A stretch of 64,000 nt of DNA from positions 28,565 through 92,564 of the forward strand of contig JAUCBJ010002263.1 in the NCBI GenBank assembly GCA_032718475.1, given 5' to 3'. The position numbers were made by a program, and so were the translations under genes. Source of the DNA: Nemertoderma westbladi (lineage: Eukaryota; Animalia; Xenacoelomorpha). How positions within the stretch are numbered: the first letter of the stretch is position 1; each line of letters opens with the position of its first letter. Shown piece by piece: positions 1 to 64,000 of the stretch. The notes beneath the pieces were generated by a model. The model saw only the letters and a program-made list of their open reading frames with translations, was not told the origin of the DNA and did no database searches.

Positions 1-649
1 GGGCGCTGCATGGCAAGTGGAGCATTTCGAAGGGCGAAGGGGTGTGCGGTCCAAGTTAAAGTGGGCGCTAGCGTGTTGTGGACATCTTTTCCCTGCGTTG
101 CTGACGGCCTAACGGTCTAGGCGGTCATCTTCCCGATGTTTGGCTGTCCCAAAGTTGGACCAAAGAAAAACATGTTCAGGAGTTTACAAATATATTTACA
201 GTTTACGAAGTTAATTGTGATTGTACAAGTAGTGATAACCGAAGGCAAACCAGCCCTTTATATACTAAATCTGGGACATAGAATTCGCTAGAACCTCCTA
301 GAGTATTCGATGGCCTCACATTGGAGCAATAAGATATTCCATGCCTTATGATTGGCCTAACTCATCGTTCGATACGTTGTACGCACCTCATTGGCTTACC
401 AATTTGTACCAAATGAAAATAAATGGCCCCAAAATACAAATTTCCCGACCAAGATTCGAACTCGTAACCTATGTAATGCAACCAACGCCTTAACCATCTG
501 ACCACTACGCCACGAGAGTAACTAGGGGTTTTATGTATACAAATATGAATAGGCATATTACATTACTGTAACTTAATCAACGTGCGTCGGATTTTCGAAA
601 GTTTTTACGTTATACTACAAATGCTATTCTATATTGAAATAATTCATCA
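1..649 (-). repeat. 3' LTR of element 1 (partial)
   Basis: Direct repeat of 22896-23544 (offset 22895); identity stops exactly at 649/23544. Confidence 0.95.
440..515 (-). ncRNA. tRNA-derived Pol III A/B-box unit in U3 of element 1 3' LTR
   Basis: Minus strand: TGGTCAGATGGTTAAGGCG (A box/D arm) ... GAGTTCGAATC (B box). Acceptor and anticodon stems do not fold. Confidence 0.6.
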
Positions 650-666
650 CCGCTCCATGAAAACAG
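650..666 (-). other. Plus-strand primer site (PPT position) of element 1
   Basis: CTGTTTTCATGGAGCGG immediately precedes the 3' LTR; the identical 17-mer precedes the 3' LTR of element 2. Confidence 0.7.
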
Positions 667-1182
667 TAAGTAAGACTGTTTTCACCAATCGAAATACAAA
701 ACTATTTACAAATACTTCTAAGTCTACTGGTAGGGCCTAAAATATAAAACAATCACTATCTAATTATTGCATACTTAACATTACAGGTACAGCGTAAATA
801 CAATCCATCATACATACAAAATACAAATTTACAAATCAACTTTAGTGCATAAAATACAAAAAAAAGGCTTTCGGTTATCAAGATAAACAAAATAAACAAA
901 TCAGAACAAAATAAATCAAAACGAATCGAACAAATAATTGCAACTCTTTCAATAAATCTTTATATATTGTAAATATACATAATAAACTTCCACCAAATTA
1001 AATCAGTCCAAATATAAAATAAACATAAGGCGCTAAAATCCTTTAAATAAGTCTTAAAGTGTCCTCCTGACGATCTAAATAGTTCGTCCTGCTGGTCTGG
1101 ATGTCTTCTCCTGAGCACTAATTGCTAACGGTAGGCTCGCAAGCCTTCCTTCTCTATCTCGCTCCTCCAAATCAACGTCCGA

Positions 1183-1334
1183 TATAAATACCAAAATATA
1201 ATATCCAAACATAAAATATCCAATATAAATATCCAAATATAAAATATCCAATATAAACATCCAAATAAAATATCCAAATATAAAATATCCAATATAAACA
1301 TCCAAATAAAATATCTGAATATAAATATCCAAAT
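1183..1334. repeat. ~14-15-bp AT-rich tandem repeat (ATATCCAAATATAAA-like) in 3' UTR of element 1
   Basis: About 10 visible units, flanked by two copies of the 20-nt hairpin motif. Confidence 0.85.
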
Positions 1335-1370
1335 CGGTAGGCTCGCAAGCCTTCCTTTCTTCTCGCTTTC

Positions 1371-2873
1371 CTATTCCTTGGCTGATCGGGCTCGTCCACA
1401 TCCTCTAGTGCGACTGGGTGGTGGTCGAGATCGAACTGGACTCGGACTTCGGTGTCGAGTTATTGGTGGTTCCAAAACGCTAGGAAAGGGGACGACGGGA
1501 GTCTCACACATCCGTCGTGCGCTCAGTCCTCTAAATCCTCGTCCGATTCCAACTGTCGGCTTAACATCGGATCGAGTTTCTACAACGCTGGGAGGAAGTC
1601 GAAAGGGTAGGACCATTCCGTCCGTTGACACCTCGCTCTCTGACGTCGTTTGAATCCTAATGGGTTCCGGCAAAGCGTATCCTGTCCCTCCGCGTGGTTC
1701 TCTAGCGAGGGAAACCGTGCCCCGAGTCATCCGGATTTGCGACTTCGATGTCGTCCTCTCGGCGACATTTACTACTTTCTTTATCTCTTGTCCGGCCTTT
1801 TGGGCTCTGAGTATACGAAGTTGCGGATCATCCTGTGGGTGACGTGTCTTTTCAGCTAACGGCGTGGCCTTGAAGCCAGTCTCACGCAAAACGTCGGTCT
1901 CGTCTAGAATGCACGAGGTTACGCGTTTGTGATAAAATGCGCTCCTGTATGCCCAAGCTATCGAATGCCAAGCTCCTCGATTCCGCTGTTCAACTCGCAA
2001 TTTGTCGAATTCCCCGGCGGTAATCTTGTTCACCACAGTTTGAAAGTTCCAAGTATTCTTGTTGTCGGGGTGTACCTGTAGAAAGTAGTCCCGCACAACT
2101 TTAAATCCGCTATCCAGTGGCAATATATCCAGCACCTCCAGAAGTTCGTCGTACTGAGGCATAGCCGACACGTATCCTTCCTTCGACATTATGAGAGGGT
2201 TTACGGCCCAAAATCCCAAGTGGGCTCTCATAGGAAAACGGCGTCGCTGCGTTGATACATGCTCGTCTGCTAGATTCTCCCAATGGTCGAATAGCTGTCG
2301 AACGATTTTAACTGACATATGCTCATAGGGAACGTCCCTATGTTGACATTCGGACGCCCTATGGCCTTTAATATTACAATATGTGCACTGCGCCACGAAA
2401 CGCCAGCAAGTGTAGAAAGTGTGCGAACGCTGATCCCCGCACCAGTTGCATACCAAGTCCGGTAGAGATATGTGTTTCGCTCCGCATTTCTTTGCGTGGT
2501 GGCCAGTTGCCCCGCATCTGCCACAAATAGTGTTGGCAGGGTACCAAACTCGCTCATAGATAAGATCTCCGATGGGGCGAGCGCTACCGTCTACGTGATA
2601 ATTCTCATCATCCGGGTCAGTCGGTATGTTCGTCTCTGTGGGTTGTACACAAACCATGACATCGCTTTTCTCCAACTCGCGTATCTCAGTTCGCGTCTTC
2701 CTCGGAAGATTCTCCTCTATTTCGATGAGTTGCCGCAACGGTTCGTCTATTAGCGCCAACTCGGTCAGATCCACATCGTCGTGATGGGCGGTAGGCTCGC
2801 GAGCCTTCCAGGATCCTTCCGGGCGTTCGAATTCCGCGTGGCGTTCCCCGTCGTAGGGTACTAACGTTAACAT
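1371..2873 (-). CDS. Accessory protein, C-terminal part: three CCHC zinc knuckles plus RG/RS-rich tail
   Basis: CGRCGATGHHAKKC, CNWCGDQRSHTFYTC, CTYCNIKGHRASEC; tail GIGRGFRG...RSPSPVRSR...GRARS. Clear homolog at 36150-37586. In frame with 2991-4784 across one TGA. Confidence 0.8.
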   Translation of the reverse strand: MLTLVPYDGERHAEFERPEGSWKAREPTAHHDDVDLTELALIDEPLRQLIEIEENLPRKTRTEIRELEKSDVMVCVQPTETNIPTDPDDENYHVDGSARPIGDLIYERVWYPANTICGRCGATGHHAKKCGAKHISLPDLVCNWCGDQRSHTFYTCWRFVAQCTYCNIKGHRASECQHRDVPYEHMSVKIVRQLFDHWENLADEHVSTQRRRFPMRAHLGFWAVNPLIMSKEGYVSAMPQYDELLEVLDILPLDSGFKVVRDYFLQVHPDNKNTWNFQTVVNKITAGEFDKLRVEQRNRGAWHSIAWAYRSAFYHKRVTSCILDETDVLRETGFKATPLAEKTRHPQDDPQLRILRAQKAGQEIKKVVNVAERTTSKSQIRMTRGTVSLAREPRGGTGYALPEPIRIQTTSESEVSTDGMVLPFRLPPSVVETRSDVKPTVGIGRGFRGLSARRMCETPVVPFPSVLEPPITRHRSPSPVRSRPPPSRTRGCGRARSAKE

Positions 2874-2990
2874 CGACGGTCTGTCGACTAGGCTTCCCGC
2901 GTGAGTGAGATAGACGTCCCTGAAAACGCAAAGTCCCGCTCGCGTGAAAACTTCGCAGTGCGCATCGGTGTTATAAAAGGGTTGGAGAAA

Positions 2991-4784
2991 TCATCGGAAT
3001 ACATCCGTATGCATCCTTCCTCCGTCGTAAAAGGTATGTCCTTCACCGAGACATAACGGATGTCGCTTCAGAGTCCTAGACACAACATCGGCGATGAAGC
3101 AGACGTTGACCGAAGATTCTATCGCCAAGTAATATTGTAAGATTATTCGCGGAGGTGAAGTAATCGCCCAGTACACGCAACCTCGCCACTTTAGCTGTGA
3201 CTCGAACTCGTTTACGTCGGGAGTGTCTCCCTCTCCGTATACGTCCGTGTATTTGCTCCTCTTACTCTCCTTATAATCCCAACTGAACATTAGATATGAG
3301 ATATAACCCGTCCCAGTTTTTAGCGTGTTATACTCCCTAAAGTATCCTTGCTCGATAGCCCAAAGCAACAATGGTCTAGTATCCACGTATGGCGTAGGCA
3401 ATCGGTCCTCTTCCGTGGGCATCCCTGCAAAGTCGCTAATAAGGTCATCCTGTACACTGGATCCGATCTTGACGATGCTTTTGTCTAACACAACGTCTCG
3501 CATGGCCTTTGGCAACATCCTAGCTTCTATGCTACAAGCCAGGTCCATGGATTTAACTATCCGTTTTATCATCGCGTGTCTTTGCGTCGTTCCTTCCGGC
3601 ATAGGCATCTTTCTATCGCTTCTTTGTCGGCTGAAGACATGTAACACGCCATCTGGTGCTCTAATCTGTATAGTCTTTGAAGTGAGGCTTTGCTGGTGGC
3701 TTCCTCCTTCATTATCGTAAAACATGTAACCATTCTCCTTCAGAGATCGGCTAGTCACGTCCCAATCGTCGAGTAAATCGTCGGTAGGGTTCCAAATTCT
3801 CCCAATCGACTTTTCATCATCGAAACTAATAGGTTTTCTGGTCCAATTGGTCGCGATGTCGGTGTCGGTCTCGAATGTTCCAACTCCGATCCATAATCGA
3901 ATCGTTCTCGTCAGATATCCTCGCAAGATACAAGGTGCGATATCCGTCCCTGCGCGATCCACTTCCTTAAAATCCGTAATATGTGGAGGCACATTGCGTA
4001 CGATTTTCTGAACTATTGTTCTACGCAACTCGGCTGACTCTAACACATCACCATAGGTAACCGATGGGAGGAAATCCAGGTTCGAAATGATCTCCGGGTG
4101 TTCAACTATAGGGATCTCGTAAGTTGTCTCCTTCCGGGTCGGTATACTAATAGGAAAACTAGTTGGTCTCGCAACCGGTACTATCGTTCCAGCAGAATGG
4201 GGTTGAGGTTCTCGCGTCATCTCGACATGAGGTATCTGTAGTCTCTGCGACAAACGCTGAGCAAAGGTGATACTATCGAAGAGCTCGGGTGTCATCTCCT
4301 TAGGTTCGGTTTGATCGTGGGATATCCAATAGAATGGTAGGCTCGCGAGCCTTCCGCCGAACTCCTCGATCTCGCCTTTCTCGTACGCCTTGTACGCCCT
4401 GTAGAGGCTCAAAGCTTCCCGTTTCTCTTGCGTCGACTTATTAGATTCGTCCACTACCATGCTGTAGACGTCTGGTTCGACTAATTTAGGTTCGTTAATA
4501 TGCTTTCGTCCTTCTGGGCTCCTCCCGGAGGCGCACCCACGAGGCGGACGTGTTTCCACCACCCCTGGGGCCAGTCTGACTGATGTTATTATCAGACCGG
4601 GCCGGAGGGTGGCCCGATGCTTCCCGGGTTCTGTTTTCGGTCCCCTGATCACACCGGCACAGCTCGTCGAACGTGTAGCCAGATGGATGGCTACTGTCAA
4701 CTTACTGTGGCCTGACTGTACATTGAGCCAACTCAAAGTATAACAAAGAGTCAACCGGCAGGTGGACCAGTCGATAGCGATCAA
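2991..4784 (-). CDS. Accessory protein, N-terminal part: DEDD/DnaQ-like 3'-5' exonuclease (WRN/EXD/Mut-7-like fold)
   Basis: FYDNEG (ExoI DxE), TIQIRAPDGVLHVF, LPKAMRDVVLDKSIVKIGSSVQDD (ExoII), YVDTRPL, LQYYLAIE (ExoIII-like). True start uncertain (ATG at 4460 or spliced). Confidence 0.6.
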   Translation of the reverse strand: MIAIDWSTCRLTLCYTLSWLNVQSGHSKLTVAIHLATRSTSCAGVIRGPKTEPGKHRATLRPGLIITSVRLAPGVVETRPPRGCASGRSPEGRKHINEPKLVEPDVYSMVVDESNKSTQEKREALSLYRAYKAYEKGEIEEFGGRLASLPFYWISHDQTEPKEMTPELFDSITFAQRLSQRLQIPHVEMTREPQPHSAGTIVPVARPTSFPISIPTRKETTYEIPIVEHPEIISNLDFLPSVTYGDVLESAELRRTIVQKIVRNVPPHITDFKEVDRAGTDIAPCILRGYLTRTIRLWIGVGTFETDTDIATNWTRKPISFDDEKSIGRIWNPTDDLLDDWDVTSRSLKENGYMFYDNEGGSHQQSLTSKTIQIRAPDGVLHVFSRQRSDRKMPMPEGTTQRHAMIKRIVKSMDLACSIEARMLPKAMRDVVLDKSIVKIGSSVQDDLISDFAGMPTEEDRLPTPYVDTRPLLLWAIEQGYFREYNTLKTGTGYISYLMFSWDYKESKRSKYTDVYGEGDTPDVNEFESQLKWRGCVYWAITSPPRIILQYYLAIESSVNVCFIADVVSRTLKRHPLCLGEGHTFYDGGRMHTDVFR

Positions 4785-5671
4785 GCACCAAGGTCACCCC
4801 TGGGCCTAACCGACAGTCTTGTCCCAAGCGGGCTTGCGCTACCCAACATTGGAATTTTGACACGTTTTCACCTGCCTCGCCGGCAGTATTGAGGGGAAAT
4901 AAGTTCCGCAAACAATACTGACTAGCTCGAAAGCTAGGAACAAGTAACCACTTACCAGTCACTGTACACGTGTACTCAACAGATGTTCACAAATCAAGTA
5001 CACAAAAGGTAAACACAAAATCGAACACATACCATGCACACACAGAGACAAAATCGGTAAAGACAAAATCGAGGTCAAAGTTAGAGGGGACAAAATTGTA
5101 TCGACTGAAAGCCAAAAAAAAAGTCGAGAGTACTTTATTTTACCGTCAGGGTAAAATAACTTGTGTGTACAAAGCATGCTGGGGTGCAGTAGAGATATGG
5201 TCCTACTAATACCAGCGGCGTCTGGACCAACTGGCAAGGGTTCCCACACTCACTCGCACTGGCCATACATACAATCACGTGTACTCACGTACCCACAGCA
5301 ACAGAAAGCTCAAAGACCCAAACAAATTCCAAAGACCAATCAGCTGAACATGGAGACAATAACATATAGTATCAAAAAAACGGAACAGCTGATGGCCAAA
5401 GGAACCCATCCAAGCCCCAAGCAAACTGCCACCGATTGCCCACATACAAAACATAGTTCACGCCACATGAGCCACAAATCACGCCATGCCACCACCCCTA
5501 CTGTGTACAGGACTGGCAGTACAGCAACAGGCCGACTAGACGGTACCACGGCACCATGTCGATTCATGGTTCGCTAGACACGAGGGCCTTAAGTATCTCC
5601 CTTGCACTTACGCGGTACTTTAACGTGCCCCCAGACCCTCACGAGTCCGCCGCCGCCTGTTGATCGCACCC

Positions 5672-6313
5672 CTATAGGGACCTCACCTCTTTAGGTACGA
5701 TCTCACCCGCATTCGGTCCACTCATTTTAAACGAATGATACGGATTTGTCAAAGGGTATCCGCCTTCTTGGTAACGTAGACTTTGGTGGTATGAGCATCG
5801 CGCTAATATCGGCTCGGGGTTCTCCGAGTTCAACCGCATAGGAATCGCGTTGTCTTGCTCACGCATACACGCTCCACATTTATAAAACAGTTTGTATATG
5901 GAGAACGCGTCCTTGGTCTCTGGATCCGCTCCTCGAGCGCGTCTATAAAGATGCATTCCTTCAAATTCGTCTCTGGCTGCAGGTAAGGGTTCATTTACCG
6001 TCAAGTATTGCAGCATATGATATAATCGGCGTATTTCGGTGTCTGGATCCTCGCAAATGTCGCTAGCGTCGCATAACGCGTCGTAAGGATATAACGCATT
6101 GAACTCCGCACGTAATTCCTCCGTTCTTTTGTTATATGCGTCCAATCGTTGTCGTGTAACATTCGGGTCCGCCTTGGATTTAGCGAGCTTGGCTGTACTC
6201 CTAGCCATACTCTCCACTCCAAACACACTAAAGTTTTTAGCTCCATAACGATTAAATGGCGCCTGGTGCTCTTGTTCCTTGACGTAACTCTTTATAAATC
6301 TTCTCCGCCATCA
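5672..6313 (-). CDS. Accessory ORF-A of element 1, unknown function (possible Zn-binding CGAC...CSYH); frameshift near 6290
   Basis: APFNRYGAKNFSVFGVESMARSTAKLA aligns with APFERFGAKDYTIFGIKELSESTAKLA at 35983-36219 in element 2. Confidence 0.6.
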
Positions 6314-6485
6314 TATACGCATATATAACCCCACAATATTTATTACTATTAATGAATCAATCACAATTACAAACAATATTAACAAACAAACAATTGCACA
6401 GATACCCATCACCAAGATACAATGAAACTTTTAAAATTTATTTGTAAGGAGCCCAAAATTTTGAGAATTTTTAGTTTAAAACGCT

Positions 6486-9400
6486 CTAGACGCTAGGTAG
6501 CCCAGCACCGTCATCCAGCCCTAGGCCGCTCCTCCACTTCACCCTGGATCCCCGAAGGCAGTGGGTGGCGCCGCGGATGACCGCCAGCTGGATGCGGGTT
6601 CGAACCCAGCCCATGGTGACGCTGTAAGGACGCCCCCATGACCGATGCAGCCAGTCAGCCACCACGCGAAGCAGGTGATTTGCCTGAGGAGCGAGTACTC
6701 CGCAGCAGGACGCAACGAAAGGCGAAAAGTCACCTCTTCGAGCAGTAACTGCGTCCGCATAGAGCCGCCTCTTCTCGTCTTCGGCAGACACTAGTACTGA
6801 CATCGGGGCGCGACCCACGTAAGACTCGGCGTCAAGGTTTACAACCCGGATGTCTATCAACGCCTGAGTCTGTGGGTTTAGTGCGCCCCGGATGCCCACG
6901 TCACACCGAAGACCAGCTGCTCCCTCCTCCCCCTGCTGCTCCCGGACTATCGGCTCACGCACCACGTTACGCGGTCCAAATGCGAGCGCGGCGAGATCCC
7001 CGAAAACATCCCGCAGTTCGTTATGGCGTTGGATGACAAGGCCGCCTTTTTTACAATTTAAACCGTGGTTTAAATCAAAGGCGGCCCCACACCCATCGCA
7101 CCTGCTCGGAACTGCCGCCAAGGGGCGACCATAGCGGATCGCCAGGGCGTCCCGGAACTCCTGTGGCGACAAGTCTAGGTGGTGGTCGGCTAGCGGAACA
7201 GCAGAAATCCACCCACTCGAGCGGAAATCGGCGGCACACCGCACTGTCCGGCTGCGGCAGTCCGTTAACTCCTCTAGCGTGGATTCGAGGTCGACTTTCT
7301 CCCGCAACATCTGCTGTTCCCGACCCTCTTTCCGCGCTCGCTTCAGACAGTCCAGATGCTCCGAGTGTATGTATGAGCTCTTACCGAGTATGGCTGCCGC
7401 GAGGGAAGCGGTCCCCTTCTGTGAAACCGAGAAGGACTGGGCAGCCTCGGACACCGGATTTCGCAGCCCGAGCCCAGCGTTGCGGGGGGACAGACCGAAC
7501 AGTTTTCTCTCTTGGGAGGATACCTCACTTCCTAAGATTGCCGGAAGAAACCGTTCGGTTATCGCCTCCTCCAGCACCTCGTATTCCTCACTACAGTCCG
7601 GGGTTACCCGTTGTAGGTAGGCCCACTCCCGCTGGAGGGAGCAGGCCATAGCCGCAAATGCGGCTTGGGGCTAGGCCTCTGCCATCTCAGCGCAAGACGA
7701 TCAACAGAGTCGACCCACCCTGCTACCTTAGCCTGGACATGGCCCCTCCTCTCTACAGCGCCGCCTATGTACCCGTTGAGGAATCGATGACCTGACACAA
7801 TATTTATCGATTGGCCCGCAAAGACTCTATGAGCCTCCTCGACAAACTCTGGGGCTACTACGAGGTAGCATTTCTTTGGCTCCGGGAAGTATCCGAGAGT
7901 TGGTCCGAAACGCTGTAGCTCGATGAACCATTCGAGAACCAGCTCCAGTCTACCTCCCGCCCCTGAGTCATCCTCATACCAGTTCTGAACCAGTTGAGTA
8001 TCCGGTGGTTTACGCAGGAGGTGAATGAAGGGGAGAATCCCTGAAGAATACTCAAGCATAGCGAGAGGATCTCCCTGCGTGGTGCCCTCCTCACTGAATA
8101 TCACCTCCTCGGTCCCGCGTATTGTTAGTATGCCATGCCCCCGGTAACTATTGAACAGAAACAGGGAGCATCGAGGCCACAGCCGACGCGCATTCCACAG
8201 CGCGGCTGTCCGGTTTAGAGAGTTAAACGCGTTTGACGCGTCTATGAGGAGAAACCCCCAGCCATCATCACTCCGTTGATCGAACAGATCTGCCATCGTG
8301 TGGACAGCGGCCTCCACCCCTGCTGATGTGCCGGCGGAGAGCTGTTCAGCGCCGCAGGTTGCCGTAATATCATCCCCCGTGGCTTCAGCCATTGAGCGAC
8401 CGAGAATGCGACGCAAGCATTCCCCGATCCCGATCGGCCGAACTCCTGGGCATTTATCCAGGGCAATCAACCGACACGACATAAGGGCACGTGCGGACTC
8501 CCACGGTATAACTGTGTTGGCGAAGGACCGGGCGATATCGGCGATGGCGTCATGAAGGCGTTCGCTGTGGGCGCTGTATCTGAGTAAATAGTCGCCCCAG
8601 CGAGTTGAGTCTGAGCCCGCCGGGCCGGCTCCCCCATGTAGTCGGCGAGCAGCAGACTCGACGTGGGAGGCCGTTATGTCAACATCGACACGGATTGGGA
8701 GTTCTTCATCTGGTTGAAGGAGAGATTCTGGGGGGGGGGGTTCGGAGGCGGGTGGATGCTTGGCTCTCAGGATATCGAGGACTTTGACATTTCCTCCTCC
8801 CATGTCGACTTCCTGGTTAGGGTCTAATAAACCGCCGCTCTCCCGACCGGTCACCCAGCGTACAGCGCTGCGTACCTTCCCTTCTAACATCAGACGAGTA
8901 AAAACTCGGATCGTGTGATCCTTGTCCTCGCCAGCCGGCTTGCTTCTCGCTCGCCGCCCTGAACTGAACTTGAGGGAGCAGCGCTCCGCCTCCTGTAGTA
9001 AGGCCTCCATATTCCCGGCCTTCCACATCTGTAATCTGCGGCTCAGAAGGCGCCGGATGTCCGCGGCCTTTGCAACTTTTGGGTCGCGGTGGAGGAGCAA
9101 TGCGTCCAAAAGTATGATCCTATCCGAACGCGCGTTGGCTATGTTGTGGCGCAGCCCAGACACGAAGGCCGTCGCTTCCTCCGCCAGCATCGCAACACGT
9201 CACGGCCCACTGCACCCCCTGGTAGTCTGTATTTGGAACCGCAGAGCTGAGTCGCCCGTCTCCACTGATGGAGCAGGCAGTCCGGCACGGCCCCCTTCCC
9301 TACCAGTGGGGCCCCATATGCCCTCGTCATTAGGTCATGAGGGTCGGTGTTCCTTCGGGGCTCCCCACCTGTGCTCCACTGGTTGCTGAACACAGTTCCG

Positions 9401-10604
9401 TCCGTAGCAACTTGCGGCTGTCTCACGGTTTGCAAACCAACAGGCGGACCCGTGGGTACAGACAAGCCAACAGACGGACATGTGGGGACAGACAATCTGA
9501 CAGGCGGACCCGTGGGGACAGACAAACCGACAGGCGGACCCGTGGGGACAGACAAACCGACCGCCGGACCCATGGGGACAGACAAACCAGCAGGCAGACC
9601 CGCGGGGACAGACAAACCGACAGGCGGGCCCGTGGGGACAGACAAACCGGCAGGAGGAGCTGAGGGAACAGACAAATCGACAGGCGGACCCATGGGGACA
9701 GACAACCCGCCAGGCGGACCAGTGGGGACAGGCAAACCGACAGGCGTACCCGTGGCGACAGACAGACCGACAGGTGGACCCGTGGGGACAGACGATCCAA
9801 CAGGCGGACCGGGTGGGACAGACCCGAACCCGTGGGGACAGACTGGCCGACAGGCGAACCCGTGGCAACAGACAAACCGACAGGCGGACCCGTGGGGATA
9901 GACAATGCGACGGGCGGACCCGTGGGGACAGACGAACCGACAGGTGAACCCGTGGGGACAGACAAGCCGACAGGCAGACCCGAGGGGACAGACAAACCGA
10001 CCGCCGGACCCGTGGGGACAGACAAAACAACAGGCGGACATGTGGGGAGGGACAAGCCGACAGACGGACCCGTGGGGACAGACAAACCGACCAGCGGACC
10101 CGTGGGAACAGACAAGCCGACAGGCGGACCCGTGGGGAGAGACAAACCGACAGGCGGACCCGTGGGGACATACAAACCGACGGGCGGACCGGTGGGGGTG
10201 GACAGACCGACGGGCGGACCCGTGGGGACAGACAAACCGACCACCGGGACCGACATACTGACACGGTATGGGGAACGGCGTGTCACCAACGTGTCGCTCA
10301 GCGAGTGAAAAGAACAATCGCTGTCGGACCGGTCCGACAATGTATCGTCATGGGAGTCGTCCCCCCTCCCCAACTCAGAAGGAAGCGGCTGGGAAAAGGA
10401 CGTAATCGCTGACGCCGGCCCGTCTCGTTGTCCATCAATGATCGGGGTGGGTTGAGGGGTTGTCGGCGAACCGACTCCGCCGTTCAGGCACCGTCTCCGC
10501 TTGCCGGGAATGCAGTCCCAGCATTCTCGGCCTGCCCTTACGCAGGGGCACCACGCACCGCGCTTGCAAGTGCCGTTAATACCGCATCCGCAGCATGAGG
10601 GCAT
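6486..10604 (-). pseudogene. Single ORF of the CRE-like element (Cys-rich N-terminus, decapeptide repeats, RT, CCHC, PD-(D/E)xK endonuclease); frameshifts near 9830, 9200 and 7670
   Basis: RLIALDKCPGVRPIGIGECLRR, DASNAFNSLNR, EGTTQGDPLAM, WYEDD, GYFPEPKK; CDGC..NHGLNC..RHNELRD..RCD..DIRV. Confidence 0.85.
9433..10252. repeat. 30-bp coding minisatellite (~27 units), encodes TGPPVGLSVP
   Basis: Unit GACAAACCGACAGGCGGACCCGTGGGGACA repeated with variants. Confidence 0.95.
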
Positions 10605-11499
10605 CCCTGTGCTGGTCGATCGCTAACAGTGTCCGCAAGCCACAAACGTTCTGGGTTGTCAGCAATGTCAAACGCCGTAATGGTGGCCTCCTCAGTTTGG
10701 CGCCAGGCAGTCTGGCTGTCGGCACTATCAAAGGTGCTATACTGACCTACAGCATATACGCAGCAGATACGCATATATATGGTTACATATCGTTACGTTT
10801 CTACTAGATGAAGCACAAAATAGAGGTTAGATGTGAGGTGACTTAGAGTTTGTCGGCTTTGGCTCAACTTTGCTCTAAACCCCAACCCATTTGCCTAATG
10901 ACTTCGGGTTCGCGTGATTTCGCACTGGCTCCTAATCCAAAAAAATGTGCCGATAAAAATCGAATTCCGGGTAAACTAGCCGCGAGTCTAAAATACTCAC
11001 CTTTTAATTTCCCAAACTACATTCCCAAAAGAAAAATAATGCAGTCGAGAGTTAATTCGGTCTAAATAATAGTAGACACGACTACGTAGAACAAGGCCGG
11101 TTTTCTTTTCCAAAAAAAAGTTTATCGGTAGGCTCGCCAGCCTTCCATCCGCTCTTGTCCTCCCCAATTTTAATTTTATCTAGCTGTATTCTAGAATTCG
11201 CATTCACTGGAGAATCGTTTTTCTTAAATTTAAATCCAACTAAATGGATTTGTCTAATAAATTTTGAAAAATTGTCTCACTTGTGGGTTCCAAGTGGAAT
11301 TCCATTCCTACTGTACACACAATCCCGCTCCTATGTGATATATAAGGGTACTACCCTCCATGTTCACATATAAAGACAATGGAATTCTACCGCTGTCTCT
11401 ATCTACAGTGAAGAGGATTACAAATGCACATACAGTAATACAAATACTAAATTACTAAAATACGGTAGGTCTATGTGGCGGCCAACAAAGGTCCCACAT

Positions 11500-14400
11500 C
11501 TATTTACTAATATTGGGTGGAGATTTGTAGTCTCCTGTCTCGTTTCTAGTCTCCTCAAGGAGCACGAGACGTTGTACAGGTCTGTCTACAGTACGTCCGT
11601 CGATAGTCCTTACAGTAACTGTCCTCACTACACCAGATGTAGGGTGCGTGGTCAAAATGACTCCAGTCAGCCAAAACCGTCTTTTCAGATTGGCTTCAGC
11701 CAATAAAACATGGTCACCACGTCTTAAACATCGGGTATTGAGATACCAAGAGGTTCTGGTCGAAATAGAGGGCAAATAATATTTCTGCCATATTTCCCAG
11801 AATTTATTTGCAAGCAATTGAGTGGTTTTCCAAGCTTTGTTGCCGTATCCGTCGCTATCAACGGGTACCGAAAAGGGCAACAATGTCGTCGGCGCCTGCA
11901 TAAGCAGGTGCGCTGGTGTCAAGGCAAACAGTGCGTCGTTATTGTCTGGGATCAAAGCGATCGGTCTAGTGTTCAAAATCGCTTCGATTTCTATTAACAA
12001 CGTCGTCAGTTGGTCGTCTGTCAGTATGTGTTGCGTCGGTACGACTTTAGCCATAGCTGTCTTAATTGAGCCAATCAGTCTTTCCCAAACGCCGCCTCTC
12101 CACGGACTGTCTGGAGTGTTGAAATACCAAACAATACGGTGAGGATGTAGTTCCTCGGAAATCTGGTTTGGTCCAACTTTCTCAAAGCTCTGGTTATCTC
12201 GTTCCGTGCACCCACAAAGTTTGTCCCTTGGTCGCAGTAAATGGATTTGACCAATCCACGTCTAGCGATAAATCGCCGTAAGGCTAGAATAAAGGCATTG
12301 GTGGTCCAATCTGTCACTCGCTCTATATGGACAGCTCTGCTGGCCATGCAAGTGAAGATCAATCCCCAACGTTTTACCTGTACCATTCCGCGTTTCGCGA
12401 TTATGGGTCCAAAACAGTCTATCCCTGTCTCAGTGAAAGGGGGTCTAAATGCCTGTAATCTTGCTAGTGGTAGTTCACTCATTTCTTGGTGTCCTATCCT
12501 CGCGTGCACCTTCTTACAAATCATACAGTTCCGTGTTACCGAACTCAGTGCCTTACTAGGTCTAATCAGTACAAACCTCGAGCGTAAGTGTGATAGACAG
12601 TGGTGTCTACCCACGTGTTTGAGTTGTACATGTGCGTCCAGTATCATAGCGCGCTGTAATTCATGGTGTTGCGGTATGATGATAGGATACCTAAAGTCTA
12701 GTGCAAAGTCGATGTTTTGGAGTCTGGACTTGTGACAAAGTAAGCCCCGGTAAATAATCGGACTCCAACTCAAAATCGGTGAAGACTTAATCTGTTTACC
12801 TTGGTTGATCGCTGTGAACTCTCGTGCGAAATATCGCAATTGATAATGTCTAATGATATCAACTTCACAATGGCCAACTTCCTTTAAGGTAAGTCTTCTA
12901 GGAAAGTCGCGTTTGCCTCTGGCATATTGTCTCAAACGTTTGAGCCATGCTAACTTGCGGCACGCGTCAGTCCATGATCTAGTTAGGTTTACTATCCGGT
13001 CAACGTAAGTGTTAGTGACGTCATCAGGTAAGGTATAGTCGTATTGTGGATACTTGTCTGGACTTGGTAGGCCCACGGGCCTTCTGGTAGGTTTGTCTGA
13101 GTCCCCAAGTACGTCAATCTTTACGGTCTTACCTTTACCGTCCGCACCTAATGTGTCGACTGGCAGTAACGGTTTCAACTCTACAGTGTCAGTGTGTTCC
13201 TGTGAGCCTGTAAGCTTCCTAACCTTAGTCACACGTTTACCTGTAGGTGGTAAGTCAAGTACCTTCTTTGAGCGGAGTGTGATCGCTGTGGCCACACCTT
13301 TGTCGTCCAAAGAAGTCAAATTCGGTAAGTCTCTAAATTTCCGCTCCAATGGGTCTTCTAGTGGAGTGTCTAGTAGACAGTCTGGTGAAGCGTCCGGTGA
13401 ACAGTCTGGTGAGACGTCTGGTGAGGCATAGCGCGGAACTTCCAGCGAAATGTCTTGTCGTCGGTCCCAAGGTCTGTCTGGCGTAACTTCTAGCAGAAAG
13501 TCTGGTCCAAAGTCTGGTGGACAGTCTGTCGAGATGTCTGGTGGAAAGTCTGGTGAGACGTCTGGTAGACATTCTGTCGAGAGTTCCATCAAACAGTCTG
13601 GCGAACAATCCGGAGAACAATCTGGTGTCACTTCTGGTGAATAATCTGGCGAGTAATCTGGTGAACAATCCGGCGAAACGTCTGGTGAAATCTCCCGCGG
13701 AACATCCGGCGAAAGATTCGTACAAGCGTCTGGTCGAGTGTCTGGTGAGACGTCTGGCATAATGTCAGGTCTGGCGTCCAGGTCATCAGATTTCGTCCGT
13801 CCTTGTTTCCTCTTGACCTTGGCGTTGGCTTTCGCTTTGGACTTGACAACCTTGTCGATTTTTATCTCGGCACCCTCTGGTATGGTGTTGGTTGTCGCGT
13901 CGAATAACGGTGGCCATTCGTCTGATGGTCGCTGTAGGAACTCGGGTCCTCTAAACCAAAAGGATTTATTGTCCGGTTTACAAAAGTCAAGCGGTTGCAT
14001 CCCCCGTGACGCGATGTCAGCTGGGTTCAGCTTCCCTGGACAGTGACGCCAATCTTGTTTGAGCGACCGGTCTAATATTTCAGCCCGTCTGTTGGCTACG
14101 AAAGTCTTGAACTCAAATGCTTCGTTGTTTATGTACCAAAGTACCAACGTCGCATCCGTCCAATATGTGACCTTTAAGTTAGCCTCCAGCTCGCGTTGAA
14201 CTAGACTGACAATATCGGTGGATATCGTCCCGGCTCGCAGCTCCCCACAAGGTACAGTCATATACTTCAATGGCATTGTTCTAGCTCTTGAAGTAACGAG
14301 AGACACTTCGTAGCTGTCCGATGTCACTTGTCGTCTAAGGTACAAAGTAACCCCCAATCCATCCTTGCTAGCGTCACTAAAGCTGTGAAGCTCTAAATCG

Positions 14401-17400
14401 GCTGGAAAGGTGGTTTGCAAAGGAAAGTATACCCTCGGTATGGTATAGTCTTGTAGGAAAGTCAGTTGGGCTTCCCAGTCCCTCCATCGCTCAGCTAACT
14501 TTTCTGGGATGGGATCGTCCCATTCCAATCCGGCTTGCCAAATGCTGCGGAGTATGATCCTAGCATGTAGGATCACTGGACTAATGAAACACAATGGGTC
14601 ATACAATCGACTCATGGTCGATAAGCAAGTCCTCTTAGTGAGAGGTCTAGTCTGGTCGTTGGACCTTACACGTACCCTAAAATTGTCGGTGTTAGGGTCC
14701 CAAATAAGTCCTAATACTTTGGTCGTCGGCAGAGGTTCTAGGTCTAAGTCTAAGTCACCTCCGCTGCGATCCGTCGGGTCAAATGAGTTCACCAGTTTGG
14801 GTTCGTTGGAAGCGAACTTCGTCAGGTGGAATCCGCCCTCAGCGAGACAATCTTGGAGTTGGTGTGCTACGGTTGTAACGCGCTCCAAGGTGTCACAACT
14901 CTTGAGGCCGTCATCCACGTAGAAATCTCGTTCCACTGTCCGAACTACTTCTGGGTCAAATTGGTCTCGTCTGTCCAATGCGGTCTGCTTTAAGGCGTAC
15001 ATGGTGCAGTTGGGGCTGTCCCTGGCTCCGAAGACTCTTACCTGCATTTGGTAAGTTTCTGGCGGAAGTTCTAAATTTCCGTCCGGATACCAAAGAAACC
15101 TCAAGCTGTCCCTGTCCCGCTCCAAAGCCTTAACCTGGTGAAACATGGCCTCTACGTCACAGGTGAAAGCCACTTTGCGTTGTCTAAAACGCATTAGGAC
15201 TCCCATGAGGTAATTGTTCATATTCGGCCCGTCCATCAGTTCGCTGTTCATAGACATCCCTTGGTAAAGCGCGGCGCAGTCGTTGACTACACGCACCTTG
15301 CCAGGTTTGTCCGGGTGTCGAACAAAATGATGTGGCAGGTAATATGTCTGGTCTGTGGTTACCTCGGGATTTAACATCCTAATGGCGTATCCCCTTTGGA
15401 GATACGTCTGAAGTTGTGCATTGTATTGCATATGGGCCGTCTCGTCTCGCAACAATCGCTGCCTTATTGATTTGAGTCGCCTCAAAGCAAGCGGGTAATT
15501 GTTAACGAGTTTAGGTTGTCCATTGCGCCACAACATACCAACCTCATAGTGGCCATTCGCGGTCTGGCGAATGGTATCTCTCATAATATTTAATGACCGT
15601 TTTTCCTGTTCTGAAATAGCGGTCTCGTAACTACCGGGTTCTGCTGAGTCCTGTTCCAACCATTGAATGGTCCGTTCAGTCAGCAGTCGGTCTAGCGCTG
15701 CTTGCACTGCGCCATGGTCCTCGTGCACGTCTTCGTCCGCTGCGGTGGCTAGTGTCAATGCGTCTGGTAGGCTCGCAAGCCTTCCGGTGTCACTCGTCGG
15801 CGTCGAATCGTCGTGCGGCGGTTTGACAACTTCTTGATCTATCGGTAGGCTTGCAAGCCTTCCAAGATCAACGACCGGTGTCGAAGCCTGGTGGGTGGGG
15901 TCAATGACCTTTGGATTTTTCGGTAGGCTCGCAAGCCTTCCAAAATCCTCGTTCATCGAGTCATCCACAGCAACAACCCTTTGGTCTTCGGTAGTCAATA
16001 CAACCTGGTTTACTGCAAGTAGTTGTAAGTCAGAGGTCCATGTGGTCGTGTCCAGATCAGTTACGTCAGTATCGGTGGCGTCTGCGTTAGCGACACAAGT
16101 CTGTCGTAGTGCCGTCCGTACAATTGGACCACGGGAGTGTGAAGGAGAGTTATCTATCGTAGTAGTCAATAAACTACATGTACTCAAAACATCGTCCTCC
16201 TGGTCACTTACCTCTAGTGAACGTATTGGTGCTCTAGTATACCAACCTATGGGAGTTCTACATGCGTAGGGGTTGCCCGCTGTAATAACAGATGGGCGTG
16301 TCTCCCATACCTGATGTAAGTTAAACTGGTCTGTCCCAATTAACATCGCAATGGAACGATAATTAACAGGACATTCTGGTATTCCAAGGTGTCGGAAATA
16401 CTTACGATCTTCCGGTGATTGCTCTGGCACAGGGCCGAGCAAGTTACTAAAGTCCTTCGTAGCTGCAAAGGTCAAATTTCTTACCGGAAGTAACGAGCGC
16501 TCCTCCTTGCTGTGTTCCGCTTTGGAAAGAAGAGTGTCTAAGGTTAGTTTTACTCTTGTCACAGGAATCGCTCGCTTACCATGCATGCTGCTTACAGTGT
16601 ACTGAGCAGTCTTACCTTTACTCATGTCCGTAACCACGTCGGCTACTTGTTCGTCGACATAACTGTGTGATGACGTAGAGTCTAAGATAGCGTATATACG
16701 CTTGCTCCCTCGGGTTCCGGTAATCTTTATAGGAATCACGCTAAACCCTTTCAATTGGTTCTGTGTGAGGAGCGTTACCGATGGTTGTTCCTCACCTGCA
16801 TGCACGTAGAAAGTGACGTCTTCCTCCTCGTCCTCGTCCGATCATCCTGACTGATCCATACAGTCCGTGTAAAATGTACGGATCTCGCGCGGCGCACGCT
16901 CTTTATATAATGTGTCGCATCTAGCCGCTTTATCTGGATGCTCTCGTCGAAAGCGTCTGGTCGGAGTATGACTAGTTGTGTGAAGCAACGCGTCATGGTT
17001 ACGTCCACATAGAGGACATGTATCGTCGCTCGGGCAATCCTTCCGGACGTGTCCTGGTTTCGTACATCTCCAGCAGGAATCTAACGATCGAATTTGGAGT
17101 CTCCTTTCTTCGATCCCTAACTCCTTAAAAGCGCGACATCCACGAAGTTTATGTCCGCTTTGGTTTCTGCCGTTCCGCTCGCAGTATGAGCATCCCACAA
17201 AGTCCGCCGGCAACTGTTGTCGAGGCTGCGTGGTGCCGATAGGCGTCAGAACTTTAGAAGTCTCAGTAGGGGTGGCGTAGGTAACGGCTTTCGCGTTCGT
17301 CGGAAATGGTTTAGTCCGATTCGGCGCAGAAATAGCTATCCCTTCTGCCGCGATATGGTGATCAGTATAATTCGATCGGGTCTCGATCACGGCCTCCCGC

Positions 17401-20348
17401 GAAATCAGTTGATAGACGTTGGTAAGTTTTAATAACCCTCCGGCCTCTTCACGCTGGTACTCGATGCGTTGCCATTCTCGTCGGAGTCGATGATGAAGTC
17501 GACCGATTATCCTGATGAGAACCGTCGGTGCGTTAGCATACTCGAGTTGTCCAATGGACCGTAAAGTCCCTATAGCATTCTTGATTTCGTCCGCGAGTCG
17601 TAGAAGATCGATCGGTTTCGAAATGCTGCCTCCTCTACAGAGGTCTTCGATAATGGATTTAGCCATGGCGACATTACCTCCGTAAATCGAATATAAACGG
17701 TCGTACGCTAACTCAAAGGCATCAGGAACACCAATAAAGGTTTCCGCTAATCGTTTCGGCTCACCAGACAGGACTAGGAGCAAGTAATTAAACTTCTCCG
17801 TCGAGGTGAAAGCACACTTAGCGATCTGGGACTCTACGTAGTCTACCATTGTGCGCCAGTGTTTCGCGTTGCCAGAGAACTTTGGCGGTTGCTGTGCCGG
17901 TAATCCGTGTCTAGCCGCGAATTTCGCAATCTCGCTAACCAAATCCAACTGTCCGCGTCCCTGTTCGGTGGCGTCGTCCAGTCGCTCCCTTCCGCGTGTT
18001 GTTCGTCGGTAGGAATTATTAACGGGATCTTCTTCTCGATGTGTCGGAGTCTGTCTAGTCTCCTGTTCTCGCCTTGGTAGTCAATGTTGTCTAGGTTGTT
18101 CTAACTCCATGCTGGTTCGTGATCGATCCGACGGTTGCGCTTCGAGTCGATCTTCGAGTTGAGCTAGTCGGTCCGTCATCTCGGTGAACTGTTTGGCGCT
18201 GATCGTTTCCGGTGGTTTCAACGTGGGTTTCTGCAAAGGTGTTTCTCGTGGAGGATTCTCGATGTAGGGGTTTGTCGATCGTTCCTCCCGTTTGTAATCC
18301 GCTGTCTCTGCCGCTCCAGTACGGAATATTTCCCGTTCCGTTGACTCCGAGTCACTGGATGAGTCGCTTTCGTCCGGATAAGGTGGCTGGCGGTTTCGCG
18401 TTCAGCGTATTACTTTTGGTCTCGTTCGCTGAGGTCTAGAGTCTACGGTTCTCCGTCGTTCGGTAGGCTCGCAAGCCTTCCACGAAGTCGTAGGTCTCGT
18501 TATACGTTGTTCGATCCCGTGGGTACTACCCACATCCATCCTCCTCCGTAGTTCGGTAGGCTCGCAAGCCTTCCACAAAGTCGTAGGTTGCGTCGAACAT
18601 TGTGTCAAAGGTCGAGTGAAATAGTCGGGTTTCGTAGTCGGTCTATAAATAACTGGGTTCGCACAGCACATCACAGGTTTAACTTGTAATGGTTTACTCA
18701 CCTGTTTAATTGTCATAAACGCAGGTTCCTCTCTTCCTACAAGTAGACTACGACTTACTGTAGGTGGACTAGTTATGTTACCTGCTAAAATTGGCGATGA
18801 AGTTGCCCTAGGTTGCAGTATTTCCGTCACAACAAACCTGTTGCCTTGCGTCGAACGCACAGGCGTTATTTCCATAGGTTTCGTAACAAAGACCGGTTTT
18901 ATCGAAGTCGTGGGTTTGAGCATAGGAATAACTTGGGGAAAACGTTTACAGTAATCCTCGACGAACTCCTCTCCTCGATCTATCGCTTCCACACTTCCTT
19001 CCTCGATTTGCTTCTGAATTCCGTGATATCGAGCTTCCATGCGATCCAGGGCAGACAAGTCGTGTCCAGCTCGCGATCTTATAGATCTATCTCTCGCGTC
19101 GAGTTCAAGGTCCGCTTGCGCGTTCGCTGCCTCGCGCGAACTACGATTCAGCTCGAACTGTAGTTGCATCTCCCTTTCGCATCGATCCGCTACTTGTTGT
19201 TGTGCCGCTAACTCCGCTTCCTGTATAGCTAAACGAGTGTTTATTTGTCGCGCCTCCAACTTGGCGCGAGCATCGGATGCTGCTTTCTTCCGTGCTAATT
19301 CGTCGGCTGCCGCCGCCGCGGCTGCTTCTTGCGCTAAGTCTTCCTCCAGTCTTCTCATCTCTGAGGATTCTAATTCGGCTTGCGCCTTGAGTTGCGCAAT
19401 TCTCGCCTCATCCTCTCTATATTGTTTCTCTCCCTCGATGGCGATCTGTGCCATCCTCTGTTGCGTTTCTTCCTCGACGACTTGTTGTCGGCGTGCAACC
19501 TCCTGTTGTTGTCGAGTAATTACAGACGCTGTTCTACTAACGTCGCCAACGTCGCCAACATCTCTCCGTACACTAACAAACGATCTATCCAGTGGTGGAA
19601 TTTGGTAGGCTCGCGAGCCTTCCGTAGTAAGAACTTCCGTCGTCCCTCGCGGTTCGACTTCCGGTTCTTCGATTGGTACGCCGCATCTACGAAGAAAATT
19701 GGTGAGCGTCTCTAACCTCCCGTCCAGGCAGTAGAGTTCTTCTTCCTCTTCGGGTTGTAACACCGCGTCCGAAACTGACTCACCTAGCAGTTGGTCGAAC
19801 TGCTCCTGTTGAGCCAATCTTATCACCGACTTAAACTGAATAAGGCTTTCTCTCGCACTTACCAACTTGTCTATTATCTTTACCTGAGTAAAGTTATCGC
19901 CACGCAACTCTGCAAGTTCGTGTAAACCTTTAAGTTTATCTACGGAGGCATGTACCCTACCTTCTATCCTTACCTGTAAGGTGTAGAACTCGTATCTCGA
20001 CATCGGGGCGGTTAACTTGCGTAAAACGCGAAAACCTTCTCCGAGGTTCCGGGTAATCTGGGCCATGTGTCCTCCTATACTCCTAATAACGTTCTCCTGG
20101 CTTCCAGTCGAACTTACCATGTCTGGTTCCCGTGATCTGGTCTGCGGGATGGTAAGGAAATCTTCAATTCTGCCGTCGCCAAGCGTTGCAGCTTCCGGTA
20201 TTTCCGTTCGGGGTACCGGCGACGCATGCGGTGTGACATCGGTGGAATCTCGGGTTCTCCTTCTCGGTTCGTCTACTGTCGATCTGTCCTGGTCGCACGA
20301 GTCATAGTCGGTAGGTGGGTATCGAGTCGAATGGGGTGTGTCACTCAT
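11500..20348 (-). pseudogene. BEL/Pao gag-pol polyprotein of element 1 (3 in-frame stops, frameshift in integrase near 12160)
   Basis: Coiled-coil N-terminus; Gag PKFSG..EKFNYL; CCHC knuckles; protease AILDSTSSHSY; RT FYVDD; Pao RNase H HSFSDAS; IN H..H..CMIC, GIDCFGP, YCDQGTNF, E.ILNTRP. ORF pieces 18402-20348, 16842-17948 and 12075-16805 share one frame. Confidence 0.93.
13370..13770. repeat. 12-bp coding repeat (xSPD tetrapeptide) in RNase H-integrase linker
   Basis: TCTGGTGARACG-like units; protein SPDVSPDCSPDYSPDY. Confidence 0.85.
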
Positions 20349-21772
20349 GTCTTATTATATACGTCAAGTACGGGTAATAAAATGTCAAAGTATCTGAATG
20401 TTGAAATGTTAAACTTACCTTGGTATATATAGTATATATATACCCTAACCGGTACAAATAAATCAACAAAGTCAGAATGTCGAAATGTCGAAATTTCCAA
20501 ATGTCAAACTTACCTTGATATATATATATATCTTATATATACCCTAACCGGTACAAATAAAACTAACAAAGTATATAATAAAATAAGTAATAATCTAGCC
20601 TACCGGCTAAATTTGTACGAATAAATGAGATAACGGTATACGTTACCAAAATGTAGATCAACAAGTTCAAATAATAGGCAAAACAGCAACGTCTAACGGG
20701 AAAATAAGTACCAACAACACTACTAATAGACAGTGAAACCCACAAATTTTGAGTACTACTGTGCTTTCTTAAGTTTGAACGACACGAGTCGTAAAACTTA
20801 CGCTCCTTTGATCTTCCAGTCGTGCAAATTCCCAAATACAAACCGGACGTGGGTCGTTCCGTTTTTCGGCGGCGCGGACGAATTTTTTGTCTCCCAACAT
20901 TGCGAAAAGCGGTCTAATCCTCGAAGCGGTCCAGAAATGAGTCCTTGAGTCCTGAAAAGTCGAAGGTGAGAGTTTTACTTCTACGCTACGAAAATTCTTC
21001 CTAGGTACTGATACAACTTGGTCTTTAAACCCTATGTACCTTTTCAAGTACCGAAAAGTAACACCGCACACACACGGCGTAAAACAAAGTGCTACAAACT
21101 AACTATTAGCTAGTCAAATATTAAATGCAAAAGTTCTAGCTACCCTAAAAGCCTACTGAAGCAGGGGACATTCTACAAATTACTAAATTTACTAACCTTA
21201 AATTTTTAAATATCTCCTACTTTCAATAGCTAACAGTATGTGAGAGACCTCACGGTTGGGATCAATACTATACGCTAATTTGTATAATATATACCTCACT
21301 GTTGTGTCCTCTACGGTAGGGACTACCCTACAGCCTACAAATCTACCAATACGAAGCTATAGAATATCTCTATCCATAAAGTCCAGTAGCATACCGCTTA
21401 CCAGATCCTAGTAACGATGTATCTTACTATGAGACTCTAGTAATGAAACGGGCTCGTACAGTATCTGACAACAAATCCCAGTCCAGGATATCTAAACAAA
21501 CAGATACAATACACAAACTACTACTGGCGAGGAGCAGAGCCTGGTGTCTATTCTATGTACGTGGGCGGGTCTAATGCCTACGTACTAGACAAAAGGATAC
21601 CTGTCCTCTAACCGGTATGGCAGATGTACAGTTACAGTAACAGACCAAACTCACGGGAAAACAATCCCCGCGCAGCGAATCCTAACTATCGCTGACAGTC
21701 CTAAATACAGTAACTTGCCGCGGTGTGATTTATATGGTTTATATACGAGCTAGGTGGGTTACGGCCCTAGCG

Positions 21773-21946
21773 TAACAATAACTGATCCCCCTGTCTGAAT
21801 CAGCCTAAAAGGTCGTGCCTAAATGTAACAATAACTGATCTCCCTGCACGAAATCAGTCTAAAAGGTCGTGCCTAAATGTAACAATAACTGATCCCCCTG
21901 TACGAAATCAGTCTAAAAAGTCAGGCCTAAATGTAACAATAACTGC
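21773..21946. repeat. ~56-bp tandem repeat (3-4 copies) inside element 1 LTR
   Basis: GTAACAATAACTGATC...AAAAGGTCGTGCCTAAAT recurs. Confidence 0.8.
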
Positions 21947-23124
21947 TGCGCAGAAAACAACAGTTTAATAACGAAAATGAAATGCTCCCTCTTGCCGTAA
22001 CTAAATATCTGATCCTAATTTACAAATACAGATAATTTCTGCCTAAAGTAATCTAAAGTGCGCTATAACTAGTAGAAACTCTAAGGGTAGATATGTTTTA
22101 GGGCGTGTGTGTGTGGGTGTGTTACAAATAAAACAATTTTGGTGTATCCTTTCACTAGGTTTTAGTAATTCTCTGACCGAAATAATACCGTGCGCTAGCT
22201 ACTAAAATAAACTAGTCGCGTTTTGTTGAACTTTATACTAACAAATGACGTCAAAGCTCTCTCCTTCCTATCCACAACTCAAATGGGCAACCACGGTGTT
22301 AATAACTACACCCGTGATCGGCACAAATACCAGATTCTGGTTGTAAGATAAGAAATAGGGATTAATTGCTACCGTACGTTAGCTGATCTGGTATACGAAT
22401 TTGATTCTAGAACTTTGTTGCCGCGGTAGTTAGCAGCAATACCTATCAGTACGTGGCAAGGCGCGGTAGGATATTAATAAAAACCTCCCTAGGCCAAGCG
22501 GTGTGCCGGTAGCAGAAATGCTCCTTGCCTGATCAAATAACCAACTTCAGGCAGGGGGGGGGGGGGGGTACTAATGTATGCTCTACAAAGCGAACCGGTA
22601 CCAAACGGTCAGTACTGCGAATCACTAAATTATGGAAACATATGCTGTCTGTACCTAATATGTACTCGCGTACTGACGGACGGCAATAATTCGCTTCTAC
22701 CTACTTACCTGTGAGGTATACAGGTAACCCAGGGGTTCGCAGGACTGGCAAAGGGGGAGGGGGGGGTTTTCTGCCTAAAATGTAGTTATTTGATCCTAAA
22801 TTTGCGGCGTCCCAGGACGACGTCATGCTTACCCTGATCTATAGGTCTTACGGCGGGCAAGGGCTTCAAACAAAGTCTTACCTTCCTCATAAAGCGGGCG
22901 CTGCATGGCAAGTGGAGCATTTCGAAGGGCGAAGGGGTGTGCGGTCCAAGTTAAAGTGGGCGCTAGCGTGTTGTGGACATCTTTTCCCTGCGTTGCTGAC
23001 GGCCTAACGGTCTAGGCGGTCATCTTCCCGATGTTTGGCTGTCCCAAAGTTGGACCAAAGAAAAACATGTTCAGGAGTTTACAAATATATTTACAGTTTA
23101 CGAAGTTAATTGTGATTGTACAAG

Positions 23125-23292
23125 TAGTGATAACCGAAGGCAAACCAGCCCTTTATATACTAAATCTGGGACATAGAATTCGCTAGAACCTCCTAGAATA
23201 TTCGATGGCCTCACATTGGAGCAATAAGATATTCCATGCCTTATGATTGGCCTAACTCATCCTTCGATACGTTGTACGCACCTCATTGGCTT
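23125..23292 (-). promoter_or_regulatory. Pol II promoter in element 1 LTR: CCAAT boxes, heat-shock element, TATA
   Basis: Minus-strand TATATAAA at 23152-23159; nGAAn/nTTCn array at 23175-23204; three ATTGG upstream; TCACTACTT initiator-like shared with element 2. Confidence 0.6.
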
Positions 23293-23334
23293 ACCAATTT
23301 GTACCAAATGAAAATAAATGGCCCCAAAATACAA

Positions 23335-23410
23335 ATTTCCCGACCAAGATTCGAACTCGTAACCTATGTAATGCAACCAACGCCTTAACCATCTGACCAC
23401 TACGCCACGA
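23335..23410 (-). ncRNA. tRNA-derived Pol III A/B-box unit in U3 of element 1 5' LTR
   Basis: Copy of 440-515. Confidence 0.6.
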
Positions 23411-23544
23411 GAGTAACTAGGGGTTTTATGTATACAAATATGAATAGGCATATTACATTACTGTAACTTAATCAACATGCGTCGGATTTTCGAAAGTTTT
23501 TACGTTATACTACAAATGCTATTCTATAGTGAAATAATTCATCA

Positions 23545-23624
23545 CGCGAGATTAATTATTTTCTCGCGAGTTTAATCATTTATCTCGCGAGATTAATTAT
23601 TTTCGCGCGAGTTTAATCATTTAT
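23545..23624. repeat. 80-bp remnant (4 units) of the TCTCGCGAG satellite between the two BEL elements
   Basis: Same 20/21-bp units as 40280-46106. Confidence 0.95.
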
Positions 23625-23751
23625 TATAGAATCATATTCCCTAAATGCCGTGGATTTTCAAAATTTTATTTTATTCGAATTAACTTTGTTAAAGATTACA
23701 TTAAGTCCTCATTTGTATTTGCTATATCTATTGTACGATGTTTAGTCAAGT

Positions 23752-23838
23752 GGTTCAGTAGCTCAGTCGGTAGAGCGTTGGAAATTATATATGTAGTAGG
23801 TATTGAGTTCGAATCCTTGTAGGTGCGAATTATTTTTT
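23752..23838 (+). ncRNA. tRNA-derived Pol III unit in U3 of element 2 5' LTR
   Basis: TAGCTCAGTCGGTAGAGCG (A box, perfect GCTC/GAGC D stem) at 23759; GAGTTCGAATCC (B box) at 23805; T6 terminator at 23833-23838. Confidence 0.65.
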
Positions 23839-23904
23839 GTACAGAATTTCAACTCATTTAAATTGACCGCTACAAATTAAATTGCATTTGTCTGTACCTA
23901 GATT

Positions 23905-24085
23905 AACCAATGGGACTGTAGTTATTAGATTGTAACCAATGTCGTGCAAGTTATATATTAGCTGGACCAATAGCTATCTTTAAAAACCTGTTAGAACCTA
24001 TAGAACAATCGAGAATTTTCTCGATTGATTGCAGCACAAATTTGCTATATAAAGGTGCGATTTCGTTCATTAGTTCACTACTTCT
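23905..24085 (+). promoter_or_regulatory. Pol II promoter in element 2 LTR: three CCAAT, heat-shock element, TATA, initiator
   Basis: CCAAT x3; aGAAc aATCg aGAAt tTTCt at 24002-24021; TATATAAA at 24046-24053; TCACTACTT about 30 nt later. Confidence 0.65.
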
Positions 24086-26329
24086 TTCTTACACAATATT
24101 ATTTCAGATTACATTGTTTATTGTATAATAGTTATTGTTTGATTTTGTAATAAAAGTTAGAAATACTTGTCACATCTGCCCTTTTCTATCTGTTTTATCA
24201 TGCTTCACCACGGTGAACCCAACTAAGGGACAGGATGGCTGGCTAGACTTCGGGCCGCAGCAATGAACGGGAACATCAAGGGAATGTAGACAGGAGACAA
24301 CCCGCAATATCAATCTTAGTTATTCGCCCATCGCCTGAAAGGTTAGACAGCATTCGATGCCTTGCTACCTAAGTGTAAGACCAAAGATCAAAGGTAGAGG
24401 TAGTGACACGCTGTACGCCTAAAATTACATCTAGGGACTGTACTGTCTTAATTCAGGAAAAAACCGCAGTAGACCTTCATATTCCTACGGGAGGAGAGAG
24501 GAGAGCAGGCAGAGATACTACTACGCAGATAGGACGTAGGCACACCGGTACAAGGCATACACATTGGTAGGGTGCAGCAAACTGTACGCCTAACTCTTGC
24601 TAAGTACAGGTGCGTTTGCGACTATTTGTAGTACAACGGTGTCCATTGCATTAGAACTTGTAGGCCAGGAGGGTTACTGTGTTTCACCTGAATTAGGATT
24701 GTACCGTTCAGGCGGTAGGGCAGTTTACGACTAGGCGCAAATAAATTGAGGCTATTAGGGATATACTAACATCTACCGTGTCCCCGCCGACATCCTGATA
24801 GGAAGTTACCAAGCCCACCTAGGTAACCAAAATTCTAGATAGGACGCCAGGCTAGCTATTAGTAACAGTACGCCTACTGTAGTAAACTAACACATTTCTT
24901 CTTAGTATTAGGGACCTGGTAAATTAAAATTGCCGAATTCTGGGCGTAGTATTAACCTTATGCCTGAATTTGAGTCCTGGAAATACGCAAGAGGGGAAGG
25001 AGCCTTATTATTCGTGAGTATTGGACCTACAAGTTACAAAATTAGAATATTCGTAAAATGCACACCGTACCCAGTAATTATATATATGAAGGAGCAAAAC
25101 TGATCTTGATGGTTCAGAATTAACACACGCGAGTTAGAAATTATTTACACCTCAAAATATATAAAATTAACTTTTGTCCGTACTGCACTTTGCCCGCTAG
25201 TTAGACATCTCCAAATCTCTGCACCTAGCTAGCGTCTCTTTCGCCCAACCATATAAATCACACCGCGGCAAAGTATACGAGCCCCTTAGTCCGTCAGTGA
25301 GTCAGCCTGATTTTAGGATTCGCTGCGCGGGATTTTGTTTTATCGAAGTTTGTCTGCTCGTAGACTGTTTTCTGCCTCACCGGTTATAAGGGACCAATAC
25401 TGCAATATATTCGCTTACTTGGAGTTTACTATTTTGGTGAGAAGGTCGGATTTATGATTTGATTCACAAACTTTACAGTAAGATATTGCAGGTATTGTTA
25501 ATGTCTCTTCGCATTAGTAGGAATATGTTTTACTGAACTACGGTTCGGTAGGACTAAAGTTATTTGAAAATTTTGTATTTTGAGGTAAAAATTTATATTT
25601 GATTAGCTAAGTGCTAATTTTTTGAAATAAAATTTGATTTGAACCGCGTGTAAAATATTTTGGAATTGAATACCGGTGTTTAAAAGGGTTTAAATACCAT
25701 ATTGTACCGGTACAAAAAATTTTCGTAAAAGTAAAACCTAACTCTTTTGTTTTTCAGGATTCAGAACTCATTTCTAGACTGTAACGGGAGCAAGACCGTG
25801 TTTAGCAAGTTTGGGAGATAGATAACTCAACAACTTTGGTTGGGAAAATCGCACTTCATCCGCAACGCTGGAAACGGAAAGGTTCACGTCCGGTTTGTAT
25901 CTGGGAATCTGTTTTTCTGGAGAATTATTGGAGTGGGTGAGTTCAAAAAGTTGCATAAATAAGTTAGGCATTACCGTATTAGTTAAAATTATTGTGGGTT
26001 CCACTGTCTCAAGTATTTATGCATTCTGTATGATTTCTTTGTTCATTGCTGAATTAGTCCGTATTATTGTATTTAATTTACCTTTTTGATAACGCATATC
26101 GTTATCCAATTTATTTGTTATAAAATTGGCCGCTAGGCTAATTTTATTATATACTTATTCCGTGACATTTATTTGCTGTAAAATTGGCCGTTCAGGCTAA
26201 TTTTATCCATCTGCTATAAAATCGGCCGGTAGGCTAATTTTATATGACTGTAATTAATACCGTTTAGATATAAATACGGTAAATTTGATACTTTGACACT
26301 CACATTTTACTTGACTTACAACTACCGAA

Positions 26330-29300
26330 ATGAGTGACAAACAAGACTATACGAAGAATACACCTACCGACTATGACTCATGTGACGTGGATAAGTCAGC
26401 AGCGGAAGAACTACAGGGGAAGACTCGCGAGCCTACCGAACCTACACCGTGTGCGTCACCAGTACATCCAACGGGAGTACCGGATGCCGTAGTACGAGGC
26501 GACGGCAGGACCGAGGACTTTCTAACTGTTCCGCAACCTAGATACAGGGAAACGGACATGGTAAGTTCAGTAGGAAGCCAGGAGAGTGTGGTTAGAAGCG
26601 TCGGAGGCTACATGGCGCATATTACCAGGAGTATTGGAGAAGGCCAACGCATATTAGACGAGTTGACCGCTCCGATGTCTCGGTTTGAGTTCTACACCCT
26701 CCAGGTTAGAGTACAAAGTAGAGTACATAAGTCCGTAGATAACCTTATCAGTCTACAAGATCTAGCTAGACAGAGACAGGATATGGATACTCAACTTAGA
26801 ATCCTCGAGAAGTTAACGATCGCTAGAGAGAAACTGATTCAGTTTAAGTCGACGATTAGGCAGATACAACAGGAACAAGCGGACCAGTTGTTAGGTGAGT
26901 CAGTTTCGGACGAGTTATTGCAACCCGAGGAAGAACAGGAACTGTATAGGCTGGATGGACAATTGAAACACCTGACGGATCACTTACGCATGTGCGGCGA
27001 GGATGTCGGAGATTGGGAAACCGTGCCGGAGGCTACGAGGGAAACTTCACTCGCACAAATCGAACTAGTACCAGGAATACTAAGTCAATCGTTGGTAAGT
27101 ATTCGTAGCGAAATTGGCGAGGGAAGTATGGTCACGTCAGAAGTTGCTCGACAACAGCAACAGTTCTACAGACAGCAACACGAAATGGAAGAACAAACTC
27201 AACTGCTAATAATACAAGCAGCGGTAGAGGAAGAGAAACTACGCGTTGCAAACGTTGCGAGAATCTCTCATCTGCAAGAACAAGCCGAGTTGGAAGCAGC
27301 TGAGATGGAAAAGTTGGAGCTAGAAATAGCACAGCGAACAGTGGCAGCTGAGTTAGCGCAACAAGCGGCAGCAGCTGAGTTGGAACGACAAGCAGCAGCA
27401 GCGGAGTCGGAGCGACAAGCAGCAGCAGCCGATTTAGAGCGACGAGCAGCAGCAGCCGATTTAGAGCGACGAGCAGCAGCAGCTGAGTTAGAGCGACAAG
27501 CGGCAGCGGCAGCGGCAGCGGCAGCGTCCGAGTTAGAGCGACAAAGGTTAGTTTCAGAAGCCAGAGTCGAGATGAAAAAACGGCAAATAAAGGCTCAATC
27601 AGCTATACGACAAGCGGAGTTCGAGGCGCAACAACAACAAACGGAACAACGAGAGAAGGAAGTTAAACTTCGTTTCGAACTCGAGAAGAAGGCGAGAGAA
27701 TTAGCCAACGCGAAGGAAGATCTGGATCTACAAGCCCGCGACCAATCGATGAGATCTCGAGACGGACATGATTTAGACCAGATGGAGGTAAGGCACCGCC
27801 AAATCCAGGAACGAATGAAGGAAGGTTCGATAGGAGCACCTGGACGGGAAAGACAATTGGTCAAAGACTTATGTCAAAGATTCCCTCAAGTAACTCCTAT
27901 GTTTGCACCAGTTACGACTAAGGAACCTGTTTCGATTGCGGGTAGTAGTAACATTTCTCCTATCCATGGTGCGACGGAACACAGGTTTGTTATTCCGGAC
28001 AAGTTTACACCGCCAAGAGCAACGTCATCGCCTATTCCGAAAGTCAAGGTAAGTAACCCACCGATTACAGATCGTAGTAGTTTGTTGACCGCACCTGCGC
28101 TACTGACGACAAAACAGGTGAGTCCACCTTTGACGCCAAAACCTGTCACGCACTACACGTACCCAATGACGTTTAGGCCTACAAGGCCTTTAGATTCAAA
28201 TGCTGTCATTCGACCACCGGTTCAGTTTACATCGCAATCTACGACTTCGAGGAAGACTTGTGAGCCTACCGAACAACGGAGACCAGTGGATACGCGACCG
28301 TTCAACCAGTTTACATCGCAATCTACGACTTTGAGGAAGACTTGTGAGCCTACCGAACAACGGAGAATAGTGGATACGCGACCGTTCAACCAGTTTACAT
28401 CGCAATCTACGACTTCGAGGAAGACTTGTGAGCCTACCGAACAACGGAGAATAGTGGATACGCGACCGTTCAACCAGTTTACATCGCAATCTACGACTTC
28501 GAGGAAGACTTACAAGCCTACCGAACAACGGAGACCAGTAGACGATGTTCCGAAACGGAATGTTAGGATTCGAACGACACAACGGACGCGAGCACGTCGA
28601 CCACCGTATCCAGGTGACAGTAGTACTTCAAGCGAGTCGGATTACCCGGAACGCGAGGTATTTAGAACAGGAGCGGCCGACGAATGTAAACGTGAGCGTT
28701 CAGACAATTCCTTTATCAATAATCCTCCACAAAATACACCAACACAGAAAGCGTTACAACCAACGGACGCAATTAGTACGCAACAACTCGCAGAAATAAT
28801 GCGCCCAGTTGTAGACAAGTTGGCCCAAATAGAGGAACGTTTAGAAGAAACTCAAACTGATAGTTCGTGAGGTAACGAGTTCGAACACTTTAGACACCCG
28901 AAGCAGCAAAGAAAACAACCCTCGAGAAACACTTCGTATCAAGGAAAAGCGCCAAGACGAGAGAACATCAACTCGATTGCCAACCAAGGACGCGAAACTT
29001 TGAACGTGGCCGAGGAGATAGCGAAATTCGCAGCGAGACAAGGTTTACCGGTACAACAACCACCGAAGTTTTCAGGTAACTCGAAACATTGGCACACCTT
29101 TGTGGACTACATCGAAACACAAATAGCAGCGTGCGCCTTTACATTGAGGGAGAAATTCAACTACCTGCTACAAACGCTGACGGGAGAACCGAAACGTCTA
29201 GCAGAAACCTTTGTCGGTGTACCAGATGCCTTCGAACTAGCGTATGATCGCTTAACTTCGATTTACGGAGGCACGGTGAGTATGGCTAAGTCAGTGATAG

Positions 29301-32300
29301 AAGAACTCTGTAAGGGGGGGGCTATAACAAAACCCGTTGACTTACTAAAACTAGCTGACGAGATTAAAAACGCCATTACTACACTACGCTCGATTGGACA
29401 ACTTGACTACGCGAACACTCCGACAGTTCTATTAAAAATAATAGGAAGATTACACCATCGACTTCGTCGGGAGTGGCGAAAGATAGAATATCAGCGAGAA
29501 GAGAGAGGCGGATTCTTGAAGTTGGAAGACGTCTACCTACTGATATCCAGAGAGGCAGTAGTCGAGACGCGTTCGAACTACACGGACCAACATATTGTGG
29601 CGGAAGGAATCACACTACCTTCATCGAACCGACAGAAACCCCAGACAACATCCACTAAGACGGCCACTTACGTTACGCCGACGGAAACCCGACGATCTTC
29701 AGACGGTAGTAAGGTGTCCGCGCCCATTGGCACCAAACAGATCCGACAACAACTAAGTACAGACTTTAGTGGTTGCCAATACTGCGAGCAGCTAGGCAAG
29801 CGGCACACTGGTCACAAACTAAGAGGTTGCCGGTTATTTCGCGAGTTAAACTCGGAAGAACGACGCCTGCAGATACGGCCATTAGATTCTTGTTGGCGGT
29901 GTACGCTACATGGACATGTCCGTAAGGACTGCCCAAATACGGACACCTGTCCTTCTTGTGGACGCAACCACGACGGCTTGCTACACACCGACAGTCATAC
30001 GCCGACAAAACGCTTCACAAGGGAACACCCGGAAGCTGCAGCAAGATGCAACACAGCATACAAGGGTCGAGAGTCGAAAACAACACCGACATTCGTGACA
30101 CACATTAGAGATTGTTTCTCGGAACAATCAGGATCGTCAGATGAAGAGTCGGAAGAAGACGACGTTTACTTTGATACTGGAGACGAACAACCATCGATTG
30201 CGCTCCTGACGCCTGATCAACTAAAGGGGTTTAGCATAATTCCCGTCAAGATTACTGGCACCAAAGGGAGCAAGAGGATCTACGCTATCCTGGATTCAGC
30301 CTCATCTCATAGCTCTGTGGATGAGAAAGTAGCTGATGTTGTCACGGATCTTAGACAAGGTAAGAACGTCAGTTACACCATAAGTAGTATGCATGGACAA
30401 CGTGCAATACCAGTAACACGAGTTAAGTTGAACTTAGACACTCTTCTTCCGAAATCGCAACATAGCGAAAAGGAGAGGTCTTTGTTACCCTTTAAGGATT
30501 TAACCTTTGCGGCCACAAAGGACTTTAGTAACCTACTAGGTCCTGTCCCAGAACAATCCTTGGAGGACCGTAAGTACATCAGACACCTTGGTGTACCTGA
30601 ATGTCCTGTCAATTATAGATCGGTAGCAATGCTGATCGGGACAGATCAATTCAACCTACATCAAGTGTGGGAAACCAGGCCATCGGCAGTCGTAGCGGGA
30701 AACGCATACGCCTGTAGAACGCCGATAGGGTGGTATACTCGAGCGCCTGTGCGCACACTGGATATAAGTGACGAGGAAGACGATATACAAAGTACATGTA
30801 GTTTATTAACTACAACTTCGACTCATTCCTTTTCACACGACGTAGACTATACTACACTACAGTCAAGTTCGACAAAACATGACACGACGTGTGTAGCTAG
30901 CATGATAAGTCACAAGGAGCAGCTAATCCACCAGGTGAGTTTAGAACTTGGGGAGAAGACGAGTCAGCCAGAGATTCCATCGACGACAGACGATAACGCC
31001 GGAAGGCTTGCGAGTCTACCTACACCAACAACCTCAACAATGCCCGTCGATATCGATGATGACGCGTTAAGAAATCATCAAGTGGAACAAGCTGCATTGG
31101 ACAAAGAATTAACGGAGAAGACTATCAGGTGGTTAGAACAAGATACAGCTGAACCTGGTAGCTACGAACCATGTATGTCGGAACAAGAGAAACAATCTTT
31201 GAAGATCATGGAAGATACTATCCGCCAGACGAAAGACGGACATTATGAGGTAGGGATGCTATGGCGTAACCAACATCCTAAACTCATAAATAACTATCCG
31301 CTAGCCTTAAGACGTCTACACTCAATACGACAACGTCTATTAAAGGACGAGAAAGCCCATCTGCAGTATAATACTCAGATGGAGACGTATTTGACCAAAG
31401 GATACGCTATCCGAATGACTAACCCAGAGATAGTGACTGACCAGACATACTACTTGCCACATCACTACGTGAGACACCCCGACAAACCAGACAAAGTATG
31501 TGTAGTCAATGACTGTGCGGCTCTGTTTGAGGGGATGTCCCTCAATAGCGAGTTGATGGATGGACCAAACATGAACAATTATCTTATGGGGGTGATTATG
31601 CGCTTCCGTCAGCGTCAAGTAGCCTTTACTTGTGACGTCGAAGCTATGTTTCACCAAGTGAGAGCGTTAGAGCAAGACAGAGACAATTTGAGGTTCCTCT
31701 GGTATCCGGAAGGAGACTTAAGTCTACCACCGGCGACTTACCAAATGCAAGTTCGCGTTTTCGGTGCCAGGGACAGCCCAAACTGTACGATGTATGCCCT
31801 AAAGCAAGCCGCTAGGGATCAGAAACATTTATATGACCCAGAGATAATTAAGATCGTAGAACGTGACTTTTACGTAGATGATGGTTTACAGAGTTGTGAC
31901 ACAGTAGAACGTGCTATAACAGTAGCACATCAATTACGGGACTGCTTAGCGGGCGGAGGTTTTAACCTCACCAAATTCGCCTCAAACAGTGCCGAATTGG
32001 TAAACTCATTCGGAACGACTGAGCGTGGAGGTGGTGACATTGACCTAGAGTTCGAACCACTACCGACGACCAAGGTGTTGGGGCTCTTTTGGGATCCAAA
32101 CACGGACAACTTTCGAGTGAAGGTGAGACTGGACAGTCAAGAAAACACACTGACAAAGAGATCCTGCTTGTCAAAATTGAGCCGATTGTTCGATCCATTA
32201 GGATTCATCAGTCCAATAATACTGCAAGCCAGAATTTATATGCGCAGTATTTGGAAGGATGGACTAACATGGGACGAGCCGATCTCATCAGACCAAGTGG

Positions 32301-35300
32301 ACTTATGGAAAACCTGGGAGGCAGAATTATCTTCGCTAGAGGATTATTCCATACCCAGAGTCTACTTTCCATTACAAACAACGTTTCCTGACAACTTGGA
32401 ATTACATTGTTTTTCCGACGCCAGTGACAACGGCTTTGGTGTGGCAGCGTACTTGCGCAGACAAGTAGACTCAGAAGAGTTCGATGTTTCGCTCATTACT
32501 TCTAAGGCAAAAACAATGCCTACTAAGTATATGACGACACCACGAGCTGAGCTACAAGCCGCAACCCTGTCAACCACAATCGTGAACCTTATACAGACTG
32601 AACTACAGTCAAGTTTACAGATATTTTATTGGACTGACGCGACGTTGGTTTTATTTTACATAAACAACGACACACTTGAATTCAAGACATTCGTAGCTAA
32701 CCGTCGCGCAGAAATTCTAGACCGTTCAATAAAAGAAGATTGGCGACATTGTCCCGGACCACAAAACCCAGCCGATATTGCGTCAAGAGGAATGATGCCT
32801 GAGGAATTCTGTAAACCAGAGAACAAAGAATTTTGGCAGCACGGACCACAGTTCTTGCAGGGATCAATACAACATTGGCCGCCACTATACGACAACAAGT
32901 CTAACACTATCCCTAAAGACGCGGAAATTAAAAAACCAAAGAAAGGGAAAGCAAAGAAAAGGACGGCGGCGAAACTTAAGAAAAAACCGAAGGCGAAATG
33001 GAAAGCGATAACTTCAAAGGTCAAGAACGGAAGACTTGCGAGCCTTTCTACACCAGACATATCGCCAGACGGTCAACCAGACACGTTACTAGACGGTCAA
33101 CCAGACACGTTACTAGACGGTCAACCAGACGTTTTGCCAGACATGTCACAAAATGTTCTACCAGACACTAGTGACATATTGACAAATAGTAAAGCCGCAG
33201 TTTCTCTATTGGAGCGGCCTTCTATTGACAAACAACCAGACGCGTTACTAGACGGTCAACCAGACGTTTTGCCAGACACGTCACTAGATATTTCGCCGGA
33301 TGTTCCGCGAAACATTTTACCAGACATGTCACAAAATGTTCTACCAGACACTAGTAACATATTGACAAATAGTAAAGCCGCAATTTCCCTATTGGAGCGG
33401 CCTTGTATTGACAAACTACCAAATTTGACACACTTGAGCAACAATAAGCACAGCGAAACCTCATGTATTACAGATGTGGGTAGTACCTACGCTAATGTAA
33501 ATACAGGTGTTACTTTGCGCTCAAGAGACATACCAAACTTGCAACCTATGGTGAGACCCGGGATTAATATCGGCAGAAAATAAAGTTTACCGAAACCCAC
33601 TGACCCCATAGAGTTCAAACCACCATTAACGATCGACTTACAAAGTACTGCCAATCAAGGTAAGAAACCAAAGAAGGACAAATTACTTGTAGACCCGGAC
33701 GGATCAACAGTCAACAAGGGAATACCTACCGGCGGACCCGTGGGCCCTTCTAGTAAATCAAAACCTTCAAAATTCTCCATTGACTTACCTGATGACGTCA
33801 CAAATACTTACGTCGACCGTATTGTAAACTTAACAGATTCTTGGACAAACGCGTGCCGAAAATTAGCGTGGATTGTACGTTTTGTACAATACGTTAAAGG
33901 CAAACGCGACTTTACACGTCGACTTACATTGACTGAGATTGACAGGTGTGAAAGTAAATTAATTCGCCATTACCAACTGCGATATTTCAAGCGCGAATTC
34001 ACATCTATAAGCCAAGGTCAACCAATCAAGTCGTCACCAATATTGAGTTGGAGTCCGATAATTTATAATGGCTTAATTTGTCATAAATCTCGGCTTCAAA
34101 ACATTGACTTTAACACAAACTTTAGATACCCAATAATAATACCGCAGCATCACGAACTACAACGTGCAATGATACTGGACGCACATTTACATCTGAAACA
34201 CGCTGGAAGACACCACTGTCTTTCCTACTTACGTACAAGATTTGTATTAATTAGACCCAGTAAAGCATTAAGTTCAGTGACACGTACGTGTATTATTTGT
34301 AAAAAGGTACATTCTAGAATAGGCACTCAAGAAATGAGTGAACTTCCACAAGCACGATTTCAAGCATTCAGACCACCTTTTACATAGACTGGAATTGATT
34401 GCTTTGGTCCCATACATACGAAACGTGGACGTATACTAGTAAAACGCTGGGGACTGATTTTCACATGTATGTCCAGTAGGGCAGTTCATATTGAACGTGT
34501 GATGGATCTTTCTACCAACGCGTTTATACTAGCACTGCGGCGATTTATCGCCAGACGCGGACTAGTGAAATGCTTGTACTCAGACCAAGGGACAAACTTT
34601 GTTGGTGCTCGAAATGAGATTGCTAGAGCCTTTAAGAAATTAGATCATGACCAAATCTCAAACGAACTACGTCCTTACAAGATTGTTTGGAAGTTTAATC
34701 CTCCAGATAGTCCATGGAGAGGCGGAGTCTGGGAGAGATTGATTAGATCTATAAAAACAGCCATGGCAAAAGTAATTCCAGTAAACCACATTTTGACAGA
34801 CGACCAACTGACAACACTGTTTGTTGAAATCGAGGCAATACTAAATACTAGACCAATAGTATTAGTACCCGATGACAAACAATCCCAGTTTGCTTTAACA
34901 CCAGCACACCTGCTTATGCAGGCACCGACTACTTTGACGCCGATTTCTATTCCAATAGAAGGTGATAGCTATGGTAGAAAAGCGTGGAAAATCACGCAAC
35001 TACTAGCTAACAAATTCTGGGAAATATGGTAAAACCATTATTTGCCCTCTATTTCTGCCAGAACAAACTGGTACAATAACACCCGCGCATTAAAGCCGGG
35101 AGATCACGTGCTGTTAGCAGAAGTGAATCTAAAAAGACGCTTCTGGATAACAGGTGTAATTTTAGCCACACATCCATCTATGGATGGAGTGACAAGAACT
35201 GTGACGGTACGGACAATTGACGGTCGTACAGTTGACAGACCGACTCAACGTCTCGTACTTCTTGAAGAGACTCGAAACGAGTCTGGAGACTACAAATCTC

Positions 35301-35320
35301 CAACAAATGTTAGTAAATAA
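26330..35320 (+). pseudogene. BEL/Pao gag-pol polyprotein of element 2 (~2997 codons in one frame, 4 nonsense codons)
   Basis: Stops ending at 28870, 33583, 34387 and 35032 are all in frame. Motifs AILDSASSHS, FYVDD, HCFSDAS, H..H..CIIC, GIDCFGP, YSDQGTNF, GGVWERL. Confidence 0.95.
28222..28540 (+). repeat. 84-bp coding tandem repeat (4 copies) in gag, each carrying the 20-nt hairpin motif
   Basis: QFTSQSTTSRKTCEPTEQRR.. x4; motif starts at 28251, 28335, 28419, 28503. Confidence 0.95.
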
Positions 35321-35982
35321 TTAGGAGTTTACAAATAGATTTCCACGTACCTGTACACTGTAGTAAGGACAGCGGTAGAATTCCATTGTCTTTATATGTG
35401 AACATTGAGGGTAGTACCCTTATGTGTCACATAGGAGCGGGATTTGTAGGTATAAGAAATGGAATTCTACTTGGAACTCACAATATTGAGACATTTTCGA
35501 AATTTTAGACAATCCATTTGGATTTGAAAAATTTTTAAAATTTTCTCCAGTGAATAGATTTCAGGGTACAGTCGGGTGGAACTTAAAATTAGAGAAACAA
35601 GAGAGGAAGACTTGCGAGCCTTTCTTAAGATTTTAATTAAATTTTACACGGTCTTGTTTCAATAAGTTACGTCAATAAATAGACTTCCCTATATTTATTA
35701 CTAACTCTTGACTGCTTATTTTCTGATAATAGTTTGGGATCAAAAAGTGAGTATTTTAGACTCACAGCCAGTTTAGCCTAAATTGTTTTTATTTCGGCAA
35801 AAAATTTTAGATAAGAAGCAGCGTGTCATTAAAGAAACCCTAGATCTTAGGCTATGGGTAGGAGGTTAGAGCGTTGTCGAGCCAAAAGGGCAGACGAAAA
35901 CTCTCACGTCTCCTCACAACTAACTACAAACTCTGTTGTATTCCCTCTAGTAGCAATGATTATGTAACCATTACTTCCAATA

Positions 35983-36219
35983 ATGGAGAAGGGGATACAA
36001 GGAGAGCCGAGATGGGGATATGATATCCAAGAGGAAGCAGCAGCGCCATTCGAACGATTTGGAGCTAAAGATTACACTATATTTGGAATAAAGGAATTAT
36101 CAGAAAGTACAGCGAAACTCGCAAACACTAAATATGACACGACGGTATCGTGGAGGTTACGAACGAATCACGGCAGACGCGTGCGCCTATCGGTCACCTT
36201 GGTGATGATTTCGAAGTAA
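35983..36219 (+). pseudogene. N-terminal remnant of accessory ORF-A, cut by internal deletion
   Basis: Homology to 5672-6313 ends near 36150. Confidence 0.65.
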
Positions 36220-37586
36220 CTACTACGATCACTGACGATCCTTTAGAGGAACTTCTTGAGATAGAAAGGAACCTCCCGAAGAAATCTCAGACGGAGATTC
36301 GACAACTTGAAGCAACAGATGCTATAGTTTGTATACAACCTTCAGAAACCTATCAACCCATAGATCCAGATGATTACGATTATAGTGTGGGAGGAAGCGC
36401 TCGACCGATTGGAGATCTTATATATGAACGAGTGTGGTACCCTGCCAATACGATGTGTGGTAAATGTGGCGTCGCTGGACATCATTCGACCAAGTGCAGT
36501 GGAAAGCACATTACTACGACTCAGCTAATCTGTGGATGGTGTGGAGATCAAGGGTCTCATACCTTTTATACTTGCTGGAGATTTATGGTTCAATGTACTT
36601 ATTGCAATATAAAAGGGCATCGAGCATCTGAATGCCAACTAAGAGACATACCTTATGAACACGAATCTGTAAAACTCGTGAGAAAATTATTCGATGAGTG
36701 GGAAGATTTAGCCGACGAACATGTATCGGCACAAAGAAGACGATTTCCGATGAGGGCGCATCTTGGATTTTGGGCGGTAAATCCCCAAACGATGATGTCG
36801 GAAGGATACATCTCCGCTATGCCCCAATATGACGAACTTATCGAGGTAGTCGATATTTTGCCCCACGACAGTGGATTCCGAGTAGTGCGCGAGTATCTAT
36901 TACAGATTCACCCAGACAACAAGAACACGTGGAATTTTCAGAAAGTCGTAAATAGTATCACGTATGGTGAATTTGATCGTTTCCGAACTGAAAAGCGGAA
37001 TAAAGGAGCTTGGTTAACCGTCGCATGGGCGTACCGAGCCGCGTTTTACCACAAACGTATACGAGCGAGCGTATTCGAGGAAGAGGAGATCCTAGAGGCG
37101 ACCGACATACCAGCCACTCCGGTTGCGCCGTCTGCACGTCACCCTCGGGAGGACGGACAGGGTAGGATCATAAGGGTCCAGAAAGTGAGCCAACAATTAA
37201 AGAAGTCTATTAATATAGAAGAACGCAAGGGAGTTGAGCCGACCATTCGAGTTACTCGGGATACGGTATCGCTTCCTAGAGAACCAACAGGAGGATCGGG
37301 ACATACACCAGCTGATCAAAAGGGGGCGCAAGCTGCTCTTGGGTCTGCATCGTCCGCTTCTCGCGCGTTCCCAGACGTTTTACCAACTGTAGTGACAACT
37401 GATCGGTCACGAGGAATCGGTCGAGGTTTTGGGATGCCAAATAGACGAATTTGCGAGGAAACGGTCGCACCGTCTCTCAACGTCCAAGCGAAACCAGTGA
37501 CTCGCCCCACGAGTCCCATATCGCGAGCAAAGTCACCTGTGCGCAGTTTTCGAGGACGCGGCAGGGCTCGATCTACTAAGCGATAA
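36150..37586 (+). CDS. Accessory CCHC zinc-knuckle / RG-tail protein of element 2 (exonuclease part absent)
   Basis: CGKCGVAGHHSTKC, CGWCGDQGSHTFYTC, CTYCNIKGHRASEC; RGIGRGFG, RGRGRARS. Collinear with 1371-2873. Confidence 0.75.
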   Translation: MEVTNESRQTRAPIGHLGDDFEVTTTITDDPLEELLEIERNLPKKSQTEIRQLEATDAIVCIQPSETYQPIDPDDYDYSVGGSARPIGDLIYERVWYPANTMCGKCGVAGHHSTKCSGKHITTTQLICGWCGDQGSHTFYTCWRFMVQCTYCNIKGHRASECQLRDIPYEHESVKLVRKLFDEWEDLADEHVSAQRRRFPMRAHLGFWAVNPQTMMSEGYISAMPQYDELIEVVDILPHDSGFRVVREYLLQIHPDNKNTWNFQKVVNSITYGEFDRFRTEKRNKGAWLTVAWAYRAAFYHKRIRASVFEEEEILEATDIPATPVAPSARHPREDGQGRIIRVQKVSQQLKKSINIEERKGVEPTIRVTRDTVSLPREPTGGSGHTPADQKGAQAALGSASSASRAFPDVLPTVVTTDRSRGIGRGFGMPNRRICEETVAPSLNVQAKPVTRPTSPISRAKSPVRSFRGRGRARSTKR

Positions 37587-38374
37587 AAGGGAGGGCAAGG
37601 GTGGACGGAAGACTCGTGAGCCTTTCTTGTGAATTTGTGATTTATTTGAATTATATGTTTTTATATTTTGTAAGTTTTGTATTCTGGAAGAACTTATATT
37701 TAGTAAGACTCATATTTAGTAAGATTTATATTCAGTAAGAATTTATATTTTGCAAGATTTATATTTTATATTTGTGATTATTCCGAACTTATGCAATTTT
37801 TATTGTTCCGAATATTATGCAATTTATATCTTATAAGCAGTGTTTGTATTTACAGTGAAATAGAAAGTAAGAGTAGATGGAAGACTCGTGGGCCTTTCTT
37901 AAAGTTTCATTTGTAAAGTGTTATATTTCGTATTTAGAAAGTTTTATAGTTAGAAAGTTTTGTACTTAGAAAGACTCATATTTGTAATTATTCCGAACTT
38001 ATGCAATCTACATTTAGGCACGAAAGTATTTGTAATTATTTGAATTTATGCAATATTTGAGATGCAATAGTAGATGGAAGACTCGCGAGCCTTTCTTATG
38101 ATTTTCATTTATTTGTATTTGTAATTGTTTGAATTTATGCAATATTGAGATGCAATAGATTTATATTGGTGAATTTAATTTAGATTTATATTGTACTTAC
38201 TTAGTAAAGCCTTAAATATGTAAAGTTTGAATTTGTAATTATTTTGTATCGAATCATTATGTAGAAAGGAAGTATTGTTTGAAATTTAATTTGTAAATAT
38301 GTAAGTACGCCCTAAGTATTCTATAATTTGATTGATTATTGGTGAAAACCGTATATTTTATGCACGATAATATC

Positions 38375-38391
38375 CTGTTTTCATGGAGCGG
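38375..38391 (+). other. Plus-strand primer site (PPT position) of element 2
   Basis: CTGTTTTCATGGAGCGG abuts the 3' LTR; identical in element 1. Confidence 0.7.
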
Positions 38392-40279
38392 TATAGAATT
38401 ATATTCCCTAAATGCCGTGGATTTTCAAAATTTTATTTTATTCGAATTAACTTTGTAAAGATTACATTAAGTCCTCATTTGTATTTGCTATATCTATTGT
38501 ACGATGTTTAGTCAAGTGGTTCAGTAGCTCAGTCGGTAGAGCGTTCGAAATTATATATGTAGTAGGTATTGAGTTCGAATCCTTGTAGGTGCGAATTATT
38601 TTTTGTACAGAATTTCAACTCATTTAAATTGACCGCTACAAATTAAATTGCATTTGTCTGTACCTAGATTAACCAATGGGACTGTAGTTATTAGATTGTA
38701 ACCAATGTCGTGCAAGTTATATATTAGCTGGACCAATAGCTATCTTTAAAAACCTGTTAGAACCTATAGAACAATCGAGAATTTTCTCGATTGATTGCAG
38801 CACAAATTTGCTATATAAAGGTGCGATTTCGTTCATTAGTTCACTACTTCTTTCTTACACAATATTATTTCAGATTACATTGTTTATTGTATAATAGTTA
38901 TTGTTTGATTTTGTAATAAAAGTTAGAAATACTTGTCACATCTGCCCTTTTCTATCTGTTTTATCATGCTTCACCACGGTGAACCCAACTAAGGGACAGG
39001 ATGGCTGGCTAGACTTCGGGCCGCAGCAATGAACGGGAACATCAAGGGAATGTAGACAGGAGACAACCCGCAATATCAATCTTAGTTATTCGCCCATCGC
39101 CTGAAAGGTTAGACAGCGTTCAATGCCTTGCTACCTAAGTGTAAGACCAAAGATCAAAGGTAGAGGTAGTGACACGCTGTACGCCTAAAATTACATCTAG
39201 GGACTGTACTGTCTTAATTCAGGAAAAAACCGCAGTAGACCTTCATATTCCTACGGGAGGAGAGAGGAGAGCAGGCAGAGATACTAGTACGCAGATAGGA
39301 CGTAGGCACACCGGTACAAGGCATACACATTGGTAGGGTGCAGCAAACTGTACGCCTAACTCTTGCTAAGTACAGGTGCGTTTGCGACTATTTGTAGTAC
39401 AACGGTGTCCATTGCATTAGAACTTGTAGGCCAGGAGGGTTACTGTGTTTCACCTGAATTAGGATTGTACCGTTCAGGCGGTAGGGCAGTTTACGACTAG
39501 GCGCAAATAAATTGAGGCTATTAGGGATATACTAACATCTACTGTGTCCCCGCCGACATCCTGATAGGAAGTTACCAAGCCCACCTAGGTAACCAAAATT
39601 CTAGATAGGACGCCAGGCTAGCTATTAGTAACAGTACGCCTACTGTAGTAAACTAACACATTTCTTCTTAGTATTAGGGACCTGGTAAATTAAAATTGCC
39701 GAATTCTGGGCGTAGTATTAACCTTATGCCTGAATTTGAGTCCTGGAAATACGCAAGAGGGGAAGGAGCCTTATTATTCGTGAGTATTGGACCTACAAGT
39801 TACAAAATTAGAATATTCGTAAAATGCACACCGTACCCAGTAATTATATATATGGAGCAAAACTGATCTTGACGGTTCAGAATTAACACACGCGAGTTAG
39901 AAATTATTTACACCTCAAAATATATAAAATTAACTTTTGTCCGTACTGCACTTTGCCCGCTAGTTAGACATCTCCAAATCTCTGCACCTAGCTAGCGTCT
40001 CTTTCGCCCAACCATATAAATCACACCGCGGCAAAGTATACGAGCCCCTTAGTCCGTCAGTGAGTCAGCCTGATTTTAGGATTCGCTGCGCGGGATTTTG
40101 TTTTATCGAAGTTTGTCTGCTCGTAGACTGTTTTCTGCCTCACCGGTTATAAGGGACCAATACTGCAATATATTCGCTTACTTGGAGTTTACTGTTTTGG
40201 TGAGAAGGTCGGATTTATGATTTGATTCACAAACTTTACAGTAAGATATTGCAGGTATTGTTACTGTCTCTTCGCATTA
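38392..40279 (+). repeat. 3' LTR of element 2 (1888 bp), including tRNA-like unit at 38518-38604
   Basis: Direct repeat of 23625-25516. Confidence 0.93.
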
Positions 40280-43200
40280 TTTATCTCGCGAGATTAATTA
40301 TTTTCTCGCGAGTTTAATAATTTATCTCGCGAGTTTAATCATTTATCTCGCGAGATTAATTATTTTCTCGCGAGTTTAATCATTTATCTCGCGAGTTTAA
40401 TCATTTATCTCGCGAGATTAATAATTTTCTCGCGAGTTTAAACATTTATCTCGCGAGATTATTTATTTTCTCGCGAGTTTAATCATTTATCTCGCGAGTT
40501 TAATTAATTTCTCGCGAGAGTAATTATTTTCTCGCGAGTTTAATCATTTATCTCGCGAGATTAATTATTTTCGCGCGAGTTTGATCATTTATCTCGCGAG
40601 ATTAATTATTTTCTCGCGAGTTTAATAATTTATCTCGCGAGTTTAATAATTTATCTCGCGAGATTAATTATTTTCTCGCGAGTTTAATCATTTATCTCGC
40701 GAGTTTAATCATTTATCTCACGAAATTAATCATTTATCTCGCGAGATTAATTATTTTCTCGCGAGTTTAATTATATTCTCGAGAGTTTAATTATTTTCTC
40801 GCGAGTTTAATCATTTATCTCGCGAGATTAATTATTTTCCCGCGAGTTTAATCATTTATCTCACGAGATTAATTATTTTCTCGCGAGTTTAATCATTTAT
40901 CTCGCGAGATTAATAATTTTCTCGCGAGTTTAAACATTTATCTCGCGAGATTATTTATTTTCTCGCGAGTTTAATCATTTATCTCGCGAGTTTAATTAAT
41001 TTCTCGCGAGATTAATTATTTTCTCGCGAGTTTAATCATTTATCTCGCGAGATTAATTCTTTTCTCGCGAGTTTAATCATTTATCTCGCGAGTTTAATCA
41101 TTTATCTCGCGAGATTAATTATTTTCTCGTGAGTTTAATCATTTATCTCGCGAGTTTAATCATTTATCTCACGAGATTAATCATTTATCTCGCGAGTTTA
41201 ATCATTTATCTCGCGAGATTAATAATTTTCTCGCGAGTTTAAACATTTATCTCGCGAGATTATTTATTTTCTCGCGAGTTTAATCACTTATCTCGCGAGT
41301 TTAATTAATTTCACGCGAGATTAATTATTTTCTCGCGAGTTTATTCATTTATCTCGTGAAATTAATTATTTTCTCGCGAGTTTAATCATTTATCTCGCGT
41401 GATTAATTATTTTCTCGCGAGTTTAATCATTTATCTCGCGAGTTTAATCATTTATCTCACGAGATTAATCATTTATCTCGCGAGATTAATCATTTATCTC
41501 GCGAGATTAATCATTTATCTCGCGAGATTAATTATTTTCTCGCGAGTTTAATTATATTCTCGAGAGTTTAATTATTTTCTCGCGAGTTTAATCATTTACT
41601 ACTACTACTACTCTAGGTCGAGCGAACTCGGACAGTGGAAATGAGATCCTTCCAGGCTTCCCGATTCTCCATAGTTGTAGCAATTTCGTTTCTCCCCAGT
41701 TCAGTATCCCTTTCAAGTTGATCTATATATGTTATGGCAGGTCGTCCACGACTACGCTTTCCATGGGTTGGTTGCCAGAGAAGTAGATCTGGTATGACCT
41801 CGTCTTTACTTCGCCAGCAGTGCCCACTGAATCTTAATCTGCGTTCACGGAGGGTGGTTGATACAGGTGGTATTGTACCATAAAGCTCGGCGTTTGTCAT
41901 GTGTTGTCTCCAGCTGATGTTTAGGGCTGCCCTTAGTAGTCTTGTGTAGCAACCATCAATTCGTTGTTCAAGTGATTTAGTCAGTGTCCAGGTCTCACCC
42001 CCGTATAAAAATACACTTTCCACTGTGGCTCGAAAGAACTTAGTCTTCAGGTGCCTGGAGAGATCTGATTTCCAGATGGTTTAATCATGTATCTCGCGAG
42101 ATTAATTATTTTCCCGCGAGTTTAATCATTTATCTCACGAGATTAATTATTTTCTCGCGAGTTTAATTATTTTCTCGCGAGTTTAATCATTTATCTCGCG
42201 AGATTAATAATTTTCTCGCGAGTTTAATCATTTATCTCACGAGATTAATTATTTTCTCGCGAGTTTAATCATTTATCTCGCGAGATTAATTATTTTCTCG
42301 CGAGTTTAATCATTTATCTCGCGAGTTTAATCATTTATCTCACGAGATTAATCATTTATCTCGCGAGATTAATTATTTTCTCGCGAGTTTAATAATTTAT
42401 CGCGCGAGTTTAATCATTTATCTCACGAGATTAATCATTTATCTCGCGAGATTAATTATTTTCTCGCGAGTTTAATTATATTCTCGAGAGTTTAATTATA
42501 TTCTCGAGAGTTTAATTATTTTCTCGCGAGTTTAATCATTTATCTCGCGAGATTAATTATTTTCCCGCGAGTTTAAGCATTTATCTCACGAGATTAATTA
42601 TTTTCTCGCGAGTTTAATTATTTTCTCGCGAGTTTAATCATTTATCTCGCGAGATTAATAATTTCCTCGCGAGTTTAAACATTTATCTCGCGAGATTATT
42701 TATTTTCTCGCGAGTTTAATCATTTATCTCGCGAGTTTAATTAATTTCTCGCGAGATTAATTATTTTCTCGCGAGTTTAATGATTTATCTCGCGAGATTA
42801 ATTCTTTTCTCGCGAGTTTAATCATTTATCTCGCGAGTTTAATCATTTATCGCGCGAGATTAATTATTTTCTCGCGAGTTTAATCATTTATCTCGCGAGT
42901 TTAATCATTTATCTCACGAGATTAATCATTTATCTCGCGAGCTTAATCATTTATCTCGCGAGATTAATAATTTTCTCGCGAGTTTAAACATTTATCTCGC
43001 GAGATTATTTATTTTCTCGCGAGTTTAATCATTTATCTCGCGAGTTTAATTAATTTCTCGCGAGATTAATTATTTTCTCGCGAGTTTAATCATTTATCTC
43101 GTGAGATTAATTATTTTCTCGCGAGTTTAATCATTTATCTCGCGTGATTAATTATTTTCTCGCGAGTTTAATCATTTATCTCGCGAGTTTAATCATTTAT

Positions 43201-46106
43201 CTCACGAGATTAATCATTTATCTCGCGAGATTAATTATTTTCTCGCGAGTTTAATCATTTATCTCGCGAGTTTAATCATTTATCTCACGAGATTAATCAT
43301 TTATCTCGCGAGATTAATCATTTATCTCGCGAGATTAATTATTTTCTCGCGAGTTTAATTATATTCTCGAGAGTTTAATTATTTTCTCGCGAGTTTAATC
43401 ATTTATCTCGCGAGATTAATTATTTTCCCGCGAGTTTAATCATTTATCTCACGAGATTAATTATTTTCTCGCGAGTTTAATTATTTTCTCGCGAGTTGAA
43501 TCATTTATCTCGCGAGATTAATACTTTTCTCGCGAGTTTAAACATTTATCTCGCGAGATTATTTATTTTCTCGCGAGTTTAATCATTTATCTCGCGAGTT
43601 TAATTAATTTCTCGCGAGATTAATTATTTTCTCGCGAGTTTAATCATTTATCTCGCGAGTTTAATCATTTATCTCACGAGATTAATTATTTTCTCGCGAG
43701 TTTAATTATTTTCTCGCGAGTTGAATCATTTATCTCGCGAGATTAATACTTTTCTCGCGAGTTTAAACATTTATCTCGCGAGATTATTTATTTTCTCGCG
43801 AGTTTAATCATTTATCTCGCGAGTTTAATTAATTTCTCGCAAGATTAATTATTTTCTCGCGAGTTTAATCATTTATCTCGCGAGTTTAATCATTTATCGC
43901 GCGAGATTAATTATTTTCTCGCGAGTTTAATCATTTATCTCGCGAGTTTAATCATTTATCTCACGAGATTAATCATTTATCTCGCGAGCTTAATCATTTA
44001 TCTCGCGAGATTAATAATTTTCTCGCGAGTTTAAACATTTATCTCGCGAGATTATTTATTTTCTCGCGAGTTTAATCATTTATCTCGCGAGTTTAATTAA
44101 TTTCTCGCGAGATTAATTATTTTCTCGCGAGTTTAATCATTTATCTCGTGAGATTAATTATTTTCTCGCGAGTTTAATCATTTATCTCGCGTGATTAATT
44201 ATTTTCTCGCGAGTTTAATCATTTATCTCGCGAGTTTAATCATTTATCTCACGAGATTAATCATTTATCTCGCGAGATTAATTATTTTCTCGCGAGTTTA
44301 ATCAATTATCTCGCGAGTTTAATCATTTATCTCACGAGATTAATCATTTATCTCGCGAGATTAATCATTTATCTCGCGAGTTTAATTAATTTCTCGCGTG
44401 ATTAATTATTTTCTCGCGAGTTTAATGATTTATCTCGCGAGTTTAATCATTTATCTCGCGAGATTAATTATTTTCTCGCGAGTTTAATCATTTATCTCGC
44501 GAGTTTAATCATTTATCTCGCGAGATTAATTATTTTCTCGCGAGTTTAATCATTTATCTCGCGAGATTAATTATTTTCTCGCGAGTTTAATCATTTATCT
44601 CGCGAGTTTAATCATTTATCTCACGAGATTAATCATTTATCTCGCGAGATTAATTATTTTCTCGCGAGTTTAATCATTTATCTCACGAGTTTAATCATTT
44701 ATCTCGCGAGATTAATTATATTCTCGAGAGTTTAATTATTTGCTCGCGAGTTTAATGATTTATCTCGCGAGATTAATTATTTTCTCGAGAGTTTAATCAT
44801 TTATCTCACGAGATTAATTATTTTCTCGCGAGTTTAATCATTTATCTCGCGAGTTTAATCATTTATCTCACGAGATTAATCATTTATCTCGCGAGATTAA
44901 TTATTTTCTCGCGAGTTTAATCATTTATCTCACGAGTTTAATCATTTATCTCGCGAGATTAATTATATTCTCGAGAGTTTAATTATTTGCTCGCGAGTTT
45001 AATGATTTATCTCGCGAGATTAATTATTTTCTCGAGAGTTTAATCATTTATCTCACGAGATTAATTATTTTCTCGCGAGTTTAATTATTTTCTCGCGAGT
45101 TTAATCATTTATCTCGCGAGATTAATAATTTTCTCGCGAGTTTAAACATTTATCTCGCGAGATTAAATATTTTCTCGCGAGTTTAATCATTTATCTCGCG
45201 AGTTTAATTAATTTCTCGCGAGATTAATTATTTTCTCGCGAGTTTAATCATTTCTCTCGCGAGATTAATTATTTTCGCGCGAGTTTAATCATTAATCTCG
45301 CGAGATTAATTATTTTCTCGCGAGTTTAATCATTTATCTCGCGAGTTTAATCATTTATCTCACGAGATTAATCATTTATCTCGCGAGTTTAATCATTTAT
45401 CTCATGAGATTAATCATTTATCTCGCGAGATTAATTATTTTCTCGCGAGTTTAATTATATTCTCGAGAGTTTAATTATTTTCCTGCGAGTTTAATCATTT
45501 ATCTCACGAGATTGATTATTTTCTCGCGAGTTTAATTATTTTCTCGCGAGTTTAATCATTTATCTCGCGAGATTAATAATTTTCTCGCGAGTTTAAAAAT
45601 TTATCTCGCGAGATTATTTATTTTCTCGCGAGTTTATTCATTTATCTCGCGAGTTTAATTAATTTCTCGCGAGATTAATTATTTTCTCGCGAGTTTAATC
45701 ATTTATCTCGCGAGATTAATTCTTTTCTCGCGAGTTTAATCATTTATCTTGCGAGTTTAATCATTTATCTTGCGAGTTTAATCATTTATCTCGCGAGATT
45801 AATTATTTTCTCGCAAGTTTAAATCATTTATCTCGCGAGTTTAATCATTTATCTCGCAAGTTTAAATCATTTATCTCGCGAGTTTAATCATTTATCTCGC
45901 GAGATTGATTATTTTCTCGCAAGTTTAATCATTTATCTCGTGAGATTAATTATTTTCTCGCGAGTTTAAATATTTTCTCGCGAGTTTAATCATTTACCTC
46001 GCGAGATTAATTATTTGTTCGCGAGTTTAATCATTTATCTCGCGACATTTATAATTGTCTCGCGAGTTTGATAATTTTCTCACGAGTGTAATCATTTATC
46101 TCGCGA
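40280..46106. repeat. Satellite of mixed 21-bp (GTTTAATCATTTATCTCGCGA) and 20-bp (GATTAATTATTTTCTCGCGA) units with higher-order structure
   Basis: Roughly 260 units (estimated from length); diagnostic variant blocks recur; degenerates at the right end. Confidence 0.98.
41599..42078 (-). mobile_element. 5'-truncated RTE-clade LINE inserted in the satellite
   Basis: ESVFLYGGETWTLT..RERRLRFSGHCWR..RSRGRP C-terminus; (TAG)n tail directly after the stop; TSD GTTTAATCAT(T/G)TA at 41586 and 42079. Confidence 0.88.
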
Positions 46107-48829
46107 CTAAATTCAGAAGAATATCAAGGAGAAATAAAATGTCGAATAAAAATACTAAAAGTATGCCATAACTGGTATGACCTCAGGTTTACCCAGCGAT
46201 ATACTACACCCGCTAAAGTTAAGAAAAATTATCAGATACGATTGTGCTTTGTATTAATATTAACTCATAAAATAAAATGAATCATTGTTAAATCAAGATA
46301 GATTATTCACAATAAAACGGACAACCACAAATTAACAGTTGAAATAATTTAATTAGCCTCATTTTTTTTACCAGTTATGGTATTTCTAGAGTTGTATTAT
46401 TATTATTAGACTCTTTAATTAACTTGGGGGGGGGGGGGGGGGGGGGGGTGGAGGGTTGAGGCGGGCGGTCTCCCGTAAATATAATAATAAATTTATTAAA
46501 TCTAATATAACTAAGACACAATGACTCAACGCGACCTACGTACAAATGTACATAAATCACTAGGCCTAAAATAATCGTAATATTTAATTTAATAGCACCA
46601 CAAAGTTTAACAAAATTAGAACGTTCTTATGGTTTAAATTTATATAATTATAATGGACATTTTAAGGTATAATATTAAATAAGAAAATCGAATATTATTA
46701 CATGTTCAACAAAATACTTCTTAAATAGAATATAATAAAGAAATAATAAGACAATGCAATTATTCAAAAAATAAGTTCATTCAAGTATAATAATTTATCA
46801 CGAAAAGTGCCCCGCCCACCAACTGTTCAATATACGAATAATCTACTCAATATACGAATAATCTGTAACTATAAGTTCCTCACAAAGCCTCCATATTTAC
46901 AAAAAAAAGTTAAAAAGAAACTGCACAACAAAAAAAAACAAAATAAACTTTTAAAGTTAATTTGTGGATGTGGCAATAAACAATTAATAGCTGAACGAAG
47001 AAGTTCCAGAAGAATGACTCCAACCAAACACCAATGAAAGCCTAACAATGTAGTTAGTTAGTTATTCTAGGTATATAAAGTACTTTATATTACAGTTATA
47101 TCATGTGAGTTTCATTTACTCCTGTGATTTTTTAAATATTAAACAGATGATATAAAGAAACATTGTCTTGCTCTACTAATATACGCTAGTTAGTCAATCT
47201 TAAATACTTTGTGTTTATTCTACTTAGATGACCTAGACCCCAAGGTACTCTAATATAACTTCTATATAGGCAATAAAAAAAACTAACTAATCTAAGCAGA
47301 TATACTCTGAGCTGAAAACGTAAATGACGAAAACGTAAAAACGAAAAAGTAAATTTGTAATGTTTGCAGCCGAATGTTTATATGTTTATCTGAAAAATAT
47401 TACGTAAATATTATACGAAAATGTACAGGAAATGAAATTTTTAGCACCAACTTTTTAGAATGCAATAAATTATTTAATAATATAAATTATTCAAAAACTA
47501 GCTTGTACCGTGACTTGTACCATGACTGCTGCTACTAAAAATAATATTTAATTTAATATGTTAATGACAGCAATAGCTGATTATATATTTTTCATAATTG
47601 AAATACATAGTCAGTTTAATGCACTTATATTTAGAAGCCCTCCCCCCCTGTTTAGTGTTACTTCCAAGTATTAATTATTTGGAAGTTCAAAGGTTTTCAG
47701 CTCTGAGTAAAAAACCGTATAAAGATGAAATAATACATCAAAATTAAAGGATAAATAAATATAATATCTAGAACGTAAATAAATATAAGAATTTACCAGA
47801 CCTATTGTATGGACATCACAAGTTTAATTAATTTCTTTCAACAAAATCATAAATAATACCAATTATCCAAACAATCATCAATAAACAGTTAAAAGATACT
47901 TAAAGTGAAGAATTTTGGTGATTTAGTAAATATAATGCAGATGATTTTGACTGTATAACTGTGAAGCAATTATTCAACAGTTGTAAAATATCGGAGCTAA
48001 TTAAAAGTTTACTAGCATCAAATTTTCTGCAACACCACAATAACAAAACCATGGAAACCGTACTAATTAAAGGTGAAGAGACAAAACTATGAATGAGAAA
48101 AGCCAAGTAACCCTAAATTCTGCAATAATATAAGGTCTATCTACTTCTTTGGCGAATCATAACTACAGTAGCTTAAATAGAAACAATAGAGTCTGCCTAG
48201 AGATTAGTTAACAGCTGAGGGTGAGCGGTATGATTCTTACACTCCCCCCATTATCATCCCGCTCCCTCTTACTCTAAAGTAGCTAATGTAAAGGTAACAC
48301 TAATTAAAAACTAACCTAACTAAACTTTATGACTCGCATTTTATTAGAGAAATGAAAAAATAACAATTAACAGGAAGTTGCATGGTAGAGTAGAAAAACA
48401 GCCATGCAAGAAAAAAATGCGATCCGTGTATTACGGTATAATACCATCCAACTTATAATTTCCCAAAATATTTTGAAAATCAATAAAAGATTAAATAAAG
48501 TGTTACAACAATTTCATAAGTTAAAATATAAAAAAGGCATTTGTTACGGGAGATACAGGAATAATTTACATTCGAGTTTATATATTTTATCATTGTTATA
48601 TATAAAGAAGATGTTGTCTTTTTTACTTCGAAGATCAAACCCGAAGGCGAAAGTGAATAAATAGCAAGAAATTTGAGAAAATATTTCTTATAATGTGTGC
48701 GTAGCACATTGGGTGATATTGGGGGCTTCTGGTAGGATTAGATACGCGATTTATAGAAGCTATGATCACATAGTGTGGCGTGATGTTGGCAGAACAGATA
48801 GACCGTGGATTTCTCAAGATTCCAAGAAT

Positions 48830-48979
48830 TTATTTGAACTGGAAGCCACCGGGTGGGGGAATGCCGGCGTTTGGGTCGAATTGGAAGCCATGGGCGTTCT
48901 GGCCAGCGTCGCCATCCTCGTTCTCGGCGTCAGCACTAAAGTACTGGTCTATAATCTCGTAGGCGAGTTTGTAGATATC
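48830..48979 (-). CDS. KPNA3: Last coding exon of importin alpha (alpha-3/alpha-4 subfamily, KPNA3/KPNA4-like)
   Basis: TCCATTCTCTACCAG acceptor, then DIYKLAYEIIDQYFSADAENEDGDAGQNAHGFQFDPNAGIPPPGGFQFK*, matching the known importin-alpha-3/4 C-terminus. Not in the ORF track. Confidence 0.88.
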   Translation of the reverse strand, partial: DIYKLAYEIIDQYFSADAENEDGDAGQNAHGFQFDPNAGIPPPGGFQFK

Positions 48980-49295
48980 CTGGTAGAGAATGGATTAAAT
49001 ACGCAATTATTGTGTATGTAAAAAAAACACTATCTACCTTAAGAAAATAGTAAATACCATTGAAAACACTAGCTACCATAAATATTTAACTTTCCAAAAT
49101 ATGTTCCAAGAACATGAATCAATACCCAAAAACAGGATTTCATAGTATTTTTTTGGTATTATCAAGGCCATCGTAATACTCACTACATTCTAGAATACCT
49201 CAATCAGCTGATATAAGAAGTCATACTTTTTGGCATTTTATTATACCAATATAGTACAATACCAATATTTCAATTGAGTTAATAGGGCTGACGAA

Positions 49296-49790
49296 AGTAG
49301 TAGAGGTTTGGGCGGCTTTGCTAGTTAGACTTAACTGACTGACTCCAGACTGTCTGGGTGACACCTCCTAATTAGGCTAATTAGACCCTAATTGACAGGT
49401 GTCATCAATTAATTAGTACAATTAAACCCTAATAGGTGTCTTATGACTCCTAATTAGGGTTTAATTGATTATCCTAATTAATCAATCCGATACGCAATGG
49501 TGTCAGTGAAGTCTAACTGTCGCAAAGAGGACCAAAGGGTGTCATAAGTGATACCATAGCTCTTTTATTTATTAATAATTATTTATTTGTATTTAATTTT
49601 AATTTATTTATTGGTACTTTTTTAATTGTACTTAACTTTAAATTAATTAATTGTATTACTTTTACTTTATATATTGACTTCTATTTTAATATTAATTAGT
49701 TTTTATATTACTTACCATTGCTAAATGACATCACTATGACATAATGTCTATATTTAGCTCTATGGTATACAGCTCCCTTACTGGTAACTA
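49296..49790 (+). repeat. Left terminal inverted repeat of Polinton
   Basis: 49428-49790 is the imperfect reverse complement of 63596-64000; AGTAGT terminus. Confidence 0.8.
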
Positions 49791-50542
49791 ATTAGGCTCT
49801 ATGGCATCCTACCCTTTGTTGTCGTTATTGAATGGCGCCACTCTGGCTACCATTGAGAACATTGGGCAAACTTTATCTCGCCTCGTATGACGTCATCAAA
49901 GCTGCTCTCTGATTGGATTAATTATACATTCTTTTCTCCCTCCTATCCCCTGATTGGCTATCCCATTCTATCCCCTCTATAATAGCCACCCGTTCACCAT
50001 TCCCAGTTTCCATTCCCAATTCCCATTCATTATCTCATTGTATTCTTGAAAAGTTTTAGTTATTTTCTTAAAAGTATTTATTTATTTTTATTTCCTAAAC
50101 GAGTTACCGGTATACATTCACGATGGCACATTCAGAAATCAGCTATTCAAACAACGATTTGGTTTACAGCGAAAATCAGTTTATGCTACTAGACAACTCG
50201 TTTGGCCTCTATTTCGATTTGGTGAACAAACTTTATTTAATAAAAACTGTTCTGACTATATCTTTTGTTATTGTTGATGTTCTTATATTATTTATTATTA
50301 ATGTTGTTGGTAAATTATTTCTCCGTTGTTGTTATATTATTTAATATTGATGTTGTTGGTAAATTATTTATTCTTGTTTCCCCATATTGTTTAAAAAATA
50401 TAAGATGTTTAACCGGTTATTTTTCATTTTTTTTCTCTACGATAATACATTATAATATTTATGATATATAACACACTCAATAATGAATATAAAACACTTA
50501 ACAAGTAACATATAATATAATATAATTTATAAAAATTAAAGT

Positions 50543-50963
50543 TTAGATTTTTTCCTTCAACCAGCAGGCAAGCAATCTCTCATTTTTATTTAAATCTTCC
50601 CCAAAAAAATTTAATGGAGTAGAAGTTTTCCCTCTTTCGCATAAATAAAATAAACAATAACCCCCACAACTAGTTCGCAGCGGATGTTGAACAATCTGCC
50701 TCATTCTAAACCACTTTTTAGTATTACGTAGCAACCAGTCCTCGATTTGCGGGGATGGATATCGCGCGAATGAATCAAAATATTCACCACGGTCACAGTC
50801 TACGAAAATTGCAACCCAATGCATCCCGGGTAAATGAGCCGCTTGAGTATTTGATATGAAACTCATTTTTTTATTCTGCTTATTGGGTATGCGATTTATA
50901 GGAAAAGACCCCTGATAATGTTCCCCTAAGGGGAAATTGTTTAAATCGTTAAGAGTTTAACAT
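50543..50963 (-). CDS. Adenain-like cysteine protease (frameshift just after ATG at 50963)
   Basis: NT..PGMHWVAIF..EYFDSF..Q..TSCGGYCLFYL. Confidence 0.88.
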
Positions 50964-51011
50964 TTTCTAGAAATTGATTTACATTTGTTTGCTTCACTCT
51001 TTCAAATTATT

Positions 51012-52167
51012 CTAGAATATTGATACTGCCCCACTTTCACTAATATTTATCGTTCTATCGTATGCCGCCCACATTATAACATTTATTGTAGCTCCTAATG
51101 CATGACCAAATGAAATTTCAAGCCTCGCGTTCCCAAAACGATGCATTGGTCTTTCATCATCATCCAGATGACCACTAGGCGAAAGATTCCAGATAACGAA
51201 AGGATAACGATCTCGAATTAGGCTTATAGGTTATTCCTCCGAGAACTTTGCCATCTAGTGTCAACTGTAGGTAATTACAACGGAAATGCTTAAACATTAA
51301 CGAATTTCTTAATAAGTTACCATTATAGGTGTCATTGCGAACGAGGGCAATAACTACAAAATGGAGAAGGTTCTTATTGGTAAATAAATTTTCTCTAACA
51401 ATCGAACGCTGCCCATTGGCAATAGTAAACGAGGTCACTTCATTCTGAATAATAGGATAAACGAAATTGCTGATTTTGAGTTGAGTAGTGTGTTGCTCAC
51501 GTAAATGGGAATCTAGTTTCGCTCGTTTTATTTTCAGTTTAGCATTTGATATTAGTATATGAGGTCTAACCACATTAGCCAGGCACACTAGATTAAATTC
51601 ATTAACTACCCCAGTCAACCTTATTTTTATACTGGTTTTTGGAGGTAAAAATCGTAATTGGTTGAAAAGATCAATATAAAGTCTACCCTGAACATGATAT
51701 TGTCTGCTTTGTAAATCTTCCGCTGCTGCAAATTCCACCGGGAGACACGCCTCATCTTGCTCGCCATAACCCGCGGCAGCTAATATTGTTGATTTGGTAA
51801 CAGTATCATTCAATAATACACTATTCAAAAATGCTTTATATGCATAATTTGAGGTATTACTCTCTATTTCACGCTCATTAATCAAAACACTAATATTAGA
51901 GAAGAGTGTTGCGAGACTTAGCAGCGTTTGATTTATTGCAGCATTGTTTGGGCGCGCCGTTGTTACAACTCGATATACTAATTCTAAAATTGTTTCTTGG
52001 GCTACAGTATAATGATCTTCTGACCTCTCAATTAAAAAATCAATTATTGAAGTACCCTCCCCAAGCATTGTAATTGGGAAAACGTCATGCTCAAAACATT
52101 CTTCTATCGCATCCTGTGAATCGATACTACTAAATAGATTAAGTTCCTCATTGACAAAATCCTCCAT
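51012..52167 (-). pseudogene. Major capsid protein (double jelly-roll), internal deletion/frameshift near 51220
   Basis: ELNLF, TLFSNISVLINE, YAYKAFL, GRLYIDLFNQLRFLP; C-terminus WNLSP..GNARLEISFGHAL..INVIMWA lies in another frame. Confidence 0.8.
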
Positions 52168-52206
52168 TTTGCCGATTAACTAGCTAAAAATATTGCGACA
52201 AATCCG

Positions 52207-52710
52207 TCATTTCCTTTTTTTAGGTTGTCCGTTTATAGACTGCTTCTGTTCACTATTTAATACTTCCGCCATAATTTTGTTTGCTACTTCCCTGGTCGAC
52301 GGTTTAGAACGCGCTAAAGCCTGATTTATTAATTTCTTCCCCATTTTTTTAAACTGGGGAACCCCCTTTTGTATTGCTTGTTTAAGAATTTTCCTCCCAG
52401 CTCTTTTGGACAATGGAACCCCCCGTCGAAGGGCAATACGCGCCACGGGTTTAATCACCTTCGGTACTACTCTGGTCGCGATTCGCAATATATTTCCCAA
52501 TATTCCCTTTCCTCTCTGGCCGTGTCTAGCGAATACAGTTCTAGAATTTAGATAGCGTGGTCTATAGCCACCCCTAAAATAGGGTAAACCACCAACCTTT
52601 TCTCTTTTCACTCTCTGATTCATTGTACACCCTGGCCCACTGCTATATAGACCACCTCGAGACGCGTGAGTCGAGTGAGAGCCCAAACTCAAATTACAAC
52701 AAGTTTTCAT
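52207..52710 (-). CDS. Basic virion core/membrane-lytic-type protein
   Basis: R/K-rich; YFRGG..QRGKG|ILGNILRIA amphipathic segment; position just upstream of the MCP. Confidence 0.55.
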   Translation of the reverse strand: MKTCCNLSLGSHSTHASRGGLYSSGPGCTMNQRVKREKVGGLPYFRGGYRPRYLNSRTVFARHGQRGKGILGNILRIATRVVPKVIKPVARIALRRGVPLSKRAGRKILKQAIQKGVPQFKKMGKKLINQALARSKPSTREVANKIMAEVLNSEQKQSINGQPKKRK

Positions 52711-52739
52711 TTTTGCGAATATGTTTCAAATAAATTTCC

Positions 52740-53553
52740 GATTATTGATTTTTTAAGATTAATGTTACAATCACCGTGCCACTATTAAATTTTATATTTT
52801 CATTTTGATCGTCTTTCAATTCTATGTTTATTAACTCGATATTATGAAGAGCAATAGGTTTATAATTAATTTTTGTAAATTCCTTTGAATTAATTGTCCA
52901 CAGCTTCCCTCATATGCAACACTTCTCAAAAGCGGTTTAAGTTGATTACCTACTATGCTATTGGCACATATATTGGAATAAACATTTATATTGATCATGA
53001 CAAAGTGGACCGGGTTACGAATAATTAGAGGCTCCATTAACTCTGTCACATCAACGCGAGTTATCTGTAGATAGTCTCTAGTTTTTATTATACGTAACAT
53101 ATTTTTATTAATGTAGTATTCACTCTCTAAACCTTTTAAACCTAGCAACTCGATAAGTTTATTTCCATGGAACCTAATTTTTTGTGTATTCTTGAGCATC
53201 TGAATAGTAATATTATTATGTATTTCGCTATATTCTAGCGATAAAAAATCTCCAATTCGTGTTGTATGCTTTAGTTGATTAATCATAACCTCAATGTCGC
53301 TATAGCAACCACCCGGAAGCATAAATTCACGCTTAGTTCGACTACTATTCCACAGCGTAATTTTTACATTTTCCAGATTATGAACTGAAGCAGAGTATAT
53401 TAATTCGGATAATCCAATAAACCATTCTCCTTTTAACCGCAAGGGGGCAGCGAGCTCTACGTTGAAATTGGATGCAGTATTTAATGGGAAACGACCCGGA
53501 GAACTGTTTGAAGGTAAATATAATATTTTATACATTACTATTATTATTTTCAC
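52740..53553 (-). CDS. Minor capsid (penton) protein, copy 2; frameshift near C-terminus
   Basis: LPSNSS..FPLNTASNFNVELAAPLRLKGEWFIGLSEL; NVYSNI..IVGNQLKPLLR. Confidence 0.75.
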
Positions 53554-54373
53554 TTCGTAAATGAAGGGTAATTAAAGTTGTTCCACCATTAAATAATAAT
53601 AATTCTCCCTTTTCGTTACGTATTTCAATATGTATCATCTGATTGATATAAGTTTTCGCTACTTTCTTATAATATATTTTCTTAAATTCTCTAGTAATAT
53701 GATGCGATTGCTCCAATGTAATAGGTAGGGTTCTTAGTAAAGGAGCGGTTGTATTACCAATTATGCCATAAGTAACTATATCACTATAAATAAACAGATT
53801 TTCTCTACCTCTGGTTAAATTGCAGGGAAAAGGACAAATCAAGTTTATGAACCCTCTACGTCTTTCATGTTTTTGCTTGAGCGAAAGAATCCCTAGAGGC
53901 GATAATGAAATATCAAAATTTCTATACCATAAATCTAACTTTTCTCTGTTTTCATCCACGTTAACCAATCGATCCAAGCCTAATATTATCTTTAGGTCAC
54001 CACTTATTTCAAATAAAAAGCGTGGCGGCAATCTTAGTATCACTTGATTTGAACACTTTAAATAAATTAATTCTGGTAGGGAGGGGTGATCATTTTCTCT
54101 ATTTATTCGATCCACTATAGCTTCTATGCTCCCATATAAACCCGGCATGAAATTTATTATAGTTGACTGATGAATATCTCGATAAACAATAAATTGAGAT
54201 TCTTCGACTAAATTATAGAAAGAACTAGAATACTGTATCTCGCTCAGCCCCACTTCCATGTTTTCACTCAGAATTAACGTATATGGTAAGTCATTTGTAA
54301 ATTTGGCCAATGTATTCCCTGGAAACTTTTCAGTTGGCCCATTACAGAATAGGCTTATATAAGTATCCATCAT
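53528..54373 (-). CDS. Minor capsid (penton) protein, copy 1
   Basis: FPGNTLAKFTNDLP..EVGLSEI; FIYSDIV..IIGNTTAPLLR..IEIRNEKG..TLHLR. Confidence 0.78.
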   Translation of the reverse strand: MMDTYISLFCNGPTEKFPGNTLAKFTNDLPYTLILSENMEVGLSEIQYSSSFYNLVEESQFIVYRDIHQSTIINFMPGLYGSIEAIVDRINRENDHPSLPELIYLKCSNQVILRLPPRFLFEISGDLKIILGLDRLVNVDENREKLDLWYRNFDISLSPLGILSLKQKHERRRGFINLICPFPCNLTRGRENLFIYSDIVTYGIIGNTTAPLLRTLPITLEQSHHITREFKKIYYKKVAKTYINQMIHIEIRNEKGELLLFNGGTTLITLHLRSENNNSNV

Positions 54374-54376
54374 TAT

Positions 54377-55078
54377 CTATTTCCGTAGTTGAGGTACTTT
54401 ATCCTCATTTGTTTTATTTACATGTAATGGTGCCATACCAATTGAACGATGTTTCGATTTATTATAGGCTACTAGTATTTCCGGCAATATTTTAAGCCAT
54501 TTAAAATTTTTGCGTCGATTAAATATTTTGAACATTTTCGTTTTCAGAGTTCTATTAAATCTTTCGCAGATTGCAGCCTTAAATTGAGACCGGGTTGTAT
54601 AGTACCTCACCTTTTTTAGTTTCAAATAATCCAAAACCAGTTTATTATCAAATTCCAAGCCTTGATGATCTGTACACAAATTTCTAGGTGTTTCATCATT
54701 AAATATTGTTTCTAGAACACGCTTAATTTCTTTTCCCGTTTTTCGTTTCAGGGATAAAGCCCATCCACGCTTACTAAAGCAGTTTATTGCAGTCAAAATA
54801 TATCCATAATCAGAATTTGTTTCCCGATGTTGTTGCATATCAATCAGATCCGCTTGAATTGTGTCGCTTATACCATAAAAATACATGCGACTCGTGGGGA
54901 AATGTTTTCGCGCCGGTGCATGTAGAGTGTAATTAGATTCACCTTGCAACCATTTTTTGACTATAGCTGGTTTGATTTTTGTTGCAGTACTTAGTTTTTT
55001 TTTACTTGAAAATCCCGCAACATTTGAAACGCTGTAGTAAATTTTGCGTAACTTGCAGTCCACAATCTTGCTCGTCAT
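54377..55078 (-). CDS. Retroviral-like (rve) integrase, C-terminally short
   Basis: YTLHAPARKHFP, QADLIDM, TD..GLEF, ERFNRTLK, YNKSKHRSIGMAP. Confidence 0.9.
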   Translation of the reverse strand: MTSKIVDCKLRKIYYSVSNVAGFSSKKKLSTATKIKPAIVKKWLQGESNYTLHAPARKHFPTSRMYFYGISDTIQADLIDMQQHRETNSDYGYILTAINCFSKRGWALSLKRKTGKEIKRVLETIFNDETPRNLCTDHQGLEFDNKLVLDYLKLKKVRYYTTRSQFKAAICERFNRTLKTKMFKIFNRRKNFKWLKILPEILVAYNKSKHRSIGMAPLHVNKTNEDKVPQLRK

Positions 55079-55153
55079 AGCTATTACTAACTGTTCTAGA
55101 ATTACATGGACAATGAAGGTTACAGGTTACCGTTAATCTTTTTATCCATGATA

Positions 55154-55354
55154 TTATATATATCTACTCTTTCGGGTATAATCGAACAACCTCAACACCC
55201 TTCCTTTTCTTTCGTTTATTGTTTGCCTATTTTGACTTTTTATGTCCGTTCTTTTTTTGGTTGTTTTTATTTTTTGGGAAAATGGAGTTGTTTTTGACTT
55301 TATTATATTATATTGTTCGGGTGTTACTAAATATAATTTTTTAAAAGACATCAC
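55154..55354 (-). CDS. Small basic Polinton ORF, possibly a truncated gene
   Basis: MSFKKLYLVTPEQY start overlapping the upstream stop; position within the co-oriented gene run. Confidence 0.35.
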   Translation of the reverse strand: MMSFKKLYLVTPEQYNIIKSKTTPFSQKIKTTKKRTDIKSQNRQTINERKGRVLRLFDYTRKSRYI

Positions 55355-55794
55355 ATAAGCGCGGTAGCTACGGTTGTTGCGATTTCTGTGGCACCAAGCA
55401 ACAGGGGCAATAAAAGTGGCAAAAATCCGCCAAATTGAGATAGTGTTTTACGTTGAAAGGTTAATGATTTTTTTGCTTTCAGTTTACGCATATTCTTTTT
55501 AAAGGGTGCTAATTTCTTTAAAATTCGATTATTGATATGCAAATTTCCGAATAGAGTATTTAGAGTCACATTAACAAGAAGGCGAATCAACTCATTGCTT
55601 GCTTTATGTCGTATAAAAAATCCTCTTGCAACCGCGCTACTATTTCTCAGGAATGTTAATTCTTTCCTATGTTTTCGTATATTGAGATCCATAACTGCTC
55701 CAGAATACGCATAACAAGAATAATTTTTTTGGTATAGTACAACAAATAAAGATAAACTATTATAAAATAGCAGACAAATTGGCAACAATAACAT
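55351..55794 (-). CDS. Small basic protein with adenovirus pX-like GG|FLPLL hydrophobic tail (likely start ATG 55692)
   Basis: QFGGFLPLLLPLLLG resembles the adenain cleavage site plus hydrophobic helix of adenovirus pX. Confidence 0.6.
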   Translation of the reverse strand: MLLLPICLLFYNSLSLFVVLYQKNYSCYAYSGAVMDLNIRKHRKELTFLRNSSAVARGFFIRHKASNELIRLLVNVTLNTLFGNLHINNRILKKLAPFKKNMRKLKAKKSLTFQRKTLSQFGGFLPLLLPLLLGATEIATTVATALM

Positions 55795-55805
55795 TTTTAC
55801 GAATA

Positions 55806-56480
55806 TTACAAAGGCTGATAAACACAGTGTTCCATCGTGAATAGATTAGCCCTTATCCGCAGATTTTCTGGAGTCTGTTGATGAAAGTTGATTAAAAGCG
55901 GATTGAATGCTTGCTGTGTAACATCGTGGTAAGCGCTAATTAAAAATTTTGGATTATTTGGGTTCATCTGATAGGCTAAGGTTCTGATCTGCGTTAAATC
56001 ACGCGGATTCTTAAATAGTAAAAAATAGGTAGAGTTAATAGATCGAGTACGTGCTTCCCCTCCTTTCTGAAATAGGTTTTGCGTTAAAAAAATAACAAAA
56101 GAATGCGTATGGCGCGCGACTTTGGTAAATAAAATTGTTGTTTGCTTTGAATTCTCTAGCTCAGACATTAAATCATCGAATATAATCACACTCTGTCTTT
56201 TTACATTTTGATTAAAGTGTTCCGGAATTTCATTTAAGGTAGTAATATTGACACCTTCCACAATCGGTTTAGTTTGCCCATATATCCAAATAATCTCTGA
56301 TGGTTGCGCGTCAAAAATTTGCTTGCTATTATGTAATATTTGCTCCAAATATGTAGGTTTACCACTGCCAGAAGGGCCAGCCATTAACATTGTGGCACCA
56401 AACCTAAACCGCACATCTATAGGCCCACTCATTATTATAGTGTAGTTCGATCCAATAAGGACTGACTTGAAGATTAACAT
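55806..56480 (-). CDS. A32/FtsK-like genome packaging ATPase
   Basis: Walker A GPSGSGK, Walker B IIFDDLM, ARH..IFLTQNLF, LFKNPRD. Confidence 0.92.
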   Translation of the reverse strand: MLIFKSVLIGSNYTIIMSGPIDVRFRFGATMLMAGPSGSGKPTYLEQILHNSKQIFDAQPSEIIWIYGQTKPIVEGVNITTLNEIPEHFNQNVKRQSVIIFDDLMSELENSKQTTILFTKVARHTHSFVIFLTQNLFQKGGEARTRSINSTYFLLFKNPRDLTQIRTLAYQMNPNNPKFLISAYHDVTQQAFNPLLINFHQQTPENLRIRANLFTMEHCVYQPL

Positions 56481-56619
56481 TTATTTAGTAAGAATAAGAA
56501 CAATTAACAGCTCGTATATTGTAATTTATTGCTCATGTAATGCAATATAACTCGAATATTTCTGTTTTTTATATTATAAATAATAATTGTAGCATAAATT
56601 TATAATTTAACATAAATAT

Positions 56620-57410
56620 AATGTGAAAATTCACTTTAACATAGAGTAACTAAACTAAACATGAAATAGGATAAACAGATGGTCATAGGTTCGACCCGTA
56701 CTCGTGTCCGTTTTATGAAAAATATAAAAAGTAAACATAGAATAACTAGAGTAACTAAACTAAACATAAAATAGGATAAACAGGTGGTCACATGTTCGAC
56801 CCCTTCTCGTATCCCGTTTTATGGAAAAATATAAAAAGTAAACACAAAATAGGATAAACAGATGGTCACGGGTTCAATCCCTACTCGCGACCGATATAAA
56901 ACCAACACAAAATAAATTAAACATAGAATAACTAGAGTACCTAAACTAAACACAAAATAGGATAAACAAATGGTCACAGGTTCGATCCCTAGGCGTATCC
57001 CGTTTTATGGAAAATAAACAGGTCATAGGTTCAATCCCTACTCGCGACCATTATAAAACCAACACAAAATAAGTTAAACCAGGGTTCGAATCCTAGAGAT
57101 GAAAATATAAAAAGTAAACATAGAATAACTAGACTAAACTAAACATAAATTAGGAAAACATATGGTCATGGGTTCAATCCCTACTCGTATCCGTTTTATG
57201 GGAATTATATAAAGTAGACACAAAATATGAAAAACAGCTGGTCACGGGTTCAAGCCCTACTCGCGACCATTATAAAACCAACACAAAATAAGTTAAACCA
57301 GGGTTCGAGTCCTACTAATGCAATTATAAAAAGTAGGTAACACGGATGGTCATGGATTCAAACCCTACTCACGGAAAAATAAAAACCAACACAAAATAAA
57401 TAATATAGTA
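56620..57410 (+). repeat. Irregular tandem array with ten tRNA T-arm/B-box-like motifs
   Basis: GGTCAYRGGTTCRAYCCCTACTCG-like units at ~56681, 56786, 56864, 56972, 57021, 57082, 57164, 57240, 57301, 57348, separated by A-rich spacers. Confidence 0.8.
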
Positions 57411-57437
57411 AACTTTCATGTATACCATAGTAAATAA

Positions 57438-57955
57438 CTAATTTAATAATAAAGTTTGTAAAATAGATAATGATAGGGGGAATTCACCGGCAGGACACAT
57501 GGAAACGATTTTATTACTATGAAATATACTGAAATATGCACGTCCTATATTTATTCTAATCGCGCAAAATAATTCGGGGGGGGGGGGGGGGGGTATAGCT
57601 AATAAATATTGCTTTATTATTAATTGTATGATGTCCACATTTTTTCATTAATAATTTAAAATTAACACTTGGAAAAATAATAGTTCGTGTTTCGGATTAA
57701 GTTTCAAATTTTGTAATTGCATACCAATAGTCTGTTTTAAATAAAGCAATTCACTAGCTAAATTATTGCAAAGGCCTACAATTGTTACTGCACCGCTGGG
57801 AAATAGCATTATAGTTGAATCATCACCTTTGTAGATAAACATGTTTGGTTTTAAGCAACTTTGACCTATAATTTGCTGTGAAATTTTCTCTAGTTCAAAT
57901 TTGCCAATGTTTTTTTCCGGTAAACTATTTATTGGTTATTTCTATTTTGTTGCTC
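57438..57955 (-). pseudogene. TATA-binding-protein-fold (TBP-like) ORF, frameshifted
   Basis: Two TBP-like half repeats: KPNMFIYK..TIMLFPSGAVTIVG and ISYTP(polyC)ELFCAIRI..AYFSIFHSNKIV. Confidence 0.5.
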
Positions 57956-57980
57956 AATTTCTTATTCTAGAAAAATAAAA

Positions 57981-60900
57981 TTAAATCCTAGTAGGGGGGA
58001 TTACTACTCGTTTCGCCGGTCTAACAAGCTTAGTGCTATAGTGCCCGTATGGTTTGCTGCTATATTTACTACTCCAATATGATTTCGTATCCCAGAGCGC
58101 TAGTGTCTTCTTATAGACATGACCAGTAAAAATTTGATGCTTTCTAGAAGTGAAGGTAGAGTTATAGCGGAAGAGCATTGCCTCATTTTCAAAACAGTCT
58201 GCATAATCCTCGTGTGTTAGTTGCTTAGCGACAACCGATCTAGATACACCTTTGGCGGTTTTCTTGATTGGGGCATTGTAGGACTGAAAACTGTAGACCT
58301 TTGGTTTAAGGAAAACCCACTGTTTATACTGCAAACCGCAGCTCTCATCTTTTATGAAGCCGAGAGCCGCTTTGTGTTTAATGGTATAGAGTGGATGTGT
58401 TGTACTGTAGTTGGAAGTATCTAGGAAACCACCCTCAAACATTGCCCGTAGAAAGGTTAGCTGTGGTGTATTAGTTACGCTTAGCATTAGAGAATCCGTG
58501 TCACCGGCTAGACTCTAGAGGCTTCAGTTTGTTGTAAAATAGGTCGTACATCTGTAGCTTAGATAGATCTAGTATAGTGCAACCGATGAACACGCCCTGA
58601 TTTAGGCAAACAGCCTCTTTAGTGAAAGTATGCCCACTCAAGTTGGGGGTAAAGACAACAAACGATTCGTGATTGGGCTTGGCTAAGAGCAAATCGCATT
58701 GTTCGTCGCTATTGCATAACCTGAAAGAAACGCGGTCTCTAACCTTTTGGAGGCATTTCCCATACAAGGCATTGTTCATTAACTTATAAAATAGGACCTC
58801 GAATGGGTTATTTGCCGACTGTCTTTTATTCGTATTAAAACTAATGTAGTCCTTGAAAATATATTTTTGTGAGAAAGAGTAGACCCTGTGAACTTGTGTA
58901 AGTTTAAGACCGAGCTTCAAATAGAGTTGAAGTAGCTTAATATGGATACCGTATTCAACCTTATTAAACTGATGTAGTAGTAGCTTAGTACAGGTATCGT
59001 TGTATGGTCTACAGGTAGCCGTATCAGTGAGATTGTAATGCTCCCAAAGATCTTCCATGTATTCGCTAAGAAAGGATTTAGGGACTGACATCTTCTCCAC
59101 TCCTAGAGGCAGATCGGCGGTCAAATCGTGAATTTCTTTCGGGTAATGTAGATCAACTATGCAATAATAACCAGTGTCCCCACTCGCGTCTACTGTAGCT
59201 AGGTCTATGGGGGTAGTTACGAGTTTAATATTAGCGTAGGGAAGTTTCTGGCTCAGGGCGCATCAATAGGTATTAGATATTTCTTGGGGAGACTGGAGTC
59301 GTAATCAGGTTTATCGGGAATATTTGCGTCTACGGAATGTGTATTCAAGAAAACTAGACCACCCCTAATATTTGTTTCAAAGTCCGAGTAGATGGAAGCG
59401 TCTGATAGTAATTGAATTTCTGATTGCATGAATTTCAGCGCCGCGTCGTAAGTTAATCCCGGGGCAGTGAAGTACATTACGGGCTCGAGTCCATAATTAG
59501 TAAGACAAAGGGATCGGAACTGCTCGAAAGTATCAGCCAATAGGGTGACGTCTAGAACCAAATATCCAATCATATAGTCGAAGATTGTTGCGCAGTTTAA
59601 TTCATCCCAAGTAGTAAGCGCGCGCTGATAGTTGTCTGCGCTACATTGTTCCAATTTGAGATCATTATAGAAGCTTTCTATTGGGGGGAGTGTAGTTTCG
59701 TGTAGGTTTGAAATATTTTGAATATAGGAATATGGGAATACGCCCTTGTTTTTTATTGTGTTATCGCTAATGTTGGGATAGAGTTGGGTCATTTGAGCTA
59801 GTATATGGGGTATGGCTGTTGCTAGGTTACTATTATTTTTAGTGAGATAACTACTAAGATTATCTAGGCTGGCAGTCATAAATTGATAGGAATCTAGAAA
59901 ATTAATGGAGATACTTTCTTTAGCATTGGCTGTTGGTGTACTCGGATCGATTAGAAAGCTAACTTTAAGGTGAATATAAGTTTCAGTGTTTTTTGGTATT
60001 ACAGTCATTTTCCAGTGTGTTCTAGAACTATCGCTCATTCCTTCTTTTAGTAGTAAATGCATATCGAATTTCCTCAAGTTATGAAATATAATATAAAAAT
60101 TATTCCGTTTTAGGGAAAGTTTCCTGTTGCAGCTGACGCAAGAAGCCCCTCGATACTCCCCGCTATAATGATCATGATCGCGGACTTTGGTGCTGAGATT
60201 GTCATTGAGGTTTAAATTATGAGAATCGGGGGTTAAATTACAGTTGCAGATGTAGCATTGTGTAGCGTTATTAAAGTCAGTTTGTTGGCTAGTAGTGAGT
60301 TGCATGGGGGCGTGCGTGTTTGTACTAGAAATGGACCAATCGTATAACTCCCTACAATGACTTTCCATAGCGGTTAGAAAGTCGCGCATTACGTGGTTAC
60401 TGCCATCGTGGCGGAAAATTTGAACATCTGTTTTAGGAGGGTTAATTAATTTCTGATTTGGTACTGTATAAAAGGCTGCCGCGCTAGCTATATGTTTCTG
60501 TGGGAGTTTAATATTGTTTGTAGGTTCTAGAATAGTTTCAATGTCGGCGTATATACAGAAAGGTGGGGATAGAGTCTTATTGTACCTATCAAATTTAACC
60601 AAGAGATTTTCGGGCATATACTCGAGTTGGCGTTTACCCGTATAGCAACGCTCTCGATGCTCTTCCAATGATTTGTCAGTGTAAAAGGCTCTGAGACAGC
60701 GTTCGCAGTGCGTCTTGTTGCCTTTAGAAGTAGCTTTTGTATTTATTAGTCTATCTATGTTAGTAATAGCTACGTAGTGGGTGGGGTTTTTGCTTGTGGC
60801 TCCGATAAATAATAAGTTTAATACAGTTTTACCGGAACAGTGCGCGCTATCTGGTTGACTTAGAATGGAGAGTTCTTCCGTATTACTCCAATAAAGAAGG

Positions 60901-61997
60901 TTTATACAATATATAGGGTTTGCTTTCAGAAACTGGGGAATACCAGTTACTCTGTCCACTGGAAAACTTAAATTGGAAAAATCAAACATGTTTAGGAAAG
61001 GAGTAAACGTTGAAATTCTACTAATATTATTTTGTTTTCTATCAATTTTCTTATAATTTGCAGCGGCCAATACTGCGTATTTAAAGCATTCCCCCAGCGG
61101 GCAGTCTACGCTTACGGTACATTTTTTATTTAATAATAATTTAGAATTATTGAAGCCTTGACCCTTTAAATAGGGGTTGCGTTGGGACCGCGCAATCTCA
61201 ATAGTTATTCGCTCGATGGCTATTATGCGCCAACCCGAGCCGAGGCAGAGAAACACGCTTAACAGTTGATCGATACGATTGACGGCGCTAGAAAACCAGT
61301 TAATAAAGTCGCTATTATTTAGAATTTGATTATTGTTACCGCTAGATTTAAAACAGAATGATTCAATTTGAAAACCCTCGCTGGTTTCACACTCCATTAC
61401 GATATTGATTGTAAGCCAGACTCTTAAAAAAGTTCCTAAAGCACTATGTAAATGGCTACTAACATGTTCTTGAATATGTGGAAAATTTTCATTTAATGTT
61501 AATTCAGCGTCGAGTCTTCTTTCTGCGAGGTCATTGTTATAAGTAAACAGTCGTCCGTGTGCACTTCCGTTGGAGGGAGGTTGAAAGGGATTGTTTGGGG
61601 AAATAGAGTTATAATCTCGCGAAGTTGAAGGTTCATTATTGGAGCCACCGCCGCCGACTTGTTCTGGAGTAGAGTTGATGGAGGATGAGTGGGAGGTAGG
61701 CCGAGTTTTGCATTTCTGCGAAAAAAGTCGAGTGTAGCATTCATGCTCAGTGAAGGATGATAGGGTGAGCGAATCCCCGCAGCGGCAATCGGCTGGCTCG
61801 TTTACGTAAGTAAATCCTGTTCCCCCCTGAGGACACGAAACAAGATGGCCAACCAGCGTCTTCTTTTCCGAGGACCAAGTCGAACAACAGTCGCATCTAT
61901 ATTGCGCGAAATGAATTTTAATATGGCGGGATAAAGTATCGCTCCGCATCTCTTTGTCGCAGATGGGGCAGCTGACTTTATTTGTTGATCTTGGCAT
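57981..61997 (-). pseudogene. Protein-primed family B DNA polymerase with N-terminal Zn fingers and EndoVII-like insert; two frameshifting deletions
   Basis: YADIE, KVRDHDHYSGEYRG..C..CN, FHNLRKFD, FLDS, KGVFPY, KLMNNALYGK, GDTDS, KPKVY..AKGV. Breaks near 59255 and 58505. Confidence 0.93.
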
Positions 61998-63595
61998 CTT
62001 GAATCTAGAAAAATACGTTGATTATTTGTAAAAAGATAAAAAATACTGTATACTTGCTAAAAATAAAGTAAAACAGTAGGTATTAATCGGTTACTAGGCA
62101 ACAATACTGTGTTTGTATAGTTAGGCCTATTGCTGTATTGTAGCAATCAGTCAGTGAAACATAAAGCAGACAGTCAGCAGTGTCTAGTGTGGTAGTGTTA
62201 GTGTACCAGCAGTCAGATAGTGGCGATAACCAAGACACAATAGCGATGGCAGTTATTATTCGTGGAAAGAGGGTCTATAAACAGCAGTCAACAGTCAGTA
62301 GTGCGTGCTAGTGATATAGTCTGCTAGAAGTCCGACGTAGCGTTAACCAATACAAATCAACGATAGGCCTAGCTAATCGCTGTGTGAGATCTCAGTTAGT
62401 CAGTATGATATATAGTGAAAACTGCAGTATTCATTGTTGTTCAGTAGGGTCTATATCGCTACTATGATGGCATTAGGCTAACTCGAATGATCCGATACCG
62501 GTAGTCAGGTAGACAAGCAGATAGACAGATGTAGGCCTATTGATCGAATGCCTCGATCACGGTTTAGGCTATCGGTACCACCGCAGTCTGACAGTAATTA
62601 ATAATGAGCCTACTGCAATACTGTTGTACCGGTAGACATTAAATGTAAATTGTTTGCTACCGGCATCGATAGTACCATCAGATGGTGGAAGGCAGATTTT
62701 ACTTACGGTGTTAGTAAATATTCACGGAAGATTAAGTTTGGAAGTTCGTTGGCGACAAGAAGTTGGTTGACGTGGACGACGAGAGAGTTTATTAACCGAT
62801 AGAACGGAATGGTATCGGAAATTAGGTTGGAAAATATTACGCGGTTGTATGTCGGCTACGCGGAAAGTTCGGTGTCGACAATGAGCGTTAACGCGGCGAA
62901 ATGACAATAATACAACTCTACAAGTGGATTGTTGACTGATGATAACAAATAAATATTCTTAATAAATAATATTAAACTCGAAAACAAAATAATGGTAAAT
63001 GATGTTAATCGTAACTTGCAAATGAAATAATGATGTAATATATTGGTGGGGACTTATTAAATAGCAATTCGGTTATTAAGGGGCCCTTGTCTCTTAAATG
63101 AGCCAATCAGGGCGCAGCACCAATCGGATGGCTGGCTAATTGTGTGTTCATGCATAAGCGGTTACCAGGGCAACTTCTCATGATGAAAAATCTATATTAG
63201 AAACTCCTGTAGGCATCTTGACTAATTATGTTGAGTTGACTGTATAACAGAAGCAGGTCTGGTGCAAAGGAATGGGATTAGTAGAGAGGAATGCATGTTT
63301 AGAGGCGCTTCATTGTTATGATACGGGCTGCTTGGATATAGGAAAGGGACAAAGCGATGCCGGCTATAGTGAGAACAAAGGAGGGCCGCTGGAACATTAG
63401 CCTTGGGCGATATATGGATTTGGTGAAGTCAAGGCCGCGTTGGGATTATTAGTGAGTCATCAAAGGGGCTGCTAACAGCCGGGACCGGTGATTTATATTT
63501 GCCTTGGGGGTATACGTGTAGATTCAATGCGTGTCGTATCTACTTAATGAATAATGAGGGCAGAGGAGGGGCCCCCCGCCGATGAACGTAGTTGA

Positions 63596-64000
63596 TAGTT
63601 GCCAGTAGGGAGCCGTATACCATAGCCATTATAAAGATAAATATAGACATTATGTCATAGTGATGTCATTGGTAATATAAAAACTAATTAATCTAAAATA
63701 GAAATCAATGTATAAAGTAAAAGTAATACAATTAATTAATTTAAAATAAAGTACAAATGAATAAATAATTTAGAATTAAATACGAATAAAATAAAATGCA
63801 AATAATTAATTAAAATTAAATATAAATAAATAAGTATTAATGAATAAAAGAGCTGCGGTGTCACTTATGACACCCTCTTGCGCCGGCTCTGCGACACTTG
63901 GACAACACTGATGCCCCATTGTGTGTCAGGGCGCTAATCAGTCTGATTAATTAGGATAATCAATTAAACCCTAATTAGGAGTCATATGACACCTGTTAGG
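63596..64000 (-). repeat. Right terminal inverted repeat of Polinton (partial)
   Basis: Reverse complement aligns to 49428-49790 with mismatches and indels. Confidence 0.82.

Follow-up and report, generated by a model that had tools for sequence, protein, structure and literature searches.

The question raised by this locus is how two large retrotransposons begin reverse transcription when neither LTR is followed by a tRNA-binding site, and whether an extra gene and a dispersed motif carried by both take part in that step. The locus lies in a window of 64,000 nucleotides, the whole stretch of DNA that was analysed, in which two broken BEL/Pao copies, E1 on the minus strand and E2 on the plus strand, stand head to head within satellite. 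An earlier note on this sequence had joined their traits into one system, with an accessory protein that binds hairpins and trims an LTR-derived RNA into the primer. Our analysis leaned slightly towards Tf1-style self-priming by 10-11 nt of the element's own LTR RNA, with the motif array as a separate signal for the knuckle protein.

Two divergent BEL/Pao elements

11500..20348, minus strand: E1 gag-pol, broken by a stop and frameshifts
26330..35319, plus strand: E2 gag-pol, one frame with four in-frame stops
23545..23624: satellite between E1 and E2, four units of 20/21 bp; the array resumes at 40280-46106
6315..10778, minus strand: nested non-LTR retrotransposon in E1, just upstream of the accessory start, which we take to be CRE-like; weak RVT_1 match
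10816..11416, minus strand: conserved non-coding block of E1, lying after pol and before the accessory region; its E2 counterpart is 35350-35924

A BEL-type gag and a pol in the order PR-RT-RH-IN were recognised by Pfam DUF1759, zf-CCHC, Peptidase_A17, Integrase_H2C2 and DUF5641; the E1 parts comprised DUF1759, zinc knuckles, protease, RT with YVDD, RNase H, integrase and DUF5641. The earlier description of two diverged BEL/Pao relatives was upheld by the DUF1759, Peptidase_A17 and DUF5641 matches and by RT-RNase H sequences 73% identical between E1 and E2. RT-RNase H was closest to BEL/Pao, with 179 matches at E<=1e-20 and PF05380 in most of the 120 listed. Among the matches listed, pol identity to database proteins was at most 43% and the nearest relatives were marine-invertebrate elements; the branch was long in a quick tree of 43 of 123 rows, drawn without named reference clades. 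Judged by sequence, E1 and E2 are a divergent BEL/Pao lineage. Protein scans of viral contigs and of metagenome contigs found no relatives with DNA, and a motif scan for relatives returned single-match loci only (4 metagenome, 2 bacterial, 0 viral), which we took as chance.

The ICTV describes Belpaoviridae with an 18-nt tRNA-Arg/Gly PBS, LTRs of 0.2-1.2 kb and genomes of 4.2-10 kb (PMC8742986). E1 and E2 resemble them in the DUF1759/CCHC gag, PR-RT(YVDD)-RH-IN, Peptidase_A17, DUF5641, a 5-bp TSD and an extra env-position gene, but they have no tRNA PBS, their LTRs measure 1.9-2.2 kb and they are coding elements of 17-21 kb (PMC8742986). Their extra gene is knuckle/exonuclease-like, not env. 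As Belpaoviridae are defined by phylogeny, the missing tRNA PBS marks a variant and not an exclusion. The nested non-LTR retrotransposon in E1 had a 12-bp TSD with copies at 10778 and 6326. The conserved non-coding block was 72% identical between E1 and E2 over 611 nt (430 of 642 columns in another alignment), and an Rfam search of its E2 copy gave no match.

LTRs and element ends

21300..23544, minus strand: E1 5' LTR, 2245 bp, TG..CA; 5' end from the repeat with 1-649, 3' end from contigs
1..649, minus strand: E1 3' LTR, truncated at the window edge; over its 649 bp, 4 differences against the 5' LTR
23625..25516, plus strand: E2 5' LTR, 1892 bp, TA..TA, TSD TTTAT
38392..40279, plus strand: E2 3' LTR; differs from the 5' LTR by 9 substitutions and 2 gaps
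E1 650..666 (minus strand) and E2 38375-38391: PPT position, occupied by the same 17 nt in the two elements

The two LTRs of E2 were 99.3% identical to each other, and the TTTAT on its flanks is the short TSD expected of BEL/Pao; the far flank of E1 lies outside the window. Because the window edge cuts the E1 3' LTR, the end of that LTR was read, independently of the pairing described below, from sequencing-run contigs: two contigs of one run (X4), among the loose ends listed, exit at 21299/21300 into long unrelated flanks. An end near 21440, suggested by alignment with E2, was dropped on this contig evidence. Coverage steps at 21381 indicated that commoner subfamilies differ from E1 in the last 80 nt of the LTR. 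LTRs of ~2 kb, as first described, were measured in both elements. They are long, but published BEL/Pao LTRs reach 2427 bp (median 383), so that unusual length holds only in part. The TA ends were found in E2 only; they were ruled out as a lineage trait because E1 has canonical TG..CA ends.

Primer-binding position and LTR-internal complement

21290..21299, minus strand: E1 primer-binding position GTGAGGTATA, no TGG
25517..25527, plus strand: E2 primer-binding position GTAGGAATATG, no TGG
22711..22720, minus strand: E1 LTR-internal complement, putative self-primer, exact over 10 nt, LTR offset 825
24478..24488, plus strand: E2 LTR-internal complement, putative self-primer, exact over 11 nt, LTR offset 854

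The observations on which priming turns stood up to analysis: a TGG-type tRNA PBS directly after the LTR was absent in E1 and E2, and each LTR contains an exact complement of its own PBS position, over 10 nt (22720-22711) for E1 and 11 nt (24478-24488) for E2. In both, pairing starts at the first base after the LTR and ends at the LTR edge. Shuffled LTRs reached the observed length in 4 of 3000 trials for E1 and 1 of 3000 for E2, and other internal start points did so in 10/5960 and 9/5960. The self-primer criterion of Neumann et al., as given in the available part of PMC6317226, is a complement of at least 10 bp placed 0-5 bp after the LTR; here, 10 and 11 nt were found at offset 0. The letters of the two PBS sequences differ and each pairs with its own LTR only (cross-pairing, 6 nt), a covariation across two elements. 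Pairing that is exact at the LTR edge and kept with different letters supported the proposal of tRNA-independent priming by LTR-derived RNA, and self-priming is likely in this lineage.

Alternatively, the LTR-PBS helix could be regulatory, either by covering a splice donor at the edge of the LTR or as an RNA switch, while a host RNA such as a tRNA half serves as primer. Each PBS sequence starts with GT and looks like a splice donor, E1's being a good one; the E1 complement also sits in a predicted alternative local hairpin, and priming by tRNA halves has been described for Copia and for fungal Helenus (available text of PMC10886601). A host primer should fix the PBS, yet those of E1 and E2 differ and each tracks its own LTR, and a splice switch gives no reason for a helix ending exactly at the LTR edge in both elements. 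We regard this regulatory role as unlikely.

Other primers were tried and rejected. GT-AG pairs yielding a junction-spanning complement of at least 10 nt numbered 0 of 7709 in E1 and 0 of 3812 in E2, which removed a splice-built primer. The tRNA-like unit in U3 formed interrupted duplexes of -9.1 and -13.7 kcal/mol, against -18.2 and -15.8 kcal/mol for the LTR complement, and its duplex sets no 3' end at the LTR edge. For a primer made at a poly(A) site, no signal was found near the complement, and the E1 LTR is without AATAAA.

Preferred here, self-priming has close parallels in Tf1/sushi and in plant Tcn1 and TAR, in which an LTR-internal segment of 10-11 nt is likewise exactly complementary to the bases that follow the 5' LTR directly (PMC7175516 and PMC6317226, in the portions available); the Tf1 primer is 11 nt long (PMC7175516, same portion), matched by the 10-11 nt of E1 and E2. 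Those elements are Ty3/gypsy or Ty1/copia, whereas E1 and E2 are BEL/Pao, and the Tf1 transcript begins with the 11-nt primer (PMC7175516), whereas the complement in E1 and E2 lies ~400 nt after a conserved TATA/Inr. The ICTV describes BEL/Pao as primed by host tRNA, with replication poorly understood (PMC8742986). With a covarying self-primer, if true, BEL/Pao would be the third LTR superfamily to show Tf1-type priming. The BEL element Cer7 of C. elegans has reportedly been proposed to encode its own primer RNA, which is said to be a tRNA-like internal RNA and not an LTR segment.

Promoter and predicted folding of the RNA

23122..23159, minus strand: E1 TATA box with Inr-like TCACTACTT 30 nt downstream; CCAAT boxes upstream
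24046..24083, plus strand: E2 TATA box and Inr-like TCACTACTT

This TATA/Inr-like promoter is conserved in both elements, ~400 nt upstream of the complement. In folding predictions, which are unreliable for long RNAs, RNA starting at the complement formed the helix with a pair probability of 0.89-1.0 across 1.1-1.5 kb, and RNA starting at TATA/Inr gave a probability of 0.0 in both elements, at a cost of 12-21 kcal/mol. None of four modelled cis-splices restored the PBS-LTR helix in the TATA-started RNA. The helix was predicted only with RNA 5' ends within ~25 nt of the complement, and the E1 scan was non-monotonic (0.10 at -10, 0.62 at -25). Since the TATA-started RNA does not form the helix in these predictions, the 5' end required by self-priming is an assumption.

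Under self-priming, the genomic RNA would have its 5' end within ~25 nt of the complement, produced by a TATA-less start or by processing, for which trans-splicing at AG acceptors 21-24 nt upstream of the complement would be an option. The LTR segment would fold back onto the first bases after the LTR, and the element's RNase H would cut at its 3' edge. In Tf1 the primer is generated by the RNase H that the element itself encodes (available part of PMC7175516), and the exonuclease-like domain is unnecessary in the self-priming model. Plus-strand copying of the primer would rewrite the PBS in each cycle, so that PBS and LTR segment would stay exactly complementary. The model gives an exact prediction for the cDNA 5' end, and because the family is abundant in the host's sequencing runs, RNA and cDNA ends should be obtainable.

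Accessory gene and 20-nt motif array

5672..6313, minus strand: E1 accessory N-terminal ORF, open frame of 212 aa; tblastn to E2 35985-36140, 37.5%, E 7e-9
1371..2990, minus strand: triple-CCHC accessory ORF of E1; one stop separates it from the exonuclease-like frame, which is in the same phase
3090..3740, minus strand: E1 remote WRN/EXD-like DEDDy 3'-5' exonuclease-like domain, in a 600-aa frame, 4793-2991
35985..37586, plus strand: accessory region of E2; its N-terminal start passes out of frame into the triple-CCHC ORF, with the junction near 36135-36140
1130..19623, minus strand: 12 motif copies of E1, starting at 19623, 18574, 18481, 15941, 15863, 15785, 13085 (degenerate), 11146, 4355, 2809, 1355 and 1149
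26418..38095, plus strand: 12 motif copies of E2, starting at 26418, 28251, 28335, 28419, 28503, 31001, 33029, 35605, 36172 (degenerate), 37607, 37879 and 38076

The env-position gene with CCHC knuckles was recovered in both elements as a triple-CCHC ORF whose core is 71% identical. No homologues of the accessory protein were found, with one spurious-looking repeat protein among 1.84 billion representatives; the Atlas gave no lead for the exonuclease part, and its leads for the knuckle part were generic CCHC/DUF8363 ones, all sub-0.9. AlphaFold predictions were of low confidence (mean pLDDT 31.7 and 34.3).

The motif is a near-palindrome of 20 nt with 12 copies per element (11 strong, one degenerate), and its degenerate pattern matched exactly 21 times against 0 in 100 shuffles. 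Inside ORFs lie 17 of the 24 copies; every reading frame is represented, as is non-coding DNA, and the motif is conserved while the flanks of its 78-bp repeats diverge, which indicated selection on nucleotides. Of the 12 dispersed hairpins described in each element, the count was confirmed and so was stability in E1 (-8.0 to -10.8 kcal/mol). On the genomic-RNA strand of E2 the hairpin is weak (-1.8 to -6.3 kcal/mol), with an A.C stem mismatch in 11 of 12 copies.

These counts bear on another reading, in which the elements are ordinary tRNA-primed BEL/Pao and their features arose by chance or by neutral duplication. Several motif copies do lie inside tandem duplications, both elements are broken and 2-kb LTRs are within the published range. 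Against this, motif copies from unrelated sites and from three frames are almost the same in sequence although their flanks differ, no TGG PBS is present, and the chance of the complements is ~1e-3 (E1) and 3e-4 (E2). The reading is very improbable, being largely refuted by the shuffle tests of the motif pattern and the LTR complement.

The 20-nt motif may be a signal bound by the element's own zinc-knuckle protein. Together, the twelve-copy motif and the orphan knuckle protein are a candidate for an element-specific system by which an animal retrotransposon would recognise RNA or DNA. Retroviral Rev-RRE-type systems likewise combine an accessory protein with a repeated element-specific motif; there, binding is demonstrated and the proteins are unrelated to those of E1 and E2. 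In VANDAL/VANC, too, an element-encoded accessory protein accompanies a repeated element-specific motif, with binding demonstrated and unrelated proteins (available portion of PMC5735166), whereas in E1 and E2 binding is putative and the motif lies within coding sequence in three frames.

VANC targets also form element-specific repeats (same portion of PMC5735166), and the motif, instead of acting as an RNA hairpin, could be a pseudo-palindromic site on double-stranded DNA that a host or element factor binds, for anti-silencing of the VANC type or for tethering to chromatin. The A.C mismatch in E2 weakens the sense hairpin, the antisense fold is often more stable, the motif centre varies by CpG-type transitions, and the satellite array holds a similar central palindrome 194 times. 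Yet each of the 24 copies is oriented with transcription and retains the asymmetry at position 3, and some E2 variants keep pairing on the RNA strand only (G.U). Moreover, CCHC knuckles usually bind single-stranded RNA. A DNA site is quite conceivable, though we think it rather less than probable.

Exonuclease-like domain and the one-system proposal

The DEDD exonuclease reported for E1 survived in part. Its segment matched a WRN-like profile weakly (8.1 bits), ranking best of 187 segments with 0 of 2000 shuffles as high, and the ExoI DxE and ExoII D align. The hhalign probability was only 2.8%, the third catalytic motif (ExoIII YxxxD) was absent at the aligned position (a YxxxE further on is a possible substitute), an RNase D/PolA profile gave no score on the frame, and Pfam, NCBIfam, PHROG and PDB gave no match. 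In E2, ~3.3 kb of the E1 region is missing, this domain included; as the loss is an out-of-frame deletion in that copy, it is no proof of independent assortment.

Bdelloid Juno/Vesta and Terminons also carry a 3'-5' exonuclease-like ORF in the env position (PMC5408684 and PMC6431247, as far as available). Their DEDDy ORF3 is reported there from Ty3/gypsy and Penelope-like elements, whereas the E1 domain is remote and adjoins a triple knuckle; CCHC is not mentioned in the available part of PMC5408684.

In the one-system proposal, the accessory protein would bind the array and its DEDDy-like domain would trim the 3' end of an LTR-derived RNA to the PBS duplex, or, in an alternative form, the plus-strand overhang copied from a long primer. 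The profile rank, the frame shared with the knuckle ORF across a single stop, and the out-of-frame nature of the deletion in this E2 copy, so that the family may carry the domain, agree with it. The TATA-started long RNA, which disfavours fold-back, leaves room for a primer trimmed in trans, and the DEDDy ORF3s of rotifer Ty3/gypsy elements have been linked to 3'-end processing (available part of PMC5408684). The motif, though, is absent from the LTR and PBS region of both elements and never near the primer, no poly(A) signal lies just upstream of the 3' edge of the complement, the exonuclease assignment is weak, and Tf1 needs no such enzyme (available part of PMC7175516). Direct support for binding and trimming as one system was thus lacking, and we consider it improbable. 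We give similarly little credence to a broader version, a BEL/Pao lineage with its own recognition code, in which an LTR-encoded primer replaced the host tRNA. A triple-knuckle/exonuclease accessory protein would coat the genomic RNA at twelve sites embedded in coding sequence and mature the ends of primer or cDNA, so that self-priming would be combined with a system of the Rev/RRE kind.

The tRNA-like unit in U3

23345..23410, minus strand: E1 U3 tRNA-like A/B-box unit, placed by LTR alignment and B box position
23752..23816, plus strand: E2 U3 tRNA-like A/B-box unit; scored by the Rfam tRNA model at 11.8 bits (E 7.3), under the gathering score

A and B boxes were present as first described, and a cloverleaf was not: ARAGORN found none, and Rfam gave none for E1 and only the sub-threshold match for E2. 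Helenus and Cassandra also carry a tRNA-like A/B-box unit inside the LTR, and are short non-autonomous TRIMs with tRNA PBSs (available text of PMC10886601), whereas E1 and E2 are large coding elements with a separate TATA promoter, no cloverleaf and no tRNA PBS. The unit is most likely a DNA-level Pol III/TFIIIC element and not a primer, and perhaps acts as a barrier against flanking satellite chromatin.

Element Organization and Relationship

Two diverged BEL/Pao LTR retrotransposons, element 1 and element 2, were found head to head within a 20/21-bp satellite in the window:

23544 to window edge, minus strand: element 1
23625-40279, plus strand: element 2, with a TTTAT target duplication
23545-23624 and 40280-46106: 20/21-bp satellite, holding both element insertions; element 1 adjoins the core

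Domain searches identified DUF1759 and Peptidase_A17 in both elements, and DUF5641 scored in element 1. The RT-RNase H regions of the two were 73% identical to each other, and pol identity to database proteins was at most 43% among the 120 best-scoring matches listed, of which the best-scoring named matches were from coral, bivalve and tunicate genomes. In a quick tree restricted to near-full-length matches (43 of 123 rows), the pair stood on a long branch. Stops or frameshifts broke both copies. Contigs of four host sequencing runs covered both deeply and with many variants, indicating that both families are abundant.

The ~110 nt directly after pol (11416-11290, minus strand; 35350-35480, plus strand) were near-identical between the elements despite being non-coding. 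This block had no match in Rfam; it may serve the accessory gene as an internal promoter or as an RNA element. At the position of the PPT, both elements carried an identical 17-nt sequence (650-666, minus strand; 38375-38391, plus strand), purine-rich in its last 9 nt only.

Long Terminal Repeats

LTRs of about 2 kb, proposed in the earlier note, were confirmed at 2245 bp in element 1 and 1892 bp in element 2, toward the long end of what has been published for BEL/Pao (a median of 383 bp and a maximum of 2427 bp in the available part of PMC3118150, supplement 9). TA ends, which the note listed among the traits to be tested for co-occurrence, are not shared: the LTRs of element 2, which differ from each other by 9 substitutions and 2 gaps, run TA..TA, but that of element 1 is TG..CA. 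The element 1 LTR end is not readable within the window and rests on at least two contigs of run X4 among the loose ends listed (522 and 2299 nt), which exit at 21300 and 21299 and pass from the element into unrelated sequence. Contig depth rose several-fold to more than tenfold at 21381 in runs X1 and X3, and an X5 contig alignment also ended at 21381; in commoner element 1 subfamilies the final 80 nt of the LTR are therefore different, which qualifies the end assigned here.

Both LTRs kept an A and a B box at equal position. The tRNA-like unit claimed for U3 therefore stood as far as its boxes, but a cloverleaf was not found in either element with ARAGORN or Rfam, and no convincing pairing of the unit with the PBS was predicted. 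The non-autonomous Helenus has tRNA-like LTR sequence, according to the available text of PMC10886601, whereas elements 1 and 2 have A/B boxes without a cloverleaf. One might conjecture that the unit acts as a TFIIIC barrier beside satellite chromatin.

Signature of Probable Self-Priming

Elements 1 and 2 are likely self-priming. The C. elegans element Cer7 has reportedly been proposed to encode its own primer. As the earlier note had stated, TGG was absent directly after the 5' LTR in both elements, and an LTR-internal complement of the PBS position was present and exact: the first 10 nt (element 1) or 11 nt (element 2) after the LTR were matched, at offsets 825 and 854, by a segment inside the LTR of that element. 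The pairing ended at the LTR edge in both, and the polarity of the complement suited a primer. The PBS-position sequences differed between the elements, and cross-pairing with the other's LTR reached only 6 nt. Complements of this length arose in 4 of 3000 shuffled LTRs for element 1 and 1 of 3000 for element 2, and from 10 and 9, respectively, of 5960 other internal start points.

The ICTV profile of BEL/Pao gives an 18-nt tRNA-Arg/Gly PBS and LTRs of 0.2-1.2 kb (PMC8742986), whereas our elements lack TGG and have LTRs of 1.9-2.2 kb. Under the rule applied to plant elements (a complement of at least 10 bp, 0-5 bp after the LTR; PMC6317226), both complements count as self-primers. Tf1 RNA pairs with the PBS through its first 11 nt, and RNase H cleaves behind that stretch (PMC7175516, available part); the 10-11-nt complement to the bases right after the LTR is similar.

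Some 400 nt upstream of the complement, each LTR carried CCAAT boxes, a TATA box and an Inr-like 9-mer that was the same in both elements. Structure prediction, which is approximate for RNAs of 1-2 kb, gave a helix probability of 0.89-1.0 for RNA starting at the complement, 0.99 (element 2) and 0.62 (element 1) for a 5' end at -25, and low values of 0.10 (element 1, -10) and 0.01 (element 2, -60) elsewhere. From the TATA start the probability was 0.0, and forcing the helix cost 12-21 kcal/mol. Since the helix was predicted only for RNAs that begin near the complement, the RNA presumably begins there, either at a second start site or at an end made by processing or trans-splicing; RNase H would cut the primer. 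AG acceptors lay 24 nt (element 1) and 21 nt (element 2) upstream of the complement, and a 5' end at the latter gave 0.99. The four cis-splices modelled did not restore the helix (0.0), and none of the GT-AG pairs (7709 in element 1, 3812 in element 2) built a longer complement.

A 12-bp hairpin with a C-UACG-G tetraloop lay directly 3' of the PBS in element 2 (25526-25553, plus strand). Element 1 had a predicted hairpin after the PBS and a long predicted one before the LTR end.

Dispersed 20-nt Motif

Twelve copies of a 20-nt near-palindrome (11 strong, one degenerate) were dispersed through each element, all in the orientation of their element, and none was found elsewhere in the window. A degenerate pattern gave 21 exact matches, compared with 0 in 100 shuffles. 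The array is real and unexplained. Seventeen of the 24 copies fell within ORFs and occupied all three phases; the other seven were non-coding. In three 78-bp repeats the 20-mer was kept as the flanks diverged. Such placement and retention amount to constraint at the nucleotide level.

The earlier note had called these copies hairpins. The count held, but the hairpin is not established: copies in element 1 gave predicted RNA folds of -8.0 to -10.8 kcal/mol, whereas 11 of 12 in element 2 had an A.C stem mismatch and reached only -1.8 to -6.3 kcal/mol. A DNA site is thus a serious rival to an RNA hairpin. The LTRs and PBS region of both elements lacked the motif, which speaks against its acting directly in priming. 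The closest parallel to the array is VANC, which acts with repeated target motifs (PMC5735166, available part).

The satellite's palindromic core, CTCGCGAG, occurred in 194 copies and was identical to the central segment in 5 of the 24 copies of the motif. Small palindromes in the 5' leaders (20598-20612, minus strand; 26126-26240, plus strand) contained the motif's reverse half-site. Long insertions derived from 12/24-bp repeats between RNase H and integrase (element 1, 13333-13760, minus strand; element 2, 33020-33420, plus strand) were present in both pol genes, and each contained or adjoined a copy of the motif.

Although the observations of the earlier note largely hold, its single integrated system of accessory protein, motif and priming is possible but unsupported. 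Self-priming, a dispersed motif array and a knuckle/exonuclease accessory gene were not found described for BEL/Pao in the open full-text literature searched, nor in the available parts of PMC554778, PMC6238403 and PMC3601003.

Accessory Region

The env-position gene with CCHC knuckles was verified in both elements, which encode a triple-knuckle protein with a 71% identical core; searches, viral contigs included, found no homologue. Element 1 had an extra 600-aa frame upstream of the knuckle ORF, with one stop between, and its accessory region may comprise two genes. Domain and structure libraries (Pfam, NCBIfam, PHROG and PDB included) did not recognise this frame. Scored with a profile built from six bacterial WRN-like exonucleases, it came first of 187 segments of the window, and its 8.1 bits exceeded all of 2000 shuffles. 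Support for the DEDD exonuclease proposed for element 1 was nevertheless weak: ExoI DxE and ExoII D aligned, but hhalign gave 2.8% and ExoIII was not at its expected place. The frame carries a putative, remote DEDDy-like domain. DEDDy ORF3s occur in rotifer Ty3/gypsy and Terminon elements (available parts of PMC5408684 and PMC6431247).

Element 2 lacked ~3.3 kb of the region, whose start met the knuckle ORF out of frame; this is damage to a single copy and implies nothing for the family. Positions 4793-5672 of element 1 (~880 bp) had no sense ORF; they contained an AT-rich, UTR-like stretch and a 140-aa plus-strand frame without a Pfam match.

Other Elements in the Window

Also identified were:

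6315-10778, minus strand: non-LTR retrotransposon nested in element 1, with RT, a C-terminal zinc/restriction-like region and a 12-bp TSD
41601-42078: insert of ~480 bp that breaks up the satellite and has a minus-strand open frame of 155 aa with a weak DUF6451 match
51175-62021, minus strand: fragmented Polinton/Maverick-like element, with matches to protein-primed DNA polymerase B, A32-type ATPase and rve integrase

The non-LTR element, which we take to be CRE-like, sits just before the accessory start codon of element 1, and its first ORF contains a 30-bp tandem array.

Follow-up and report, generated by a model that had tools for sequence, protein, structure and literature searches.

The window, a 64,000-nucleotide stretch of genomic DNA from the xenacoelomorph Nemertoderma westbladi, harbours two giant BEL/Pao LTR retrotransposons: Element 1 (E1, ~20 kb without its nested LINE, the window edge cutting its 3' LTR) and Element 2 (E2, ~17 kb). 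Both display, in the Metaviridae-like order of the Belpaoviridae type, Pao-type RT/RNase H, Gag and integrase domains (PF03564, PF05380, PF17921 and PF18701, in this order), and the closest homologs of their proteins are BEL proteins, at 37-44% identity. The E1 LTR copies (1-650 and 22896-23545) are 99.4% identical and the 1892-bp LTRs of E2 are 99.3% identical, while gag-pol is interrupted by in-frame stops in both elements and additionally by one frameshift in E1. Alignment of the two elements shows that the counterpart of E1 ~6200-2900 is missing from E2. No TGG start of an 18-nt tRNA primer-binding site is visible beside either LTR end.

Dispersed along both elements is a 20-nt motif with the sense consensus GGAAGRCT[YGYG]AGCCTWYC. 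An earlier note on this DNA had listed 24 copies, all of which were recovered in place, and a weak 25th copy at 36172 brings the total to 12 in E1 and 13 in E2 (Table 1). A pattern search allowing at most one mismatch returned 21 distinct sites, while any match occurred in 0 of 100 dinucleotide shuffles; with a weight matrix, 23 sites exceeded 16 bits and one reached 14.3 bits (36172), all inside 1130-38095, with no site in 40260-64000 and none above 16 bits in 30 Markov-3 simulations. The copy at 33731 scores below 8 bits, and both it and 36172 are considered genuine degenerate copies because they are orthologous to 13066 and 2790, respectively. All 24 matrix sites score higher in element sense, as had been claimed; the matrix was itself built in sense orientation, the asymmetries A3/A18 and YGYG being nonetheless present in the letters. 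The matrix scan also bears out the absence of copies from the LTRs and the nested LINE, and the 5' leaders (20352-21571 in E1, 25517-26314 in E2) are equally motif-free. Within the window, the motif is confined to the two elements and to their sense orientation.

The copies form eight spaced clusters per element, one every 0.6-2.8 kb, located in the linkers between domains and in the 3' non-coding DNA; their spacing is evener than random in E1 (p 0.006) and not in E2 (p 0.08), a comparison confounded by the conserved domains. The suggestion that coding tandem duplications multiply the motif stands for the 84- and 93-bp units, which are recognizable repeats, while the 78-bp unit survives only as an exact 78/78 spacing with diverged flanks. 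A derivation of the motif from the neighbouring satellite is unsupported, the common part being an 8-letter core, CTCGCGAG, that forms the centre of only 5 of the 25 copies.

Table 1. Features of the two elements and their motif copies (window coordinates)
Feature	Position	Strand	Remarks
Element 1 (E1), BEL/Pao	1..23545	-	Pfam PF05380, PF03564, PF18701, PF17921; LTR pair; ORF list
Motif copy	1130..1149	-	E1 3' non-coding
Motif copy	1336..1355	-	E1 3' non-coding; ortholog of 37607
E1 accessory ORF part	1371..2990	-	Three CCHC knuckles; ORF 2991-4793 comes before it in the same frame, with one stop intervening
Motif copy	2790..2809	-	E1 accessory ORF, phase 1; ortholog of 36172
Motif copy	4336..4355	-	E1 accessory-region ORF, phase 0
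Nested LINE	6328..10766	-	13-bp target-site duplication; internal negative control, motif-free
Motif copy	11127..11146	-	E1 non-coding behind pol; ortholog of 35605
Degenerate motif copy	13066..13085	-	RNase H-integrase linker; compensatory C8-G13; ortholog of 33731
Three motif copies (15766, 15844, 15922)	15766..15941	-	Spaced by 78 bp; phase 0, in protease-RT linker; E2 ortholog 31001
Two motif copies (18462, 18555)	18462..18574	-	E1 gag, 93-bp duplication, phase 1
Motif copy	19604..19623	-	E1 gag, phase 2; no E2 counterpart
E1 5' LTR	21572..23545	-	~1.97 kb, inner end inferred; motif-free
Element 2 (E2), BEL/Pao	23625..40279	+	16.7 kb; LTRs 23625-25516, 38392-40279; Pfam; alignment to E1
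Motif copy	26418..26437	+	Phase 1, at the N-terminus of E2 gag; E1 colinear here, motif-free and without indel
Four motif copies (28251, 28335, 28419, 28503)	28251..28522	+	E2 gag, 84-bp tandem repeat, phase 1
Motif copy with G6.U15	31001..31020	+	Sole E2 copy with G6
Motif copy	33029..33048	+	E2 RNase H-integrase linker; no E1 counterpart
Degenerate motif copy	33731..33750	+	Compensatory G4-C17 and C8-G13
Motif copy	35605..35624	+	E2 non-coding behind pol
E2 accessory ORF part	36138..37586	+	Three CCHC knuckles
Degenerate motif copy	36172..36191	+	Compensatory G8-C13; newly found
Three motif copies (37607, 37879, 38076)	37607..38095	+	E2 3' non-coding region
21-bp satellite	40279..46106, also 23533-23624 between elements	.	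E1 and E2 both inserted into satellite

Eighteen of the 25 copies lie inside ORFs and seven are non-coding, and all three frames are used (phase 0, GRLASL; phase 1, K[AT][CR]EPT; phase 2, EGSRAY, in one copy only); a peptide motif is ruled out by the three frames together with the non-coding copies. Synonymous positions are saturated between the elements, identical letters being found at 45 of 172 four-fold sites in RT/RNase H and, for the accessory domain, at 20 of 67, whereas inside the four orthologous coding motif pairs 10 of 11 four-fold sites are identical (p 5e-5 against 0.3), which points to selection on nucleotides, as the earlier note had proposed. Over seven orthologous pairs, 113 of 140 motif letters are identical, as against 191 of 420 flank letters. 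Variation within the E1 and E2 families, read from public contigs aligned to the locus, includes two runs of the E1 family in which none of 11 segregating sites falls in the 60 motif letters out of 246 (p 0.04); in diverged family contigs the match to the locus ends at motif edges, and two such contigs link motif to motif through 30- and 37-letter spacers that are unlike the locus sequence. By these sequence comparisons, the motif is a nucleotide signal under purifying selection along each element.

The two elements, although resident in one genome, carry different variants of this signal: position 6 is G at 9/9 E1 sites and A at 8/9 E2 sites. The switched letter is also found in degenerate copies that retain their own site-specific letters, which disfavours whole-copy conversion, since conversion would have erased the latter. 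The element-wide switch suggests that the reader of the motif is encoded by the element itself. A host RNA-binding protein, by comparison, would be identical for both elements, and this explanation, along with targeting by small RNAs or neutral spread through template switching in reverse transcription, is considered decidedly improbable. Same-strand copying would preserve orientation, several copies did arise by tandem duplication, and variation consists mostly of wobble-tolerated transitions; neutral spread, however, leaves conservation at saturated synonymous sites unexplained and is contradicted by those data, and it does not account for the gain or loss at 26418, which is colinear and indel-free between E1 and E2. 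With respect to small-RNA or host targets, no Rfam family matches any motif copy (the search gave one unrelated weak match) and neither element carries a complementary half-site in its sense strand. A mini-insertion at 26418 is likewise unsupported, E1 being colinear there without an indel; at 33029 such an origin may apply.

The letters of the motif are arranged such that pairs 4-17, 5-16, 7-14 and 8-13 are unbroken in 25/25 copies, and three independent double changes keep a pair: the compensatory C8-G13 at 13066 already pointed out in the earlier note, G-C at 8-13 in 36172, and G-C at 4-17 in 33731. The covariation score is 0.205, a value inflated by relatedness, which was reached in 0 of 500 shuffles and by none of the slid controls (at most 0.131); pairs altered in both partners are no more numerous than in shuffles (151/500), and the double changes are confined to the three most degenerate copies. 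At the centre, change is one-sided, with 14 C>T and no G>A once the copies are collapsed into 18 sites (p 1e-4), whereas family-wide changes are balanced (C>T 204, G>A 212). G10 is present in 24/25 copies and G12 in 23/25; three G>A positions occur in individual copies, at two of which (28512, 15852) nearly all other family contigs have G. Pyrimidines at centre positions 1 and 3 are partly expected, since transitions dominate all change here, and wobble alone does not pick a strand, because G.U-compatible departures are of five kinds on the sense strand and four on the antisense. The unbroken stem pairs with their double changes and the one-sided C>T changes are both more easily reconciled with single-stranded RNA than with a symmetric DNA site.

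A double-stranded DNA site, through which an element-encoded or host protein would sustain transcription inside satellite heterochromatin in the manner of VANC or Sirevirus motifs, is considered quite unlikely, although a number of features are compatible with it. The motif is a 20-bp near-palindrome with family-specific variants, both elements lie in satellite with the common CTCGCGAG core, and weak folding in E2 would pose no problem; VANC motifs are also multiplied by tandem duplication (PMC5735166), and the palindromic motifs of Sireviruses have a comparable length and occur in 8-32 copies (PMC2829016). Such a site would nevertheless be expected to show symmetric tolerance, as opposed to the one-sided centre and to A6 with C15 unchanged, and complementarity-keeping double changes would be unexpected, as would strict sense orientation with motif-free LTRs and promoter region. 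CpG dinucleotides are not depleted in either element (o/e 1.1), also counting against this alternative, and CCHC knuckles mostly bind single strands. Decay of CpG as the source of YGYG is ruled out by the one-sidedness of change and the absence of depletion.

The description of the motif as a hairpin holds for E1 but not for E2. The predicted stem is stable in 12/12 E1 copies (mean -7.7 kcal/mol) and weak in 12/13 E2 copies (mean -1.8 kcal/mol), in which an A6.C15 mismatch occurs in 12/13 copies and the stem probability, 60-nt flanks included, is below 0.1 in 12/13; E2 copies fold better in antisense (-4.4 kcal/mol) than in sense (-1.8 kcal/mol). The instability of the E2 sense hairpins, the element-wide difference at position 6 and the self-complementarity of the whole 20-mer are all observations beyond those of the earlier note. 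The last of these evokes RNA-RNA pairing, in which copies would pair within one RNA, compacting it, or between two packaged genomes, as a dimer linkage distributed along the RNA, nucleocapsid serving only as a chaperone. Complementarity, with G.U allowed, extends to positions 9-12 and 10-11 in 24/25 copies each, so that pairing would explain YGYG exactly. The predicted duplex beats two hairpins by 6-20 kcal/mol, E2 included (means -31.5 and -16.4), minimum-energy folds of multi-copy stretches join copy with copy in 3/3 cases, and palindromic dimer sites are described for Ty1 and retroviruses (PMC5454406, PMC7599994). Duplex preference is, however, predicted for any palindrome, and known dimer sites are few and 5' located. 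In addition, A6 adds two mismatches to every E2 duplex, E1xE2 (-22.1) being stronger than E2xE2 (-16.2), so that pairing alone would select against A6; we regard this explanation as unlikely.

The favoured reading, for which we judge the chances evenly balanced, is that the 20-mer serves as a repeated tag on single-stranded element RNA, bound by the element's own zinc-knuckle protein. The RNA would adopt a short stem capped by an NGNG loop, a fold predicted to be stable in E1 and weak, probably protein-stabilised, in E2; CCHC knuckles could grip the two loop guanines, by analogy with HIV-1 NC on SL3; and the reader, loaded along the ~18 kb RNA, would mark and compact it for export and packaging. 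The earlier proposal of a packaging, export or protein-loading signal for Gag or the accessory protein is thus partly supported at the sequence level. It is of note that the 5' leader, the usual site of retroviral packaging signals, is without the motif, and that E2 copies barely fold in sense, both of which run against a tag.

Both candidate readers carry CCHC knuckles that differ in sequence between E1 and E2, in Gag and in the accessory protein alike. The zinc knuckles proposed earlier for the accessory ORF were confirmed, three being present, in a domain that is 73% identical between the elements, on par with RT. The accessory protein may be a likelier reader than Gag because the motif and the accessory ORF occur together in these elements, whereas 80 distant relatives yielded neither. 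Word searches returned no homolog of the accessory protein, and a further search gave three weak, knuckle-only matches among 1.84 billion, none of them full-length; the protein has no PDB match, atlas leads are all below 0.9, and its fold model (pLDDT 37) is unusable, while tblastn of the accessory region against 81 BEL loci gave no match. The E1 ORF 2991-4793 appears exonuclease-like by eye, with residues resembling DEDDy 3'-5' exonuclease motifs; this N-terminal part, before the stop, matched no Pfam profile and no PDB entry.

Beyond the locus, the comparison drew on 80 out of 529 distant BEL loci, mostly contigs of 5-10 kb. They gave two matrix matches just above 12 bits and none above 16, de novo repeats of at most 3-4 copies, and no excess of NGNG or GNRA hairpins, in a scan that finds only three clusters even in the E1/E2 cores. 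The motif peptides occur in 0/120 homologous proteins; viral contigs gave one single motif match and no BEL relatives, and prokaryote contigs 30 single matches in 30 different contigs, against ~35 expected by chance from 596 Gb. Such a dispersed motif was not found in the literature searched. Likenesses to the histone stem-loop and to ADAR sites were considered and dropped, the former for a shorter stem and a different loop, the latter for an unfavourable neighbour.

To our knowledge, little is known about how LTR retrotransposons select their own RNA beyond yeast Ty1/Ty3. Bel/Pao replication is described as poorly understood in the ICTV profile (PMC8742986), which names no such motif. A single locus here offers a discrete, strongly conserved, family-specific 20-nt signal in two natural variants with two candidate readers, which brings the question within reach of modest binding assays in vitro. 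Should the accessory protein be the reader, the system would be to RNA what the VANC arms race is to DNA, and would supply a naturally orthogonal pair of RNA tag and protein; mutual pairing of the copies would amount to a genome-long dimer linkage. A bolder reading, which we regard as less likely than not, is that a giant BEL/Pao lineage has evolved private RNA-tagging, in which an orphan zinc-knuckle accessory protein would read a 20-nt signal placed every 1-3 kb along its own RNA; protein and signal would co-evolve family by family, as VANC does with its DNA targets, and the 18-kb RNA could in this way be told apart as the element's own, to be protected, exported and packaged.

The elements resemble Belpaoviridae in their Gag-PR-RT-RH-IN order, Pao-specific Pfam families, LTRs and polypurine-like tract, and differ in size (17-20 kb with LTRs of 1.9-2.0 kb, against a typical 4.2-10 kb and 0.2-1.2 kb, which is not an exclusion criterion; PMC8742986), in the orphan zinc-knuckle accessory ORF that replaces env and in the lack of a visible primer-binding site beside the LTR. 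Sirevirus RM motifs (PMC2829016) are also palindromic, element-specific, present in 8-32 copies of putative function in an LTR retrotransposon, but they cluster within the LTR and ahead of the env-like gene, have a CGG-CCG core and are read as DNA regulatory boxes, whereas the present motif is absent from the LTRs, runs through gag-pol and has a YGYG core. The VANC targets of Arabidopsis VANDAL (PMC5735166) are likewise short, element-specific, tandem-multiplied and co-evolving with an accessory protein, as may be the case here; they are, however, 8-9 bp, non-palindromic and non-coding, and serve DNA demethylation in a DNA transposon, as opposed to 20 nt, mostly coding, polar and covarying. 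Ty1 PAL1-3 and the retroviral DIS (PMC5454406, PMC7599994) share self-complementarity and a possible switch from hairpin to intermolecular duplex, but are few, mutually different and at the 5' end, not a family repeated along the genome. In HIV-1 Psi SL3, NC binds G2 and G4 of the GGAG tetraloop (PMC7599994), and the ~20-nt stem-loop, predicted here as stable in E1 only, the 4-nt loop with G at 2 and 4 and the availability of CCHC knuckles have parallels in the present elements; SL3 is nevertheless a single copy in the 5' leader, in contrast to 12-13 copies with none in the leader and an unstable E2 stem. Finally, single-stranded RNA viruses such as MS2 and picornaviruses, and the HBV pregenome, employ multiple dispersed packaging signals (PMC6281560), a review whose available text raises Gag-like Arc only as a possibility and gives no LTR retrotransposon case. 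Here too, multiple sites that have a sequence-structure motif in common are scattered along the genome strand, with structure weak in E2, and many stem-loops, overlap with coding sequence and a putative own-protein reader complete the likeness; the viruses, however, share few loop letters, while in these elements 20 letters are nearly fixed.

The 20-nt motif (sense consensus GGAAGRCT[YGYG]AGCCTWYC, positions 1-20 on the sense strand, copies named by leftmost coordinate) is confirmed as a dispersed feature and its inventory enlarged. All 24 copies previously reported are present; the consensus with at most one mismatch matches 21 sites in the window and none in 100 shuffles. A weight matrix derived from 23 copies detects 23 sites above 16 bits, plus copy 36172 at 14.3 bits, all between 1130 and 38095, with zero sites in the window's final 24 kb; 30 Markov simulations produced no site over the 16-bit mark. 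Copies 33731 and 36172 are degenerate, yet orthologous to 13066 and 2790, respectively, and their inclusion brings the total to 25, of which 12 lie in E1 (BEL/Pao element 1, minus strand) and 13 in E2 (element 2, plus strand). As the earlier note had stated, copies occupy all three coding phases (18 of 25 in ORFs) as well as non-coding sequence (7), and are missing from the LTRs and the nested LINE. Coding copies are placed in polar linkers (flank fraction 0.70 versus 0.57 in RT/RNase H), and clusters recur every 0.6-2.8 kb, with spacing evener than random in E1 (p 0.006) but not clearly so in E2 (p 0.08). The 5' leaders hold no motif copy; they contain a second hairpin type with a GCC-loop-GGC core and AT-rich stems (fold z -2.3 and -4.7), located where a classical packaging signal would be expected.

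The proposal that constraint acts on nucleotides is borne out: four-fold sites are saturated between E1 and E2 (identical at 45/172 in RT/RNase H and 20/67 in the accessory domain), whereas 10 of the 11 such sites lying in four pairs of orthologous coding copies agree. Across seven orthologous pairs, 113/140 motif letters agree, against 191/420 in the flanks. In 246 bases of the E1 family, as seen in public contigs, the 15 variable places listed comprise 4 private to the window copy, one of them within a motif, and 11 segregating, all outside the 60 letters that belong to motifs (p 0.04; with all 15 places, p 0.09). Diverged contigs stop resembling E1 at motif edges (loose ends 15765, 15786, 15863 and 15921), and two contigs join motif to motif across 30- and 37-letter spacers unlike the E1 stretch, which together indicate that further families carry the motif.

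Complementarity of pairs 4-17, 5-16, 7-14 and 8-13 is kept in 25/25 copies. Three double-change events, some altering amino acids, are seen: C-G at 8-13, the compensatory pair already noticed at 13066 and common to its ortholog 33731; G-C at 8-13 in 36172; and a change at 4-17 in 33731. The covariation score (0.205) lies above 500/500 shuffles and every slid control, but the number of covarying pairs does not stand out from the shuffles (151/500). When each cluster is represented by its first copy (18 sites), variation at the centre (positions 9-12) is one-directional, with 14 C>T changes and no G>A; all 25 copies give 22 and 3, and further contigs of the family have G at two of those three G>A positions. 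Family-wide, by comparison, C>T and G>A changes are balanced, and CpG is not depleted in the elements. A symmetric DNA site, VANC- or Sirevirus-like, predicts neither covarying stem pairs nor one-way centre changes, and is unlikely. The earlier reading, of a distributed signal formed by a hairpin, survives in its nucleotide constraint and conserved pairing, and the hairpin label suits E1 (mean sense folding energy -7.7 kcal/mol); a plain hairpin does not suit E2, where 12 of 13 copies carry A6.C15, the mean is -1.8 kcal/mol and antisense folds are better. In five E2 copies pair 3-18 is used instead, relocating the single mismatch and adding none. RNA duplexes between copies could also form, the whole 20-mer being self-complementary with G.U, but would be destabilised by A6; this explanation is a serious rival, though an unlikely one.

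Position 6 is G at 9/9 E1 sites and A at 8/9 E2 sites, and the switch reaches even degenerate E2 copies, which retain site-specific letters in common with their E1 orthologs. Since two families in one genome have common host factors, this coordinated switch argues against a host factor as reader and points to one that would be encoded by the element itself; host or neutral explanations are very unlikely. Towards its 3' end each element has an accessory ORF encoding three CCHC knuckles. HIV-1 NC binds G2 and G4 of a GGAG tetraloop (PMC7599994), and the fixed centre letters of the motif are G10 and G12; searches of 80 distant BEL loci, mostly short contigs, found no motif, no repeat of a comparable kind and no accessory ORF. 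From the switch, the fixed guanines and these distant loci, we infer a mechanism in which the motif would serve as a dispersed RNA tag for the element's candidate zinc-knuckle protein, a reading to which we give an even chance. GNRA hairpins are not in surplus in E1, E2 or the 80 loci.

The accessory knuckle domains are 73% identical between E1 and E2, similar to RT, and homolog searches with the ORF found no full-length relative. The counterpart of E1 about 6200-2900 is missing from E2. Upstream of the knuckles in E1, 2844-3806 (-) displays by eye what we take to be DEDDy exonuclease-like motifs, crossing an in-frame stop; Pfam and PDB searches returned no match confirming this. A Cys-rich ORF at 5672-6310 (-), without Pfam match, matches E2 near 36036-36087 and is part of the E1 accessory region, not of the LINE. 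Coding sequence of the LINE includes 27 tandem copies of a 30-bp repeat, which shares 14 letters with the opposite strand of motif copy 33731, probably a coincidence. The 12-bp linker repeats of E1 and E2 expanded independently.

Both elements are BEL/Pao by Pfam and lie head to head, separated by 92 bp of a 21-bp satellite, 5.8 kb of which follows E2; this shared insertion suggests targeting. The satellite core, TCTCGCGAGA, is similar to the BANP/CGCG promoter motif of vertebrates. The two LTRs of each element differ little (99.3-99.4% identity), which marks both insertions as recent; both elements are disrupted by stops. Thousands of public contigs from one organism (15237 on E2 in one run, 485 on 246 bases of E1) indicate multi-copy families. 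The closest Pol homologs show 37-44% identity. LTR ends at 21572, 25516 and 40279 carry CATTA, the E2 LTR starts with TA, and beside the 5' LTR there is no obvious tRNA primer-binding site; termini or priming are possibly non-canonical. E2 measures 16.7 kb and E1 about 20 kb, with LTRs of 1.9-2.0 kb, and the ICTV profile for Bel/Pao gives 4.2-10 kb and 0.2-1.2 kb (PMC8742986).

Leader hairpins, repeats and other elements in the window
Feature	Coordinates	Strand	Remarks
Leader hairpin, E2	26140-26255	+	tandem copies
Leader hairpin, E1	20585-20625	-	one copy
21-bp satellite	23533-23624 and 40279-46106		both elements inserted into it, 92 bp apart
Nested LINE	6328-10766	-	weak RT match; C-terminus looks by eye like a restriction-like endonuclease
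12-bp coding repeats, PD-rich peptide	13345-13760 (E1) and 33050-33420 (E2)		RNase H-integrase linker
Degraded Polinton-like element	51000-62000	-	matches to B-type polymerase, A32 ATPase, endonuclease VII
Repeat region of 70-190 bp	56600-57400		inside Polinton-like element

A literature search outside Repbase, GyDB, subscription journals and supplements found no such motif reported for BEL/Pao elements, and the word 'motif' is absent from the accessible part of PMC3118150. Each of the nearest known systems, as described in the accessible parts of their sources, has at least one tested feature unmatched by the motif: by function these are the packaging signals that ssRNA viruses carry dispersed along their genomes (PMC6281560), and by anatomy the SL3 hairpin bound by HIV-1 NC (PMC7599994), Ty1 PAL sites (PMC5454406), VANC targets (PMC5735166) and Sirevirus RMs (PMC2829016).

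Follow-up and report, generated by a model that had tools for sequence, protein, structure and literature searches.

We found that ORF3, the third gene of a Bel/Pao LTR retrotransposon in Nemertoderma westbladi (element A), is one long accessory gene in the env position, and we tentatively propose that its product handles RNA, with zinc knuckles that would grip the RNA and an exonuclease domain that would act on its 3' end. Element A lies on the minus strand of the window, the 64,000-nucleotide stretch of DNA that was analyzed, and has the order LTR-gag-pol-ORF3-PPT-LTR. Its LTRs, in direct orientation, are 99.4% identical over 650 nt (1-649 vs 22896-23545); the 3' LTR (1-649) starts with TG and is cut by the window edge, and the part of the 5' LTR that matches it spans 22896-23545. 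The gag gene (16842-20351; DUF1759, E 6.5e-10, and zf-CCHC) has three in-frame stops and pol (11500-16841; Peptidase_A17, E 4e-38, Integrase_H2C2, and DUF5641, E 4e-19) has one frameshift. Together they present the Bel/Pao domains in order, DUF1759, RVT_1 (weak), Peptidase_A17, Integrase_H2C2, and DUF5641, with the integrase last. ORF3 sits in the env position, as originally predicted, between the pol end at 11500 and the polypurine tract and 3' LTR. The tract (650-658) is a purine-rich 9-mer that is identical ahead of the 3' LTR in element A and a sister element, B, and its length agrees with the tract of some 10 nt expected ahead of the 3' LTR in Bel/Pao elements. Between pol and ORF3 lies a non-coding spacer (10826-11416) with 72% identity to positions 35350-35924 of element B; it is a candidate for expression signals. 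At the start of ORF3, on the same strand, is a nested non-LTR retrotransposon (6328-10766) with a weak RVT_1 match and a 13-bp target-site duplication (6315-6327 and 10767-10779); loose contig ends occur at 6326.

On the minus strand, an ORF of 600 aa (2991-4793) and one of 539 aa (1371-2990) share a frame, with a single TGA at 2991-2993 between them, and the 39 codons from this stop to the next Met are open. From these features the original prediction had proposed an ancestral fusion of more than 1,000 aa and a check of position 2991-2993 in other copies. That check bore the fusion out: contigs from all four public runs, X1-X4 (three studies), carry another letter at 2993 (7, 10, 14, and 2 contigs, at 100, 98, 100, and 100% of depth). 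The TGA thus belongs to this decayed copy and is not shared by the copies in those contigs, which supports a single fused gene exceeding 1,000 aa. It is exceedingly improbable that the stop instead divides two genes or is a site of programmed read-through. The downstream Met and the long ORF of element B, which comprises the C-terminal part only, would fit such an arrangement, but the stop was not common to copies in any of the four runs, which largely refutes it, and element B is a deletion derivative. Moreover, the gag-pol regions, of about 3,000 codons each, carry three stops and one frameshift in A and four stops in B, a load against which one stop in 1,040 codons of ORF3 is background.

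The gene also extends further than had been recognized from the two ORFs, whose description missed some 200 N-terminal codons and a 1,196-nt insertion. An ORF at 6310-5697 (about 205 codons; 45% identical to the beginning of element B's ORF3 across 44 aa) is, by frame arithmetic, in frame with the remainder of ORF3 where the segment 4501-5696 is missing. In uninterrupted copies ORF3 therefore totals about 1,250 codons, its start lying about 1.8 kb upstream of 4793-4501, and the upstream ORF owes its initial ~95 codons (4793-4501) to the non-coding insertion and not to the gene. Seven contig joints skip the segment; five of the seven, those with the intervening letters known, give a net 1,196 nt each time, and indels are frequent inside it. 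No target-site duplication was found around 4501-5696, where 5-7 nt candidates occur at chance level, and the segment had no Rfam match; no tRNA was detected either. An intron was considered and rejected: there is a donor-like site near 5683, but the segment is missing from DNA contigs, and inspection by eye revealed no acceptor in frame that had a pyrimidine tract. For these reasons we treat it as an insertion splitting ORF3 in this copy.

Element B (23625-40279, plus strand) provided a comparison that the original prediction had also called for. Its ORF3 remnant (35983-37586) fuses the 5' start of the gene, in a shifted frame, to the part with the knuckles, the nuclease region being deleted (36019-36150 matches A 6286-6155, and 36168-36398 matches A 2813-2583), an alignment that marks B as a deletion derivative. 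The C-terminal part of ORF3 (1371-2990) is 60% identical between the elements. As dS has reached saturation in the A-B comparison, we give pN/pS and not dN/dS: it was 0.20 in the knuckle core (280 codons) compared to 0.29 for pol, and 0.50 in the tail, which is 43% identical overall. Among the coding differences listed, 22 of 34 fall at third positions (p 1.8e-4). ORF3 is under purifying selection.

Upstream of the nuclease domain is a middle region without known relatives (3849-4500). The domain itself (3066-3848) is likely of the WRN/EXD2/Mut-7 type, and its DEDDy fold is well supported, if indirectly. In a language-model search of the ESM Atlas with the "named" filter, all 30 matches were to PF01612 (score 0.92), at a recognition of 2228 (below 2300) and with 166 shared features (below 170); a 371-aa query returned RdRP leads only, at 0.81. 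A profile of 48 WRN-like sequences, which leaves out a wrong ORF (locus L159) present in the first nine-row profile, scored 10.1 bits on the domain compared to a maximum of 3.8 among 1,000 shuffles, and hhalign gave E 2e-4 over 97 columns (probability 46%). The signal comes mainly from the Exo II block, itself significant against 1,000 shuffles. Motif order and spacing follow the WRN-exo, EXD2, Mut-7/Nibbler, and EXD1 branch of PF01612 through Exo I and Exo II; ORF3 differs from that branch in several insertions and a non-canonical Exo III. The Exo I DxE corresponds to Asp259/Glu261 of P0001 (3716-3714 and 3710-3708) and the Exo II Asp to Asp349 (3446-3444), and the 49-row alignment A2 has the Exo I Asp and the Exo II Lys-x-Gly...Asp in every row. 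A second DxE at 224-226 had a higher ungapped score but a worse spacing fit.

It is very unlikely that the domain lies outside the DEDD group and that its Exo II-like block is convergent. Such a reading would accommodate the lack of a nuclease match in Pfam, PHROGs, NCBIfam, or PDB sequences, as well as the structure predictions. The single-sequence AlphaFold model had a pLDDT of 33 and no Foldseek match at E 0.001, and the fold was obtained solely with the WRN-like alignment, at TM 0.27-0.39, in a model whose match to EXD2 is circular and hence "compatible" only. However, the independent language-model search and the shuffle-controlled profile agree, and the motif blocks keep the order typical of the family. 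The domain is 14-25% identical to bacterial WRN-like proteins, has several insertions, and lies below Pfam detection. Homologue searches found none among 5,254, 3,280, and 52 candidates, in viral contigs, or in metagenome contigs with the A/B alignment. Plasmid matches were due to chance. P0002, the sole match among 1.84 billion representatives (E 2.4e-4), was rejected as a three-repeat protein aligned over 40 residues with the motifs missing, and so was metagenome locus L221, whose match lies in a frame running opposite to a bacterial gene.

The family resemblance that was noticed at the outset is thus supported, but the catalytic set is not canonical: in this copy the Exo III region (3188-3117) lacks YxxxD in either register, reading WxxxV in the hhalign register and YxxxE in the alternative. 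In the model that we prefer, some catalysis would persist despite the changed Exo III. A DEDD fold without catalysis, like EXD1 or Maelstrom-type derivatives, is a somewhat unlikely alternative; with its knuckles and basic tail, the protein would bind element RNA for export, transport, or localization and stand in for env in reaching the germ line. The best-scoring register does place Trp and Val at the positions that Tyr and Asp occupy in the family, and EXD1 and Egalitarian were among the Foldseek matches of the alignment-guided, and hence biased, model. Inactive RNA-binding DEDD derivatives are noted in the available part of PMC5408684, and the available part of PMC10309623 describes an accessory protein for RNA export in an LTR element, CERV. 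On the other hand, three of the four carboxylates are kept in the window copy and the alternative register gives YxxxE; this copy carries private changes, and the Exo III codons were read in it alone. A dead nuclease would parallel adaptors of the EXD1/Egalitarian type.

The C-terminal part consists of an acidic linker, three CCHC knuckles (2346-2525), a conserved domain of ~145 aa that lacks known relatives and has no PDB match, and a basic low-complexity tail. The knuckles, about 180 residues from the nuclease domain, have the spacings CX2CX4HX4C, CX2CX5HX4C (with one extra residue), and CX2CX4HX4C. All three, as predicted, are present and are kept in element B, with Pfam zf-CCHC below cut-off (E 0.016). 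The predicted RG/RS tail (1371-1560) proved short: it has two conserved basic islands, with 12 Arg in the last 60 residues, and the last 150 residues contain five RG and five RS/SR dipeptides and one GRG. The RG and basic islands are kept between A and B despite the diverged tail; the GRG motif, present once in A and twice in B, is conserved but forms no array. Tudor-binding RG proteins of the Vasa/Piwi type have repeated GRG motifs with symmetric dimethyl-arginine. No transmembrane anchor was found; the highest 19-residue hydropathy, 1.48, lies inside the nuclease domain, and the ORF3 product is not an env, as had been predicted.

An action of ORF3 on small RNAs of the host would amount to a direct counter-defense by the transposon, but we consider it improbable that the protein reaches germ granules via its RG motifs, trims or sequesters piRNAs or siRNAs, and so weakens silencing of the element. 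The same low likelihood attaches to the broader idea that a Bel/Pao family swapped env for a knuckle-clamped Nibbler/Mut-7-like trimmer that would disarm piRNAs there. The nuclease branch is shared with Mut-7/Nibbler, the RG islands persist in a diverged tail, and ORF3 is dispensable in cis. Yet one or two GRG motifs fall short of a Vasa/Piwi-like array, RNA-binding proteins in general may have knuckles and basic tails, and 2'-O-methylated piRNA ends resist Nibbler-type trimming.

In the RNA-handling model that we prefer, ORF3 would be expressed apart from Gag-Pol, behind the conserved spacer, and its three knuckles would grip single-stranded RNA and pass the 3' end to the predicted WRN/EXD2/Mut-7-type exonuclease domain. 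The protein may act in trans on RNA in the element's own ribonucleoprotein, in 3'-end trimming or protection; copies without most of ORF3, namely those with the joint 1501-5760 (in three of the four runs) and element B, are compatible with action in trans. An enzyme on the DNA side, trimming primers or cDNA 3' ends or proofreading during reverse transcription, is very doubtful. WRN and EXD2 do act on DNA, but a 3'-5' exonuclease is ill-suited to removing 5'-attached RNA primers. The primer trimming originally suggested is disfavored because ORF3 is separate from Pol, with ~700 nt of spacer between them, and because it is missing from copies with internal deletions. An RNase H and an integrase are already part of Bel/Pao Pol (PMC8742986). 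In favor of the DNA side, the available part of PMC3706591 proposes DNA-end processing for the DEDDy domain of Dada DNA transposons. Dada elements are likewise mobile elements with a captured DEDDy exonuclease; there, however, the domain is inserted within a DDE transposase, and none of its four catalytic residues has been lost.

RNA as the substrate is suggested by the knuckles, the basic tail, and an analogy to Trypanosoma brucei RNase D (TbRND), in which, according to the available part of PMC7797062, tandem CCHC knuckles come after a DEDD Exo domain, clamp the RNA substrate, and when deleted leave RNA binding and cleavage reduced. TbRND differs in being a cellular enzyme that trims guide RNAs; it is 390 aa long and has four fingers, joined by a linker of 28 residues where ORF3 has about 180 between nuclease and knuckles, and it has no detectable sequence match to ORF3, so that the likeness is one of architecture and not of membership. 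This biochemically solved analogue of the Exo-plus-knuckle layout makes the hypothesis concrete and assayable.

A published precedent had been overlooked in the original prediction. The available part of Rodriguez et al. 2017 (PMC5408684) describes, in the bdelloid rotifer LTR retrotransposons Juno1/2 and Vesta2/5 and in Athena/Terminon retroelements, an ORF3 that follows pol, is not an env, and carries an RNase D/Mut-7/WRN-like DEDDy domain. Its catalytic set is non-standard (DEED there), and it has no transmembrane segment and no assigned or proven function. In element A, too, ORF3 is an ORF of its own, lies between pol and the 3' LTR, and has no transmembrane segment. DEDDy ORF3s are known from rotifer Ty3/gypsy elements; the rotifer lineages are not described as Bel/Pao in that part of the paper, where the whole word "BEL" occurs 0 times. 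By description, the ORF3 product here differs in its size of ~1,250 aa and in its several domains, which include three CCHC knuckles and a basic tail. It is under clear purifying selection, whereas the ORF3s examined in the same part of Rodriguez et al. did not clearly depart from neutrality. In the open literature searched, we found no report of an exonuclease in Bel/Pao or of a DEDDy ORF3 with knuckles. The Bel/Pao case suggests a separate capture of a DEDDy domain in another superfamily and bears on the unsolved question of the role of non-env third genes in LTR retrotransposons. The gene order and the Gag and Pol domains are those of Belpaoviridae (Semotivirus), some of which have an env-like third gene, unlike the non-env-like one here (PMC8742986). 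Element B, with LTRs in direct orientation that are 99.3% identical over 1,892 nt, has a 1.9-kb LTR and a length of 16.7 kb, above the 0.2-1.2 kb and 4.2-10 kb quoted for the family (PMC8742986).

The accessory gene in element A, here called ORF3, is a real, selected, multidomain gene whose copy in the window is dead. Its host is one of two related Bel/Pao LTR retrotransposons that lie head to head, with the Gag and Pol domains DUF1759, Peptidase_A17, Integrase_H2C2 and DUF5641. Element A, on the minus strand, has one LTR copy at 1-649 and the other extending to 23545 (99.4% identity across 650 nt), and its gag-pol has three in-frame stops and one frameshift in ~3,000 codons. Element B (23625-40279) has LTRs of 1,892 nt that are 99.3% identical, and four gag-pol stops in ~3,000 codons; each copy has thus decayed. 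ORF3 lies between element A pol and the polypurine tract, a position in which some Bel/Pao elements carry an env-like gene (PMC8742986). As originally predicted, its product has no transmembrane-like segment (maximum hydropathy 1.48).

ORF3 was proposed to encode a fusion of more than 1,000 residues. The ORFs at 2991-4793 and 1371-2990 do share a frame, with a single TGA between them and 39 open codons past it. We compared the window over 1340-6480 with contigs of four public DNA runs, drawn from three studies and no more than three samples. At position 2993, within the stop codon, another letter accounted for depths of 4734.6 of 4734.6, 7898.8 of 8076, 15585.7 of 15585.7 and 174.3 of 174.3, in 7, 10, 14 and 2 contigs. 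In the copies represented, this codon therefore does not encode a stop; rare variants are lost from contigs and one run is possibly the window's source, and the three studies are concordant. The rate of decay in gag-pol would likewise lead one to expect one stop in 1,040 codons. With the fusion upheld in these copies, two separate genes, or read-through at the TGA, would be a most improbable reading.

The intact gene is longer still. Seven joints, at which contigs skip part of the window, bypass the region near 4500-5700, a segment (4501-5696) with many indels among copies. The net skipped length was 1,196 nt in all five joints with known intervening letters; a sixth bypasses precisely 4501-5696 (intervening letters not known) and the net length of the seventh was not computable. 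The ORF at 6310-5697 is therefore in frame with the remaining ORF3, and the uninterrupted gene has about 1,247 codons, with a probable start near 6310-6325, where a LINE with a 13-bp duplication has inserted.

The nuclease region very probably adopts a DEDD fold. The predicted resemblance to the WRN/EXD/Mut-7 family was recovered in the ESM Atlas, where all 30 matches to 3779-3099, among named clusters only, carried PF01612; the best was a Werner-syndrome-like exonuclease (0.92), and scores fell slightly below the Atlas's own reliability marks. A profile built from 48 WRN-like proteins of bacteria, whose family relation to WRN and EXD2 was demonstrated, gave the 1,039-residue read-through product 10.1 bits, above all 1,000 shuffles (maximum 3.8; 257 scored), and hhalign aligned it over 97 columns (E 2e-4, probability 46%). 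An ordered six-block score (z 7.0), most of it from the Exo II block, was reached by none of 500 shuffles. A domain other than DEDD is improbable on this evidence; on its side, ORF3 had no nuclease match in Pfam, PHROGs, NCBIfam or PDB sequences, and a longer Atlas query returned weak RdRP leads only. The structural check for a DnaQ fold was divided: the single-sequence model gave no usable fold, and an alignment-guided model (pLDDT 58), which is circular, matched EXD2, EXD1, Nibbler and TbRND (T. brucei RNase D) at low TM-scores.

Asp259 (Exo I) and Asp349 (Exo II) were invariant in a 49-row alignment. Glu261 was assigned from the DxE pattern; residues 224-226 form another DxE, with a higher ungapped score and a worse spacing fit. 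In the window copy, Exo III is non-canonical in either register, with Trp435 and Val439 replacing Tyr and Asp in the automatic alignments, or Tyr454 and Glu458 in an alternative register by eye. The differences listed from other copies were 40 of 823, and some high-share sites, such as 4446, fall outside that list; the Exo III residues given are therefore those of the window copy. A catalytically dead nuclease serving as an RNA adaptor is a less likely alternative to the active enzyme favored below.

The three predicted CCHC knuckles (2525-2346) are conserved in element B. The RG tail held up only in part: it is a short basic stretch, the final 150 residues contain 5 RG dipeptides, and one GRG motif in element A and two in element B fall within conserved islands, outside which identity is 43%. 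A small-RNA antagonist, a role akin to the piRNA-pathway antagonism originally suggested for the gene, seems unlikely. Between elements A and B, with synonymous sites saturated, pN/pS was 0.20 across the knuckle core (280 codons) and 0.50 across the tail; pol had 0.29 and the gag core 0.27. Relative to other copies, the list held 40 differences out of 823, of which 34 were coding, 22 of these 34 at third codon positions (p 1.8e-4). Selection in the nuclease region rests on few sites because element B offers no comparison there; diverged contigs cover it. After the knuckles, ~145 residues (1899-2340) are as conserved as the knuckles themselves and had no Pfam or PDB match, suggesting an unnamed domain. 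By eye, a His/Cys-rich stretch (2928-3062) around the TGA, directly after the nuclease domain, is a possible extra metal site.

Our favored, still tentative, reading is that the product would act in trans on the element's own RNA as a knuckle-assisted 3'-end nuclease; RNA substrate, site of action and catalysis are all inferred. In T. brucei RNase D, which has the nuclease-plus-finger pairing predicted for ORF3, both the binding of RNA and its efficient trimming depend on the fingers (PMC7797062). ORF3 is not part of Pol: a spacer with 72% conservation lies between them, and some copies lack ORF3. A role as a DNA or primer trimmer is improbable. In element B, the ORF3 start is fused to the knuckle-coding part in another frame, and the nuclease region is deleted. 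A joint at 1501-5760 in three of four runs (depths 1,259, 1,686 and 145) shows that there are derivatives in which an internal deletion removes most of ORF3.

DEDDy ORF3s of unproven function are described in the rotifer LTR elements Juno and Vesta and in Athena retroelements (PMC5408684, PMC6431247, PMC6338049), Dada transposases contain an internal DEDDy domain (PMC3706591), CERV of Cer1 is a precedent as an accessory protein for RNA export (PMC10309623), and the main text of a Bel/Pao survey lacks the word "exonuclease" (PMC3118150). ORF3 resembles the rotifer LTR-element genes in type; its host is a Bel/Pao element. Within the literature covered (subscription papers and Repbase lay outside its scope), we found no Bel/Pao exonuclease and no ORF3 combining DEDD and knuckles, and homologue searches, viral and metagenome contigs included, found no sequence relatives outside Nemertoderma westbladi.

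Several further features were observed. About 80 nt of 20/21-nt satellite separates the elements (22896-25516) and resumes at 40280-46000; both seem to have inserted in it. Element B LTRs start with TA, not TG. The Gag N-terminal extension is very long (650-850 aa); it includes coiled-coil-like stretches and tandem repeats (18402-20351 and 26315-28870) and had no Pfam match in the scanned part of the element A copy. The non-LTR retrotransposon nested at the ORF3 start (6328-10766; 13-bp target-site duplication), whose 5' part carries a tandem array of 30-nt units (9347-10356), presumably resembles CRE/restriction-endonuclease-type LINEs. The non-coding 1,196-nt insertion (4501-5696) has no target-site duplication. 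Two joints of run X4, 5739-to-4502 and 5695-to-5739, each from one contig, suggest that it also lies 43 nt away in another ORF3 copy, again ahead of the same three letters, and several contigs start precisely at 4502; it is possibly a target-selective non-autonomous element. By eye, 51175-62021 holds a Polinton/Maverick-like ORF set (capsid-like, integrase, packaging ATPase and protein-primed DNA polymerase).

Follow-up and report, generated by a model that had tools for sequence, protein, structure and literature searches.

What is a promoter of RNA polymerase III (Pol III) type doing inside each long terminal repeat (LTR) of a retrotransposon that appears to have a Pol II promoter of its own? 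The question is raised by a 64-kb window, i.e., the whole stretch of DNA analyzed here (64,000 nucleotides), in which two related BEL/Pao LTR retrotransposons, elements A and B, lie head to head, 80 bp apart, inside a satellite of 20/21-bp units (Table 1). The first-pass annotation had described a tRNA-like Pol III cassette at a fixed position in the U3 region of both LTR families, with the A box about 135 to 145 nt inside the LTR. This description holds for all four LTR copies: A box, B box, and T-run are present in sense orientation, and the A boxes that had been quoted are found at LTR position 135 in element B and 146 in element A.

Table 1. Coordinates of the two elements, their Pol III-type units, predicted Pol II promoters, and surrounding satellite in the window
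Feature	Position	Strand	Remarks
Element B, complete	23625-40279	+	16.7 kb
5' LTR, element B	23625-25516	+	1892 bp; termini TA...TA; 5-bp target duplication TTTAT
Predicted type-2 Pol III unit, U3 of 5' LTR, element B	23743-23838	+	about 90-105 nt if transcribed
Three overlapping A boxes, element B 5' LTR	23743-23769	+	8-bp steps (23743, 23751, 23759); each 11/11 to TRGYNNARNNG
B box, element B 5' LTR	23806-23816	+	10/11 to GGTTCRANYCY
T6 run, predicted Pol III terminator, element B	23833-23838	+	
Predicted Pol II promoter, LTR B	23907-24081	+	CCAAT 23907, 23936, 23967; TATA 24046; initiator-like TCACTAC 24075
gag-pol region, element B (BEL/Pao)	26315-35320	+	in-frame stops at 28868, 33581, 34385, 35030
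3' LTR, element B	38392-40279	+	1888 bp; purine-rich tract before it
Same-type unit, 3' LTR of element B	38509-38604	+	one substitution, 38546, outside boxes
Element A	from 23544 to past window start	-	over 23 kb
5' LTR, element A	21347-23544	-	start observed; end (about 21347) placed by likeness to LTR B
Homologous unit, 5' LTR of element A	23326-23407	-	B box 23357-23347; T4 23329-23326
A boxes, element A 5' LTR	23407, 23399, 23391	-	11/11, 10/11, and 11/11, respectively
Predicted Pol II promoter, LTR A	23124-23289	-	CCAAT 23289, 23250, 23219; TATA 23159; TCACTAC 23130
gag-pol region, element A (BEL/Pao)	11500-20351	-	broken by stops and frame changes
Homologous unit, 3' LTR of element A	431-512	-	LTR cut by window start
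20/21-bp satellite piece between elements A and B	23545-23624		80 bp
Main array of 20/21-bp satellite, flanking 3' LTR of element B	40280-46106		

The features that define the BEL/Pao class, i.e., a Pao-type gag-pol and paired LTRs with a short target duplication, were found, with element B complete and element A cut by the window. The LTRs of element B are 99.3% identical (9 substitutions and 2 indels), and those of element A differ at four positions over the 650 bp that can be compared, its 3' LTR being cut by the window start. LTR lengths range from 1.9 to 2.2 kb across the two elements, and a purine-rich tract shared by both precedes the 3' LTR. LTR elements usually have TG...CA termini; LTR B is bounded by TA at both ends, and LTR A begins with TG. 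The 5-bp target duplication of element B restores a satellite unit that is present in 80 copies in the array, whereas a 4-bp reading leads to a site with no occurrence at all. DUF1759 and Peptidase_A17 were detected in both elements and DUF5641 in element A, the reverse transcriptase (RT) motif is YVDD, and the Integrase_H2C2 match lies slightly below the cut-off in both. By these predicted domains, A and B are coding-type elements, the gag-pol of both copies carrying stops or frame changes. The two gag-pol regions are 56% identical in a long tblastn block and 59% identical in the Pol alignment. Their best database matches are BEL/Pao proteins, with 32 to 43% identity among the 120 matches listed, and the named ones among these relatives come from aquatic animals and one arachnid. 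Close relatives of the elements were found neither among viral contigs nor among prokaryotic genomes, and the 80 metagenome BEL loci kept of 501 are all distant (36 to 44% identity). An RT-RNaseH tree of 87 sequences was built from the loci and the first 30 proteins, keeping those with more than 400 residues covered and dropping duplicates; in this tree, A and B form a clade with a support of 1.0, at a distance of 0.42 substitutions/site and on a stem of 1.15, and the next sequence lies at a distance of 1.95.

Some further features of the locus are recorded here. An extra open reading frame (ORF) with two CCHC knuckles follows pol in both elements (36138-37586, plus strand, in B; 1371-2990, minus strand, in A), and an atlas search with that of element B returned only CCHC leads below 0.9. 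Element A contains about 8 kb of further ORFs (2991-10622, minus strand) that show no Pfam match and no transmembrane stretch. The satellite (40279-46106) consists of alternating 20- and 21-bp units with a palindromic, CG-rich core; the Rfam matches in the window were weak matches of miRNA models to this palindromic satellite, all under the gathering score, and were rejected as false.

The unit in U3 was defined with a consensus from the literature as given in PMC12498455, requiring an exact A box (TRGYNNARNNG) and a B box (GGTTCRANYCY) with at most one mismatch, 30 to 60 nt apart. On both strands of the 64-kb window, only the four LTR copies match. Dinucleotide shuffles of the two LTRs contained an A+B match in 16 and 22 of 2,000 cases, and in 4 and 3 of 2,000 if the T-run was added. 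An initial pattern, loosened to admit element A, likewise matched only the four LTR copies (4 and 3 of 2,000 shuffles). The single mismatch in the B box of element B is an A at position 1, and the T-run starts 16 to 17 nt past the B box in both families. The unit had originally been placed at 23752-23838; this stretch does contain the quoted A box (23759), a B box (23806-23816), and a T6 run (23833-23838), but the unit of element B begins 9 nt earlier, at 23743.

In both families, the A box is not single: three A boxes overlap at 8-bp steps. This triple stack is present only in the four LTR copies of the window and was obtained in none of 2,000 U3 shuffles for element B and in 1 of 2,000 for element A, in a test that was designed after the pattern had been seen. 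Across the six A boxes, T, G, R, and the last G of the consensus are kept in all six and A in five, and the differences occur at R, Y, and N positions. The third A box of element A lies only 23 nt from the B box, compared with the usual 30 to 60. The A box that had been quoted for family A is an imperfect copy (10/11, at 23399) with perfect boxes 8 nt to either side, and the two D-arm types that the first-pass annotation had distinguished turned out to be an artefact of reading the third of three stacked boxes in B and the second in A. The D loop of a tRNA can by itself give rise to a second A-box-like word, and up to three are listed for certain small-RNA genes in PMC12498455.

The units of the two families are related by descent. 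When the first 1,600 nt of LTR A and LTR B were compared by blastn, the unit was the sole aligned block (66%, E = 0.01), and in a global alignment the U3 regions are collinear, albeit weakly, with the common order unit, three CCAAT boxes, TATA, and TCACTAC. The longest exact match between the two U3 regions is the B box (11 nt), followed by the TATA box (10 nt); one more match of 10 nt, an AT-rich word, lies off the diagonal. On these alignments, the predicted units of A and B are one unit inherited from a common ancestor and not two captured tRNA types, so that the earlier idea of two tRNA types converging on one position had to be given up. Since the U3 regions are homologous and the unit was inherited once, a single old insertion of a SINE or tRNA is its likely origin. 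Outside U3, the predicted U5 of LTR B measures about 1.3 kb, and blocks of 25 and 19 nt near 25247 and 25313 are identical between the families.

Conservation within family B was assessed using contigs of four (X1, X3, X4, and X6) out of seven public runs, none of which is recorded as RNA. X1 and X6 represent one sample, and three studies are covered in total. Alignment to positions 23625-24044 yielded 880 (X1), 333 (X3), 67 (X4), and 4 (X6) contigs with at least 80% likeness, and the share of contigs continuing into unlike sequence was 0, 0, 0.03, and 0.55, respectively. The first-pass annotation had named abundant free SINEs, together with absence of the unit from most LTRs, as the pattern that would speak against it; in the family B contigs of these four runs at this likeness, no joint skips the unit and abundant free SINE copies of it were not found. 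Other flanks are seen in a few low-depth contigs, namely two of X6, one of X3, and possibly the A-like one of X4 described below; these may represent subfamilies, genuine tRNA genes, or free copies of low frequency. Variants of at least 8% comprised 29 substitution and 6 indel rows, none of them in 23742-23790 or in the B box. Variable positions amount to 4 of 97 in the unit versus 20 of 127 in the linkers (Fisher p = 0.008), the latter count being inflated because the linkers are more AT-rich (GC 0.28 versus 0.375) and have a lower contig depth; three of the four variable unit positions are nearly fixed differences of the window's own copy. Conservation of the LTR start (2/56 variable) and of the CCAAT region (8/140) is similar to that of the unit. 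The summed X1 depth, in thousands, was 191 to 291 for the LTR start, 102 to 240 for the unit, 151 to 316 for the CCAAT region, and 16 to 46 for the two linkers; contig depth does not give copy number and was taken only as a sign of shared words, and contigs drop rare variants. Judged from these contigs, the unit of family B is a conserved island between variable linkers. Together with the B box as the longest exact U3 match, this supports the earlier claim that the boxes are under selection rather than left over from a chance insertion.

More distant copies indicate what is kept. Diverged X3 and X4 contigs possess a shorter spacer between A and B box, a D stem broken by changes in its 3' strand, and a B box altered at R, and in an A-like X4 contig the B-box region is unchanged and the spacer different. 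Copies of family A were aligned only coarsely; among the 15 joints listed of 54, none skips the unit. As far as these comparisons reach, it is the predicted promoter positions of the unit that are under selection, and not its base pairs or its spacer. Of the 80 distant BEL loci, 35 contain a long-range direct repeat, many of these being partial LTRs only. The initial A+B pattern was found in 0/80 and the published consensus in 3/80, none with stacked boxes and none inside the detected LTR repeat. As far as can be judged from its absence in these 80 loci, the unit is confined to this lineage, and since none of the LTR-like repeats among them carries it, BEL elements do not appear to need it generally.

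Downstream of the unit, both LTRs contain a predicted Pol II promoter of common layout, with CCAAT boxes about 30 bp apart and TCACTAC 29 bp past the TATA box. The B box is located 240 bp upstream of TATA in element B and 198 bp upstream in element A. One X4 contig joins 24339 to 25756 with GT..AG ends and a good donor, branch point, and acceptor; this joint suggests spliced Pol II transcripts and, hence, that X4 is RNA. The contig depth of X4 is 20- to 50-fold higher over U3, but this was rejected as evidence for small RNA or open chromatin, as contig depth cannot rank parts; it is also uninformative because the library is unrecorded and, if it is RNA, U3 is the 3' end of Pol II transcripts. 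An intron in the 5' leader is predicted in both elements (24342-25757, plus strand; about 22242-20952, minus strand) and would remove most of U5 and the primer-site region. The sequence context of the acceptor is conserved between the two elements, and one X4 contig was found for each element, the joint in A lying 6 to 7 nt off the predicted acceptor. In five of the distant BEL loci (L006, L014, L039, L054, and L067), a GTTCGAA- or GTTTGAA-like word, not TGG, occupies the expected primer site, possibly reflecting priming by an internal tRNA fragment.

The reading that we favor, and to which we assign about even chances, is that the unit may be a selected, tRNA-derived type-2 Pol III promoter that influences the Pol II promoter of the LTR in cis. 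Motifs, position, homology, conservation, and loss of the cloverleaf are observed in the sequence, and factor binding, transcription, and a barrier effect are inferred from them. Specifically, TFIIIC, TFIIIB, and Pol III would assemble on the unit, 200 to 240 bp upstream of the LTR TATA box, and the complex would keep the LTR promoter open against flanking heterochromatin and read-through from upstream, with a short unstructured RNA ending at the T-run as a by-product. As the A boxes and the terminator are kept, this is more probably a complete Pol III unit than a site binding TFIIIC only. The cis role is favored by analogy with yeasts: the centromeric tDNA barrier of fission yeast, as described in PMC2040200, depends on an intact A box and on the complete complex and works in either orientation, and Pol III complexes of budding yeast are reported to stop Pol II read-through and to affect neighboring Pol II starts (PMC4228148). 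In both elements, intact A and B boxes lie between repeat DNA and the predicted Pol II promoter. The satellite setting, too, is found for both, within one window, and it is an assumption that this satellite is heterochromatin. On the unit of the 3' LTR, the complex would stand in the way of Pol II transcription of the element itself, which might be costly. Conservation points to selection on the promoter and would look the same for a cis role and for an RNA product.

The unit may instead be a small-RNA gene whose Pol III RNA of 80 to 105 nt acts in trans, e.g., as a miRNA precursor or as a decoy for Dicer or Piwi; we consider this rather unlikely. The unit is complete including the terminator, and retention of the A boxes and the terminator is equally compatible with an RNA gene. 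Precedents are available from retroviruses: the Pol III miRNA promoters of bovine leukemia virus (BLV) have three overlapping A boxes, which are proposed in PMC12498455 to raise output, and the LTRs of simian foamy virus (SFV) encode Pol III miRNAs that depend on A and B boxes (PMC3993851). Either unit can be drawn as one long imperfect hairpin, but all six folds are no better than those of shuffled sequences (z = -1.49 to +0.64), and a joint fold of the A and B units, i.e., of two independent sequences, leaves only 10 weak pairs. The T-run does not lie at the base of a hairpin, and a stable pre-miRNA hairpin ending at the T-run is absent. The spacer between A and B box, which would be the site of a guide, differs between families and subfamilies, and no complementary stretch exceeds 11 nt to the element or 9 nt to the satellite, for which reason antisense targeting of either was discarded. 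As anticipated in the first-pass annotation, the cloverleaf is lost: ARAGORN found no tRNA gene in the window at its standard setting and called the unit of A only when the threshold was relaxed to a level at which the window yields 18 calls, and no Rfam tRNA match to the unit was obtained up to E = 10. Acceptor and anticodon stems in a cloverleaf, as expected of a functional tRNA gene, were not found. A functional or suppressor tRNA was likewise discarded, since the cloverleaf is absent and in-frame stops of all three kinds occur at differing places in A and B.

That the unit is a mere passenger, an old SINE or tRNA copy that entered the ancestral U3 and has been decaying along with it, is improbable. 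Loss of the cloverleaf and the weak collinearity of the entire U3 between the families would agree with such an origin, and according to Kojima 2024 (PMC10886601), a fair number of Repbase LTRs include a piece of a tRNA. The unit of A is bordered by an 8-nt direct repeat (48/2,000 shuffles, in a window chosen after looking), but there is none around that of B (444/2,000). Also speaking against decay are the boxes, which outlast spacer, stems, and flanks both between and within families, and the fixed positions of the A-box consensus, which are kept in five of the six copies. Still less probable is a role as an integration landing pad, by which the elements would target Pol III complexes and therefore insert beside their own kind. 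Integration targeted to Pol III is known for Ty3 and TRE5-A, and the insertion point of each element lies some 200 bp (218 and 199) upstream of the first A box of the other; however, this is a single case, and the satellite is also a common target of both elements. It is hardly credible that the genomic transcript is made from the Pol III promoter, or that this promoter provides the primer, as in Cassandra or as proposed for Helenus: despite the sense orientation in both LTRs and the lack of a canonical TGG primer site after LTR B, the T-runs 16 to 17 nt past the B box, element lengths of 16.7 and over 23 kb, and the CCAAT-TATA-initiator promoter conserved alongside in both make it implausible that the unit drives the element, the GT..AG joint in X4 indicates spliced Pol II transcripts, and self-priming was rejected, with best matches between unit and primer-site region of 8 nt (B) and 6 nt (A) that are not common to both.

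Pol III promoters in LTRs have been described before, and Cassandra, cited as the precedent in the first-pass annotation, is not the closest one. Cassandra and Ajax, which are 5S-derived TRIMs, share with elements A and B a Pol III promoter in the LTR, but theirs is of type 1 (5S), the elements are short and non-coding, and the Pol III transcript of Cassandra spans the element (PMC10886601). More similar are the Helenus (TRIMp3) elements, described by Kojima 2024 (PMC10886601) as non-coding TRIMs of 311 to 1263 bp with tRNA-derived boxes in their LTRs. As in A and B, tRNA-derived A and B boxes are conserved in both LTRs, a functional tRNA is missing, and a SINE insertion is the proposed origin. 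However, Helenus elements are believed to rely on Pol III for transcription and on Gypsy or Copia elements for mobilization, whereas A and B have gag-pol, a predicted Pol II promoter, far greater length, 1.9- to 2.2-kb LTRs, and a terminator directly past the B box; in animals, Helenus generates a 4-bp target duplication, compared with 5 bp for element B. A and B being Helenus TRIMs is ruled out by size, gag-pol content, and length of the target duplication. With Helenus and the Repbase LTRs containing partial tRNAs on record in that source, tRNA-like sequence in an LTR is not new in itself. The same study analyzed only tRNA-containing Repbase LTRs below 1 kb, and it expects autonomous partners to use Pol II and to be without such LTR sequence.

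The second group of close precedents is retroviral. The miRNA cassette in the SFV LTR (PMC3993851), the BLV miRNA cluster (PMC12498455), and the units of A and B all combine a type-2 Pol III unit and a terminator within a Pol II-driven retroelement, and BLV also resembles A and B in its three overlapping A-box-like motifs. In contrast to A and B, whose units are known from sequence alone and show no significant hairpin, SFV and BLV form stable hairpins and produce demonstrated miRNAs; moreover, the boxes of BLV, as presented in PMC12498455, are degenerate, with the B box located beyond the terminator, whereas the B box of A and B is inside. Regarding the cis-acting promoter that we favor, the tDNA and B-box barriers of fission yeast (PMC2040200) and the extra-transcriptional Pol III effects (PMC4228148) correspond to A and B in that intact A and B boxes separate repeat DNA from a Pol II promoter. 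The yeast barriers, however, are host loci, consist of real tRNA genes or B-box arrays, and have tested activity, whereas the unit of A and B is carried by a mobile element and is characterized at the nucleotide level only. In fission yeast, LTRs and tDNAs are linked as separate insulators (PMC4370569). Searches of the open-licence PMC and bioRxiv literature turned up no description of a coding BEL/Pao element with a conserved Pol III unit in its LTR.

Pol III promoters in LTRs have been reported from short non-coding TRIMs, in which they are thought to drive the element, and from a few retroviruses, in which they make miRNAs. A large coding retrotransposon with a conserved, predicted Pol III unit next to its Pol II promoter suggests a third use, namely self-insulation. 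If this is so, it would provide a compact, testable case of a transposon that stays expressed in heterochromatin and would link TRIMp3 elements to the retroviral Pol III cassettes. A broader proposal is only tentative: in a lineage of giant coding BEL/Pao elements, a tuned Pol III unit in U3 would be a heterochromatin barrier that the element takes along and that lets it stay active in satellite, and, given a B-box array in a Polinton-like element of the window, co-option of TFIIIC may be a strategy shared by mobile elements here. That element, recognized by matches to DNA polymerase B and A32 ATPase, contains a tandem array of 10 B-box/T-arm motifs at 56688-57365 (plus strand). A limited literature search on Polinton B-box arrays found nothing. 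The motifs of the array differ from one another mostly at R, N, and Y positions of the consensus and have no A box at a tRNA-like distance; in its predicted motifs, the array resembles a TFIIIC-only array.

Follow-up and report, generated by a model that had tools for sequence, protein, structure and literature searches.

How does a BEL/Pao retrotransposon begin reverse transcription when no tRNA-binding site follows its 5′ LTR? This question is raised by a stretch of 64,000 nucleotides from Nemertoderma westbladi (contig JAUCBJ010002263.1), the whole of which is referred to here as the window. In the ICTV profile, BEL/Pao replication is described as poorly understood and as primed by host tRNA; the Belpaoviridae carry an 18-nt site to which host tRNA-Arg or tRNA-Gly binds, and their LTRs measure 0.2–1.2 kb and their genomes 4.2–10 kb (PMC8742986). 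A first-pass annotation of the window had proposed that one element primes itself with a segment of its own LTR, helped by an extended pairing around that segment and by an exonuclease of its own. The self-priming reading is now more strongly supported, through a second element belonging to a sister family, whereas the details of the extended pairing and of the exonuclease are weak. An element-encoded primer of one kind or another is very probable in both elements, and the main reading, i.e., that both self-prime with an internal LTR segment freed by processing and not with a host tRNA, is given a probability of about 0.6.

Two elements of a divergent BEL/Pao lineage

The window holds two BEL/Pao elements, A (minus strand) and B (plus strand), which lie head to head, 80 nt apart (23545–23624). 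A 20/21-bp satellite surrounds both, spanning these 80 nt and the region from 40280 to about 47000. Element B (23625–40279, +) is 16.7 kb long. Its 5′ LTR (23625–25516, +; 1892 nt, termini TA..TA) was delimited by alignment with the 3′ LTR (38392–40279, +), and the pair is 99.3% identical, 13 of the 1892 alignment columns differing. The target-site duplication is TTTAT or ATTTAT, within the satellite; an LTR end at CA (25513) was ruled out, since the satellite unit is restored only by TA..TA ends with TTTAT or the 6-bp variant. The gag-pol of B (26315–35320, +) encodes DUF1759, Peptidase_A17, a reverse transcriptase (RT) with YVDD, RNase H and integrase, and is broken by stops at 28868, 33581, 34385 and 35030; the coding regions of A are interrupted by stops as well. 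Behind pol lie a CCHC zinc-knuckle ORF (36138–37586, +; homologue in A at 1371–2990) and, at the position of the plus-strand primer, a 17-nt stretch directly before the 3′ LTR (38375–38391, +), which is identical in A and B. The multi-CCHC ORF is kept in the two elements at 59% and is without a match among longer database proteins. About 3 kb upstream of its homologue in A are absent from this copy of B.

Element A starts at 23544 and runs on the minus strand, with its 3′ LTR cut by the start of the window. It represents a sister family of B: the RT-RNase H regions are 73% identical, and the LTRs are mostly unalignable, blastn finding just two short U5 blocks in common. The 5′ LTR of A (21300–23544, −; 2245 nt, TG..CA) has its start defined by the LTR pair (4 differences over 649 nt, the 3′ LTR being partial) and its end by contig breaks, which are described below. 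Two further mobile elements were seen in the window: a GC-rich non-LTR retroelement with 30-nt tandem repeats and a weak RVT_1 match, inserted in A at about 6480–10780 (−), and a Polinton/Maverick-like region at about 49400–64000 (−), with matches to a DNA polymerase B of the protein-primed type, an A32-like ATPase and endonuclease VII, and with an inverted repeat.

The assignment to BEL/Pao is based on Pao-type Gag and Pol domains between the LTRs, in the order PR-RT-RH-IN and with their motifs in order (PF03564 and PF05380 above cut-off, PF17921 near cut-off, and DUF5641 in A). The RT-RNase H is nearest to BEL/Pao, as PF05380 was present in all of the 120 matches listed out of 357 in the database; the highest identity among these best 120 was 42%, and the named ones came from marine invertebrates. 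The RT-RNase H tree was built from 40 sequences, all BEL, with no non-BEL outgroup. Like the Belpaoviridae, the two elements have a gag with DUF1759, Peptidase_A17, the PR-RT-RH-IN order and a target-site duplication of 5–6 bp. They differ from the family profile in their LTRs of 1.9–2.2 kb (TA..TA in B and TG..CA in A, against 0.2–1.2 kb with TG..CA), in the size and TA..TA ends of B, and in the lack of an 18-nt tRNA-Arg or tRNA-Gly site, TGG being absent from the first 33 nt that follow each LTR. Thus, A and B constitute a divergent BEL/Pao lineage without the tRNA site that is a feature of the family. A search for closer relatives with the RT gave no loci apart from one distant 1.3-kb locus, ORF searches gave no matches, and a 20-nt U5 pattern shared by the two elements had no match in metagenome and viral contigs.

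Two putative primer-binding sites and their complements

In element B, the putative primer-binding site GTAGGAATATG (25517–25527, +) lies flush with the LTR and has no TGG, as had been reported before. Its exact 11-nt complement, the candidate self-primer CATATTCCTAC, was confirmed inside the LTR (24478–24488, +), with its 3′ C pairing with the first base after the 5′ LTR; a second copy is present in the 3′ LTR at 39244–39254. The length of the match alone means little, because the first 2.8 kb of B contain eight exact 11-nt inverted repeats. Among 5000 dinucleotide-shuffled versions of the LTR, an 11-nt match flush with the LTR boundary arose in 4, and in 8 if an offset of 0–3 nt was allowed.

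One of the checks proposed earlier, covariation across families, was run within the window and compared two families only. Element A has a different site, again matched by a flush complement of its own, and at the same position. The site of A, GTGAGGTATA (21290–21299, −), follows directly on the ...ACAACA at the LTR end and likewise has no TGG; the candidate self-primer, TATACCTCAC (22711–22720, −), is 10 nt long, and the duplex amounts to 12 bp if one G-U pair is counted. The 3′ ends of the two candidate primers lie at similar distances from the predicted start of transcription, at +412 in B and +418 in A. Cognate duplexes were calculated at −13.7 and −15.8 kcal/mol, against −4.5 for the crossed A/B pairs. 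Different sites with matching complements in two families therefore point to an element-encoded primer. In LTR elements, it is the 3′ end of the primer which defines the end of the LTR; a complement that ends exactly at the LTR end, in two families, is for this reason best read as a primer.

The argument from A depends on where its LTR ends, and this was fixed on contigs of four public runs (X1–X4) from three samples, one of which may be the source of the window, for the region 21210–21390. Of 37 loose contig ends in this region 21 were listed, 14 of them upstream. Five of these 14, drawn from three samples, leave the window at 21299/21300, each for a different and unrelated flank, two of the breaking contigs being 2299 and 522 nt long; the remaining nine lie at 21262–21289 and at 21306, and five of those show identical letters in different runs, in the manner of subfamilies. 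None of the 21 ends listed resembled a retained copy of the RNA that lies upstream of the primer of A. Other contigs of the A family track the window through the site and depart 1–6 nt beyond it (at 21284, 21287 and 21289). Thus, since unrelated flanks break at 21299/21300, the LTR of A is TG..CA and 2245 nt long, and the site is flush with it. Against the main reading stands an A-family contig type, seen in runs X1 and X2 of a single sample, whose primer-binding site carries differing bases and whose LTR partner is unphased. As separate observations, contigs of X1–X3 suggest that the LTR end and site are tandemly duplicated in some A copies (21258–21306), and a second partial copy of the element's own site lies 31–46 nt downstream in both elements (21253 and 25548).

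In A, as in B, exact inverted repeats are common (15 of 10–11 nt in the first 3.2 kb), and a flush 10-mer anywhere in the LTR arose in 26 of 5000 shuffles. A match within about 30 nt of the position seen in B arose in 20 of 20,000 if any of 20 CA ends was allowed as the LTR end; with the true LTR end, the expectation by chance is about 8e-5.

The first-pass annotation had extended the pairing in B by the arms TACTG/CAGTA and CGGTT/AACCG. These arms are present, but a local hairpin (25528–25553, +; 11–12 bp with a UACG loop) is predicted just after the site and competes for them: the two are close in energy (−10.7 against −9.8 kcal/mol), with the hairpin favoured in the co-fold. Moreover, no clear counterpart of the extension was seen in A, and one arm base varies among copies (position 24463, in the distal arm; runs X1, X3 and X4, among 40 variant rows listed of 568). 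In these models, the extended pairing is probably out-competed by the hairpin. A hairpin (9 bp) is also predicted just after the site of A. In a plain duplex scan, no window paired better with the 30 nt following the LTR than the primer window, in A as in B. In a scan that took the hairpins into account, the exact primer window ranked 8th of 916 in B, the top six windows all overlapping that same site; in A it ranked 18th of 1093.

Predicted start of transcription and possible release of the primer

The position of the candidate primers is to be seen in relation to a predicted Pol II promoter, which in B (23907–24083, +) comprises three CCAAT boxes, TATATAAA (24046) and the initiator-like TCACTACTT, with the predicted +1 at 24077. 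The same U3 plan, in the same order (B-box, three CCAAT, TATATAAA, TCACTACTT), is found in A, and the spacing from TATA to start is 31 nt in both (predicted +1 of A, 23128). The earlier estimate that the segment lies ~400 nt downstream of the TATA was about right, the start of the segment being about 430 nt downstream. Provided that transcription begins nowhere but at the shared TATA/initiator, the 3′-OH of the primer must be made by processing; the earlier claim that a cut or trimming is needed thus follows on that condition, the start itself being predicted.

The sequence of events could be as follows. Transcription would begin at the shared TATA/initiator, and the RNA would be opened just 3′ of the segment, either by RNase H, as in Tf1, or at the AG|GT splice site that adjoins the segment in A. 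Any overhang would be removed up to the last paired base, perhaps by the exonuclease-like protein that A-type elements encode, and such trimming would account for the flush ends. The freed 3′-OH would then anneal to the primer-binding site, which is predicted to be exposed just before the hairpin, and RT would extend it into U5. Should the AATAAA at 24149 serve as the RNA end in B, R would be short and another RNA molecule would have to supply the primer, since R would be severed from the template by a cut in cis; the corresponding hexamer is absent in A.

For the opening of the RNA, the two elements do not offer the same signals. A pyrimidine-rich AG precedes the primer end by 34 nt in A (22745) and by 32 nt in B (24456). 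In A this acceptor is strong, AG|GTAAGT begins 2 nt past the primer, and the primer, mostly in the loop of a predicted 8-bp stem, would end 2 nt short of the end of a 36-nt exon (22745–22709). In B, no GT donor adjoins the primer. Splicing is therefore a candidate in A only, whereas a cut by RNase H fits both elements. A primer built across a splice junction was ruled out, as in neither element did a GT/GC..AG joint (intron of at least 40 nt) yield a flush match that came to within 1 nt of the length of the unspliced one. One DNA contig of run X4 joins 24341 to 25758 at GT..AG, removing both primer and site (weakly, with 22 nt on one side), which suggests a spliced leader that drops the two; the acceptor context of this join is conserved in A (20953). 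Splice donors are predicted at 24341 in B and at 22882 and 22709 in A, and acceptors at 24456 and 25757 in B and at 22745 and 20953 in A. Among Rfam families, no ribozyme or other family reached its curated score in 20300–26400.

The exonuclease invoked in the first-pass annotation did not hold up for B, since this copy lacks such an ORF. In A, an ORF (2991–4793, −) carries DEDDy/RNase D-like motifs in the right order (3725–3242): D-x-E, D and Y-x3-D can be lined up consecutively with those of 13 bacterial RNase D/PolA domains. The alignment is not significant, since equally high scores were reached by 33 of 2000 and by 35 of 300 shuffled sequences; the predicted structure is of low confidence (pLDDT 44), and library, protein-atlas and fold searches gave no usable match, apart from one unrelated weak NCBIfam row. 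Given the non-significant match in A and the missing ORF in B, the link between exonuclease and priming is hypothetical. A precedent for such an ORF is provided by the bdelloid rotifer elements Juno and Vesta, in which ORF3 encodes a DEDDy exonuclease (PMC5408684). A resembles them in that pol is followed by an additional ORF whose RNase D-like motifs are correctly ordered, and differs in that the match is not significant and the B copy has no such ORF; in the text consulted, the Juno/Vesta exonuclease is not linked to priming (PMC5408684). The most elaborate form of the proposal is regarded as doubtful: a BEL/Pao lineage would have exchanged the tRNA for an interior-LTR primer, which splicing or a nuclease would free at ~410 nt from the cap, an element-encoded DEDDy enzyme would trim flush, and a second RNA would deliver in trans.

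The strongest rival to release from the interior of a long transcript is ordinary priming of the Tf1 type: a second, TATA-less promoter would start at the first base of the segment, so that the primer would be the 5′ 10–11 nt of that RNA, with RNase H cutting after it. Consistent with this, the first bases of the primer of B form an initiator-like YYANWYY. In Tf1, there is a helix between the RNA 3′ of the primer and U5, and in B the co-fold predicts a second helix of this kind, with 24493–24499 (+), which adjoins the primer duplex, pairing with U5 at 25504–25510; it was not seen in A. Alternative start sites are also known to be used by Tf2 (PMC5341516). However, YYANWYY occurs 25 times in the LTR of B and is absent at the primer of A, no TATA was seen by eye 25–35 nt upstream of the primer in either element, and the full set of CCAAT, TATA and initiator is conserved about 410 nt upstream in both. 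A start at the segment itself is rated unlikely.

Another rival would leave priming to a host RNA, such as a tRNA half or another small RNA; the LTR complement would then mask the site by an interaction that serves regulation or packaging. In Copia lineages, half-tRNA primers that lack TGG are known (PMC6317226), and partition-function folding of the whole leader (1.5–1.9 kb) gave a pairing probability of 0 for both duplexes, such long folds being unreliable. In these models, the uncut leader RNA is not predicted to pair primer and site, which counts against the main reading; in favour of that reading, the pairing in A becomes favourable only after a cut (−10.4 against −1.8). A host RNA is made less likely by the need for two different host primers in two closely related families, each primer with a flush counterpart at an equivalent position of the LTR, and this rival is considered quite improbable. 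ARAGORN found no tRNA in the window.

The genomic RNA might also prime with its own 3′ end, which would be produced by cleavage or trimming at the copy of the segment in the 3′ LTR (39244–39254 in B) and would loop back. The presence of the segment in both LTRs would allow this, and trimming to the duplex alone would yield a flush end. In neither element, however, does AATAAA or ATTAAA occur shortly before the primer end: these signals lie at 24149 and 24740 in B, and the sole one in A is about 740 nt downstream of the primer end. Such a 3′-end primer appears very improbable. Finally, chance inverted repeats, common as they are in both elements, are scarcely credible as an explanation, since both complements are flush with independently defined LTR ends and equally distant from the predicted start (4/5000 in B; about 8e-5 in A).

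Comparison with known self-priming systems

The main reading, self-priming with a processed internal LTR segment, has its nearest parallel in Tf1, the primer of which is the first 11 bases of its own RNA, cut by RNase H (PMC7175516, PMC4600332, PMC5341516). As in Tf1 and Tf2 of S. pombe, Tj1 and the Tf1/sushi chromoviruses (Metaviridae), there is no tRNA site in A or B, a segment of the LTR complements the bases after the 5′ LTR, and the primer must be freed from the RNA (PMC7175516, PMC4600332). The complementary LTR segment of at least 10 nt that marks the Tf1 type, pairing right after the 5′ LTR, is 11 nt long in B and 10 nt in A (10–12 nt depending on how the pairing is counted). Unlike in the Tf1 group, the primers of A and B end at about +418 and +412 of the predicted start, in LTRs of 1.9–2.2 kb, and the elements are BEL/Pao, not Ty3/gypsy: no chromodomain was found, and Pol is of the Pao type. 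Thus, the proposed mechanism would work like Tf1 self-priming, and the elements are not members of the Tf1/sushi group.

Self-priming has further been predicted for the plant TAR (Houba/Osr-1) Copia elements and for Tcn1, in a survey which looked for complementarity of at least 10 nt to a region beginning 0–5 nt past the 5′ LTR (PMC6317226). Both A and B have complementarity of that extent at that place. TAR and Tcn1 belong to other superfamilies and other hosts, and for them, too, self-priming is a prediction.

The earlier remark that self-priming is not known to have been described for BEL/Pao agrees with the literature searched, in which no published case was found; this literature covered few subscription journals, and supplements, Repbase and GyDB may list such sites. 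It is absent from the available portions of PMC3601003, PMC6934838, PMC12440569, PMC3118150, PMC3286476, PMC5006619, PMC8220671 and PMC5443660.

If the elements do encode their primer, tRNA independence would have arisen again, outside the Tf1/sushi group, in BEL/Pao, and such an element may be freed both from the host tRNA supply and from silencing by tRNA fragments. An internal primer would require a processing step that is absent from Tf1 in that form. Were the most elaborate form of the proposal correct, it would constitute a third mode of starting reverse transcription in LTR elements, beside tRNA priming and Tf1 5′-end priming, and the exonuclease ORFs of retrotransposons would gain a function. 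The two families, with their different letters, predict exact RNA ends at 24488 in B and at 22711 in A. The C. elegans element Cer7 reportedly encodes its own tRNA primer, which would be a different device.

A tRNA-like stretch does occur in the U3 of B (23748–23838, +), with a B-box and a T6, and in A at about 23335–23420 (−); an identical 11-nt B-box lies near U3 position 180–187 in both LTRs. As a source of the primer it was ruled out, since the complement of neither site occurs there; lying ahead of the CCAAT boxes, it is possibly a Pol III promoter or an insulator. Soon after the predicted start, a short block is common to A (about 23070–23040, −) and B (24215–24235, +). In A, this block follows ACA, a T-run and TGG, an arrangement resembling a canonical BEL LTR/primer-binding site junction, and the block is possibly a relic of an older, shorter LTR.
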